NCBI GenBank assembly: GCA_038087875.1
Contig: CM075987.1
Span: 16,246,001-16,310,000, forward strand
Direction of reading: 5' to 3'
DNA: 64,000 nucleotides
DNA from: Malacoraja senta
Lineage: Eukaryota
This document shows, piece by piece, positions 1 to 64,000 of this stretch. Position numbers and translations under genes: made by a program. The notes below the pieces were generated by a model. The model saw only the letters and a list, made by a program, of their open reading frames with translations. It did not search any database and was not told the origin of the DNA. The first letter of the stretch is position 1, and the number at the start of each line of letters is the position of its first letter.

Positions 1-216
1 CAGAACGGGGTGCTGATTTTGGATGATCAGCCATGATCACATTGAATGTCGGAGCTGACTCGAAGGGCCAAATAGCCGACTCCTGCACCTATTTTCTATG
101 TCTATGAGGCCGCTCCTCAACCTCGCAACTCTCACTTGACATGGACGATGAGGCTCATGGATTAAAATGGCTTGGGGCTTTTGGCAGGGTGGAGGCATAT
201 ACAAGAGTGGCAGTTA

Positions 217-1826
217 CAGTGCCCTCCATAATATTTGGGACAAAGACCCATCAATTATTTATTTGCCTCTGTACTCCACAATTTTGAGATTTGTAATAGA
301 AAACAAATCACATGTGGTTAAAGTGCACATTGTCAGATTTTTATGAAGGCCATTTTTGGTTTCACCATGTAGAAATTACAGCAGTGTTTATACATAGTCC
401 AACCCATTTTAGGGCACCTTAATGTTTGGGACACATGGCTTCGCGTGTGTTTGTAATTGCTCAGGTGTGTTTAATTGCCTCCTTAATGCAGGTATAAGCG
501 AGCTCTCAGCACCTAGTCTTTCCTCCAGTCTTTCTATCACGTTTGGAAACTTTAATTGCTGTTTATCAACATGAGGACCAAAGTTGTGCCAATAAAAGTC
601 AAAGAAGCCATTATGGGACTGAGAAACAAGAATAAAACGGTTAGAGACATCAGCCAAATCTTAGGCTTACCAAAATCAACTGTTTGGAACATCATTAAGA
701 AGAAAGAGAGCATTGGTGAGCTTACTAATCGCAAAGGGACTGGCAGGCCAAGGAAGACCTCCACAGCTGATGACAGAAGAATTCTCTCTATAATAAAGAA
801 AAAAAACCAAACACCTGTCCGACAGATCAGAAACACTCTTCAGGAGTCAGGTGTGGATTTGCCAATGACGACCGTCCGCAGAAAACTTCATGAACAGAAA
901 TACAGAGGCTACACTGCAAGATGCAACCCACTGGTTAGCCGCAAAAAATGGGATAGCCAGGTTACAGATTGTCAAGAAGTACTTAAAAGAGCAACCACAG
1001 TTCTGGAAAAAGGTGTTGTGGACAGATGAGACAAAGATTAACTTATATCAGAGTGATGGCAAGAGCAAAGTATGGAGGAGAGAAGGAACTGCCCAAGATC
1101 CAAAGCATACCATCTCATCTGTGAAACACGAAGGTGGGGGTGTTATGGGCTGGGCATGTATGGCTGCTGAAGGTACTGGCTCACTTATCTTCATTGATGA
1201 TACATCTGCTGATGGTAGTAGCATAATGAATTCTGAAGTGTATAGACACATCCTATCTACTCAAGTTCAAACAAATGCCTCAAGACTCATTGGCCGGCAG
1301 ATCCCCAACTAAAGCAACAAAGGAGTTTTTCAAAGCTACAAAATGGTAAATTCTTGTGTGGCCAAGTCAATCACCCGATCTGAACCCAATTGAACATGCC
1401 TTTTATATGCTGAAGAGAAAACTGAATGGGGCTAGCCCCAAAACAAGCATAAGCTAAAGATGGCTGCAATACAGGCCTGGCAGAGCATCACCCGGGAAGA
1501 CACCCAGCAACTGGTGATGTCCATGAATCGCAGACTTTAAACAGTCATTGCATGCAAAGGATATGCAACACAATACTAAACATGACTACTTTCATTTACG
1601 TGATATTGCTGTGTACCATACATTATGGTGCCCTGAAATAGGTGGACTATGTATAAACATTGCTGTAATTTCTACATGGTGAAACCAAAAATGGCCTTCA
1701 TAAAAATCTGACAATGTGCACTTTAACCACATGTGATTTGTTTTCTATTACAAATCTCAAATTGTGGAGTACAGAGGCAAATAAATAAATGATGGGTCTT
1801 TGTCCCAAACATTATGGAGGGCACTG
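217..1826 (+). mobile_element. Full-length Tc1/mariner DNA transposon with long IR/DR-type TIRs, decayed
   Basis: TA at 215-216 and 1827-1828. Ends CAGTGCCCTCCATAAT...ATTATGGAGGGCACTG. TIRs of ~210 bp (217-~435, ~1611-1826) each hold an inner copy of the terminal motif. It interrupts an older CR1-type 3' fragment that continues on both sides. Confidence 0.95.
571..1579 (+). pseudogene. Tc1-family transposase pseudogene
   Basis: Paired-like HTH and GRPRKT in ORF 556-1029. VLWTDETKINL and SSVKHEGGGVMGWACM in ORF 890-1312. WPSQSPDLNPIEH at ~1358-1397. Frameshift near 945, the QDNDPKH motif is deleted near 1300, and there are internal stops. Confidence 0.92.
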
Positions 1827-2308
1827 TAAGAGGTTTTTAGATAGGCAGAGGGCTATGCAAGGTATGGATCACATCCAGGGAGAGAGGAATAGTTTAACTT
1901 TGCATCATGTTCGGCACTTACAATATGGGCAAAAGTGACCATAAATAAGTTTGTCTTTTCCACACTGGGGAAAAAGGTTCTGTCTGTGAAAATACTTTGA
2001 CGATTCAAATATTATTCCATTTCATTCTGCTTAGATGAATAAGATTGAATTCTGTCTGAATTAAAGCTCCAATCCTTCCCCAATCATCAACTGTGATTTC
2101 CAAGATATGTGACAAGGGAGGCAGACAGGGAAATAAACCATTATTTACCAGTTGTAAACTGTCAAGGAAACTATTACTTACAGTGCTTTGTTGACTCAAT
2201 GCTCATGCAGAACAACACTCAGGTCCCTGGCTCTTTTACCTTCTGTACTCAAGCACTATTTCATTGAAGGCCTTTCCTGAGATTGTTTCCCGAGATTGCC
2301 ACAGTTTA

Positions 2309-2590
2309 AGAGTAAGGAGTAAGCCATTTAGAATGGAGATGAGGAAAAACTTTTTCACACAGAGAGTTGTGAGTCTGTGGAATTCTCTGGCTCAGAGGGT
2401 GGTGGAGGCTTGTTCTCTGGATGCTTTCAAGAGAGAGCTAGAAAGAGCTCTTAAAGATAGCAGAGTCAAGGGATAGTGGGAGAAGGCAGGAACGGGGTAT
2501 TGATTGTGGATGATCAGCCATGATCACATTGAATGGCGGTGCTGGCTCGAGGGGCCGAATGGCCTACTCCTGCACCTATTGTCTATTGTA
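2309..2590 (+). mobile_element. CR1-like LINE 3' fragment
   Basis: HSLRVRSKPFRMEMRKNFFTQRVVSLWNSL...FKRELE ORF2 C-terminus, followed by the 3' tail GGCCGAATGGCCTACTCCTGCACCTATT. Confidence 0.85.
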
Positions 2591-3899
2591 CTCATCCTCA
2601 TAAACCTGACATCTTTCCTCTTCCTCCTTTGGGAAGGCAGCTTGTCAGCAGCAACATCAGTCACACAGAGCTTGCAGGTTTCTTCTTTCTTCTCTCCCAG
2701 CCTGAATCAGGTAAAGGACAAATCATTCTGAAGGCCTCATTTAAGAGGCTTTTCTAAATCGGCACCAGGCAGAGGAGATTAGTTTATGGATGGCGCATTC
2801 GTGGGTCGTCGTGTCTGGATCAATTTGTTGGTGGAGTGGGCTTGATTAGATCGGGCCGAGTACATGTCTAAGAATCCGAGCTCGCAGATTAGACACAATC
2901 ACCAACAGCACGGATGGCATTGACAACTCCTCCTGGCCAGGCCCACCCCTGCAACTCCAGGACAACAGGCCTTTATGGACATTAGGACTCTACAGTTTTA
3001 TTAACTTAAAGGGTACAAGACAACAGCGACTACCTCAGTGCAATCTGCTTTTCTTACACTCCAGTACTTGTGTTTCATTGTGCCTATGTATTGTAATTTT
3101 TTCTTACTGGGCTGAATGGAAAAAAGGAGTTTCTCTGTACCTACGTACACGTAGCAAAAAAGTTTAATTGATTGTCTGGACTCAAATCGTCACCAATTCA
3201 TGTCCTCCAGAGATGCTTCCTGACCTCCTGAGTTACTCCAGCACTTGGTGTCCTTACCATTGATTGAATTATTGGCATCATGTTAGGCAGTCACTGTGGG
3301 CTGAAGGGCCTGTCCCTGTATGGTGCTGTTCTATCAATCAGTCTGATTGCTGCTTGCTAGTTACAGGAACCTCCAGCGCCCTGCAGACTGGCTGAGAGCA
3401 AAATCTCCAGCCAGCTCATTCTACGGTACTATATCTGAATGTCAAGCTGCTGCTTGGAGTGTCGAACTCCCTGGATACCAGGTGCATTCTGCAAATTTAA
3501 TTATTCACCTACATCCTCAGCCTTGGCATCCGTGCTCTGGACAAATTAAACTAGATTGGATTAAATCAGCACCTGGATGGACTATGGTGCAACAGTCTTT
3601 ACCCCCAATTCCACATCAGGCCCAGGTTTGATACAGACAGACAGCACCCATAGTCAGGATCGAACCTGGACCTCTGGCGCTCAAAGGGAGCAACTATACC
3701 GTTGCACCACTGGGTCACCCTTATTTGGTTTATCAGAAATATACAAACATGTCCCATCAGCCCCCAACCCAAATATTCCACCCCTCTACCCACTCAGGGG
3801 CAAAGCCCTGATCCACACTATAACATTCTCTTCCCAATCCTTGCCCAAATCATCCCCAACCAGAGGTCCTGCAGGAACTCGGAGACTCACTGAGTGCCG

Positions 3900-4400
3900 G
3901 ATATGTGGCGTTTAGGACAATATTATACTGGAAGCCTAGGTACAACCTCCTGAAGGCTACCAAGAGCACAAAGATAATTTCAGGCTAAGCTGGAGTCACA
4001 GATGGTTACTCGACAGCTGCGGCAAGGCTTGCATGCTTTCACCTCCACCAAGGCAAAATTGGGTAGCATTAGCCCCAATGAAGCATCACTTATGGATGAG
4101 TTCAATGCCACGCCATGTAGGTAGCCCTCAGCAAGTTCATGCTCGCTCTGAAAGAGAGACAATGACACACCCACATGAACTCCCTCATCCCCTGATGACC
4201 ATGTGATCTCAGTCTCCGAGGCCCTTATTCAAAAGTAGACAATCCACTCAAAGCATTTGGCCCAGGCAGCTTGGCTAACCGAGTACTAAAGACCCAGACA
4301 GTCCTGCTGCCTGGAACATTCAAGGACATCTTCAACCTCTCACTCCTGCAGTCTGAAGTTCCCACCTGCTTCAATTGTACTGGTGCCCAAGAAGAGGACG
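3900..4400 (+). mobile_element. Degenerate Rex1/Babar-like LINE fragment
   Basis: GACATCTTCAACCTCTCACT (DIFNLSL) and flanks similar to the better copy at 54.6-54.9 kb; boundaries approximate. Confidence 0.55.
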
Positions 4401-5309
4401 GTGCTGGTACTATCTAGCAGATTATGTGGTGTACCTTTCCAATCACTTGTTATATTTGTATACTAACTTGGTATTTTATTTTAGGGCACTTTGTCCCACT
4501 GTACAGCAGCAGTTAATCTTAATTGAAACACTTTTCACTTCCTCCTACCAAAATGGATGATTTCACATTTCCCCATATTAATCTTCATGTGTCCTTTTAA
4601 AAAAAAACATTTACACTAACTTAACCTATTTTTATCCTTTTGGATACTCAGAGCTCACACCTATCTTTGTATCATTAGTAAATCTAGCCACAAATACTCC
4701 CTTCATCCAATATAGATTGTAATTAGTTGAACCATTGCACTGATCTCAGTTGAACCCAACCAGGTACAGCATGTTAATCTGAAAAGGTTATGGTTTATTA
4801 TTGTCACACGTACCAAGGAATGGTGAAAAGCTTTTGTTTGTGCAGTACAGAATTAAATAAGATCATTCTATCTACATGAGTGCAATCAAGTCATACACAA
4901 GTACAACAGGTAGAGCAAAGAGAAAAGAGCCAGCGTGCAGAATAGAGTTTTGTAGCATTGCATTCCCAGAGAAACAGTGCAAAGACCACAACGAGGTAGG
5001 AAGGAAGATCAGGACTACACTATAGCTCATGGGAGGACCATTCAGAAATCTGATAAAATGCTAATGCACGCTAATATATCACCTCTCTTCTCTCCCCCCC
5101 CCCCCCCCCCCCACGCTAAGCAATGTTTCATATTTTTTGGAATTTAAAGAGACGATATCTACAGATTCCTGTTTAACCTTCTTACTAGTTATAACACTCT
5201 TGGATTTAGTAATTTCCCTTTCATGAAACCATATTAAATCTGCTTACTTTTTTTTTCTAAATCTGCTTTTCAGCATCTAATCAGGATCCTAGCAGAAAAT
5301 GTTGCTTCT

Positions 5310-5700
5310 TCATTAACCATGGATGAAGTCCTGGATGACTGGATGATAGCAAACATCATTTCTTTATTCTAGATGGACAGCAGGGAGAAGCCAATTAATT
5401 CCAGGACAGTGAGGCTTACATCAATGCGAGGTAAACTACTGGAAATAATTCTAAGAGACAAGATTTATCCTCACTTGGGAAGGCAGTAATTCATCAGGAA
5501 TAGTCAGCATGGCTTTGCTCGTGGGAAAACCTGGCTCAGACATTTGATTACATTTTTGAAGAAGTAACTAAGTATATTGATGGGGGCGGTAGAGTGGACA
5601 TTTTCTACGTGCACTTTAATAATGTCTTGCACAAGATCCTGTGTGGTAGCCTGATCCAGACAGTTGGAGGCCATTGGATCCAAAATTAGCTTGGAAATAG
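5310..5700 (+). mobile_element. Degenerate CR1-like RT fragment
   Basis: Decayed VPDDWxxANI and SQHGFxRGK-like motifs; boundaries approximate. Confidence 0.6.
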
Positions 5701-6296
5701 GAGATAGATAATACAATCACATCAAAATGATTATTCCCTTCCCATCTCTACGTTTTAGCCGTGCAGACTCTTGGGATGATGTCCCCAAGAATATCCTCTC
5801 CGAGCACTGTGGTTACTTCCTAACTGATCAAAAAAGGAAAACCCCTCCTGCATTTATTACACCTATACCCTGGATTAATGAGTTGCCAGAACCACCCTTC
5901 TCTCAGCCATGTCCTGTCTGCTAATCCCCAGCGCCCACACACTCCCCATGCACCCACAATCCCCACTGTGTCATTAGTAGAAACAGATTAACTTTTTTTA
6001 TTTCATTGATGTTTCTGGTGTATTTCAGCAATCAGTGCACATCAACATGGTTCAGACTATAAGAAAACCTGCAGAGGCCACTCAGCCGCTCGAGCTTGCC
6101 TGACCATTCAATGAGATCATGACCAATATACTCCTGGCCTCAACTCCTATCGTGTTTTCAGCTTTATCGTGACATAATTGGAGAAATTTCAAAGCATGAG
6201 GTGATCCATTTTCAATGTACAGTTTCATACAATGATAATCAATTTAAATATTCTCCACAAATTATTTGTCTTCCCTGGATAATAAGGGTGTCATTT

Positions 6297-6566
6297 TTGT
6301 TCAGTTTAGAGATACAGCGAAGAAACAAGAGCCATCGGCCCATCAAGTCCGTGCCAACCAACAATCACACTAGTTCTATCGTTTAATGTTAGGGGCAATT
6401 AACACGGGCCAATTAACCTGCATGTCATTGGAATGCGGGAGGAAACCAGAGCACCTGGAGAAAACCCATATGGTCACAGGGAGAACGTATAAACTCCACA
6501 CGCTTGTGGTCAGGATCCCTGATGTTTATGAGGCAGCAACTCTACCGCCGCACCACCATGCCGCCT
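6297..6566 (-). mobile_element. HE1-like tRNA-derived V-SINE
   Basis: Reverse complement has a tRNA-like head (GGCGGCATGGTGGTGCGGCGGTAGAGTTGCTGCCTCA), the V-domain GTGGAGTTT..GTTCTCCC and a LINE-type tail. Confidence 0.8.
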
Positions 6567-8599
6567 ATTTGTGGACAAAACTGGGCAGAATGCCAGGGCT
6601 TGTTGTTCTGGAATTACTGCCCACGGGACAATTGCATGAATAGCTATTTATCATGAGCTTGATGTGAAAGAGCTCTCCTCGTGCTCAGCATTTACACTTT
6701 AACTCATTAATATCCAACATCACTTAACTGGTAAACTCGTGGTCAAACTGAAAAACAAAATGAAATTAACTGCTTATCTGAAATTAAAACACAAAATGTT
6801 GGAAATACCCAAACAGTTAGGTAGCTTCTGTGGTGAGAGGAATTGAAATAAACCCCATTCAACAGGGAAAAACTAGAATACAATACATTTAAAGAATCAA
6901 AAAACCTGCAGAGGCCAAAAACCTGAAATAAAATAATGGCCAAGGGCCTTGATCCTGAAACCAAACACAAAGTGCTGAAGGAACTCAGTGGGTCGGGCAG
7001 CATCTGTGAAAGGAGTGGACAAGTGACATTTAAGGTTGCTTCAGTCAGGGGAGATGGTGTTCCCACCCTCATCCCAGTACACACACATTTCTTCCACTAT
7101 CACCCCAATCACCCTGCTCCTTTCCCCTCCTCCATATATATTTGTCTCCCATCCCAGCAGACCACATTTCTCTTTCATCGTCCCTCTTCCCCCTCCCTGT
7201 ATACCTTTCCACTCATGTCCCTCCCTCTAGCTTTACAATTCACTCCTCCTCCTCATTATTATTATTTGCTTTCCATCACTAATAAAGGTGTTTGTGGACA
7301 AAACTGGGCACAATGCCAGGGCTTGTTGTTCTGGAATCACTGCCCACAGGACAACTGCATTTTATATGCAATAGCTATTTATGGTGGGTTTGATGGGAAA
7401 GCTCTCTCCTCCCCCTCAATGTTCACACTTTAACATTCATTCTCAAGTTCACAAAACTGTGCAATTTCTCCACCTCATCTTCTCATCTGACACGCTTTTG
7501 CTTCCTTTTTCACCTCCAGCTTTTGTCAATCACTTCCCCTCACCCCATATCCGCCTATCACTTGCCAGGCCTTGTCGCGCTCCCATCTCTCTTTTCCAGC
7601 TTTCTCCCTCCTATACCATCAGTCTGAAGAAGGGTCCTGACCTGAAACGTCCTTTGTCCATTCCCAACACAAATGTTGCCTGACCCACTGAGATCCTCCA
7701 GCACATTGTGTTTTACTCAAGATTCCAGCATCTGCAGTTCCTGGTATCTGCGTGGACCAAAACTTTCCCTTTCAGCAGATGCTGCTGGCCTGCTAAACAC
7801 TTCCAACATTTTTAAAGTTAGAAAACATGTTGTGGGTGAACCAGGAATGTGGGTAGAGAGAACAAAGAAAATGTCAGTGATTGTATGAAGAACACGAGAG
7901 ACCGAATGAAGCAAATGGTGGCATCAACATTCTCTCCGGAGACAAATAACAGGAGACAAGACCATCCAATGTGATGGACTGGGCTACATCCAGAAATTGC
8001 AGAGAGTTATGGATGTAGCCCAGTCCATCACACAACCAGACTCCACACCACTGACTGCATCCACCACTGACTCCATCTACACATCATGCTGCCTCGGGAA
8101 CACAAACAACATAATCAATGACTTTTCCCACTCCTACGTCTCCCAGCTTCCATCAAGCCAAAGATACAGAAGCTTGAAAGCGCGCACCACCAGATTCAGG
8201 AACAGCTTCTTCCTCTCTGTAACCAGACTTCTGAACAGTACTGTCATAAGCTAGGGTATTGTCCAATTCTCCTCTACCCCATTATGGGCATTGGATTTTG
8301 TCTCCAGAACTGATGTACAACAACCCTGGGAACCATATTCTGCACTGTGTGCCTTTCCCTTACTCTACCTATTGTACACGAGTTTGACTTGATTGCATTT
8401 ACATATATTATTAGATCTGACTGGCGTGCATGCTAAATAATGCTATTAATTGTATCTCAGAACACGTGAATCTATCTAAAAGTTAATAAAATTGGGAAAA
8501 ATGTAACAGGCAAACCAATCCCAATTTTACTCCTTCACTTAGTCAATATTAATTATGATGATGTAAAGAACTAACCTGGTCTATCCACTGATAATGTCT

Positions 8600-9305
8600 C
8601 CGCATGACATGCAAGGCAGCGCTCCTACCGCATGTAAATCCCAATTCATTGCACGCCCTCCCTTCAAAGTGCCGCTCATGCCACACCCTGCCGTCCTCTC
8701 TCGGCTGCAGTCAGGCTGCGCTCCCGCCCGGTTACCGTCTCCATCCGCTGCTCGCCCAGCTACTGTCTGTATCCACTCCCCCCTCCCTCGATGTATCCAC
8801 TCCCCCCCCCCCTCGATGTATCCACTCCCCCCCCCCTCGATGTATCCACTCCCCCCCCTCAATGTATCCACTCCCCCCTCCCTCGATGTATCCACTTCCC
8901 CCCCTCGATGTATCCACTTCCCCCCCCTCGATGTATCCACTTCCCCCCCTCGATGTATCCACTTCCCCCCCTCGATGTATCCACTTCCCCCCCTCAATGT
9001 ATCCACTCCCCCCTCCCTCGATGTATCCACTCCCCCCTCCCTCGATGTATCCACTTCCCCCCTCAATGTATCCACTCCCCCCTCGATGTATGCACTCTCT
9101 CCCTTCATCCATTGACTTACGTGCTCCCTCTGACGACCCGCCTCCCCTGGGCTGGGCTGGGCCGGGCTAAGTCGAGCCGGGCTAAGTCGCACTTGTCCGG
9201 TCCTCGTGGCCGCGCCTAGGCGCGTTCACCCCGCGCGCGCGCGCCTGGCATCTTGCGCGAGCGTGCTCCTGCTACCCACCTCACTGCAGCACGCTGCCCG
9301 AGGTG
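8600..9305 (-). promoter_or_regulatory. CpG-rich putative promoter and first exon(s) of an unidentified minus-strand gene
   Basis: Dense CpG/CGCG in non-TE sequence at 8600-8760 and 9120-9300. Consensus donor CAC|GTAAGT at 9120-9115 (minus) and a second donor ACG|GTAACC at 8735-8730. Confidence 0.5.
8768..9090. repeat. C-rich minisatellite, ~20-24 bp unit GATGTATCCACT(T)CCCCCC(TCC)CTC
   Basis: About 15 tandem units read directly; G-runs on the minus strand. Confidence 0.95.
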
Positions 9306-9403
9306 TTAATGTTACCCTTTATGCTTGCTGCAAAACACTGGAGGAGATGGGATGTAATTTAAAACATATGCACAACGGAGGTGGGCCAAAATATATACGT
9401 GTT

Positions 9404-9438
<35 letters not shown>

Positions 9439-9450
9439 GCATATATATAC

Positions 9451-9685
9451 AGTGGGACAGGCAGCATCTCTGGAGAGAAGGAATAGGTGACGTTTTGGAT
9501 CGAGAATTTTTTTCAGACCCTCTGTGTATATGTACACATTGATGTGTGTGCGTGTGTGTATATACACACACATATATATATATATATATACACATATATA
9601 TACACACACACATATATATATATATATATACACATATATATACACACACACATATATATATATATATACACATATATATACACAC

Positions 9686-9732
<47 letters not shown>

Positions 9733-9890
9733 TATATATATATATGTATATACACACACGCACACACATCAATGTGTACATATACACAGAGGGTCTGAAA
9801 AAAATTCTCGATCCAAAACGTCACCTATTCCTTCTCTCCAGAGATGCTGCCTGTCCCACTGAGTTTCTCCAGCATTTTGTGCCTATCTTT
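9451..9890. repeat. Inverted repeat with perfect 116-bp arms (PLE terminal repeat plus flank) around a (TA)n/(CA)n spacer
   Basis: 9451-9566 is the exact reverse complement of 9745-9860. Confidence 0.92.
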
Positions 9891-11199
9891 TACATACATA
9901 ATGCATCAACCTTGGTATATCTGTATACATTTAGATCCCATTCCCTCCACAGATGCTGCCTGAACTGCTAAATTCCTCCAGGACTTTGTGTTTTGCTCAT
10001 GATTCCAGCATCTGCAGTTCCTTGTATCCACCAAGACTCGGCACATTCAGCAGATCAGGCAACATCTGTGGAGAGAGAAAGAAAGTTAACATTTCAGGTT
10101 AATGATCATCTTCCACCACCCAGTCACCCTGCCCTAAACTCATCTCCCACACCTGATTCACACATTTCCTTGTATCCAATCTTTTAATTCCGCCTGTCCT
10201 CTTCCGCCCATATCTCTCCCTCCAGCTTCACATTTCACTCCCCTTCTCTCTTGTTATCGGACACCATTTTGTCTCCTTTTCACCTATAGTCTTTGTCACT
10301 TACACCATCCTTCTGCCTCAACTGTATCCACCTGTCACTTGCCAGGATTTGTCCCTTCCCACATGTCATCTCCAGCTTTCTCCCTCCCACTCCATCAGTC
10401 TGCAGAAGGGTCCCAGCCCGAAATGTAATATGTCCATTTCCTCCACAGATGCTGCCTGACCCACTGAGTTCCTCCAGCAATTTGTGTTGCACGCCCTCCT
10501 GCAGTTCCTCGTGTCTTCAGGTTAATGACCTTTCTGTTTATTTTTAGATCTCCAAGAATATTCCTTTCATCACAACCTCTGTCCAAACATCATAACATTG
10601 CCTATCCATCCCCACCCCTAACCCTTCTTCAAGATGAATCCTTATCCATGCCCTTGTCACCTTCACATTCAACTGTTCCAATCTCCAATTTCAGGTGAAA
10701 AACAAAGTGCTGGAGGAACTCACTTGGTCAGGCAGCATCTGTGGAGGGAATAGACAGATGATGTTTCTGATTGGGGTCCTTCACTCACCGCCTTCCTTTC
10801 ATATTAGATTCCATAATCTGCAGTCTTTTCTTGTCTCCACTAATCACCTCCCTGATTCTATCACTGTCTTCTCCCCTACCCCATCTGCCTATGCACACCC
10901 CACACTTCTCTGTACAGGCTCTCCATCCTTTATACTCAGTCCTGATGCAGGTTCTCACCCTGAAATGTTAACCATCCCTCAGTCTCCACACATGCTGCCT
11001 GATCCACTGAGTTCCTTCAGCAACTTGGGGTTTTTTTGCACCTGTTCCCATGACCTATAATGTAATCAGCCAATTTTCATTCTGTTGATACAATGATTTT
11101 ACCACCAACTTTTACCCCTGAAAATCTCTCAAGCTTAAAATTCTTCATTAAAATATATTGTGGCCCTGGTCTTTTTTAAACCATCACTGTAAGAGCAAT

Positions 11200-11328
11200 G
11201 TGTGGGAAGGAACTGCAGGTGCTGGTTTAAACCGAAGATAGAAACAAAAAGCTGGAGCAACTCAGCGGGACATGCAGCATCTCTGAGAGAAGGAATGGGT
11301 AATGTTTCGGGTTGAGACCCTTCTTCAG
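11200..11328 (-). mobile_element. Monomeric PLE terminal-repeat insertion with hammerhead-like core
   Basis: Same family as the PLE 3' end; TSD ACTGTAAGAGCAAT at 11186-11199 and 11329-11342. Confidence 0.8.
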
Positions 11329-11740
11329 ACTGTAAGAGCAATAGTAGGCTGTCTAGCCCCTCATTTCCCAATGTCTTGACTACACTTCAAACATTGATTA
11401 ATCTCAGAATTTAAAGTGTTAATTCTGCCAGCAGCTGGTGGGTTTTTTTGTAGGAGAGAGTTCCCCAAATCTCTCCTGGTATGACCTGGCTTTGATTTTA
11501 AGGCCTTGCCCTGTAACAATTTCAATCTGCCCTGTTAATTCCTAATTGATGGAATTACATATTTGCAGTAGGATGCATGGCAACTGGATAAGCTGTGCCT
11601 CTCTGCTGTTGAATCAAGCTAACCTTGTGTTGACATGAAGTGCTACTAATGTGTAACTCCTGCATGTCTAAAAACTTTTAGGACAGAATTCAGATATAGA
11701 ACCTTTATTTTATTAGGATTAAGAATATCTTAGTTGTGTA

Positions 11741-11940
11741 AAGATAGACACAAAATGCTGGAGTAAATCAGCAGGACAGGCAGCATCTCTGGAGAGAAGG
11801 AATGGGTGACATTTCACATTGAGACCCTTCTTCAGAGCTTCATTCCTTCTCTTCAGAGATGCTGCCTGTCCTGCCAAGTTACTCCAGCATTTTGTGTCTA
11901 TCTTCGGTTTAAATCAGCATCTGCAGTTCCTTCCTACACA
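11741..11940 (+). mobile_element. PLE-derived fold-back element
   Basis: Inverted short arm plus full arm with tail; TSD TC(T/A)TAGTTGTGTA at 11728-11740 and 11941-11953. Confidence 0.8.
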
Positions 11941-12590
11941 TCATAGTTGTGTAGACAAGCAAAAATCACAAGGGGCCATTGAGTTGGAGGGAGTGCAGAT
12001 GAGGATGACCAGAATGATGCCTGGAGTAGATGGTATTAGCTACAAGGCGAGGTTGGACAAAGTTGGATTGTTTTCTCTGGAATGTCGGACACTGAGGGAA
12101 GTCCTGGTCGAAGTATATAAAATTATGAGAGGCATAGATAGGATGTTCAGTCAGTACCTTTTTCCCAGGATGCAAAGTTTAAAGGAAATATGCAGGGCAT
12201 TTTTTTAATGTAGAGAGTGGTGCAGAGTTCTATATTTTCTCTCTCTCGTTCTCGCTTTCTATCACGCAAGCTTTACAGCTTGTATATTTCACAGAGTGTC
12301 CTCCTGGAGCATAATAGGATACAACACTTTGATGGATTTTTCATATCAGATTTTATTTGTTTGGTGTACACTTTCCATCACTGTTAAAAAAGAAACATTG
12401 CAGTAGGCTTTTTGCAAGACACCATCACTCCACCTGACTAAGTGGAAACTGTTCCAATATCAACAAATTGATACATTATGAAACTCTCCACAGAGAGAAG
12501 CTTCCACCAGAAAGCTATGGAAGCAGATACAATTACATCTCTCAAAAGACATTTGGACAGATATATGAATAGGAAGGTGTTAGAAGGTTA

Positions 12591-13115
12591 CTAGAGCAAG
12601 TGGGACCCGTTGGGTCCCTGTCACATGTGAGGCCTGGTCCCCCAACGCAACCCGTTCCCCCAACGCAATATTCAACCACTCACCCATAGCGCCCGCAGGA
12701 GGCCTGGTCCCCCGACGCAACCCGTTTCCCAACGCAATATTCCAGCACTCACCCGTTCCCCCAACGCAACCCGTTCCCCCAACACAATATCCCACCACTC
12801 ACCATAGCTCCCAGCTGCACAGGGGCTGCTCATTTCGCCTTATTCGCCCTCCCTCATTTAAAACTTTTAAAAATATTCAGTGTTCTGTGACTTCTAGAGA
12901 TAGCAGGACTCAGTGTACTTGGATAGCAACAATGTTTGCAAGCAGGGTTACAATCCCATTGTGACGTCATAGCTGTAAGCACAGGGAAGACATTTTTCTC
13001 AAATTGGGGTTTTGTAAATCTAAAAAAGTCAATAGCTTGTGAAATATAACATCAATCTGAACGAAACCTGACACAAAAGAACCACAGGACAATTGTGATT
13101 AAGGTAGTGCAAAAA
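12591..13115 (-). mobile_element. Non-autonomous Helitron-like element (3' end clear, 5' end uncertain)
   Basis: Minus strand ends GGGACCC-AAC-GGGTCCC hairpin (12602-12618), then ACTTGCT-CTAG|T. Internal CCCCAACGCAACCCGTT repeats. Interrupts a CR1 tail with no visible TSD. Confidence 0.55.
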
Positions 13116-15556
13116 AGCAACAAAAAGCTTTTCACTGTACATGATAATAATAAATTAAACTAAGACTAAACTAAACTAAGATGGGACTAGCCCAGTACGA
13201 CAACTTGTTCGGCATGGACAAGTTGGACCAAAAGATCTGTTGAATGAATCTAGTTGACATGAACTTCCATGGCTTTCCCTTACCGTAGTTGACAGAACCC
13301 TGCCTACATTTTATCTATCTCCCAACACTCTGCTCTCACTCCCTCTCTAATTATTTTATAAGTATATAAAATTATGAGATGCATAGATGAGGTAGACCGT
13401 CAGAGCCTTTTTCCCAGGGTGGAAATGTAAAAGACTAAGGGGGCTTAGCTTCAAGGTTGATGCACGTCCCACAGCATTGAAATTCACAACTCCAGGTCAC
13501 GTTAAGGGACCTGCTTCAGATTGATTGGAGCCTGAAGAAGAGTCCTGACCCAAATGTCATCTGTCCGTTCCCTCCATCGATGCTGCCTGACCCGCTGAGT
13601 TCCTCCAGCACTTAAGTGTTTTGCTCAAGGTTCCTGCCATCCACAGTTCTTTGTTTTCTGTTGGCCTGGGACAGCTGCTGCCTGACCTGCTGGATGTTTC
13701 CAGCATTTCTCCATTCATTTCAGATATCCGGCATCTGCAGTCTGAGTTCCCTTTAATATTACAGTCACTTAAAATCCTGCATCATTCAGTGAATGTCCAT
13801 AGACACCCACACAATCACATTGATACAATTGACAGTAGACCATTTTGTAGGCATTTGGAAGAATGGTAAGATTAATCTTTAAAGGAGTAGAAATGTTACA
13901 GAAGATGGGACCAAAAAAATGTGTCTCTGGTGTTATTTATCCAGCTTGTTTTGGCCAGATATCGTACTTTGTTCCCACGTTTCTTCCTAGTATTTATTGC
14001 CAATGTAATTATTTATGGATACAGTTAAATTACATTATTTTACAATGGCAATAGCCCATTTCATTAAAAAAAAAATTCACAGCTCAAATAAAACGAAAAG
14101 AGACCAGTTTGACACAAACACATTTGCTTTTCATCTGATAAAATCAGTCACTATCATTTCTCGGTTCAATTTCTTGCGAGTGGCTGAAATAACATTCATA
14201 CCATTGAAGCGGAGAAGCTGGTCATCAGAATGACTGCAGCAAATGATTTAATTTGAGATTGCGTGGCAGTCAGTGACAAGAATCAGGCAAAAATATATTA
14301 AACAGTGAACTTCACAGAAATGCGAGATGAGCTAAAAAGAACCAGCAGAGCAGCACAATGGAGAGATTTCACAATGTTGGCATCCATTGGTGACCTTAGT
14401 GAATAGTTTAGTTTATTTATTGCCATGTGTACTGGCATGCAGTGTAAAGCTTGTTCTGCATGCTATCCATGAAATCACACCATACATGAGTACCATGGAC
14501 CAGCTTCTAGACCAGCACACAGAGAATCGCCATATCCCAACATCATCATGCAACTTCCAAGACTCTGAAAAGTCTGATCTTGGCCCAAGGAGATGTGCAG
14601 TTTCTTGTTTTCACACTTTAGCACCCAGTGTCCTGGCGGCACTGGATTGATGAGGTAGTTGAAATAGATACAATAACAACATTTAAAAGGCATTTTGGCA
14701 GGTACATGGATCAAAAAGATATGGGCTTAGAAGAGGCGCCTTGGTGAGCATGGACAAGTTGGGCTGAAGGACCTGTTTCAATGCTGCATGACTCCATGGT
14801 ACAACCTGAAAACAAAAGCTAACATCCTAAAAATTAGAAAATAATTCTGGCTTTTAGTAGAGCCTTTCACTGCTTCAAGGGAGCAAATAAATTACTTTGT
14901 TATATGACATTAGATTTCAGGCTTTCCATCAACGCACTAGAATCTGATGGCATCGATGGTTCAATGGTGATGGTCAACTGGAGTGGGCCGGGATGATGTA
15001 CCAGTAGGACAATGGCCAATGCAATCAGTACAAGTGGATTAAATCAACAATTTGGTGATACAATGGTATTGAGAAGAAATTCAAGTTATTTTGACACACA
15101 CTCAGTCATGGTCATGGGACTAACCCACACTCCAGAGACTTGGCCTAATTCAAACCCCAGTGTGATATTAAGGTAGCACTGTTGTATGTGACCAGATAAT
15201 ATCCCCAGGCTTCCTCAGGTCAAAGGCAAAGCAGCCAGGGTAGTCTTTAAACCAGTAAAATTTCCCAGTTTATTAAATCATGAGGGGAATAGATAGGATG
15301 CATACAGAGTCTTTTCCCCAGTGAAGTCAAGGACCAAATGGTTAGGATGAGAGAGGAACCTAATGGAACCTAAGGGCAACATTTTCACACCGAGGATGGC
15401 GAGTGTATGGAATGAGCTGCCAGAGGAGGTAATTGTGGCAGGTACTGTAACACCATTTAAAAGACATTTGGATAGGTACATGGATATGAACAGTTTAGAG
15501 GGATATGGGCCAAATGCAGGCAAATGGGACAGAAGTGTCCAGTTCCCCCAGTACTT

Positions 15557-15766
15557 GTGTAGGAAGGATCCGCAGATGCTGGTTTAAACCGAAGATAGAC
15601 ACAAAAAGCTGAATAACTCAATGGGACAGGCAGCATCTCTGGAGAGAAGGAATGGATGACGTTTCGGGTCGAGGTCTGAAGAAGGGTCTCAACCCGAAAC
15701 ATCACCCATTCCTTCTCTCCAGAGATGCTGCCTGTCCCACTGAGTTACTCCAGCTTTATGTGTCTA
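15557..15766 (-). mobile_element. PLE-derived fold-back element
   Basis: Two inverted arms; TSD TCCCCCAGTACTT at 15544-15556 and 15767-15779. Confidence 0.85.
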
Positions 15767-16887
15767 TCCCCCAGTACTTTGTCTTTTGCTCAAGATTCCA
15801 GCAGCTGCATGTTCCTTGTGCGTCAAATAAATTGATGGATCAACCAACATTGATTTCCCTGCTCTAAGACATTATTATGCCAACTTGAATAGTCTGAAGT
15901 ATTTTGATTGAAGTGAGAGGAATGACCTTGTTTCCTCTATCTGCACAGCAATTCACAATACCATTCAATGATATGAAAGGGACCTTAACATACAACTGAA
16001 GTGGCAGTATGATTAGATAAGATGGTGAAGTAACATATGGGATAGTGTTTTCATTAGCTGGGAGGTAGAATAAAGCAGGGAGTAAAGCAGGAGTTTGGTA
16101 CAACTTTATAGAACGTTTCTTGAGCCATGGCGGCTGTACTGCGTGCCGTTCCGATCACCACGCTGGAGGAAGGACATGATTTTATGGGAGAATGTGCAGA
16201 GATTCATCAGGCAGTTGCCTACATTAGAACATTTCATTTACTAGGAGGGACAGGGTAGGCTGGGTTTATTTTCTTTGGAGTGGAGGAGGTTGAGGAAGGA
16301 ACAAATGCAAGTAATGCATTTATTTTCCCCATAGCTGAGGTATCTGAAATTAAATGGCATAGGCTTAGACAGAGTGATTAGATAGGTTGTCACCTGAAAC
16401 ATGCTGCCCGTGCGGGTGGTGGAAATGGAGACTCACAAGATTTGTGAATGATCAAGATAAGCGCCTGAACTGTTAGCACTTAGAAGGCTACAGACCAAGT
16501 GCAGGTGAAGGAGATGTAGGTGGAAAGATTTCCATAGAAAGGTTGGTGGGTTTACGGGATGAGCTGCTGCAGGGAATAGTTGAGGCACTTGCACTTAGAA
16601 AGTTTAAAGGACATGTGGACAGGAACATAAATAGGAAAGGTTTAGTGGGATATGGGCCAAATGCAGGCACGTGCAATTAGTGTAGGTAGGCACCTTTTCT
16701 TTACCGATACAAGTATTTTATTTGAAAAGTTATGCATTACAGCAAGAACTATCACTATTCAGCAACATTTAGCAATGACCTAATTAAGCAACAAACTAGA
16801 GACAGTAGCATCAGCAAAATGCTGCTTATAATATAGGCATCTTGGTCAGCATGGGATGAAGGGTCAGTTTCCATGTTGTGTAACTCT

Positions 16888-17021
16888 ATCTTCTTCTTGC
16901 ATATGGTGTGCACAGCCCAAAGTTGTAGGTCAACATATTTGATCTATTTGTTTGTGCACGTCGGGTTGATTGCATTAGTCGAAACAGGGTGGACCATGTG
17001 AAGGTTGCAATCTCCCACCCC
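16888..17021 (-). mobile_element. 134-bp short retroposon with (AGA)n tail
   Basis: TSD GTGTAACTCT at 16878-16887 and 17022-17031; minus strand ends CAAGAAGAAGAT; no tRNA head recognised. Confidence 0.6.
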
Positions 17022-19537
17022 GTGTAACTCTGTGAATCAATAAAATTGCTGTCAGAATTTGTCTGCACTGTGCTAAAATGCAGCATTAAACAATTGCTGT
17101 TATATTTGCATGGTGAATTGGAGAGCTGGATGGCATCTTTCTTGCAGTTTGAGGAATGGTCCTGACCTGAAATGTCATCTGTCCATTTCCCTCCACTGCT
17201 GGCTGCCTGACCTGGCGAGTTCATCCAGCAGTTTGTGTTTTGCTCAAGAATCCAGCATCTGCCGGCTTTTGCGTCTTCATCTTTTCTTGTTTGTTCATCT
17301 GTTTTGAGAAAGGGTAGATTTCAAGAGAGAAGGAAGCAAAAGAGTATGTTGTTAGGATAAGATGAAGATGTTTCAGAGAAAGCTTCTGTCGAGCATAGAC
17401 AGCAGCAAGGAGCCTTTTCCTGTGGTCTCAGTACAATTTGAGCTGATGGTGGAAGTAAGAGGCAGAAAGTGGTTGACAGTAACAGCTCGGAGTAACAGCT
17501 CGGATTGAAGATCTTCTCAACGTTAGTTAGCGTTTGTGTTTGCTTGAATGAGCAGCACATCATGTTGCTCAGCCTGCAGCTTCAAAAGCTTGTCTTCCCC
17601 AAATCATTTCAGATTGCTTGACAAAGTGAAGAAGCAATTTACCAGGATCAGAGAGTACTAGCTATAAGGGAAGGTTGGAGAAGCTTAGATTGTTTTCTCT
17701 GGAATATTGGGGGCTAGGAGGAGAAGTGATAACATTGTCAGAGGCATCGAAAGGTGTAGACAGTCAGAACCCTTTTCCCCAGGGTGAAAATGTCAACGAC
17801 TACAGGGCATGGCTTTAAGATGAGTGGGGGGCAAAGTTTACAGCAGATGTGCGGACAAGTGTTTTACACGGAGAGTGGTGGGTGAATGAAACGTGCTACC
17901 AGGAGAGGTGGTGGAAGCAGATAGGTTATTGGTATTCAAGAGGCTTTCAGATAGATATGTGGACACGCAGGGAATGGAGAAATAAGGATCACCGGCCGGC
18001 AGATTAGATTAGCATATCCTCGCATTAGGTTTGACATAGACATTGAGGGCAGATGGGCCTTTTCCTATCCTGTCCTATGTTCTATGTAATGAACTGTGCA
18101 GCATCTTGTCAGTACAACCAGGGTCTATGAGGAAGAAATGTAATTGCAGCCCCTGGTGTACCATCCAACTTAGATTTATTCAGGCGAATAAGCTGTGAGT
18201 AATTTTTGCCTACAACATTGCTGGAAGCTAATCAAACTCTGCGAGGAACAAAAGGGTATCTTGATTAATGAAGAAGGCTTAATGTGTCTCCATAGTCAAT
18301 AAGATTAAAGAATTAAAAAATAAACAGTGGAAGGAATAAAACTTGTGGGCGAATGCAATGTCAAATCAGAAAGCAAAATAGAGAAGGTGCAGACACAGAA
18401 GAATGCAGACAAGAGCCGTAGACTCATATCCTCCTCTCCACCAAAGATGCGTCAGGGTGTCAGGGGTCATGGGGCGAAGGCAGGAGAATGGGGTTGAGAG
18501 GGAAAGATAGATCAGTCATGATTGAATGGCGGAGTCGACTTGATGGGCCAAATGGCCTAATTCTGCTCCTAGAACTTATGAACATGAACCAAAGCTCCTC
18601 AAGCACACCAGGCCCTGGATGATCAGTCTGCTCCAGATTCTCATAGAGGGATACACCAAGGAATCAGGCCCATCATGTCCATACTGAGCATCAACCCTCC
18701 CATCTTTATACTCACCACTCACACTCATCAGTCTGAAGAAAGGTCTCGACCCGAAACGTCACCCATTCAAACATCACCCACCCATCTCCAGAGATGCTGC
18801 CTGTCCTGCTGAGTTACTCCAGTCTACTCACTGGATGCTTCTTCCTGATTAACCACTGAATTTATGGCTAATTTTCTCATCACGTCTCAAGTAATAGCTA
18901 CATCTGGGTGAAATCTTTCTGCCGAACTTTCCTTCTTACTCTTCACCGCTTCTCTCTAAACCTGTATCTCTCCAATCTGATCCCTTCCTTCCAGAGAACA
19001 ATTCATCATGATTACATTTCCTTCATAATATTGAACATACTGACTCCCATGTTTAAATAATCCACTCTGAGGGCCCTCAAGCATCAGAAATAATTTTCTG
19101 CTATCTGATCTTCCATTATTTTGGAAACTTCCATCAGATCTCACCTTACTCTGTTAAACGTCAGGGCACTCGGCATCCCTGGAAACTTTCTGTATGTTAT
19201 CGAGAGCTCCTGGTAATTTATGGGAGTTTTTGCTGGGGGGTTGCATGTGAGATCTTTCAGATCCTAAGCCCGATGAGCATGCACAGTACCAACTGCAACA
19301 TGCGCTACTGCACAGCATTGACTGCACATGCACTTGCAACATGTGTTGCTGTGCAATGTTGGCTGCAATGCACCACTTACAGCATGCACTTCTGTGCAAT
19401 GTTGCCAATATACAGACCACTTGCAACATGTATAGGAAGCTGATCAGTAACCTTTTCACACTGATGATAAGGGCTATATGGAACAAGCTGCCTGAGGAGG
19501 TAGTTGAGGCAGGTACAATAACAGCATTTAAAAGACA

Positions 19538-19850
19538 GGGCGGCACAGTGGTGCAGCGGTAGAGCTGCTGCCTCACAGCGCCAGAGATCCGGGTTTGATC
19601 ACGACCATGGGTGCCGTCTGTGTGGAGTTTGTACGTTCTCCCTGTGACCATATGTGTTCTCCCTGTGACCATGTCGGTTTCCTCCCACATTCCAAAGATG
19701 TACATGTTTGTAGGTTAATGGGCCACTGTAAATTGTCCCTAGTATGTCGGATTCGAAAGTGGGAGAACATTGAACTAGTATATGGGTGATCAATGGTCGG
19801 ATTGGACTCAGTGGGCTGAAGGGCTGTTAGCACGCTGTATCCCTAAATTT
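19538..19850 (+). mobile_element. HE1-like V-SINE inserted in a CR1 3' fragment
   Basis: Head GGGCGGCACAGTGGTGCAGCGGTAGAGCTGCTGCCTCACAGCGCCAGAGA with B-box-like GGTTTGATC, V-domain and LINE tail. Confidence 0.88.
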
Positions 19851-21404
19851 TATAACTAAACACTTGGACAGATACATGGTTGGGAAAGATTTAGAGGGAT
19901 ATGGGCCAAACGGGGGCAAATGGAATGAGCTTAGATGATGGCCTCTTGGTCAGCATGGATGAGTTGGGCCGACGGTTCCATGCTGTGTCACTTTATAACA
20001 TTATATTTTGAATCTTCATGGTGTGTATGAGGAATGACATTATCATCCTTTATCTGTAAAACATTAGCCTATTGCTTCAGCGGTCTTCCCCCGCTGTCAG
20101 AACGCTGCATATTTATCTTGTTGAACCCTGTGATCCAACGTGACATGTTGCATGATATTCCAGCGCAGTATCGATCCACTGTGAAATCCAGGTTCTTGCC
20201 ACAGAAACGATTTTGACATTTGTGATCCATTTGTTCAGTCTGAGAGGGATTACAAACTTCCACCATGGAGCTTTAATGCTTGTTTTAAAACGACTGCTGC
20301 ATTTACACAAACAGATGGTGTCCTGCATGGATTTGCCCTACTTTACCAGCCCCTCTAAAGCCGCTACAATCTGATTTTGTTTGTTGTTAAACTGACAGCA
20401 TTTTGCTACGTCAGTCGCTCCAAGCAAAGGATATTTTGAAAGGCAGAGACAGATAGATTCATGATTAATGTGGGCGTCAGTAGTAGACCATTCGGCCCTT
20501 CGAGCCAGCACCACCATTCAATATGATCATGGCTGATATTCTGAAATCAGTACCCCGTTCCTGTTTTTCACCATATCACTGATTTCTTTAGTCACTAAGA
20601 GCTAAATCTAACTTGAGAACATCCTGTGAATTGGCCTCCACTTGCCTTCTGTGGCAGAGAATTCCACAGATTCAGCAATTGTAAGTAGTTGCTTAAAAAA
20701 ATTAAATTTTTATTCAGTTTACATCTGGAGTGAGGCTCCATCTGCTGGACAGTTAAATATTTATTTTGTATGATCTGAACCCCATATTAGTCACTGCTAA
20801 ACTCCCCAGTGCTCAAGTCCCCAGTCATGCTTCAAGCATATTTGTTAGCTGTAGGCAACCAGAAGCAAGACCTGGGCTCCTAAGATTCAGGTGTTAAGGA
20901 AGAACATCTGTAGCTGAGCAATCCACAGATAACAGGACACCTCTATCCATCAAACCCCACACCTGACTGCCCCTCAGATGCCAGGACATACTTCCCCACC
21001 GAACCACAAACCTTAATGTCCCCAGAAGTCCCAAATCTCACCTTCCTCCTGCCAGAGACCACAAATCTCACATCCCTGCGATCTTCAAAACCCACTGTTG
21101 TACAGACCCCCAAACTCACTGCTGCAAAGGGTCCCAAAAGCTTACTGCACCCAGGAGACCTGCAACCTCACTACCACTCTGACCCCAAAATTCATTGTCC
21201 TCCAGAGACTTCGAACATACAGGCCCCAGACACCCGAAATGTTGCCCCACAACCCCAAACACAGTCTCCAGTGGACCCAAACATCAATGTCCCCAGTTTC
21301 CAAAATATAAAATCTTTCAAACTCTCGAACTCACTGCCCAGACCTTTCAAACACTGGCCCATGGACCTCAAAATATACTGTCCTTTGGAGCTCAAAACAC
21401 ACCT

Positions 21405-21634
21405 GTGTAAGAAGGAACTGCAGATGCTGGTTTAAACCGAAGATAGACATAAAAAAGCTGGAGTAACTCAGCAGGACAGGCAGCATCTCTGGAGAGAAGG
21501 AATGGGTGACGTTTCGGGTCGAGACCCTTCTTCAGGCTTCTTCTTCTGAAGGCCTCGATCCCGAAACATCATCCATTTCTTCTCTCCAGAGATGCTGCCT
21601 GTCCCGCTGAGTTACTCCAGCTCTTTGTGTCTAT
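21405..21634 (-). mobile_element. PLE-derived fold-back element with intact hammerhead core
   Basis: TSD CTCAAAACACACCT at 21391-21404 and 21635-21648; inverted arms. Confidence 0.88.
21508..21535 (-). ncRNA. Minimal hammerhead ribozyme core (PLE type)
   Basis: Minus strand CUGAAGA-A-GGGU[CUCG]ACCC-GAAA-CGUC. Confidence 0.7.
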
Positions 21635-21920
21635 CTCAAAACACACCTCTCTGAACCCCAAATCATTTGTAAACTTCACTGTCCCTGGCTCCAAAATAGA
21701 TTCAGATTCTGATTAGTTTATTATATACACCAGGGCTGCAATCAAACACCTTGTGTACATGAAGCTCATGGAGTAAACAGTATACGTGCATTAATGACTA
21801 TAACTATACATACAAGCACGAGTAGAAAGCAGCAAAATGGTGCGAGGTTGTCGTGCAATCTGAAGCAGTGTGAAATAATATTAAAGTTCAATAACAGAAT
21901 GATGTAGAGTTAAGAGTTAA

Positions 21921-22607
21921 GGGCCTGTCCCACTTACGTGTCCTTGGCACGCAAATTACGCGACCTCGTGGTCGCGTTGAGGGCGTCGTATGGCTGCGCG
22001 GGGCCGGTCCCACTGAGAAGCGCGGAGGGGTTTGGAGTTGTGCGCAATATTGCGCGGGGCTCCGAAATTTTTGTAGTGAACAAAATCTTCGCACGCCAAC
22101 GGCCTGTCGCGTAACTGACGGCCAAAGTGGGACAGGCCCAAGACCCTGGCGCGACGCAACGTCTCACCTCCAACAGCAGCAGAAGCAGGCAAACGATCGC
22201 CGAACTCGGCCTGGGGCTCACGGCCGTTGCGGATCCGGATCCGCCCCCACTTCTACTCCCAGAGCGGGGCCAAGAAAATTGAAGATGGACACAAAATGCT
22301 GGAGTAACTCAGCGGGACTGGCAGCATCTCTGGAGAGAAGCAATGGGTGACGTTTCGGGTCAAGAACCTTCTTTTCAGACTGAAGAAGAGTCTCGACACG
22401 AAACGTCACCCATTGCTTCTCTCCAGAGATGCTGCCAGTCCCGCTGAGTTACTCCAACTTTGTGTCCATCTTCAAATGGCGTCACGTGCTCCAGACGGCT
22501 GTGCGTACGCATGAAATCGCGCGCGACCTTCGCGGGACCGTCGCGGCTCAACGCGACCATAGGGTTGCGTGATTTGCGTGCCAAGGACACGTAAGTGGGA
22601 CAGGGGC
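21921..22607. mobile_element. CpG-rich MITE with ~61-bp TIRs flanked by TTAA (PIF/Harbinger- or Kolobok-like), carrying a PLE fold-back at 22279-22475
   Basis: TTAA-GGGCCTGTCCCACTTACGTGTCCTTGGCACGCAAAT... matches the reverse complement of 22547-22607, which is followed by TTAA. Confidence 0.85.
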
Positions 22608-22639
22608 TTAAGAGTACATGGCAGCACTTCCGGCAATTG

Positions 22640-23680
22640 GGTGTGAAAGAGGTGATTGGTTCAAGAATCTGATAACAACGCGAAAGAAACTGCTCTTAAA
22701 GTCTGAGGGTCTGGGTTTTCACCCTCCTGCATCTTCTCCCAGAGACAGAAGAGACAGAGGGAATGGCCAGGGTGTCAGGCCTCCTTGACGATACTTCCAG
22801 CCTGTTCGATGCAGCGCACCATGAAGATGGACTGGATGGAAGGAAGTGGTGAGCCTGTGATGGACTGGGCTGTGTCCAGCACTCTCTGCAGGTTCAGCCG
22901 GTCAAGAGAGGAGCAGTTGCCAGACCAGGCTGAGATGCATGGGACCTTCTATAACACATCTGCAGAAACCTGACAGAATCCTTGCAGACATGCCGCATCT
23001 TCTCAGACTGCAAAAAAAAGTAAATATGCTGATGCATTTCTCAATCACCACGTCAGTGTGAAGGAACAGGTTAGGTTGCTGGTGAAACGAATGGCTAGGA
23101 ACTTGACGCTGTTGACCATCTCTAAGCCGTCTACATTGATGAGGACAGGGTTGTGTTCACACCTCACTAACATAGGGCAATAACCAACCCTTTGATTTTG
23201 CTGACATTAAGGGCTTGGTTATTGTCCCGACACCATGACACAAGTTATTGGGCGGTAGTCATCGAGACTGGTTATGTTAGTTTTCTTGGGGACTGGAATG
23301 ATGGGGATTTCCTTGAAGCAGTTGAGAACAGTAGACTATTGAAGTGAGAGGTTGAAGATGTTAATAAAGACTGTGGTCAGTTGTTGGGCAACTTTACAAA
23401 CTATTCAGGGACTCCAGGCTTTTCATGCAGGGACTGTTTTTCAAAGGATCACCCTCACGGAACTGACTCATCTGACTTCTGCTGCTGAGATGTATGGGAC
23501 AGAACCAGTGGGGGACGTGCCTTGATGGAACTTTGTTTGCCTGTTCAAAATGGGCATTAAAGGCATTAAACTCATCTGATGAAGGTACGTTAAGCAGAGA
23601 ATGCCCCATGTTTTGGCTTGTAGCCGGCCATAGTATTCACACCCTGCAACCATTTCCTCGCATCTGCTTGACTGAATTGT
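22640..23680 (-). mobile_element. Degenerate Rex1/Babar-like LINE fragments
   Basis: Minus strand DEFNAF and INIFNLSL-like motifs plus a decayed 3' region; boundaries approximate. Confidence 0.55.
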
Positions 23681-24074
23681 ACCTCCACCTTGGAGGAAGA
23701 TGTGCAGAGCAAGTTTTTATTTACACAGAAAGTGGTGGGTGCCTGGAACGCAATGCCAGGGATGGTGGTGGAGGCAGATACCACAACGGTGTTTAAGAGG
23801 AATGTGGATATGCAGGGAGTGGAGGGATATGGATCACGTGCAGGCAGAGGAGATCAGTTTAACATGACATCATGCTTGGCATAGACATGGTGGGCTGAGG
23901 GGCACTTCCTGTGTTCCACTGTTCTATGTTCTCATTTACTCCCAACTCCCACTCAACCTCATGTTTTGTCCTTAACCCACAGCCACACAATCCACATCCA
24001 GCCATCTTACATCAGACCTCAGCTTGGGAAGAGAATGACAGGAAATTTAAAAAAAAGCCAGCCATAGATCCATA

Positions 24075-24617
24075 GCCTCCACAAAGACACACAGTTTATT
24101 TAAATAAAGGAGACTTTGATTACACTGATATGTCATTTTTGTATATGCCACAGGTCACTTTCAAAGCATAAATACAACTTTAGCATCAGATTTAATTTGT
24201 TTCACCATGAATATCATATACACACATTTCAAATCATATGCTTGTATACCAGATATTTACTGTATTAATATACACCATCACGGTTTCATTTAAACTAAAA
24301 CTCTACACAAAAGCATGACAGATTTATTTTATATCTCCCTGAAACACGTATGAACACACTGAGAACAGGCTCAACAAAACGGCTCTTACAGAGAGCAAGA
24401 GATAGTAAAAGAATTATACAGCAGGAACTCTATTCCCCAGATATGTGCAACATCAAAAATATGCAGACGCCAGCACACGTGATATATATATTTATATAGT
24501 TTCATTTCAGAATAGACAGAATGCGGAGGAGACTTGACGCACAGCAAGCTAAAACAGACTAGAGTTTCAAGGAGGGGCAAGAGGTTCCTTGGTCTCAGGG
24601 GCTGCCACTTAGATTGC
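24075..24617 (-). other. DNM1: Probable terminal (3'UTR) exon of DNM1
   Basis: Long pyrimidine tract plus TAG acceptor at 24620-24618. Unique AU-rich sequence. AATAAA (minus) at 24323-24328 and 24095-24100, the latter followed by GU-rich sequence. 3' end approximate. Confidence 0.5.
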
Positions 24618-24764
24618 CTAAAAAATATGGGAAAGAGAGAAGGGAGAGAGAAAGAGAGAGGAAAATAGTCAGGCCAGTCATGTTAGATTATGTTAAAGCA
24701 AGGCAAAGTGGAAAGTTTAAAAAAAATGAAGGGGCTTGGTAAGTTGTAAGATTACAGGGTGTCA

Positions 24765-25075
24765 CAGGGTAGTACAGCTGGTAGTGCCGCTGCCTCACAA
24801 CACCAGAGACCCAAGTTCGATCCTGACCTCGGGTGCTGTCTGTGTGGAGTTTGCATGTTCTCCCTGTGTCCGTGTGGGTTTCTCCTGGATGCTCCAGTTT
24901 CCTCTCATATCCCAAAGACGTGAGGGTTTGTCGATAAATATATTTCTGTAAATTGCCCTTAGTGTGCAGGAAGTAGATGAGAAAATATGATAATATAGAA
25001 CTAGTGTGAACAGGTGATCACTGGTGACTCGGTGGGTGGAGGGGCCTGTTCCCATGCTGTATCTCTCAGCTAAAC
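24765..25075 (+). mobile_element. HE1-like V-SINE
   Basis: tRNA-like head with GTTCGATCC, V-domain, tail GGCCTGTTCCCATGCTGTATCTCT. Confidence 0.88.
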
Positions 25076-26001
25076 AAAGAAAGTAAACAGAAATATTATA
25101 CATATAAAAGTACAGCACAGGTATAGGCCCTTTCCACAATGTCTTATTGGTGAGGATAATATGGCAAATTTGACATAAAGGATTATTTATGGAGAGATGA
25201 CATTTCTCCTCAGAATATTGTTTCCAAACACCAATGTCAGAGTGTGGGGAATAAAGGACATGGCCAATTTCAACATTGGACAGATGATTAGAAATACCAT
25301 GCACATGGCCATAACAAAGACCACTGCATTCCCATCCTACCCCCAGTCTCTCTGTCCCACCCTTGCTAGTCACCAATCCTCCCATATAATGCACCTAACA
25401 CTTGGCGTCTATTGGACTTGCCAGCACTGTGGACTCCCCCCCCCCCCTAGATGTGATGTCCAGTTGCTTTTATGGTTAGTAGCCACATCAGGGCCACACT
25501 GAAGCAGAAATGAGTAGAGTCTTACTTTGTTTTTAAAAATTAAATTGTACTTTGGGCAAAATCTCAGAGACAGTTTGCTTGAATCGGTTAAAAATAATTA
25601 AAGCAAAATCATAATTGGGCCTTTAAATAAGCAGGTGTCATAATTAAAATTTCACAAACACAGAAGTGAAGTGATGTGTTTTTAAAAACGATCTACCTGC
25701 TCCGTACGTGGAATATTAATTTAGACTGCACATTTATAAAGCTCTCCAGGCCTTTACTTAAGAGGATAAAAGAGATATTTGGAAGATCTTCTCCCACATC
25801 CCCAAAAGATGTGAGTTTGTAGCTAAATTGGCCTCTGTAAATTGCCCCCAGTATGTAGGGGGTGGATGTGAAAGTGGGAGAACATTGAACTAATGTGAAC
25901 GAATGCTTGATGGTCGAGGTGGACTTGGTGGGTTGAAGGGTTGTTTCCCTTCTGTGTCTTTCAATCACTTAGAAGGGGGCTCCTACATATTTATTCTTCA
26001 G

Positions 26002-26132
26002 GCCTGGGAGACCAGGCCGCCAATGAATCATGCCTAACTTGTTTAAAATTACTTTATTTATGGTAACAGTTATCAAAGGGGCTCTGGCTGGGTTCTGGGG
26101 GTCAGCCGGGATTATTTGAAGGAAATAAACAT
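26002..26132. repeat. ~130-bp non-coding segment, copy 1
   Basis: Near-identical direct copy at 28423-28552. Confidence 0.9.
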
Positions 26133-27519
26133 ATCAGTGCTTGTCAGTCACTGCATCCTGATGATCAGTGTCCAGGGGCATAAGCACAAGGGTATGTAAA
26201 GTACAGTGAAAGGGGTCAGCTCGTACAGTGAAATGCTTTTGTGGCGTGCTGACCAGACAGCGGAAAGACAATACATGATTAACACATTGTGTTTCACACG
26301 TGTTCAAACCATTGTTATCATTATCCCACTTGCCCAGTGCAGGCAAGAGGAAAGAGCAATCACAGCGGATGTACATGAGAGAGAGAATAGGTTGCAGAGA
26401 AAGAAGGAAAGACTATTGGGAGGAACCTACACCCGAAGGGCTGAATGGCCTCCTTCTGCATCATAGCAAGTGAGCACCTAAATCAAAATTAAAAAAAGAA
26501 TGTTAAATCTCCATCAGGCACCAGTTTAGCTGGAATACTCTGTCTGCTTCTGGGCAAACACTTCAGGAAGGTGTACGAGTGCTGACATTTCCAGAATTGC
26601 AATCACATACAGTATATTTGCACAGGTACATAGATAGAAAAGGATTAGAGGGATGTGAGCAGATGGGACTAGTTTAGATGGGACTTCTTGGTTGCCATGG
26701 ATGAGTTGGGCTGAAGGACTGGTTTCCCTGCTGTGTGACTCTGCGGATACAAGGAAGAGAGAACTTCGGTTACGTGTACAGTCTAGACTGCGGTAGCAAG
26801 ATGTAGATGTCAGGGAAGTACAGATGCTGAATCTTGAACAAAACACTGAATGTTGGTGGAACTTAGCAGCTCAGGCAGCATCTGAGGAGGGAATCGGCAG
26901 GCGGTGTTTCAGGTGGGCCCTTTCTTCAGAGTCTGAAGAAGGGTCCTGACCCAATACGTCGCCTGTCCATTCCCTCCAAAGATGCTGCCTGACCTGCTGA
27001 ACCTCTCCAGCACTGGTGTGTTTTCGGTGTCAGTGGAGGTGGTGCAAACTAGAATGAGTTTTGACGGGAATAATTAATAAGAAACCATTGGCCCCTGTAG
27101 AGAATCTGAGAACAATGACAAAAGAATTACTTAGAGATGGGAAATGCTTTTAGCCTGAAAACCACATTGGGATTGCAATTCCTGCCAGGGTGGTGGAAGC
27201 AGAATTGCTGTAACTTTCTGCAGGGATTTGAATAAAATGGTTGATGGAAAAGCACATCAGAACAATGGGGAAAGAGAATGGGGCAAACTGGCTGACTCTG
27301 TCACCGAGTCAGGTCAGTGTGGGATCCAAATGGCCTTTCCCAGTGCTGTGTTCCGGACATCCATGAGTAGTGGACGTTTCCGAGTTTCCCTTCTGCTCCC
27401 GAATCGTCCTCTCTCCCCTACTTGGGCAACGCATGAAAACACCCAGAAAACATTTAAAAACATAACAAGAACATGACAAGTTTTTTTTTTTAAACACTCT
27501 CAGGAATTCTACAAACAAA

Positions 27520-27810
27520 GAGTGATGCAGCTGGTAGAGCTGCTGTCTCACAGCGCCAGAGACCTGGGTTCGATCCTGACCTCAGGTGCTATCTGTGTGG
27601 AGTTTGCACGGTCTGCCTGTGACTCTATGGGTTTCCACCGGGTGTGCCGGGTTCCTCCCACATCCCACAGACATGTGGGTTTGTAGGTTAATTGGCTGCT
27701 GTAAACTGTACCTAGTGTGTAAGGAGTGGATGATAAAATGGGGTAACATAGAACAAGTGTGGGCAGGTGATCAACAGTCAGCATGGACTTGGGGTTATCA
27801 TGCTGTTATC
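27520..27810 (+). mobile_element. HE1-like V-SINE
   Basis: tRNA-like head with GGTTCGATCC and V-domain. Confidence 0.85.
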
Positions 27811-28422
27811 TCACATGCTAGAATCAATTCAGAAATATCAGAACGGTTGACAAGGTCACAACAGCAGAATGCATAGAGAGCAGAGGCTTAGAGGCTCAGG
27901 CTTAGCTCAGTACTTCCATCTAAGGATATGATCCATTGCTTACATTGCTGTCATGTCACCGGAGCTGTGGATTTCAGCAGTGAGTGGACCGCAAAGAAAG
28001 GCATTGTGACACTCGATAAGAATTTAATTGCAGCGCCTGGATACTGTAATGCGAATAGTGTGTGGAAAACACAAAGGGAAAGAGGGACAGGGCAATGAGG
28101 ATTGTGCAAACATTGCTGAGTCAACTGCTTAGACCCCAGACAAAGCATAGCATCTCTCTCGCTGCCTGATACTTTCGGAAACAACGCAAGGTGTTGGTGA
28201 GGGTGCATCAGAATGGTACCAAGGATGCAAATGTTTTATTAAGTGGAGGGACTAAAGGATTGGGACTGTTCTCCACAGAGCTGAGAAGGTTCTCAAAAAT
28301 ACCAGGGTATCAAGCACTGTTTTCCCCTCACAGGAGGGTTGATAAACACAAAGAATTAAGGAAGAAACTCTTTGCACCGTATGCCAGCATGATATAGAAT
28401 GCCTTTAAGTGGGCCCAACTCT

Positions 28423-28552
28423 GCCTGGGAGACCAGGCCAATGAATCATGCCTAACTTGTTTAAAAATTACTTTGTTTATGGTAATAGTTTATCAAAGGG
28501 GTTCAGGCTGGGTTCTGGGGGTCAGCCGGGATTATTTGAAGGAAATAAACAT
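28423..28552. repeat. ~130-bp non-coding segment, copy 2
   Basis: Near-identical direct copy at 26002-26132. Confidence 0.9.
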
Positions 28553-29017
28553 TGCTTGTGCCCTATCAATCTCTACATTAGATGAGGTGCTTGCACTGTC
28601 TAACTGTGCTCTTTACAAACATACTTTGATCTTTCTTTAGGCGAGATTCTGCCGCACTGTTTTTAAGAAAAAAATGAATAAACAACATTCTCTAAAGGCT
28701 TGCAGTATCTGAAAATGAATCACATTTATTTGTCCAACCAGGACTTCAGATTTTGATAGATTCAGCAAGACGGAGGTAAAAAAAAAAAGCTGCTCCTTGT
28801 TTCATATTTGTGACGTACATATTCTATATGGTGTGAACTTGGCTTAATATATTTACAAATTGTTGGTGTACCTGACCAGCTGAGGGATTATGTTATAGGC
28901 AGACTCTACGTCAAGGCGATGTTGAAACGTAAGGGGTCGGGGGCAACACACAACAGCCCCCAGGCCTGAAATCTAAGAGGCTTGGTTCAATCGGACAGCC
29001 TATGCAGGTCATCTACA

Positions 29018-29136
29018 CCAGGTCAGGGAAACCAGGCCAAGGGAGACCAGGTCAGGGGAGACCAGGTCAGGTAAACCAGGTCAACTAGACCAGGTAAAGT
29101 AGACCAGGTGGGAGAAAAGGTCAAGTAACCCAGGTG
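29018..29136. repeat. Degenerate 15-bp tandem repeat (CCAGGTCAGGGGAGA-like)
   Basis: Recurring ACCAGGT with ~15-nt period. Confidence 0.75.
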
Positions 29137-30209
29137 AGAGATCTCCTACTGATAAAAGGAAGCAGCCCGAGAGAAGGGGAACCAGGCAACTACCACATCA
29201 TCACCCATACACCGCAGGATTCGCCTGCAGACAGGTGAGATCCATAAAAGTGAATCCTTGAGGTGTTGCTTAAGAAGGGGACCGACCCTAAACATCACCT
29301 TTCCATGTTCTCCAGAGATGCTGCCTGACCTGCTGAATTACGCCAGCACTTTTTCTTTTGTTTTTGTAACCCAGCATCTGCAGTTCCTGGTGTCTAAGTA
29401 ACCCACACCTTCAAGCTCTGCCACTTCATCCCCCTTTCTTTTAAAGAGTCTTCTCTGCTCAAAGCACATCAACTCGAGGGACTGTTTCAGCAAGCAAGTG
29501 GAGACGAGTGAGAGGAGGATGCATGACGCCATCGCTCCGTACAAGAGCCTCGTCAATGATCGTTGAAGCTGATGTGAGCAGTGGCTTGAAGACAAAGGAA
29601 GGAATGCTGATCAATGGTGACCAGATATTTGGACTGATTCTTTTACTATTAACTGTCCACCGGTACAGTGGAGACACAAAGAACTGCACATGCTGGAATC
29701 TTGAGCAAAACACAATGTGCTGGAGGAACTCAGCTGGTCAGGCAACATTTGTGGAGAGAATGGACAGATGACATTTCAGGTCGGAATCCATCTTCAAACT
29801 GATTGGAGAAGGGGGGAGAAAGCTGGAGAACAGGTGGGGGTGGGGCAAAGCCTGGGAAGAGATCGATTGGGTGATATTCCAGGGTAATAGTCAGCAGTTT
29901 CTACGGCAAAGTCCAGAGTCAATAGAGACACCGGGTCTGGCCAGAGACAGTGACCAGTGATGAAGTTAGTGAGGAATAGCAAGGCTGCGGTCTTACCAAC
30001 ATCCAACCAGTGGAAACTGAGCCAAAGCTGAATACCGCAGAACAAAACATCAGAGGGAGAGGAAGGATCAGGTAGAGTTGGCTGTGGTCAGCATGTCGAT
30101 GGAGGTCATACCATGTCTCCAGATGATGTACCAAGAACCAGAATTCCTATATTTCTACACAAAATGCCGGAGTCATTGTATATAGCCATGAATAAAACAT
30201 TTTGTTGTA

Positions 30210-31113
<904 letters not shown>

Positions 31114-33247
31114 GAGTGCATGCATGTGCCTCCTGTTTGATTTAACTCTGCAAGGCATTATCTGCAATTAAAGCACAGACCACTCGTTTCCATATCATTC
31201 AATCCCACTCCCAGAGTGGTTGATCATCTATGTGGGGGAGGGAGAGTGGAGAATTGCCAAACTAATATATCTCAGTGACAGACCTTCATGCCACGCTTGC
31301 CAATAGATGATTGTTTAAGTCTGTGTGACTTCCCTCACATTGGCAAAGATGGGCACCAGTTTCTCTGAGGGTTCACAATGTAGTAAAAGAGAAGAGTGCA
31401 ACAGCACAGACGGTTTATTCTGGATATTTGGAATTTGTTTTTAAAGAGGCCATGAGATTAAGTCACCTCTGGGAGGCCCCGACATTGCAGCAGTGAAGTG
31501 TTTAACGCGCACAATTGCAACTTTCAGATTTGTAATTTCCACCAGATTTTGCAAGGTGCCTTGCAGAAACTTGCAGCAGAGGCCCAGACCTAGTTTAAAC
31601 AAACACCACAGGCTGGCTGGCTGGCTGTTGACAATGAATAGGTTGGTTTCAGTTCAAGACCCTGCTGGGAGCATGAAAAACTTCACATCCGTCCAGCAAC
31701 ACATTGAGAGCGAGCCAGATTTATTTTTACATAGCCGGACACGCAAATAACATGCATGCATCGTAACAGTAGGAGGGAACCACACCACTATGGGCAATGC
31801 AGTCAACACAACACAACAACAGTCAAGAAAGTTTCCATTAAACTTCTGTTTTACGTTCCATTATCAAAAGTATTGTCTGAGAGGATACTTTCTCCCCATA
31901 TCATTCATTAGAGATTGCAATAAAATGCTGGCTCCTTTATCTTTCTGTTAGACTTGAAAGAATTTTATGGACCGAGTGTGGGGGGAGTGTGATGGAGGGT
32001 GTATGAACTAAGTAGCCTGCCCATTGAAACCAAACGAGAGTGATCTGGCCCGGGAGAGAACTGGTGCGTGTGAACCTCAGCAGCGAGCTGTATTATGCAG
32101 ACATTGCTTGCATTTACACCTGCTCAGGAGCTGAGCTCCAAGACATTATTCTTTCCCAGCCGCCAGTCTTTCCCCTTAATTTGAAAGTTGATTGGGGACT
32201 AGTCCCAGAGTTGTTCCTCCTCCAGTGCCTGACCCACTTAGCTCGTAATGCTGAGGCAGTGAGTAGAAGCTGACTCCCTAACCAGTGCCGGTTTACATAA
32301 CAGATACATAATGTTGGAGTAACTCAGCTGGTCAGGCAGCATCTCTGGAGAACATGAATCGGTGATGTTTGGGGTCAGGACCCTTCTTCAGTCTGGACCC
32401 ATCTATAGATGGTAAAACTGCTGCCTTACAACTCCAGCGACCTGGGTTCATTCCTGACCCCTGGTTTTATGTGGAATTTGATGTTCTTCATGTGGGTTTC
32501 CTCTGGGTGGTCTGACTTCCAACACATTGCAATGGTGTGTGGGTTGGTAGGTACCCAACCCCAATGCAATATTGCCTCTAGTATCTGGAATGAGCTGCCA
32601 GAGGAAGCTGGAGAACCAGATATATTGCAACTTTTAAAAGACATTTGGGCTGATATATGGATAGGAAGGGTTCAGAGTGCTACGGGCCAAATACAGACAA
32701 ATGGGACCTGCCCAGCATGCCAACTTGGTCAGAATGGACAAGGTGGGCCAAAGGGCATGTAGGCTGTGCTATACAGCTCCGTGACTCTAAGGTGGGCGGC
32801 AGAAATGATGAGAATGCCGGGAGAAAAGGTTACAGGGAGAGGCAGTGGGGAAATGAGATTACTCTGCGTGTCGACAGACACCGATGAGCCAAATGGGCTC
32901 CGTCTTTGTCAGAAGGGAAAATAGAACTATGAAAATAAAACAAAAAATGCTGTAAAATGGGTTTCTGATTCACTGTTACTGTTCCCCACCATCACAGGAC
33001 AGATTTCCAGGATCAGATTCTTCTCTGAAGCAGTGAAGACACTCACAAATGGATCACCTGCTGTAGAATGTGACAGGGGTTGTCAAAGGTGCTACATAAA
33101 CGCAATGCATTTTATTTTCATCTTTACAAATTACCAGCAATTTGCTTTCCCTCTCTCATCCTGTGCAGTTATTCTCTCGACCGGATAGTTGGACCATTCT
33201 TGATAAGCCATCTTGCCAACAACCAGTAAAACCGTGTCAAGACATCA

Positions 33248-33805
33248 CAGCACAGTGGAGCAGCTGTTAGAGTCGCTGCCTCACGGCGTCAGAGACCCAG
33301 GTTTGATCCTGCCCTTGGATGCTTTCCATGTGGAATTTTTGAATGCTTTCCCTGTGACCAGGTGGGATTCCTCCGGGTGCTCCGGTTCCCTCCCATATCC
33401 CAAAAGACGTGTGAATTTGTAGGTTAATTGGCCCTCTGTAAATTACTCTTAATGTGTAGGGAGTGGATGCAAAAGTGGGATATTGTAGAATTAGTATGAA
33501 TGGGTGATCGATGGTCAGTGTGAACCTGGAGGGCCTTGGTGAACTTTGTGTCCGAAGAGCCTGTTTCCATGCTGTATCTCTGAAGGTAGACAAAAATGCT
33601 GGGGAAACTCAGCGGGTGCGGCAGCATCTATGGAGCGAAGGAAATAGGCAACGTTTCGGCCCGAAACGTTGCCTATTTCCTTCGCTCCATAGATGCTGCC
33701 GCACCCGCTGAGTTTCTCCAGCATTTGTGTCTACCTTCGAATTTCCAGCATCTGCAGTTCCTTCTTGAACATTGTATCTCTGAACTAAACTAAGCTAAAC
33801 TAAAC
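33248..33805 (+). mobile_element. HE1-like V-SINE whose tail is interrupted by a PLE fold-back element (33585-33772)
   Basis: SINE head and V-domain; TSD TGTATCTCTGAA at 33573-33584 and 33773-33784 around a near-perfect palindrome. Confidence 0.88.
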
Positions 33806-35240
33806 CGGCCTCTTACAGGTAATTAGCTCTGACAGGTAAGATAACGGAGCCAAAGCTATCTTGAAAGCAGTTTGGTTGAATCAATACGTTCAACAATGTT
33901 TTCTCATCCTTGACTTTGCCTTGCATTGTGTTTCTGGTGCAAGTGTACACCAATAACAGCGAGACAAAATGAGCGGACAATTCACCCAACATACTATGTT
34001 ACATCCAAGATACTCCGAAATACAGACACAGTTGTCCTGGCACCCTGAGAATGCCATTGTACTGACGGTGTCCTCTGTGACATCCAGTTTTCGTTGGCAG
34101 CTGTTGGTGTTGGTCAAATTTTAAAGCCCTTCCGATGCTCATCATCTACCACGCTGCTGAAGCTAAGCACGTGTTAGAGGTCAGCCCAGGGGGTGGGGAG
34201 ATGGTTAACTGACCGAGGGCGTTGGAAGGGTGCTGATGGACTTTCCCAGTCCCAAGAGGTGCTCCAGCTTCTGGGTGGTAATTGATGGGAATTTGGGTGA
34301 CAGGGAGAATTGGTGGGGAAGTGAGGTTGGTCAAGGAGCCGACATACACTTGACGGGCCAAATGGCCCCCTTCAATGATGCAAGAGAAAATGGAAATGTG
34401 GAAATACCGATCCCCTCATGGGGGATGGCCCAATACATGTCCACAGGCTTGGAAAATCCCCGAGCTGGGGAATGCAAGGTAAGGAGATGGGCATGAGGGA
34501 TGGGCAGTGAAATATGGGAAGGGCAGAGGAAGGGGAATGAGAAGAACGGGACAGAGAGGGATGGGCGTGGGGAGGGGGGGAGGGATGAGGCCGAGTGGAG
34601 GGGAACTGGGGGGGACGAGGAGTGATGGGGACGGAGAGTGAGGGGGTCGATGAGTGAGAGGGTGAGGGGATCGGAGAGTGAGGGAAACAGAGAGGGTGGA
34701 CAGGAATGAGGACGGCTGGCAATGAAGGGAGGAACTTGAGGGGTGGGGGATTGATGAGTCGGGCAGGGGGGGGGGGATCAAGTCTCAGAACCGAGCTCTG
34801 TGCCAAATCTTGTGCCAAGAAACTACCAATGGAGAAAACATAAACATCAGTTGCTGCCAAAGAAATCGGACTCAGTGACAGAGGACAGGAGTGTATTTCC
34901 ACAACAAGAAAGAACAAAGCCGATTGATAATCAGTAATCTCTGCACTGATCCCATTAACGTCGGGATGAGCAGCCACAGCTCAGTGGGAGGAGGGTTTTC
35001 AGGCACTGCCTTTATCAGCGAGGAGGAAAATGGCCAAGAGATACATTTGACCCAAAGATATTTTCTTGACAGGGTGACACAGACTGTTGTATCCTCTCGC
35101 ACTCTCGCTCCATAAAAGCAGTGTCCTCTTTGTTGACTAGTCCTACACGAGGGGGGTTGATGGAGCAGGGGGTCATGCACAACACAGGGGAGGAAGCGGG
35201 TTAATGAGTGACACCACGTACCAGTCAGGGGTTAATGTCC

Positions 35241-35262
35241 TCAAGGGTCACTTATTGTTATT
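35241..35262 (-). CDS. DNM1: Dynamin-1 short-tail (xb-type) exon coding part, (R)ITISDP*; exon probably 35222-35262
   Basis: TCTTTCAG|A ATA ACA ATA AGT GAC CCT TGA completes the phase-2 AG of the PRD exon to give GVPRITISDP*. Candidate donor CTG|GTACGT at 35221. Confidence 0.92.
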
Positions 35263-37099
35263 CTGAAAGATAATATCAGATAAAGATGGCAGACAGGCAT
35301 GGCCAAAGGTAACAGATCATGAAGACAAAAGACACATGTGCAGCGTTCCCCTTCTGCGGACAATTCTCCATTGTACAAGCAAGTTCAGACCAAGGCCCTC
35401 ACCAACAAATGGTACAGGTACCTAGAGAGGACAGACATTCATTGTCTGGACCAGTGTTATCCATTAACCTTCCACCATGCACCACATCCCAGGAGTGGTC
35501 TTGTTCCACCAACATAGGGAGGGATACACATCAGCTGCAAAAGTCGGAGGTTTCGAGGTGCAGATACCCAGCTGCCAACCTCTGGACGTTGCTGATTGAA
35601 GGCCGAGACCTCCATCCAGGATAAAAATGGGATTGGACAAAGTTCAGGAAAGGAAGCTCTGTCACGGGACCTCCACTTTCCTTGAAGCCTGCTTGCCCGT
35701 TCCCTGGACTCAGTGGCGGTTAACCTGCTGGTGGTTGAGAGAGAGAGACAAGGGGACAGGGAAATGTGGCCCTGAACAATTGTGCCAATAGCATCTCCCC
35801 ACCTCTCTGTGCCGGAAGCCACAGAGAGACCGAGGTCAAGGGAGATGAGTCCCATCAACTCCACCAGCTTGTGTCACGAATCCCACTGGTCTAGACATTG
35901 CATGCCTTGTTTTTTGTGCTAGTTTTTTAGTGATGTGAGTCAATGCTTCCTTAGATGGCGATGCACATTATGTCACAAGGCAATTTACAGAACCTGGATG
36001 TTTGTCCCCTGTAGGAACCCGTACTGGTTCTAGAGCAGTTCAGTCCGGGTCAGTTAGAACCCTTGCCGGTCCCTGCAAAAACAAAAGTCAGGTCATTACT
36101 AACACCGGCCATCTGATTCTTTGCACTCTTTCCCTGCGAACTGCACCCTCCCAGTTCCTCTTCAACGTTTCTCCAAGAATAGTGATCTCCAGATGCCTTG
36201 AGCTCCCTTGCCATTGACATATTGATCTTGGCTTATTACCGAGAGACGGTGACAAACGTTATCAAGACGCTATTATTCCTGCAGGAAATGGACAGCAAGT
36301 TGTGTTCTGCAATGCACAGAGATGGGGGCAGGTTCAACGTAGGGCAAGGGCGAGGAACGCCAATGTATCTACAGATTTTTAACTTGGATAAACTGATCCT
36401 GTAGAACTGGCCACTTGGCGGCAGTGTAACAGAGGTGTAGCTGGACTCGCTGGGATAATTGACACAGTTGGAACAGAAGTGCAACGGAGACATATTAATT
36501 GTGAGTCCTGATTTATATGGTAAATAATAAAACCCAATGATCAATAGTGAAAGGGGAAAGAATTAATAAGAACCTGGGGAGCAACTTTTTCCACACTGAG
36601 TGCAGCGTTTATATGGAACGAGGTGCCAGAGGAAGTCATTGTGGCGGGTATAATAATAACATTTAAACGCCATTTGGACAGGTACATGGATAGGAAATGT
36701 TATGAGGGATACAGATGAGATGCGGCCAATGGGACTAGCGTAGATGGGGCATCTTGGCTGGCTTGGATAAGGTAGGCTAAAGGACCTGTTAATATGCTGT
36801 ATGGCTCTATGACTTCAGTAGGATTGTTGGGACAGTTAGCTAGAGGAGTTAAATGGTTGACCCATACCTGTAAACCAAATTTTCACATCAAGCTGTATCT
36901 TAGCCCTGAAGATTTGAAATATCTGACCAATACTGCAATTAATCACAGACTTAGAGAAGGCTCGATATCATGATCCTTTGACTATTTTCCCCACATTCGT
37001 ACAGAGGATACAAGGAAAAGTGGATTCTGGTGAGCAGGAGATAGTTCCTAGAAAGATTGAAGACAGCATGGGGAAATAACCAGAGGCAAGTGTGCAGAT

Positions 37100-37340
37100 G
37101 GAGTGTGGGAACCAGGGTCCAGTGTGGAGACTAGGGTCCCAGTGTGTGGAGGGAGTGTGGGAACTGGGGTCCAGTGTGTGGAGGGAGTGTGGGAACTGGG
37201 GTCCAGTGTGTGGAGGGAGTGTGGGAACTGGGGCCCCAGTGAGTGGAGGGAGTGTGGGAACTGGGGCCCCAGTGAGTGAAGGGAGTGTGGGAACTGGGGC
37301 CCCAGTGAGTGGAGGGAGTGTGGGAACTGGGGCCCCAGTC
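37100..37340. repeat. Minisatellite, ~32-33 bp unit GGAGGGAGTGTGGGAACTGGGG(T/C)CC(C)AGTG(T/A)GT
   Basis: About 7 tandem units. Confidence 0.9.
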
Positions 37341-38519
37341 TACCTGAAAGGAGGTGTGGGAACCAGCATTCATGAGGCCAATTGCTGAACCCTTTGGTTT
37401 ATCAAAACTGTCAAAAAGCAAATCATCTGAGTTTTACAGTATCTCTGCAGTGGAGAAGAACACCAGTGATGTTATTGGAATGTGCGTGATCCTGGCTCAG
37501 CTTGACAGAGAAAGGGTGAGGTGAAGGTTCCCCTGGTGCAGGGTCCAGAACTAGTGGCTGTTCCTTCCACTTAAGATGCAGATGAGGAGGGATTTTATTT
37601 TCCAGAGGGTCAATTGCCCTTTGGAATTCTGCACCTGAGATAGCATGGGAGGCAAGTCAGTGGATATATTCAAAGCCGGGACAGACATAAGGTCAGAATT
37701 GAGGGCAATGGAGGAGAGGTTGGAATGTGGTTGCCGACAACATCAGACCAATCTTCACAATGTTTGGGGGCGGCTGGCTCGAGTAACACGATTCTAATAG
37801 AAATGTATGAAGTCATACAGCACGGAAACAGGCCTTTCAGCCATACTCATCCTTGCTGATCAAAACATCCCATCTAAGCTGGTCCCATTTGCCCGCATTT
37901 GGCCTACATTTCTCTAATTCCTTTCCAATCCATGCACAGGTCCAAATGTCTTTTAAACGTTGTTATTAAATTTACTTTTAAATAAACCAGTAAAGGAATT
38001 TATGTTGGGTTATATCCGGGAGAATGTAAAGAAAAAGTTATAAGTTGCTGCACCTATTAGCTAAAGCTGGCCTCTGGGGAAAGCTTTGAAGGGGGAAAGA
38101 CGGGAGTTCAACCATCGATCAGGAATGTGAGTCGCGGGTGTCAGGCTGGTCAATGGCTTCACTGTTTCCCTGCGGTTTCATGGTGAATGGGGCCATACAG
38201 GCCAGACTGCTGCTTCCTCCAGCAGACCCAGTAATAAGCACGCCCACTCCACCAGAGGCTCACTTTGGCTGTGCCCTGAGTCGAGTTTTAAAGTCAACCA
38301 CTTTAATGCATTCAAATACCTTGTAAAAATGAAAGCAGTTTGTAGGAATAGCTTGTACAAGAGGCGAGCGAGGAGGTGATATACGTCAGGGGAGGCAGAG
38401 TGAAAGAAAGACGGTGCGAGAAAGGGAGGAAAAGAGGTAGAGTGAACAAGGCAGAGGCAAGTAGACAGGGAGACACACACAGCTGGATCAGTGTACGGCT
38501 TGAAGCAAAGAGAAAGGTA

Positions 38520-39210
38520 CACACACCCACACAGACTCAGGCACACACAGGCAGACACAAGCAGACAGACACACGCAGTCAGGCACACGCAGACAGACAC
38601 ACGCAGACAGACACACGCAGACAGACACACGCAGACACACACAGACAGACACTCGCAGACAGACACACGCAGACAGACACACCCACACAGACTCAGGCAC
38701 ACACCGGCAGACACACGCAGACAGACACACGCAGACAGACACACGCAGACAGACACACGCAGACAGACACACGCAGACAGACGCAAGCAGTCAGACACAA
38801 GCAGTCAGGCACACGCAGACAGGCACACGCAGACAGACACGCTGACACACGCAGACACAAGCAGTCAGACACACGCAGCCAGACACGCAGACAGACACGC
38901 AGACACATGCAGACAAAAGCAGTCAGGCGCATGCAGTCTGGCACACACAGGCAGGCACACGCAGACAGACACACACAGGCAGGCACACGCAGACACAAGC
39001 AGACAGACACACGCAGACAGACACACACAGACAGACACACACAGGCAGACACATGACTACATAAGCAGTCAGACACATGCAGGTAGGCACACGCAGGCAG
39101 GCACACGCAGGCAGGCACACTCACATAGGCACATTCACACTTACGGACACAGACACACACATATACAGGCACACAACCATACAGGCACACAAACATACAA
39201 ACACACACGC
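38520..39210. repeat. Complex CAGA/CACG/CA tandem repeat (UG-rich in the DNM1 pre-mRNA)
   Basis: Recurring GCAGACAGACACAC units. Confidence 0.9.
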
Positions 39211-40160
39211 TAACACACAACTAGATGGAGGCAGGCAATTAAAGAGGAAATGATACAGTAGAAACATAAGTGGAGACGCAGGTAACTACGCAGTGAATAT
39301 ACAAGAGAGACAAACAATACTGGCAAACATGCAAAACAGCCAAAAAGCGCTGGGCACAACTCAAGGTTTGTCACAGTTACAGAGGAAAAGAGAATGTGGG
39401 AGAGATACATGTGGGTCGAGTGAACGGAGAAGTCCAGGGAAAAGAGCACACACAATGTTTGAAAAGCAAGATGGCTTGCAGGAAGAGAGATGGAGTGAGT
39501 GAGTGAGAGAGAGGAAAACACAGGAGAAAAAAGGCAGCTAAACGAGAGAAGAAAACAAGAGCTGGAGAGAGAAAGTGTAGACAAATAATCAGCTGATCCA
39601 TCGATCAGAAGAGCAACTATCGGTTCTATCAGAGAGTCATACAGCGTGGAAACAGGCCCTTCGGCCCAACTTGTCCACACCGGCCAACATAGCCCAACTA
39701 CACTAGTCCCACCTGCCTGCGTTTGGTCCATATCCCTCTAAACCTGTCCTATCCATGTATAGTACCTGTCGAACTGTTTCTTACACATTGGGACTATCTT
39801 TTGGGACTTAAACTATCTTTTTAGCATTTTTCCCTGCCCTCCCTCCATCTGGAGATTCACTGTTACACCTGCAGAAATTGCCCTTCCTGACAGAGATTCA
39901 ATTGTTATCCATTTTGCTTCCCTTCACTGTTGCCTTATTCCAAGCCTTGGTTCCATCTGCCGTACCTGGCTGCTGAGTCCACTCTACAACCCCAGGTGTG
40001 CCGTGAAACGACCACGTGATCTACAGGGAGTGGAGTCCACCAAGCACATAGATCAAATAGGTATATTGATCGCTCAATGTGAGTTGGATCTACTGGAGAT
40101 GAAAGAGATCGTTGGTCTCCTGGAATACTCAAATTATTCTGTTACCGTGGAGTAAAAATA

Positions 40161-40470
40161 GTGGCACAGTGGCACAGCTATTGCCTCACAGCGCCAGAGA
40201 CATGGGTTTGACCCTCACTTTGGGTGCTGTCAGTGAGGAATTGGCACGCTATCCCTATGACTGTGTGGGTTTCCTCTGGGTGCTCAGGTTTCCTCCCACA
40301 TCCCTTACATGTGTGGGTTTGTAGATTAATTGACCTCTGTAAAATTGCCCCTGAGTGTATAGGGAGTAGACGTGATAGTGGGATAATATGGCACTAGTGT
40401 GAAAAAGCGGTCAATGTTTGGCATGGATCCAGTGGACCAAAGGGCTGTTTCCACGCTGTATCTCTGGAAC
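40161..40470 (+). mobile_element. HE1-like V-SINE
   Basis: tRNA-like head, V-domain, LINE tail. Confidence 0.8.
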
Positions 40471-40692
40471 TGGGAAACTAAAACAAAAACAAAATGGGAT
40501 GTTACAATAATATGGACAGTAATATGTTTGTACGAGAACCAGCTATAACCCTTGACCTCTGATCACCCTTGACCCACCATGATGGATAGAGCACCATTTC
40601 AATCAATTTGCAGGGGCAGCACCAGGTCAAGATATTCTGATTGCCTGATCTCCACACCTTGTCCATGCAACACACTTGTGAAGAAGCCTTAC

Positions 40693-40923
40693 CTGGGGAC
40701 ACCAGGTGGAGCTCGGTTGGGCCTGGACGGAACCTGAGGTGGAGCCCCGAATGGATCAGGAGAGGCCCCGGGCCGAGACGGGATTGGCGGGGCGCTACCG
40801 GGCGGTCCTTGAGGAGGTGGTCCAGCAGGTGGTGGTGGTCCTGGAGCCGGACCTCGGGACAGTGGCCTGACCGGGGGGACGGCAGGCGCTCTTCTCTGTG
40901 GCGTGGGGCTCGAGGTCGGAGAC
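40693..40923 (-). CDS. DNM1: Dynamin-1 proline-rich-domain exon (231 nt)
   Basis: [20 protein letters not shown]...[29 protein letters not shown] is diagnostic of DNM1. Acceptor CCCCTTAG|, donor AG|GTAAGG, phases consistent. Confidence 0.97.
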
Positions 40924-40982
40924 CTAAGGGGAAGAAACCAAAGGGTGTCCATTATCACCAGGAGATGGATGGTTACGGTCCA

Positions 40983-41345
40983 GTTGATACAAATACATCT
41001 CTTGATGCTCCTGAACACATCATCAGTGATGTACCCTGGGGGTCATTGGGTGTTTCGGGTCTTTCAACATCAGACACCCTCACCCAGGCGACCCAGCCGT
41101 GGTTGATCAGACCACGACTTGTGTTCAGGTGGCATTCGCTCCTCCCCATGGACCTTCTCTCCTGATCCAGAGCCATCACGAGGCCTTCTCCGCTGCCTCT
41201 GTGGTGTTCTTGATGGCTCTTCTCCTCGCCACTCCGTTGATGCCCAGTGCACTCAAGGCTTTGTAGAGCGATTGCCCTGCAAAACCTCTGCAGCCAACCT
41301 CGATGGGCACACACCTCGCCTTCCAGCCCTGCTTACAGCAGTCTA
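40983..41345 (-). mobile_element. 3' end of a HERO/R2-group (restriction-like endonuclease) non-LTR retrotransposon
   Basis: [56 protein letters not shown] followed by a structured 3'UTR; recognised from family motifs. Confidence 0.75.
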
Positions 41346-41377
41346 TATGACAGAGGGTGGGATTTGGGTCTCCATAC

Positions 41378-41619
41378 CTTCGTCCGGAGGCTATATCCCT
41401 GATTCCCAGCCAGGAGTCATCGACAGGTGGTGGGAGAGGAGTGCTACTGGTGGTGGTATTGATGTCCCCAATGATGTTTAAGGCTTCCTTCAGGGCATGA
41501 TACATTCGCAGCATCTCCTCACGTCGCTGGGCCTGCTCGGGAGACTCCTCCATCAGGACGTTCTGGTCCGCACAGGAGTAGAGCTGGGCAAGGAGCTCAG
41601 AGTGAATGAAGTCCTTTGT
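41378..41619 (-). CDS. DNM1: Dynamin-1 GED exon (242 nt)
   Basis: [57 protein letters not shown]...PPPVDDSWL. Acceptor GAACAG|, donor AG|GTATGG. Confidence 0.97.
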
Positions 41620-42859
41620 CTGTTCGGAATAAAATAAGGGAGCCCAGTTAGTCCTGACTTATTACCATTGGTTAGAATTAAATGGGTTATTCCAATAACG
41701 TGGAGAGTTATGGATGTTTGTGCCAGTTGTAACCCCTACCCTCTGCTCAGCCTTGTCCCACCATGAAGGGTAGACCATCATTTTAATCAATGCACATAGG
41801 CAGCACCAGGTGAAGACATTGACACACTCTGATGTCCTGACCACTTGATCTCCACTTCATTCTCCGCACAGCACTCTCACGAATAAACCTTACATCAGAG
41901 ATAAAGCACTTCCATTGGTTTCTTCTCCCGACATCTCCAACCTTCTTATCCTTTCACAAATAATGGCTAAACTACTCAGCTGTAAAGCAAAGGGCTAGGA
42001 TCTGGGTCACCATCAAGATTGGTCTCAAGCCTAAGTGCCGAAGTGGCTGAGGGTCAAGCAAAGGTTCCGGTTGAATTCTAACTCCAGGATCAATCCAAGA
42101 CTCAAGACCAGGGTAGAAGAATCGAGAACCAAAGGACATAGGATTAAGATGAGAGGAGCAGGACTTTGTGAGAATTATTTATTCTTTTAGAGGATGGTGG
42201 ATATATGGATGGAGCTGCCAGAGGAGGTAGCAGATGGAATAACACTTAAAAGATACTTGGACTAGTAGATGGATAGAAAAGGTTTAGTGGGATATGATCC
42301 AAATGCGGGCATATGGGACTAGCTTACATGGGACATCTTGGTCGGCATGGATGAGTTGGGCTGAATGGCTTGTTTCCGTGCTGTGCAACTCTGTAATGGA
42401 GGTATTGATTGTGGTCCAAGACCAAATCCAGACCCAGGATCAGGATTGGGGGCTAGGCCATCCCTGGAACATCCTGGCCTGATTTGCCTCCAAGCTAATC
42501 CTAGACACCAGCGGCAGATAAAACTAAGTGGTCAATCCAAGCTGAAACCTTCCCCTGATGTAGACAATTATCAGAAACGAGTTTGCCAGCGTTGCCACAA
42601 AATGGCAAGTCTTCTGAAACTAAAGACTTTCAATAATTGAAAGGAGGAACCCATGACCACTTCCGAGCCCGTGACCTGGATCCAAGTGGGATTGGAGTAA
42701 GGCTTCTGATTGGAAGGATGAGCTTGGTTTCGGATTCTTTCACCTACCACACTGGGAGTTAATGATTTAGGGGAAGCAGATGAAACATAAGAGGAGGCAA
42801 TGGGACATGGAGATGCCTCTGGATAGACAATGAACACCTCTCTTTGGCAGAGGTGTTCA

Positions 42860-43192
<333 letters not shown>

Positions 43193-43212
43193 TTATGGAA
43201 TTTACAGTAAAT

Positions 43213-43447
43213 TTTGTGTGGGAAGGAACTGCAGATGCTGCTTTATACCGATGATGGACACAGAGTGCTGGAGCAACTCAGCAGTTCAGGCAGCATCTCT
43301 GGAGAAAAGGAACAGGTAAAGTTTCAGGTCGGAACTCTTCCTCAGAATTGAGGAAGTCTGAGGAAGGGATCTGACCCAAAATGTCACGTGTTCCTTTTCA
43401 CCAGAGATGCGGCCTGAACCGCTGAGTTACTCCAGCACTCTGTGTTT
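43213..43447 (-). mobile_element. PLE-derived fold-back element
   Basis: Inverted arms; TSD ATTTACAGTAAAT at 43200-43212 and 43448-43460. Confidence 0.82.
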
Positions 43448-44514
43448 ATTTACAGTAAATGCTGCCTCAGGAGAAGACATTTACTCTCCACTGGAGAGAC
43501 CCAAGAGTGTCTCAATGCAAAGTGCTGAACTTATCACTTTGGAAATGTGGCCGTTTTTCCAACTCCAGCATCAAAATAACCTTACCAGGAGTTTTGAACA
43601 TTGAACCAATCTAAGGATATTAAAAAGTAGAGATTTTCAAAATCAACTGAGCAAGAGGAATCAAGAACCAGAGGACACAGGTTTAAGGTGAGAGGGGAAT
43701 TTTTTAATAGGGCCCGAGGGTGCTTGGTATAGGGAGTGAGCTGCCAGAGGAGGTAGTTGAGTACAATAATAGCATTTTAAAGATATTTGAACAGGTTCAT
43801 AAGTGAGAGGAGCAGAATTCGGCCATTTGGCCCATCAAGCCTACTCCACCGTTGAATCATGGCTGATCTATCTCTCCCTCCTCACCCCATTCTCCAGCCT
43901 TCTCCCCATAACCCCTGACACCCGTGCTAATCAACCCGTACTAATCAACTACCCATTCAGGTACAAGGATAACAAAGGTTTAGAGAGATATGGACTAAAA
44001 GGGGGCTAATGGGTTTATGTAAGGTGATGCATCTTATGGACAGGTTGGGCCGAAGGGATTGTGTCCGTGCTGCATGACTCTATGAAACTCTTTTAAGACG
44101 TCTGCATGCTGCATGACTCTATGAGCCTCTTTTAAGAAGTCTGCATGACTCTATAAGACTCTTTTAAGAAGTCTCCTGCTTCTAGGAACACCATAAAGAT
44201 ATTGGAATCTGTGAAGTTATTCACATGATCTTGGGAGCACCTTGAATTATATAACCAATGCTCATACCCCCCCCCCCAGAAATATTCTTGGTTCAATAAG
44301 GTCACTGAAATAATTCATATGGTTGTGGGATTCTCATTGAATTCACGCAGTGTAGATATCCCCAGAGTCAAGTTACAGAGTCACTGAAAACATTCACATG
44401 TCCTCAGACCCACTGAAATTATATGTAAATGCTTACATTCCCTCCTACAAATATGCGCGCACACCCCCAACCAGATAAGACATACTTTCCCCATTCATCC
44501 CCAGGTTAACATCT

Positions 44515-44790
44515 AAACGAGTTGCTGCTTCACAACTTCAAGATCCGGGTTCTGTTCTGTGTTCAGTTGCACATTCTTTCTGTGACATGGTTTCCTCCAT
44601 GGGCTTCGGTTTCCATAGACATGCAGGTTGATAGATTAACCTGCCTCTGAAAATTGCCCCCAGTGCGTAGAGAGTGGATGAGTAAGTGGGATAACATAGA
44701 ACTAATGGTCTAGTAGGTGATGGATGGTCAGCATGGACTCAGTGGGCCGAAGGGCCTGTTTCCATGCTGTATCTCGAAACAGAACTAAAT
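44515..44790 (+). mobile_element. HE1-like V-SINE (degenerate)
   Basis: Tail GGACTCAGTGGGCCGAAGGGCCTGTTTCCATGCTGTATCTC and a decayed head. Confidence 0.75.
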
Positions 44791-45299
44791 AGGAAATACT
44801 GTTGTTTGAAAATCTATGCTTCAAACTAAATCACTTTCAACTCAATAGTTTTGGAAAACAGAGAATTCTTTTGGTTCTATTTTTATTTTAATTAAAGCTT
44901 ACATTCGACCTCACTGTATGGAAGCTTGTGATGCAGATTTGACCCAAGCTGAGGAAAGGTCACAACAAAGAAAAGTTTCTCTCAATGTGGACTCTTTCTC
45001 CGGGCTAAGTTTCTAGCACCATCAAGAATAGAACAAGAAAGGCTCTTTCAACCCATCTCACCAGCTAATTCCACAGACTGTGTATAACCTTGACTCCTCA
45101 AGGGCTCTAACCATAATATTTACTCTCCTGAGGGAATGTTCTGTGTAAATAGTTCCTAATCCCCAAAGGAAGTGCTGCATTAAGGCAGAATTATCCATCC
45201 CCCCTCACCCTCCACTCTGTCCCTCCCGGGACATTTCTCCCACAACCACTCAGGCAACTGTTGATACTTGTGAAGAACTCCAGGGTGGTACAAAGAAGG

Positions 45300-45565
45300 T
45301 CAGCGGTAGTTGCAGCCTTACAGCACCAGAGATCTGGGTTCGATCCTGATTACGGCTGCTGTCTGTACGGAGTTTGCACGTTCTCCCCTTGATCGCGTGG
45401 GTTTTCTCTGGGAGCTCCGGTTTCCTCCCACACTCCAAAGGCGTACTGGTTTGCAGGTTAATTGGCATCGGTTAAAAAAAATTGCAAATGTGTCGCTGGT
45501 CGGCTTGGACCGAAGGGCCTGTTTCCGCGCTGTATCTCTACACTAGACTAAAAAAAAACTAAACT
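45300..45565 (+). mobile_element. HE1-like V-SINE
   Basis: GGTTCGATCC B-box, V-domain, LINE tail with (CTAAA)-like end. Confidence 0.82.
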
Positions 45566-46567
45566 CCACAGAATTCCTAGAGGATGGAAGCTGAGAATCC
45601 TTTTCCAAGGTTGGAGAGCAGAGAGCTGGAGAACATTGCCTCAAGATGAGAATTAGGACTGAAGTGAAGGGAGACGGCAAAGCTGTGGATGTTGATCCCA
45701 TTCTGCACCACCATCAATAGGTTCTCAGATTTGGAAATCACTCCAGGAATGTATTCATTCTTTTCCTTCAGAACAGAAGCCAGGGCTGCCCCCTGATAAT
45801 GAATAGTATCTCGTTCATGAATGCCAGCTTCATCAAAGCTCCTTGCTCCCTCTCTTATCCACACATCATCACAGTGCCCCACTTCCACACAGCTGATTGG
45901 AAAGAGAACAGAACTTTTGTAGACACAAGAAATTGCAGATGCTGGAACCTTCAGTAAAGCACAAAGTGCTGGAGGAACTCAGTGGGTCAGGCAGCATCTG
46001 TGCAGGGAACGGACAGTTGACGTTTTGTGTTAGATTTAGATTTAGTTCTTAGGGCTAAAGGAATCAAGGGATATCGGGGAAAAGCAGGAACGGGGTACTG
46101 ATTTTAGATGATCAGCCATGATCATATTGAAGGGCTAAATGGCCTACTCGTGCACCTATGTTTCTATGTGTTGGGGGCCTTCTTCAGACTGATCGTACCA
46201 GGGGGGAGAAAGCTGGCAAAGAAGTGAAGGTGGGACAAGCCTGGGAAGTGATAGGTAAATACAGGTGGGTTAGGGGGGGAAGGAGGATTTGATAGGCAGA
46301 TAGGTGGACAAAGGCCAGAGATTTAAAAAAAGCAAAAGGCTATGAGATAAGGAGATATAAGACAGAGGATGGGATATAGGTGGACGGAGATAGGGGAAGG
46401 GGAAAGGGGGTGGGATAGTGGGAAAGGCAAGTGGGGGGGCATGATTGTGGTGCGCATCCAGGTGGGGCACAGGGAAGAGAGGAGGGAAACAATAGGGGGT
46501 TGCCTGGATTACTGGTTGTGAATCAAAAAACACTTCCCCACCCTCCAAACAACAAAAAATAACAAAA

Positions 46568-46800
46568 TGTTCAAGAAGGAACTGCAGATGCTGGAAAATC
46601 GAAGGTAGACAAAAATGCTGGAGAAACTCAGCGGGTGCGGCAGCATCTATGGAGCGAAGGAAATAGGCAATGTTTCGGGCCGAAAGTCTGAAGAAGTCTG
46701 ATCAAGTCTGAAGAAGGGTTTCGGCCCGAAACGTTGCCTATTTCCTTCGCTCCATAGATGCTGCCGCACCCACTGAGTTTCTCCGGCATTTTTGTCTACC
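46568..46800 (-). mobile_element. PLE-derived fold-back element; intact hammerhead core on + strand at 46708-46735
   Basis: TSD CAACAAAAAA(T/G)AACAAAA at 46550-46567 and 46800-46817; CTGAAGA-A-GGGT[TTCG]GCCC-GAAA-CGTT. Confidence 0.88.
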
Positions 46801-47292
46801 AACAAAAAAGAACAAAAGCAGTAAATGTAAAATAGCAAAGATTGCATGACTTTTCCTCTGGGAGTTATTCTGGAAGCTCCAGGATAATCCTGTTGCATTG
46901 GGAATCCTGGTCCCTTTAAATGTGCAGACTCTGGTAATTGTGTATTCTACGTTCACAGGAAGTAACTGCTTCAGAGTTCATCTCAGTAACGGTCAGCCAG
47001 ATATACACAGGATAATTTACCACTTCTAGCCATTTGACAATTATTATGACTGTTCTTTATCGCCTCCCATTGCTTCCTGCTGCTAAGGAGACATACAAGA
47101 CATTGGTGAGGCTACACTTGGTGTATCGCGCTCAGTGTTAGTCACCCTGCCATAGGAAAGATGCCATTCAGCTGGAAAGAGTGCGGAGAAGATTTACGAG
47201 GGTGTTGTCAGGATTTGAGGGCCTGAGCTATAGGGAGAGGCTGCAGGGTAGGACTTTATTCCTTGGAGTACAGGAGGCCGAGTGGTGATCTT

Positions 47293-47993
47293 TTTTTAAA
47301 ATAATATTTTTATTAGGGGCAGGTACATATCATATTGAAAACATTTCATGTATTTCATTCCTACATTACTAATATTATCGATCGATATTCGCGCTGCCTC
47401 TAGTAGTTTAAAAAAAATATATAGATAGAAAATAAGAGAATAGCAGATAAAGAAAAAAAGGGATAATAAAGAAGAATGGAATAACTTACTAAAAGTACAA
47501 CATTGGAGATATATTCGTACATTTTAAAATATAACTTTTCATCTAATCCTTGATTCGAGTTTCAGTCAGGTTCTCGTGTCGAACCAGTCTGTCCCTTCAA
47601 GTAGTCAATAAATGGAGACCATGTTCTGATAGTTCATGTTTGTCCATTAGGACAAATCTAATTCTTTCCAAATGTAAGGTCTTCGACATTTCCATAATCC
47701 ACATTTTAATTGTGGGGGTTATAGGACCTTTCCAAAATTTTAATATTATTTTTTTTCCAGTTATTATACTATAATCGATAAAGTTTCTTTGAGTTGTTGT
47801 AAGTGTTTGACTTTGTTCTAATATTCCTAGTATTATTAATTTTGAATCAGGATCCAATTGAGTATTGGCAACTATAGATATTATTCTAAAAATGTCTGCC
47901 CAAATTGTTTTGATTTTTATACAATTCGCGAATGTATGAGTTAGGTTAGCATCTAAATGTTGACATTTATCGCAAATAGGGGAGATATGTGGT
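47293..47993 (-). mobile_element. 5'-truncated L1-clade LINE inserted in a CR1 fragment
   Basis: CCHC knuckle PICDKCQHLDANLTHTFANC and KKIILKFWKGPITPTIKMW. AT-rich 3'UTR with A-tail. 45-bp duplication at 47248-47292 and 47994-48038. Confidence 0.88.
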
Positions 47994-49756
47994 GTAGGAC
48001 TTTATTCCTTGGAGTACAGGAGGCCGAGTGGTGATCTTATGGAGGTTTATAAAATCATGAGGAGAATAGAAAGGGTTAATTTAACAGGCTGCCAGGTGAA
48101 GTACTTGAGGCAACTTCAACAACATTTGAAAGACATTTGGACAGGTGCGTGGATAATAAATGTTTAGATAGATTTTGTATCTCTCTAAATGGGCTAAATG
48201 TGGTCAAATGGGGCACCTTGGCAGCATGGATGAGTTTGGCTGAAGAGCCTGTTTCTGTGCTGGATGACTCCATGATTATAAGTGCTGACATTTTCAACGT
48301 TAAGTCCCGATCTCATAGAAAAATCTTTTGAAAATTAATGTCCTGTCTTATAAATGGAGACAGGGTGTAATTCTGGAGTGAAGTGGCGTGGGGTTGCCAT
48401 GCCAACATAAGTGAATCCTCCCACTCTTGGACTGGTGAGGTTCATAAGATATAGGAGCAGGATTAGGCCATTTGGCCCATCAGGTCTACTCCGCCATTCA
48501 ATCGTGGCTGATCCATCTTTCCCTCTCAACCCCATTCTCCTGTCTTTTCCCCCCATTACCACTGACACCCTTACTAATCGAGAATCTGTCAAAATCTCTG
48601 CATCAAAAATACCCAAATGTCTTGGTCTCCACAGCCGTCTGTGGCAATGAATTCCACAGATTCACCATCCTCTGACTGAAGAAATTCCTCCTCATCTCCT
48701 TTCTAAAGGTACGTCCATTTATTCTGAGGTCATTTATTCTGGTCCCTGACTCTCGTACAAGTGGAAACATCCTCACCACATCCACTCCATCCAGGCTTTT
48801 CAGTGGGCCCACTTAGGTCAGCAACACTGTTGTAGCCATGCAGGCAGGGCCGGCCTTAAGCCGATTGGACCAATTGCTCCCAATTGGGCCCCGCGCCAGA
48901 GTAATCTACTCTCGGCTCGGGTAGATCTAGCCCGGGTGGAGGGGGGAGAGAGGGGTGGAGAGAGAGTAGAGGGGTGGAGGGGGGAGAGAGGGTGGAGAGA
49001 GAGTAGAGGGGTGGAGGGGGAAGAAAGGGATAGACGGGGAGGGGTGTGTGAAGGGGAATGGAGAATGGGGAGAGGGGGAGGTGGGTTGTTCCCTCACGGT
49101 CCCGGGGCAGCGCTCCCGCCCCTCCAGTCGCCGTGCTTCACGCACACGGTCCCGGCTCCACCCCTCTCTCTCCCCAGGGAGACGCGGTGAACAATACAGG
49201 GTGGGCCGGGCCGGGGGTTGGAGCAACGTTTACAAACATCGGCCTCAGCTCACACATGTCCGCTCGGACCCCGGCATCCACTCCTGCCACCAGCCCTCTC
49301 CGTCCCTTCTCTCCTTCCCTTCCCTCCCTCCCTTCTCTCCTTCACTTCCCTCCTTCCTCTCTCTCTTGTCCCTTCTCTCCTTCCCTCCCTCCCTTCTATC
49401 TCTCCTTCCTCTCTCTCTTTTCCCTTCTCTCCTTCTCTCCCTCCTTTCTCTACTTCCCTCACTCCCTTCTCTCCTTCCTCCCTTCTCTCCCTCCCTTCTC
49501 TCCTTCCCTCCCACACACACACATACATAACGCACAGACAACTAACACACACATATCACGCACAGACAACGAACATACACACAACTAAGACACACACACA
49601 ACTAAGTTAGGATGGGGCAGAAGCCCAAAGGGTAGGATGGGGCTGAAGTCCAAAATTTAATGCCTGGACTGGTTTTTCGCCAATTGGTTTTCTAGGATCT
49701 TGTTAATTAATTTTTTTTTTTCATTTCACAGTCACTTAAACAAGTGGTATTGTAAC

Positions 49757-51183
49757 TTTTACAATACCACAATGTAACGAATAGTGGTATTTGTATTTAC
49801 CAAATACAAGGCGTAGCTATGGGCACGCGCATGGGCCCTAGCTATGCCTGCCTCTTTGTAGGGTACGTCGAACAATCCTTGTTCGAGACGTACCAGGGCC
49901 CCATTCCCGACCTCTACCTCCGCTACATCGACGACTGCATTGGTGCTACCTCCTGCACCCACACACAACTCACTGACTCCATCCATTTCACCACTAACTT
50001 CCAACCGGCACTCAAATACACCTGGACCATTTCCGACACTTCCCTACCATTTCCTGACCTCACTATCTCCATCGCAAGTGATAGACATCTGACCGACATC
50101 CACTATAAACCTACTGACTCCCATGGCTATCTGGACTACACTTCTTCCTGTAAGGACTCTATCCCCTACTCCCAATTCCTCCGTCTTCGCCGCATCTGCT
50201 CCCAGGATGAGGTGTTCCATACCAGGGCATCGGAGATGTCCTCATTCTTCAGGGAACGGGGGTTCCCCTCTCCTACCATAGATGAGGCTCTCACCAGGGT
50301 TTCTACGATACCCCGTGACACTGCTCTCTCTCCCCATCCCCCCACTCGTAACAAGGGCAGAGTCCCCCTAGTCCTCACCTTCCACCCTACCAGCCGTCAC
50401 ATACAACAAATATTCCTCCGTCATTTTCGCCACCTCCAACGTGACCCCACCACTTGCCACATCTTCCCATCTCCTCCCCTGTCTGCTTTCCGCAGAGACC
50501 GCTCCCTCCGTAACTCCCTGGTCAATTCGTCCCTTCCCACCCGAACCACCCCCTCTCCCGGCACTTTCCCTTGCAACCGCAAGAAATGCTGCACTTGTCG
50601 CTTTACCTCCCCCCTTGACTCCATTCAAGGACTCAAGCAGTCGTTCCAGGTGCGACAGAGGTTCACCTGCACCTCCTCCAACCTCATCTATTGCATCCGC
50701 TGCTCTAGATGTCAGCTGATCTACATCGGTGAGACCTCCGCTCGGTTTCGCAATAACCAACCTGATCTCCCGGTGGCTCAGCACTTCCACACACCTTCCC
50801 ATTCCGAATCCGACCTTTCTGTCCTGAGCCTCCTCCACGGCTAGAGTGAGGACCATCGGAAATTGGAGGAGCAGCACCTCATATTTCGCTTGGGCAGTTT
50901 GTACCCCAGCGGTATGAACATTGGCTTCTCTAATTTCAGGTAGTCCTTACTTTCTCCTATCCTTCTCAGCTCTCCCTCAGCCCTCTGGCTCCTCCTCTTC
51001 CTCTCCTCTCCCTTTCTTCTTCCCACACCCCCTCCCCACCACCCTCACATCAGTCTGAAGAAGGGTTTTGTCCCGAAACGTTGCCTATTTCCTTCGCTCC
51101 ATAGATGCTGCTGCACCCGCTGAGTTTCTCCAGCATTTTTGTGTACCTTCGATTTTCCAGCATCTGCAGTTCCTTCTTTAACA
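49757..51183 (+). mobile_element. 5'-truncated Penelope-like retroelement (RT + GIY-YIG) with terminal repeat, hammerhead core (51055-51082) and tail
   Basis: TSD TGGTATTGTAAC at 49745-49756 and 51184-51195; coding evidence in the next feature. Confidence 0.92.
49801..50943 (+). pseudogene. PLE reverse transcriptase C-terminal half plus GIY-YIG endonuclease, inactivated
   Basis: QIQGVAMGTRMGPSYACLF, YLRYIDD, HYKPTDSHGYLDY, NLIYCIRC...YIGET. The KRRLGDRFAEH segment seen at 61.4 kb is deleted here, and there is a premature TAG at 50842-50844. Confidence 0.9.
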
Positions 51184-52218
51184 TGGTATTGTAACCATGT
51201 ACTTTTCAGAGGTGATCTACACATTTTGTTTGTTACTTGTAGGCTTACATGTGTGCAATTTTATATTAAAATGTAGCTTAGATCTGTTTGGTCCATTAAC
51301 TCGCAGGCATTTTTTAAGCGCACATTTTGATTACTTTCCATTCTACCATAGAGATATAAAGTCTATAATAGACTTTATTTGTATTCCTTTGATTCTGCAG
51401 ACCTTGGCTGGGAACCTGGGGCTCACCAAAATTGTTCCCAATTGGGCCCCGCACCTCCTAAGGCCGGCCCTGCATGCAAGGCAATCTCCACTCAGACTAC
51501 ACAACACCAGCATTATTCAAGAGCAGCCACACCCCTCATGTGACTTGTGTGGGAATCCAGATATAGCTGAGTGCCCTTTTGAAAGCAATAATCGTGTCAC
51601 CAACACCACTAGGGTGTAGGTGTGGGATCATAACTGGCGAAACAAAACCACTACTGGGTGTGGAATGAGATGTTAACATCATGGATGCATTTGAACTTGG
51701 TTAGACTGTAAGATTTGTTTTTTCCTTAAAGTGGAATGACTATTTTACCTCTGATTACTGAATGGAAGCAGGTGGTTGTTAAATAAATGGAGGTACATTT
51801 ACCTGAGTTGTGCAGAACAACTACTGTTGCTAAAATGGCAACTGGCAGCTCAGATGGTTGTGACCACAGCCTGGCATTTGGCAAACCAGTCATTTCTAGT
51901 GCAGCTTTCCCTCTGTCACGAATACCAAGGCTAAGAACACACATTAACATGGACATGCACTACGCTGATAACTGGGCATGCAACTAATCAAAGGCTAGGA
52001 AAACTTAAATGAGAGAAACACCAAAGACACAGGCAAAGCACAAAAACGGCTCAACATCATGCAAATCGAACACAGACAGACAGACAGACAGGCAAAACCA
52101 GAGTTAGAACATACAGGAAAAGGGAAGGAATCCAACTGCTGGTAATTCTGAAATCAGAAAGAGAGAGGAAAACTGGTTCTGTTTCAGAGAGGAGGTGAAG
52201 AGAGAGAAACCTACTTAC

Positions 52219-52230
52219 ATTTTCTTTATC
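52219..52230 (-). CDS. DNM1: Dynamin-1 12-nt microexon (DKEN)
   Basis: CTTTGGCCAG|GAT AAA GAA AAT|GTAAGT, phase 0/0. Matches the DKEK peptide preceding ASETEENGS in mammalian DNM1. Confidence 0.85.
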
Positions 52231-52606
52231 CTGGCCAAAGGTGACGCAAATTAAACCAATTAAAGGAGGAAGAAAATTCATTTATTGAATTAATCACCCA
52301 TTTAGCAACTAGGAGCAAAGAAAATCAAATCAAACGAATGGACAAGCTAAGCATTGTCAGTGTCACTGGAACTAAACCGATATCACAAGACCCACAAGAG
52401 CCAAAGCAATCATCGCAACAAAGGCCGCATCTTCTGCTTTCATGTTCATTTCAGAATTCCAGCGCCTCCTTCATTTTCTACGCCAAAAGGTTGCAACAGT
52501 CTGAAGAAGGGTCTCGACATGAAACGTCGCATATTCCTCCGCTCCATAGATGCTGCCTCACCCGCTGAGTTTCTCCAGCACTTTTGTCAACCAATGATGC
52601 GGGTAG

Positions 52607-52727
52607 GTAGACAAAAATGCTGGAGAAACTCAGCGGGTGAGGCAGCATAGATGCTGCCTCACCCGCTGAGTTTCCCCAGCATTTTTGTCAACCTTCGATT
52701 TTCCAGCATCTGCAGTTCCTTCTTAAA
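52607..52727 (+). mobile_element. Short PLE-derived fold-back element next to a monomeric copy (52497-52591)
   Basis: TSD CAATGATGC(G/T)GGTAG at 52592-52606 and 52728-52742. Confidence 0.8.
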
Positions 52728-53014
52728 CAATGATGCTGGTAGTTTCCTTCTATTCCTCTTGTTGTTCTGATACGCTTGGTCCCTCTTCTGTTTTGGGCCT
52801 TTTTTAACAAAGCCTCATTTGCCACGTGTTTGATAGGACTTTGCATATTTTAGTTTAGTTTATCATCATTGTCGGGTGTACTGAGCTACAGTGAAAAGCT
52901 TTTGCTTGCGTGTTATCCAGTCAAAGAAAAGCTTATCTATGAATATAATCAAGCCATCCACAGTGGACAGATAAAGGAGAAAAAGTTATAACATTTACTG
53001 CAAAGATTGGCCGC

Positions 53015-53556
53015 TTTGGGAAGATTGCGTGCAGTTCTAGTTGCCCCAATGCAGGAAGGATGTGGAGGCTTTGGAGAGGGTGCAGAAGAGGTTTACCAGA
53101 ATGTTGCTTGGACTAGAGAGGATTGGCTATAAGGAGAGGTTGGACAAACTTTGATTGTTTTCTCTGGAGCATCAGAGATTGAGGGGAGACCTGAGAGAAC
53201 TGTATAAAATGATGAGAGGCATAGATAGGGTAGACAGCAGATTTTTTTTTTCCCAGGGTGGAAATATGAAAGATTAGATGGCATAGCTTTAAGGTGAGAG
53301 GGACAAAGTTTAATGGAGATGTGTAGTGCAAGTTTTTTTTACACAGAGTGGTTGGTGCCTGGAATGTATCATTGGGGGTAATGGTGGAGGTAAATATGAT
53401 TGTAGTGTTTGCGACGCTTTTAGATAGGCACATGGAGGCGCAAGGACTGGAAGGGAATGGATCACGTGCAGGCAGAGGAGATTAGTGTAACTTGGCATCA
53501 TGTTTGGCACAGACATTGTGGGCCTTCCTATGCTGCCTTGTTCTATGCCCTATGTT
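53015..53556 (+). mobile_element. CR1-like LINE 3' fragment
   Basis: Decayed LERVQKRFTRM, LFSLE..RLRGDL and FFTQ.VVGAWN motifs with 3' tail. Confidence 0.8.
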
Positions 53557-53854
53557 CGTACGACTGCTTGGTCACAGAGGACATCACTGCCCCAGAGTCA
53601 CCCTGCCCTCTCCTCTCTTTACGCCAGGCGACAATGGCAAGCAATTGAGAGTGGGAGCCCTGGAGGATATTTCTTCTACGCTGGCTCAAATGATGCTGGC
53701 AGAGGTCTTGGAAGTTGATGACTCTGACCAGGAATGTCCCTCTCTCTTTATATATAAATCAAAAAGTATTTCAGCATTGCTTAAAATGTGTAATTACTGA
53801 TGATGCTCTCAGGGGCTGAACATAATGATGGTGACGAGCCAAAATCAGAGGTAA

Positions 53855-54546
53855 TAGAAACATAGAAACATAGAAAGTAGGTGCGAGAGTAGACCACCAG
53901 GCCCATCGAGCCCGCACCGCCATTCGCTCATGGCTGAACACTAAACAGACACCCTTACCCACAAACAGTAGACACAAGACACAGAACACAAGACACTACC
54001 CTCCCCTTTATACCGCTATCACCCCTCTCCACCCCAAGAACCGCGTGATCTCCTGGGGGAGGCAAAAAAACGGATAAAAACCCAGGTCCAATTCGGGAAA
54101 AAAATCCGGGAAATTCCTCTCCGACCCCAATCCAGGCGATCGACACTTGTCCAGGAGATCACTCAGGTCTTACTATACTAACCATACCTAGGTCCATATC
54201 CCTGCCCTCTCCCCGTAGCCCCTTATCCCCTTGGCAGCTAAAAAACCATCTATTTTAGACTTAAATATATTTAATGTTTCTGCTTCCACTGCTCCCTGGG
54301 GCAGTGAATTCCATAAATTAACCACCCTCTGGGTGAAGAAGTTTTTCCTCATCTCAGTTTTAAAAGAGCCCCCCCTTATTCTACAACTATGTCCCCTAGT
54401 TCTAGTTTCCCCGATCATTGGGAACATCCTCGGTGCATCCACCCGATCAAGGCCCCTCACGATCTTATATGTTTCAATGAGATCGCCTCTCATTCTTCTA
54501 AACTCCAAAGAGTAGAGTTCCAGCCTACTTAACCTTTCCTCATATG
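53855..54546 (-). mobile_element. Young CR1-like LINE 3' end with long 3'UTR and (TTTCTATG)n tail
   Basis: TYEERLSRLELYSLEFRRMRGDLIETYKI...FFTQRVVNLWNSLP. Confidence 0.9.
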
Positions 54547-55410
54547 TCTGGCAGCGACGCTTCTCTGCCGGATGAATTTGGTGTATTTTGCCCCCAGTTT
54601 CGACCTGGCAAAGAGTGTCCCACCATGGCTCTTCCCTCCTTTTCTCCATACTGACAGGAGTCAGAATTGCTTTCACGAGGGTAAACTCTCGGAAAGCGTC
54701 CGGGCCGGATGATGTCCCAGGATGGGTTCTGAAATCGTGCACCATTCAACTGGCCACAGTCTTCGCCGACATCTTCAACCTCTCACTTCAACACTCTACT
54801 GTCCCTATCTGCTTCAAGGAAACCTCCATCATTCTAGTCCCCATGAAAGGTAAACCTGCCTCGATAACTACCGGCCAGTATCTCCAACAGTGACCACAAT
54901 GAAGTGCTTTGAAAGATTGGCAATGGCCCACATCTGCTCCAGTCTCTTGGACTTCCTTCCACCCGGCCCATCCACAAGGCACGCTGCACTGGGAAGGCTA
55001 GAAGTGTCATCAAGGAACAGTGTCACCTTTTTCCCTCTTCTCCCTCCCCTTTTCTCTCTTCTACCTTCTGGGAGAAGATACAGGAGCTTGAAAGCTCGGA
55101 TATCCGGACTTCAGAATAGTTCTTCTCCACTGCTATTCATCTCCTGAACCAGTCACCTCTCCGCACCCTCTCTCCGGAGGTGCTGCCACATACACTCACT
55201 CTTAACTCTACCCCACTCAGTTATTCCGTTATTGTGCATTAATATTCTTTTGCATACAATCTGCGCACCATTCTGCTGTTTCACATTGGTCTTTGTATTT
55301 ATTGTTGTATCTATCATTACCGTGGACACGGTATACTCTATGGGCTTCATGTGAACATGGAATTTCATTGCACCCTGGTGTATGTGCCAATAAGCTAGTC
55401 TCAATCTGAA
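54547..55410 (+). mobile_element. Rex1/Babar-like LINE fragments
   Basis: VNSRKASGPDDVPGWVLKSCTIQLATVFADIFNLSL, MKCFERL and LFSLLPSGRRYRSLKAR. Confidence 0.8.
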
Positions 55411-56865
55411 TCTGCTGCAGTAAAATTAGAATGTGTTCAGTCAATGATGCAAACGCATCTTAAGCTGATTTCAGTAGAATTTGACTCCCTGCATCATAAC
55501 AGCTAGAACCCCAGCATTATCCACCCTGACATCAATTCAAAGATTGAAAGCCAAACAAAAGGCTGTTCAAGTTTGTTAATTCCAGTGTAGGCTGCTGGTT
55601 TCACAGTCCACAGGACTGTCCACGTACAGCGAGAATCTGAAGAATTTCAGCCCTTGCCGCAGGAATCCTGTTGGCTGATTTGGGACTACCCTGCTTTGTG
55701 ATTCTTTCAGCTCACTGGGCCCACGTTTACTCTGGCTGAGGAATGAAGCAATCCTCTCCTCCCTCTCTCTCTCTCTCTCTCCATTTCTCCGTCTCCCCAT
55801 CTCTCACGCCTTCTCTCCTTCTCCCACTTTCTCCAGCTCACTGTCTCTCATTGTCTCTGAATCCCTCTCTCCTTTTCTCTCTCTCTGTCTCTCCTCTCCC
55901 TATTTCTGTCTTTCCCTCTCTACCTCTTTCCATCACTCCCTCTCTCTGTCTCTGTCTGTCTCTCTCTCTCTCTCCCTTGTCTTCCCGTCTCTGTTTCCCC
56001 TCTCTCTTTCTCTCCCTCTTTCCCTCCATCTTTCTCTCCATCTCTACCTTTTCCCTCCCTTGTTTCCCTCTCTCTGTCTCTCCCTCTCTCCATCTTTCTC
56101 CGTCTCTACCTCTTTCCCTCTTTCCCACCCTTGTTTTCCTATTATTTCCTTTCTCCCTTTCCCCATCACCTTAACTTATATCCCTCCCTGCGGCTTTACA
56201 TTTCACTCCTCCTTTTCTTTCCGTATCTGACACCCTTTCATCTCCTTTTTACCTCTAGCCTTTGTCATTTACGCCACCCATCTTCCCCCTCACCTGCATC
56301 CACCTATCACTTGCTCCACCCCACTTCTTCTTCAGCTATCTACCCCCGACTAAAATTAATCTGAAGAGTCCCGGCCTGAAACATGACTATTTATTCCCTC
56401 CACAGATGCTGCCTGGCCTGCCGGATTCCTCCAGCACTCTGTGTTTTGCTCTGGATTCCAGCTTCTGCAGTTCCGATGCCTCCCACAATATTCTGAGCCC
56501 TGCACTCCCACCACCCACCACACTGGACCTTGGGCTGAACTTCTGCTGCCAGTGATGGTGTGATTTATAAATCACCATCCAGTGCAAGTATTGACATTGA
56601 TAAATGTTGGCTGTGTGGAGACTCAACGGTAATAGGAAACATGTATGAAAATAGAACTACAGCCAAGATTGGACTAGCCGTCATCTTATGAATGTCAGAG
56701 CAGGTATGATGAGTAACTTGCGTCTCTTCCTCATGTTTGTTAACAGTTGCCATTCACGGAGTGTCTCTCTGACAACAAAGCACCAGGAGTATAATCAGAC
56801 CAAGTCTGATGCCAAGCTATGTACGGAGATGTTAGGAAAGGTGAGGTGAAGAGGTTAACTTTATA

Positions 56866-56996
56866 GAGAGAGAGACAGAGAGAGACAGAGAGAGAGAGAC
56901 AGAGACAGAGAGAGAGACAGAGAGAGACAGAGAGAGACAGAGACAGAGACAGAGACAGAGACAGAGACAGAGACAGAGACAGAGACAGAGACAGAG
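56866..56996. repeat. (AG)/(AGAGAC)n microsatellite
   Basis: Read directly. Confidence 0.95.
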
Positions 56997-57772
56997 AATT
57001 CCAAAGATTAACAACTCTCTGGGTGAAAATGTTTTTCTTCATCTCAGTCCCAAATGGCCTACCACTTATTCTTAAACTGTGATCCCTGGTTCTGAACTCC
57101 CCCAACATCGGGAACATTTTTCCTGCATCGAGCCTGTCGAATCCTTTAAGAATTTTATATGTTTCTATAGGATTCCCTCTCATCCTTCTAATTTCCAGTG
57201 AATACAAGCCCAATCGACCAATTCTTTCATCATATGTCAGTCCCGCCATCTCGGGAATTAACCTGGCAAACTTGCGCTGCACTTCCTCAATAGCAATAAT
57301 GTCCTTCATTATAAATTAGGAGATCAAAATTGCACAAAATACTCCAGATGCGGTCTCACCAGGGCCCTGTACAACTGCTGTAGGACCACCTTGCTCTTAA
57401 ACTCAAATCCTGTCGCAATAAAGGCCAACATGCCATTAGCTTTCTTCACTGCCTGTTGTACCTGCATGCTTACTTTCAGTGACTGATGTACAAGCAAACC
57501 CAGGTCTCGTTGCACCTCCCCTTTTCCTAACCTGACACCATTCAGATAATAATCTGCCTTCCTGTTCTTGCCACCAAAGTGAATAAGCTCACATTTATCC
57601 ACAATATACTGCATCTGTCATGTATTTGCCCACTCACCCAACCTACGCAAGTCACCCTGCAGTCTCATAGCATCCTCCTTGCAGCTCACACTGCCACCCA
57701 GCCTTGTGTCATCCGCAAACCTGGAGATGTTACATTTAATTTCCTCATCTAAATTGTTAATATATATTGTAA
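56997..57772 (-). mobile_element. CR1-like LINE RT fragment
   Basis: IYINNLDE..ISRFADDTRLGG, DLGLLVHQSLK, LYRALVRPHLEY; frameshifted. Confidence 0.9.
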
Positions 57773-58282
57773 TAACCAACAGTAATGCAATTAAAGTCAT
57801 GGACATGTAACAATGAAACATCAAGGATAATGGACATCTCAAACAGTTACTGAGCGAGAGGATCTAAAATTCTCGTGCAATGGGCACTGTGGCCTTTAGT
57901 TTGAAGATAGACACAAAATGCTGGAGTAACTCAGCGGGACAGGTAGCATCTCTGGAAAGAAGGAATGGGTGATGTTTCGGGTCGAGACCCTTTAGTTTTC
58001 CAGCCTAATTTAGGTCCACTATCTGCCGTGTAAGGACATGTTCTGATTCTGTCTGCTGATAAAGTCATGGAATAATACAGCATTGAAACATGCCCTTCCA
58101 CCCAACTAATCAATGCCGACCAAGATGCCCCATCTAAGCTGGTGCTATTTTCCTGAGCTTGGCACAAATCCCCATAAACCATACCTATCCATGTACCTGA
58201 CCAAATGACTTTTAAATGTGTTATTCTACCTGCCTCAACTACTTCCACAGGCAACCTGTTCTGTATACCAACCATCCACTGA

Positions 58283-59427
58283 CAGTGGTGCAGCTGGTAG
58301 AGCTGCTGCCTCACAGCGCCAGGCACCCGGGTTTGATCCTGACCTCGGGTGCTGTCTGCGTGGAGTTTGCATGCCCTCCCTGTTACCTGGTTTCTGAACG
58401 GTCCTTCCATAAATTAGGGTACAGTCTGATTCACTTTCTACCCCACTGCAGATCCTGGACTTCTCTGGAACTGGTGCGTTACAATGCCCTGAACCATGTT
58501 CTCCACTCTGTATCTTCCTCTCTGCTCTACCTATTGTGCTTGAGTTTGACTTGATTGTATATATGTACAGTGTTATCTGACTGGATAGCGGGTGAAACAA
58601 AGCACTATTCCTCACTACGCAGGCTCCGGTTTCCTCCCACATCTCAAAGACATGCCGGTTTGTAGACTAATTGGCCTCTGCAAAAATTGTCCCTCGGATA
58701 GTATAGGAATAGAGAGGTTCTTCTGCAGTTGTATAGGGCTCTGGTAAGACCACATCTGGAGTATTGCGTACAGTTTTGGTCTCCTAATTTGAGGAAGGAC
58801 ATCCTTGTGATTGAGGCAGTGCAGCGTGGGTTCGCAAGATTGATCCCTGGGATGGCGAGACTGTCATGTGAGGAAAGATTGAAAAGACCAGGCTTGTATT
58901 CACTGGAGTTTAGAAGGATGAGGGGGGATCTTATAGAAACATATAAAATTATTAAAGGACTGGACAAGCTAGATGCAGGAAAAATGTTCCCAATGTTGGG
59001 CGAATCCAGAACCAGGGGCCGCAGTCTTAGAATAAAGGGGAGGCCATTTAAGACTGAGGTGAGAAAAAACGTTTTCACCCAGAGAGTTGAGAATTTGTGG
59101 AATTCCCTGCCACAGAGGGCAGTGGAGGCCAAATCACTGGATGGATTTAAAAGAGAGTTAGATAGAGCTCTAGGGGCTGGCGGAATCAAGGGATATGGGG
59201 AGAAGGCAGGCACAGGTTATTGATTGGGGATGATCAGCCATGATCACAATGAATGGCGGTGCTGGCTCGAAGGGCCGAATGGCCTCCTCCTGCACCTATT
59301 TTCTATGTTTCCATGGTTATCGGAGGTGGATGTGTAAATGGGATGACATAGTATTTGTAGGAAGAAATAATCGATGGTTGGCATGGACACTTGGCTAGAG
59401 GGCCTCGTTTCTCAAAACTAAACTAAA
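58283..59427 (+). mobile_element. HE1-like SINE split by a LINE 3' end (~58386-58620) and a young CR1 3' end (~58699-59318)
   Basis: SINE head 58283-58385, middle 58623-58698, tail 59320-59427; CR1 ORF 58729-59223 uninterrupted. Confidence 0.85.
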
Positions 59428-59753
59428 TTCTGGGTTTTGTAGCTTTCATGGTCATTACCGAGCAGGGCAATAATTTCAATATGATACAGACACACCGATA
59501 GGCAGTGCTTTTATTCATGTGCCAGAACACATACTTTCAGTGCCTATGGCAAAACATCATCGTATAAGCTGCTTATGCCGTTGAAGGGCCTGACCGACTA
59601 AGCAAAGCACTGCAATGTTGTCAGTAAAAAGAGTTGGAGGAAAAGCAGGGAGAGAAATGTTGGAATGTGGATTAAAACCAACTAGTTGAGGAAAATAAAA
59701 GGGAGAGGGAAAAGATAGAGAAAAGGGAAAGAGAAAAAGAATGTAAAGAGACT

Positions 59754-59858
<105 letters not shown>

Positions 59859-60854
59859 GAGAAAGATGTATTAATTTATCACGTGCCAGGTTTTGTCCCG
59901 CTCCCACCTCTTTTCCAGTTATCTTCCTCCTACTACAATCTCTCTGAAGAAGGGGTCACGACCCAAAACGTCACCTATCTTTGTCCTCCAGAGACGTTGC
60001 CTGACCCGCTGAATTACTGTAGACACCTCTCTCTTTAGTTAGAATAAGTAAGTGAACAGTTAATATTTTGGGAGGGTCTTATAGGCAGTGGCCCGCCAAG
60101 CCCACCCTGTCACCCTCCCTCAGAGGCTGACAGCCCAGGAAAGTGTCTCCAGCATTCTTCTGTTTATCTTTGATGTAAAATGTAGGTGCGTTTGTGTGTG
60201 TGTGTGTGTGTGTCATTGTTTGTGTGTGCCTGTGTGTTTTGCTTTGTAAAAAATAACAGAAACTTGAGCCGTGTCATCAGTGTTTATAGGTCACCGTGGT
60301 GCCGCAATGAAGCAGTGATGTGGACTGCAGTGTGGTCGACCAGATGTTAGCAAGTGAACTGCATGGAAAGACTGACAAGAGTTTCCTGTCGTGTATAGAG
60401 TGAGTCCCAGGCTAAAGCCTTCGGCATGGACCCTGCCAGATTTCAATCAGCAGCATCATTTCACATTCAAAGAAGGGAGAGTCAGTGGGGAGCTGGACGT
60501 GGGGGTGGCCCTATACAAATATTTCCACGTAAAGTTTCAGGCCGAGGGCGAGCATGTCTGACTCATCCTAAATAGTTTCCCTGTTGAGTGTGTGGCAGCC
60601 TTCACTCCAGACACCAGTCCCTGGTGCTTTTGAACACTCACTTGCACAGAAACAAGCCAGCAATTGGAACAGGCTCCCTTGCATTCTGCCAGTAAATAAC
60701 CCACCAGCCAATAACTGCAACAATAATGATTAAGTATGAACAAATGGCTTTGGAAATCCTAACATGAAAACTCCCCTTGCCTCGTGGAGCCCCTTCTTTT
60801 AGATTATAGTGAAATAATTTCAGATGATATCTCATGAATTTATGATTGAATGAT

Positions 60855-61060
60855 AGCAGCATGGCCCTTCGGTCCATCAAGTCCACACTGACCATCGATT
60901 ACCCATTCACACTAGTCTCTACATTATCCCACTTTCGCATCCACTCCGTACGGATGAGGGGCAATTTACAGCAGCCAATTAACCTATAATCTCTCCCGTC
61001 TTTGGGATACGGGATGAACCCGGAGGGCCCTGAGGAAAGCCACTCGGTCGGTCACAGGGA
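60855..61060 (-). mobile_element. HE1-like V-SINE 3' part
   Basis: Reverse complement of the SINE body and tail. Confidence 0.75.
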
Positions 61061-61145
61061 GGGAGATGTTGTATCATTCAATCAAAAAAACTGGCATCCC
61101 GTCATCCTGCCCCTAAAGGTCATCCAGGGTTACATTCACAACATT

Positions 61146-61800
61146 CCGTAACTCCCTAGTCAATTCTTCCTTTCCCTCCCGCACCAACCCCTCCCCAGGC
61201 ATTTTTCCTTGCAACCGCAAGAGATGCAACACTTGTCGCTTTACCTCCCCCCTCGTCTCCATTCAAGGACCCAAGCAGTCATTCCAGGTGCGACAGAGGT
61301 TCACCTGCACCTCCTCCAACCTCATCTATTGCATCCGCTGTTCTAGATGTCAGCTGATCTACATCGGTGAGACCAAGCGTAGGCTTGGCGATCGTTTCGC
61401 CGAACACCTCCGCTCGGTCCGCATTAACCAACCTGACCTCCCGGTGGCTCAGCACTTCAACTCCCCCTCCCATTCCGTATCCGACCTCTCTGTCCTGGGC
61501 CTCCTCCATGGCCAGAGTGAGCACCACTGGAAATTGGAGGAACAGCACCTCTTATTCCGCTTGGGGAGTCTGCATCCTGGTGGCATGAACATTGAATTCT
61601 CACAATTCTGTTAGCCCCTGCTGTCTCCTCACCTTCCCAGCTCTCCCTCAGCCCTCGGGATCCTCCTCCTCCTTTTTCCTTTCTTCTCCCCGCCCCACAC
61701 CTCCCATCAATCTGAAGAAGGGTTTCGGCCCGAAACGTTGCCTATTTCCTTCGCTCCATAGATGCTGCTGCACCCGCTGAGTTTCTCCAGCATTTTTGTC
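61146..61800 (+). mobile_element. Penelope-like element 3' fragment with intact GIY-YIG segment and hammerhead core (61712-61739)
   Basis: NLIYCIRCSRCQLIYIGETKRRLGDRFAEHL...LEEQHLLFRLGSLHPGGMNIEF; same family as 49757-51183. Confidence 0.92.
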
Positions 61801-61844
61801 TTACATTCACAACTCTCTGGACATGAATCTCCAACCTCTGACAG

Positions 61845-62137
61845 AGTGGCACAGAGTTGCTGCCTTAAGGCGCCAGAAACCCAGGTTCGATCCTGACTAA
61901 GGGTGCTGCCTGTACGGAGTTTGTACGTTCCCCCTGTGACCATGTAGGCTTTCTCCAGGTGCTCTGATTTCCTCCCACACTCCAAAGACGAACAGGTTTG
62001 TGGGTTAATTGGCTTTTGTAAATTGTAAATTATTCCTAGTATGTAGGATAGTGCTAGCGTGACGTGGTGACAGCTGGTTGGTGCCGACTCGTGTGCACCG
62101 AAGGGCTGGGTTACACTGTGCATCTCTAAAGTCTAAA
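61845..62137 (+). mobile_element. HE1-like V-SINE
   Basis: GGTTCGATCC, V-domain, tail. Confidence 0.8.
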
Positions 62138-62786
62138 GATGCAAGATTTACACCAACACAGTATGACTAACACATAAACTAAGCAGGTATTTATTCAATC
62201 TTTCCTTTTTCCTTCATGAAGTTTTTTACAGCTTCTCTATTTGCCTAGTGCCTGTTCAAATTCAAGTTAAGGTCATTGTCATATATATGGTGAGATCCAG
62301 CTGCAATGAAAGATCTTGCTGTCTTGCCCTTGACACTTTCCTAACCCTTTGGCTGGGAAAACATTCCTTCCAAACCTGCTCGCCATTAACGTTAATTGAT
62401 ATCCCTCAATTACAGGGTCCTCTGTCAAGGACAAGTGATCTTTCCTCCTCTCCTGCTATTTTTGTCTGAACGGACTATTTAGAAGAAAGATGGAGAGTAA
62501 GGAGCTATTGCCATTCCTCCTACTAATATTTGGTACAAGAAGCATCTACCTTGCCTGAGCATCAAGACACAGGACTGTACAGAGTTAAGTCAAGAAGGAC
62601 TCAATAATGGACCTCAGTCCCATTCCATGTGCCCATCACCTTCCCAACATACATATGATCCAAAAGGTAAATCAGCAAAGATTACGGGTCCTGATGGCGT
62701 CGGGTGGATATGACTCTGAGTCGTCCCCACAGTGAAATAATTGTTCTTTGAGCGAAAACTAACAATGGTGGTGAGAAAAGATCCAC

Positions 62787-62969
62787 GAGTGCCTTGACCT
62801 TGACCTTTCTCCAGTGTGCCTTGACCTTCCTCCCATGAGTGCCTTGACCTTCCTCCCATGAGTGCCTTGACCTTCCTCCCATGAGTGCCTTGACCTTCCT
62901 CCCATGAGTGCCTTGACCTTCCTCCCATGAGTGCCTTGACCTTCCTCCCATGAGTGCCTTGACCTTCCT
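62787..62969. repeat. 23-bp minisatellite CATGAGTGCCTTGACCTTCCTCC
   Basis: About 7 mostly perfect units. Confidence 0.95.
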
Positions 62970-64000
62970 CAGGAATGACCCATGGGAACATTAGCCGGTG
63001 ATGTGACCCACACTACACCACCACAAGATGGCTATTCATCTAAGCCCTGTTTTAGAGATAGAGCGTGGCAACAGGCCTGGCGACCCACCAAGCCCCTGCC
63101 AACCAGCAATCCCTGTACACTAGTTCTATCCCAAAGACTAGGGACAATTTACAGAAGCCAATTAACCTGCAAACATGCACATGCCCCTGGATGACTCATT
63201 GTTCCTTGTCAGCAGGTTCTACCATAAATCTGCCCCAATCAATATTAAAGTTCGTGCCAATAAGTAGCAAATGACGTCTCACCATTTTTGCTATAAAATG
63301 ATGAGAGGCATCAATAGGATAGACAATCAGAGCCTTTCTTCCCCCAGGGTAGAAATGTCAAAGACTAGAAGGCATTAGCTTTAAGGTGAGAGAGGCAAAG
63401 TTTAAAGGAGATGGGCGGGGCAAGTTTTTTCTTGCACAGAAAGTGATGCGTGCCTGGAACACATAGCCAGGGGTGGTGGTGGGGGCAGATACAATAGAGG
63501 CATTTAAGAGGCTTTTGGATAGTCACATTGATACCCAGGGAATAGAGGGATTTGGATCACCTGCAGGTAGAGGAGATTAGATTAACTTGGCATTATATCG
63601 GGCACAGTCATTGTGGGCTGAAATGCCCGATCCTGTGCTGTACTGCTTATATTGACAATCTCTATACAACTACTAGCCTTGACATTCAAAAATGTTATCA
63701 TTACCAGGACCCCCACTATCAATATCCTGCGAATCACCATTGACCAGAAATTCAACAGGAGTCTCAACATAAGCACCATTGTCTGTCTGACACCTAAATC
63801 CTTTCCATCATCTATGGCACGTCATGGGTGTGGTGGCAACTCTCCAATCGCCTGGATGAATATACCTTAACTAACACCCGAGAAGCTTGACCCTGGGGAG
63901 CATTAGCCCACTTGATTGCCAAGCCATCCACCACTCATTCCCTCTCCTAGGGTACACAGTGGCTGCAGGATGAACTAACCGGAAAATGCACTGGAATTAC

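What the first reader, a model, noticed from the sequence alone, without database searches (positions are those of the whole stretch)
11741..52727. Family of tiny fold-back retroelements built only from Penelope terminal repeats and inserted as single units
Seen: at least seven 120-240 bp elements (11741, 15557, 21405, 33585, 43213, 46568, 52607) consist of two inverted copies of the sequence ending the PLEs at 51.1 and 61.7 kb. Each whole palindrome is bounded by its own 12-18 bp TSD. The asymmetry is stereotyped: one arm runs to ...CAGCATCTGCAGTTCCTTC(C/T)T..., while the other stops ~30-40 nt earlier at about TGTCTA(T/C). The apex position varies, and at least two subfamilies do this. Known: PLEs have pseudo-LTRs that can be inverted, plus a short 3' tail on one copy. 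Inference: these are minimal non-coding PLE insertions that look like MITEs but are retroposed. They are either very early aborted insertions or a non-autonomous, retrozyme-like system mobilised by the PLE RT/GIY-YIG protein. I cannot tell whether this is already catalogued.
Basis: partly seen in the sequence, partly recalled or inferred. Interest (0 to 1): 0.78.

Follow-up and report, generated by a model that had tools for sequence, protein, structure and literature searches.

The report
Hairpin stubs of Penelope-like retrotransposons
These short hairpin-shaped insertions are aborted insertion products of a Penelope-like jumping gene, a known kind of debris rather than a new self-copying element, although their junctions hint at how that gene's enzyme copies its RNA.

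Summary
All 7 elements are head-to-head pairs of the end of a Penelope-like element (PLE), each inside one 12-18 bp target-site duplication (TSD). One arm carries a ~35-nt tail. Two more pairs lack a clear TSD.

They are not a separate family. Both 3' ends, and similar TSDs, also occur on non-inverted copies of 86-1427 bp. All 9 apices differ, and at least 3 subfamilies make such pairs. Inverted terminal repeats with a one-sided tail are the published PLE signature, and close opposite-strand hammerhead pairs were reported in 2014. The scan noted such stubs before in other genomes (4 notes).

Best model: both nicked target strands prime reverse transcription at the two known internal start sites, and the two cDNAs join at their 3' ends. 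In 3 of 9 neither arm contains the other, which argues against simple fold-back.

Not found in the papers I searched: many copies stop at one 5' position, at the edge of the minimal hammerhead, and 4 of 9 apices repeat part of that end. Retrozyme and MITE tests fail. A new variant of a known kind; modest interest.

The parts
11741..11939 (.). Palindrome: short arm on - (11741-11835, from about +4), long arm on + (11841-11939, from +35); TSD 11727-11740 / 11940-11953
15557..15766 (.). Palindrome: long arm on - (from +16), short arm on + (from +2), blunt apex; TSD 15544-15556 / 15767-15779; inserted into an older terminal-repeat fragment near its short-end site
21405..21634 (.). Palindrome: long arm on - (from +1, preceded by a partial repeat of the 5' end), short arm on + (from about +4, small internal deletion); TSD 21391-21404 / 21635-21648
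33585..33772 (.). Palindrome: apex on the natural 15-nt near-palindrome +14..+28 (7-nt microhomology); TSD 33573-33584 / 33773-33784
43213..43447 (.). Palindrome of a third subfamily: long arm on - (from +3), short arm on + (from +1, preceded by a repeat of +5..+10); TSD 43200-43212 / 43448-43460
46568..46799 (.). Palindrome: long arm on - (from +15, read by eye), short arm on + (from +1, preceded by two extra 10-nt units of the 5' end, one imperfect); TSD 46550-46567 / 46800-46817
   Evidence: the automatic alignment over-extends this long arm
52607..52727 (.). Smallest palindrome: apex on a natural micro-hairpin at +49..+56 (3-nt microhomology); TSD 52592-52606 / 52728-52742; abuts the short end of the solo copy at 52498
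22276..22473 (.). Additional head-to-head pair; both arms stop at about +100 to +105 (no tail), share private variants; no TSD found
26812..27027 (.). Additional, old head-to-head pair (long + short arm, arms 31% apart); no convincing TSD
49757..51183 (+). 5'-truncated, broken PLE copy (part of RT, thumb, CX4CxxC linker, GIY-YIG, 3' region, terminal repeat with tail); long 3' end; 12-bp TSD; no inverted terminal repeat
61143..61800 (+). 5'-truncated PLE copy (linker + GIY-YIG + terminal repeat); short 3' end, no tail; 13-bp TSD; no inverted arm
51052..51085 (+). Minimal type I hammerhead-like motif in the terminal repeat: CUGAAGA core 51055-51061, helix II 51063-51074, GAAA, palindromic ACGU, predicted cut after 51082
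   Evidence: read from sequence against the description in PMC4209133; Rfam gave no hammerhead hit; activity not tested
51149..51183 (+). Tail between the short end (51147-51149) and the long end (51183)
   Evidence: loose-end pile-ups in public runs; bimodal 3' ends in the window
11200..11328 (-). Solo terminal repeat from about +1 to the long end, 14-bp TSD
57903..57988 (-). Solo terminal-repeat fragment ending near the short end, 10-bp TSD
52498..52591 (+). Solo terminal repeat from about +1 to the short end, directly left of the 52607 TSD; no TSD of its own found

Best explanation
Each palindrome is a one-off, abortive insertion by the RT/GIY-YIG protein of a Neptune-type PLE; it is not a copy of another palindrome. 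(1) The endonuclease nicks both target strands 12-18 bp apart. Inferred from the TSDs; nicking of both strands is shown in vitro for the anole PLE. (2) Each 3'-OH primes reverse transcription on the element's RNA, one at the long start site (+132) and the other at the short site (+96 to +98). Two start sites bounding the tail are shown in vitro for the anole PLE; their use as a coupled pair is inferred here. This alone gives the head-to-head layout with a tail on one arm. (3) Both cDNAs stop early, most often at or just inside +1, and are joined at their 3' ends bluntly or through 1-7 nt of natural micro-palindrome; repair fills the gap (inferred from the junctions). (4) If only one cDNA is kept, the product is a solo repeat or an ordinary truncated copy with either end (seen in the window). 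[quoted passage not shown]
For: Geometry and TSDs in 7 of 7. Both ends also occur on non-inverted copies with TSDs: long end at 51183 and 11200, short end at 61800. 3' ends are bimodal: 20 of 46 hits end at model 93-106, 21 at >=118, 1 between, 4 shorter. In a public poly(A) RNA run of an unnamed organism carrying the family, reads leave the reference into unrelated flanks at +96/97/98 (460/471/395 reads), +132 (836) and before +2 (430). Two contig sets show the +132 end and one shows the +1 end. 8 of 9 pairs are long+short, against 50% for independent choice (p=0.02). Arms of one locus differ by a median 7.8%, against 25% between loci (694 pairs; 0 of 20000 permutations). All 9 apices differ. 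In 11741, 15557 and 46568 the short arm holds 14-31 nt of 5' sequence that the long arm lacks, while the long arm holds the tail, so neither is a copy of the other. PMC11167929: both strands cleaved and extended, two RT start sites that bound the tail, predicted dimer.
Against: No experiment on this family; the in vitro data are for a Poseidon element. Later deletion at a hairpin apex could also leave arms that do not contain each other. The pair at 22276 has two short arms and no TSD. The pair at 26812 has arms 31% apart, and arms are tree sisters in only 3 of 9 pairs. No palindrome arm runs into the upstream pyrimidine tract (0 of 18 arms against 8 of 28 other hits; p=0.015), but this is not significant per locus (p=0.16). 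That tract maps poorly, which exaggerates the depth drop at +1. Only 15 of 324 joints and 21 of 2401 loose-end rows were shown.
Confidence: 0.62

Rival explanations
1. Same origin, different chemistry: one strand folds back and primes on itself (Arkhipova 2013 proposes self-priming on an antisense template). The hairpin is then trimmed asymmetrically by the endonuclease, leaving the tail on one arm.
For: Three apices sit on natural micro-palindromes (33585, 52607, 22276). The 5' junction of the PLE at 49757 holds an inverted copy of its own TSD, so fold-back copying happens in this family. PMC3846280 argues for self-priming; PMC8557442 attributes the tail to endonuclease resolution.
Against: In 3 of 9 pairs the short arm runs 14-31 nt further 5' than the long arm, so a simple fold-back of the long cDNA cannot give them. 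The 15557 apex is blunt, with no microhomology. A non-inverted copy ends cleanly at the short site with a TSD (61800). PMC11167929 maps the tail to two RT start sites.
Confidence: 0.24
2. A non-autonomous, retrozyme-like or SINE-like family: whole palindromes are transcribed and re-inserted as units by the PLE protein.
For: 44 of 46 terminal-repeat hits have no ORF upstream. The repeat is about 5-6 times deeper than the ORF 3' end in the RNA run and is read from both strands. PMC3846280 says the terminal repeats suffice in cis for mobilisation in trans.
Against: 9 of 9 apices are unique; long and short arms do not form separate clades; at least 3 subfamilies give the same layout. Only 1 of the 15 joints shown was on opposite strands (2 contigs, depth 194), a weak test because assemblies can break at palindromes. 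A transcript would fold into a hairpin of -74 to -171 kcal/mol, pairing away the hammerhead and start sites.
Confidence: 0.07
3. The pairs arose after insertion: by inverted duplication of solo copies, by apex deletion from longer inverted insertions, or from two independent adjacent insertions.
For: The 9450-9861 palindrome looks like a secondary inverted duplication: arms 91 of 91 identical, flank included, no TSD. Two palindromes sit in or beside older repeats, so adjacent insertions occur.
Against: One TSD frames the whole unit in 7 of 7. A duplicated solo could not yield arms that each hold unique element sequence. Adjacent hits are head-to-head in 9 of 14 cases, and arms share a subfamily in 8 of 9 pairs.
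Confidence: 0.07

Closest known systems
Inverted-pLTR insertions with a one-sided 30-40 nt tail of endonuclease-positive PLEs (Arkhipova 2013 PMC3846280; Craig 2021 PMC8557442; Schostak 2008 PMC2377424)
   Same: Head-to-head inverted terminal repeats, tail on one side, palindromes at the inverted junction, one TSD round the whole insert, RT + GIY-YIG parent.
   Different: The examples in the passages I read keep ORF sequence between the inverted repeats. Here nothing lies between them, TSDs are 12-18 bp (8-10 bp in the rotifer passages), and 18 of 46 repeat hits are in such pairs.
Poseidon element of the green anole, internal initiation at two sites (Frangieh 2024 PMC11167929)
   Same: Two ends about 35 nt apart bounding the tail; both lie by a stem-loop downstream of a hammerhead; no pile-up of ends at the predicted ribozyme cut; AT-rich targets (TSDs 67% AT).
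   Different: Different clade by linker motif. The main text I read does not describe repeat-only palindromes, coupled long+short use, or a fixed 5' stop.
Minimal hammerheads of metazoan PLE terminal repeats (Cervera and De la Pena 2014 PMC4209133)
   Same: Core, extra base before helix II, G-C first pair, palindromic ACGU in place of helix III. The paper notes dual motifs about 100-700 bp apart on opposite strands and many solos, ascribed to truncated PLEs.
   Different: That paper gives no TSD, arm-end or apex analysis in the parts I read.
Metazoan non-LTR retrozymes (Cervera 2020 PMC7229834; Li 2026 bioRxiv 10.64898/2026.07.22.740005)
   Same: Short, non-coding, type I hammerhead-bearing, related to PLE terminal repeats.
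   Different: Retrozymes are head-to-tail tandems with canonical hammerheads that release circular RNA. These are head-to-head, have minimal motifs, and hold only one sense motif per strand.
MITEs / foldback DNA transposons (recalled)
   Same: Small, non-coding, long inverted repeats, flanked by a TSD.
   Different: Ends are asymmetric, TSD length varies, size and apex vary, and the arms are a retroelement end.
LINE-1 twin priming
   Same: Both target strands prime cDNA, giving an inversion inside one TSD with microhomology at the junction.
   Different: In L1 the two primers copy non-overlapping parts of one RNA from variable sites. Here both arms copy the same stretch from two fixed sites.

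Membership tests
Endonuclease-positive PLE insertion | Arms are the terminus of an element encoding PLE RT and C-terminal GIY-YIG | tested here: met
   Arms match the ends of the copies at 49757 and 61143. The ORF is 51% identical to an 803-aa RT/GIY-YIG protein. Pfam GIY-YIG E=2e-4, just under the cut-off. ORF-bearing parents are in the window for one subfamily only.
Endonuclease-positive PLE insertion | Inverted head-to-head terminal repeat with a 30-40 nt tail on one side | tested here: met
   8 of 9 pairs; tail 34-36 nt from read ends
Endonuclease-positive PLE insertion | Variable-length TSD round the whole insert | tested here: met
   7 of 9 pairs, 12-18 bp; null 21 of 1500
Endonuclease-positive PLE insertion | Minimal hammerhead in the terminal repeat | tested here: met
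   Motif read from sequence against PMC4209133. No Rfam hit; helix II 73% paired without significant covariation; cleavage untested.
Endonuclease-positive PLE insertion | Partial-tandem full-length master copy (repeat-ORF-repeat) | not testable with these tools
   None in the window; no genome held
Penelope/Poseidon clade | No CX2-5CxxC linker between RT and endonuclease | tested here: not met
   CX4CxxC present in both ORF pieces; criterion from PMC8557442
Neptune/Nematis clades | CX2-5CxxC linker present | tested here: met
Neptune/Nematis clades | RT phylogeny groups with named members | not tested
   No named reference RTs were at hand
Non-LTR retrozyme | Head-to-tail tandem units each with a hammerhead | tested here: not met
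   Pairs are head-to-head; the 3 same-strand neighbours each involve a partial piece lacking the core
Non-LTR retrozyme | Canonical type I hammerhead | tested here: not met
   Minimal form, short helix I, no helix III loop
Non-LTR retrozyme | Monomer linear or circular RNA | tested here: inconclusive
   No place where many molecules begin or end, but the library is poly(A)-selected and from an unnamed organism
Non-autonomous element propagating as a unit | Same internal structure (apex) at many loci | tested here: not met
   9 of 9 apices differ; window only, and the read-based test was weak
MITE | Symmetric terminal inverted repeats, uniform size, fixed short TSD (recalled) | tested here: not met
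   Asymmetric ends, 121-235 bp, TSD 12-18 bp

The most novel reading that the evidence does not exclude
The palindromes are a fossil record of a PLE 'strong-stop' step. A dimeric RT primes from both target nicks at the two start sites in the 5' terminal repeat and runs off the transcript's 5' end at an initiator-like site after only about 97 and 132 nt. On reaching that end it realigns and re-copies a 5-10 nt unit, as its relative telomerase does. Normal insertions would arise when such a cDNA jumps to the 3' repeat; solos and palindromes are the failures. This would explain partial tandems, inverted repeats and the tail with one mechanism.
Probability: 0.3. Interest if true: 0.65.

Novelty: new variant of a known kind. 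Interest (0 to 1): 0.3.

Why it matters
As a family it matters little: these are PLE by-products that repeat annotation could mislabel as MITEs or miRNA hairpins (three gave sub-threshold hairpin-type Rfam matches). As evidence it is more useful. How PLEs make inverted repeats and tails is still open in the papers read. A genome dense in minimal products lets one count arm ends and apices and separate double priming from self-priming. The fixed 5' stop and the repeated 5' unit give a cheap prediction for the existing in vitro assay.

Tried and rejected
No whole genome is held, so no genome-wide census was possible. Pattern scans found no further loci: 0 in viral contigs, 0 in prokaryote genomes, and 6 in metagenomes, all matching only the 20-50 nt around the pattern and dropped as chance. 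Rfam gave no hammerhead match; its hits were sub-threshold hairpin and microsatellite noise. No RNA holder on record was listed. The raw DNA run laid only 17 reads and was uninformative.

Ribozyme cleavage as the source of the 5' end was considered. No arm or solo starts at +32, and no such loose end was among the rows shown; the row at +38 reflects a subfamily indel. A spliced intron ending at +2 (pyrimidine tract + CAG, as in D. virilis) was considered. The donor-like site is not at the same position in the two ORF copies, and no matching joint was among the 15 of 324 shown, so it is unsupported but not excluded.

Covariation: a stem between +52..+59 and the tail is 94% paired in 17 copies, but has no compensatory change and 26 of 500 shuffles do as well. 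Searches used mis-registered structure strings and are disregarded. Single-arm folds are unremarkable (z from +0.1 to -2.0). The first automatic TSD scan missed 3 of the 7 because its windows were misplaced; they were found.

Ten literature searches returned no paper describing repeat-only, TSD-bounded PLE palindromes in cartilaginous fish. Dfam, Repbase and subscription papers were not searchable.
Full report
Setting. The window is animal DNA. It holds a dynamin GED exon on the minus strand and a Tc1-like transposase. The closest named relative of the retroelement ORF is from a bamboo shark, 63% identical, so a cartilaginous fish is likely (inference). No whole genome is held. Positions below are counted from +1 = window 51052, the A of the motif TCAGTCT at the 5' edge of the hammerhead.

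Observation. All 7 elements are there. Each is two inverted copies of the PLE end, 3' ends outward, 121-235 bp, inside a TSD of 12-18 bp. All 7 reach a TSD score of 11-15, which 21 of 1500 random intervals reach. A profile built from 7 window copies finds 46 hits, some weak or partial. Of 14 adjacent pairs of hits, 9 are head-to-head: the 7 plus pairs at 22276 and 26812 that have no convincing TSD. Only 2 of the 46 have ORF sequence upstream, by blastn and by tblastn (hits of three relatives shown).

The parent. The copy at 49757-51183 encodes a broken RT-thumb-linker-GIY-YIG stretch, 51% identical to an 803-aa relative. The copy at 61143-61800 gives a Pfam GIY-YIG hit just under the cut-off. 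Both have a CX4CxxC linker, which Craig 2021 gives for Neptune and Nematis and not for Penelope/Poseidon (passages). No RT tree against named members was built. The terminal repeat carries a minimal type I hammerhead as described by Cervera and De la Pena 2014 (parts 1-2 of 4 read). Rfam did not detect it and its activity is untested.

Two 3' ends. Hits end at model position 93-106 (20 of 46) or at 118 and beyond (21 of 46), with 1 between and 4 shorter. Both ends occur without any inversion. The 1427-bp copy and the solo at 11200 use the long end (TSDs 12 and 14 bp); the 658-bp copy uses the short end (TSD 13 bp). In a public poly(A) RNA run of an unnamed organism that carries the family (12304 reads laid), reads leave the reference into unrelated flanks at +96, +97, +98 (460, 471, 395 reads) and +132 (836). 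Two contig sets show +132 too. Only 21 of 2401 loose-end rows were shown. The 34-36 nt between the ends is the PLE tail. Frangieh 2024 (parts 1-2 of 4 read) showed in vitro that an anole PLE cleaves and extends both target strands and starts at two internal sites that bound the tail. Its three text supplements had no hit for my terms, and I could not see its supplementary figures.

One event, many sources. Arms of one locus differ by a median 7.8%, against 25% between loci (694 pairs), and 0 of 20000 reshufflings of partners did as well. They share a subfamily in 8 of 9 pairs, but are tree sisters in only 3 of 9, and the 26812 arms are 31% apart. At least three subfamilies give the layout. Long and short arms do not form separate clades. 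Eight of 9 pairs are long+short, none long+long, one short+short (p=0.02 against independent choice).

Apices. All 9 differ. 5' starts, long arm / short arm: 11741 +35/+4; 15557 +16/+2; 21405 +1/+4; 33585 +14/+22; 43213 +3/+1; 46568 +15/+1; 52607 +49/+54; 26812 +3/+1; and 22276 -1/+4 (both short). Several were read by eye, because over-extends arms across self-complementary stretches. Three apices lie on natural micro-palindromes (3-7 nt shared), one shares 1 nt and one is blunt. In 11741, 15557 and 46568 the short arm holds 14-31 nt that the long arm lacks, while the long arm holds the tail. A single cDNA folding back cannot give that unless the apex was deleted later or the ends were trimmed afterwards.

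A fixed 5' stop. Seven of 9 pairs have an arm starting between -1 and +4, and 0 of 18 arms run on into the upstream pyrimidine tract, against 8 of 28 other hits (p=0.015 per arm, 0.16 per locus). Reads also leave the reference before +2 (430 reads) and, in one contig set, before +1 (38). Depth in the RNA run is about 5400 over the repeat and about 970 over the ORF 3' end. The tract between them maps poorly, and older ORFs may fall under the 80% cut-off. Four apices carry extra copies of the first 5-10 nt, read by eye (a strict pattern caught only 43213): two extra 10-nt units in 46568, partial units in 43213, 21405 and 11741. The site matches the initiator consensus (recalled), so I read it as the RNA 5' end, with the RT realigning there. 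It is also a splice-acceptor-like site and the edge of the ribozyme fold. In D. virilis an intron ends at that position and transcription starts 46 bp upstream of the intron (passages). These readings are not separated here.

Mechanism. Most likely (0.62): staggered nicks; both 3'-OH ends prime, one at each start site; the two short cDNAs are joined at their 3' ends. Steps shown elsewhere in vitro are two-strand nicking and extension, and two start sites. Shown here are the geometry, TSDs, both ends on non-inverted copies, long+short coupling and unique apices. Inferred are simultaneous priming, the joining step and run-off at an RNA 5' end. The main rival (0.24) is self-priming with asymmetric trimming, proposed by Arkhipova 2013 (passages). 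In its favour, the 5' junction of the 49757 copy contains an inverted copy of its own TSD. Propagation as a unit (0.07) fails on apices and arm trees. A whole-palindrome transcript would also form a hairpin of -74 to -171 kcal/mol. Only 1 of 15 joints shown, of 324, was on opposite strands, in 2 contigs; this is a weak test.

Against what is known. Inverted terminal repeats, a tail on one side and palindromes at the junction are the textbook PLE pattern (passages of PMC3846280, PMC8557442, PMC8969392, PMC2377424). Cervera 2014 already noted opposite-strand hammerhead pairs about 100-700 bp apart. Retrozymes are head-to-tail tandems with canonical hammerheads (passages of PMC7229834; parts 1-3 of 5 of bioRxiv 10.64898/2026.07.22.740005, supplements not seen), which these are not. 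Ten searches found no description of repeat-only TSD-bounded palindromes in cartilaginous fish, nor of a fixed 5' stop with repeated units. [quoted passage not shown] Four earlier notes of this scan report the same kind of stub in other genomes and reach a similar verdict; they are unchecked AI notes and not counted as support.

Verdict. Real, well above chance, and ordinary in kind: the minimal end of the known range of PLE insertions. The apex features are a modest, testable lead on the PLE replication cycle. Interest 0.3.

Noticed in passing
window 49757-49800: The 5' junction of the longer PLE copy starts with an inverted copy of its own left TSD, then a second altered TSD copy, before RT homology resumes near 49801.
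   Followed up: partly
window 9450-9861: A 412-bp palindrome whose arms (a decayed terminal repeat plus upstream flank) are identical over 91 of 91 nt, with a TA/CA microsatellite at the centre and no TSD: a secondary inverted duplication or an assembly artefact.
   Followed up: partly
window 15544-15819 and 52498-52742: Two of the seven palindromes sit at the short-end site of another terminal-repeat copy, suggesting the endonuclease favours its own repeat; the 52498/52607 cluster may be one three-arm event.
   Followed up: partly
window 46686-46715, 43347-43364, 21530-21546, 11836-11841: Extra copies of the first 5-10 nt of the terminal repeat at four apices, like realignment at a template end.
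   Followed up: partly
window 51103-51110 with 51157-51164: An 8-bp stem between the repeat and the tail is 94% paired in 17 copies across subfamilies; it encloses the short end and lies just before the long end. No compensatory changes.
   Followed up: partly
window about 41464-41658 (-): Exon encoding a dynamin GTPase effector domain (Pfam GED, E=1e-11); part of the window lies in a dynamin-family gene.
   Followed up: no
window 556-1312 (+): Broken Tc1/mariner-type transposase in two frames.
   Followed up: no
window 54188-54745 (-), 56740-57315 (-), 58702-59223 (+): Similar ORF fragments that look like CR1/L2-type LINE ends (recalled; the one scanned had no Pfam hit).
   Followed up: no
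ORF part of window 50300-50945: In the RNA run the ORF region shows a 2-3:1 strand bias while the terminal repeat is read equally from both strands.
   Followed up: no
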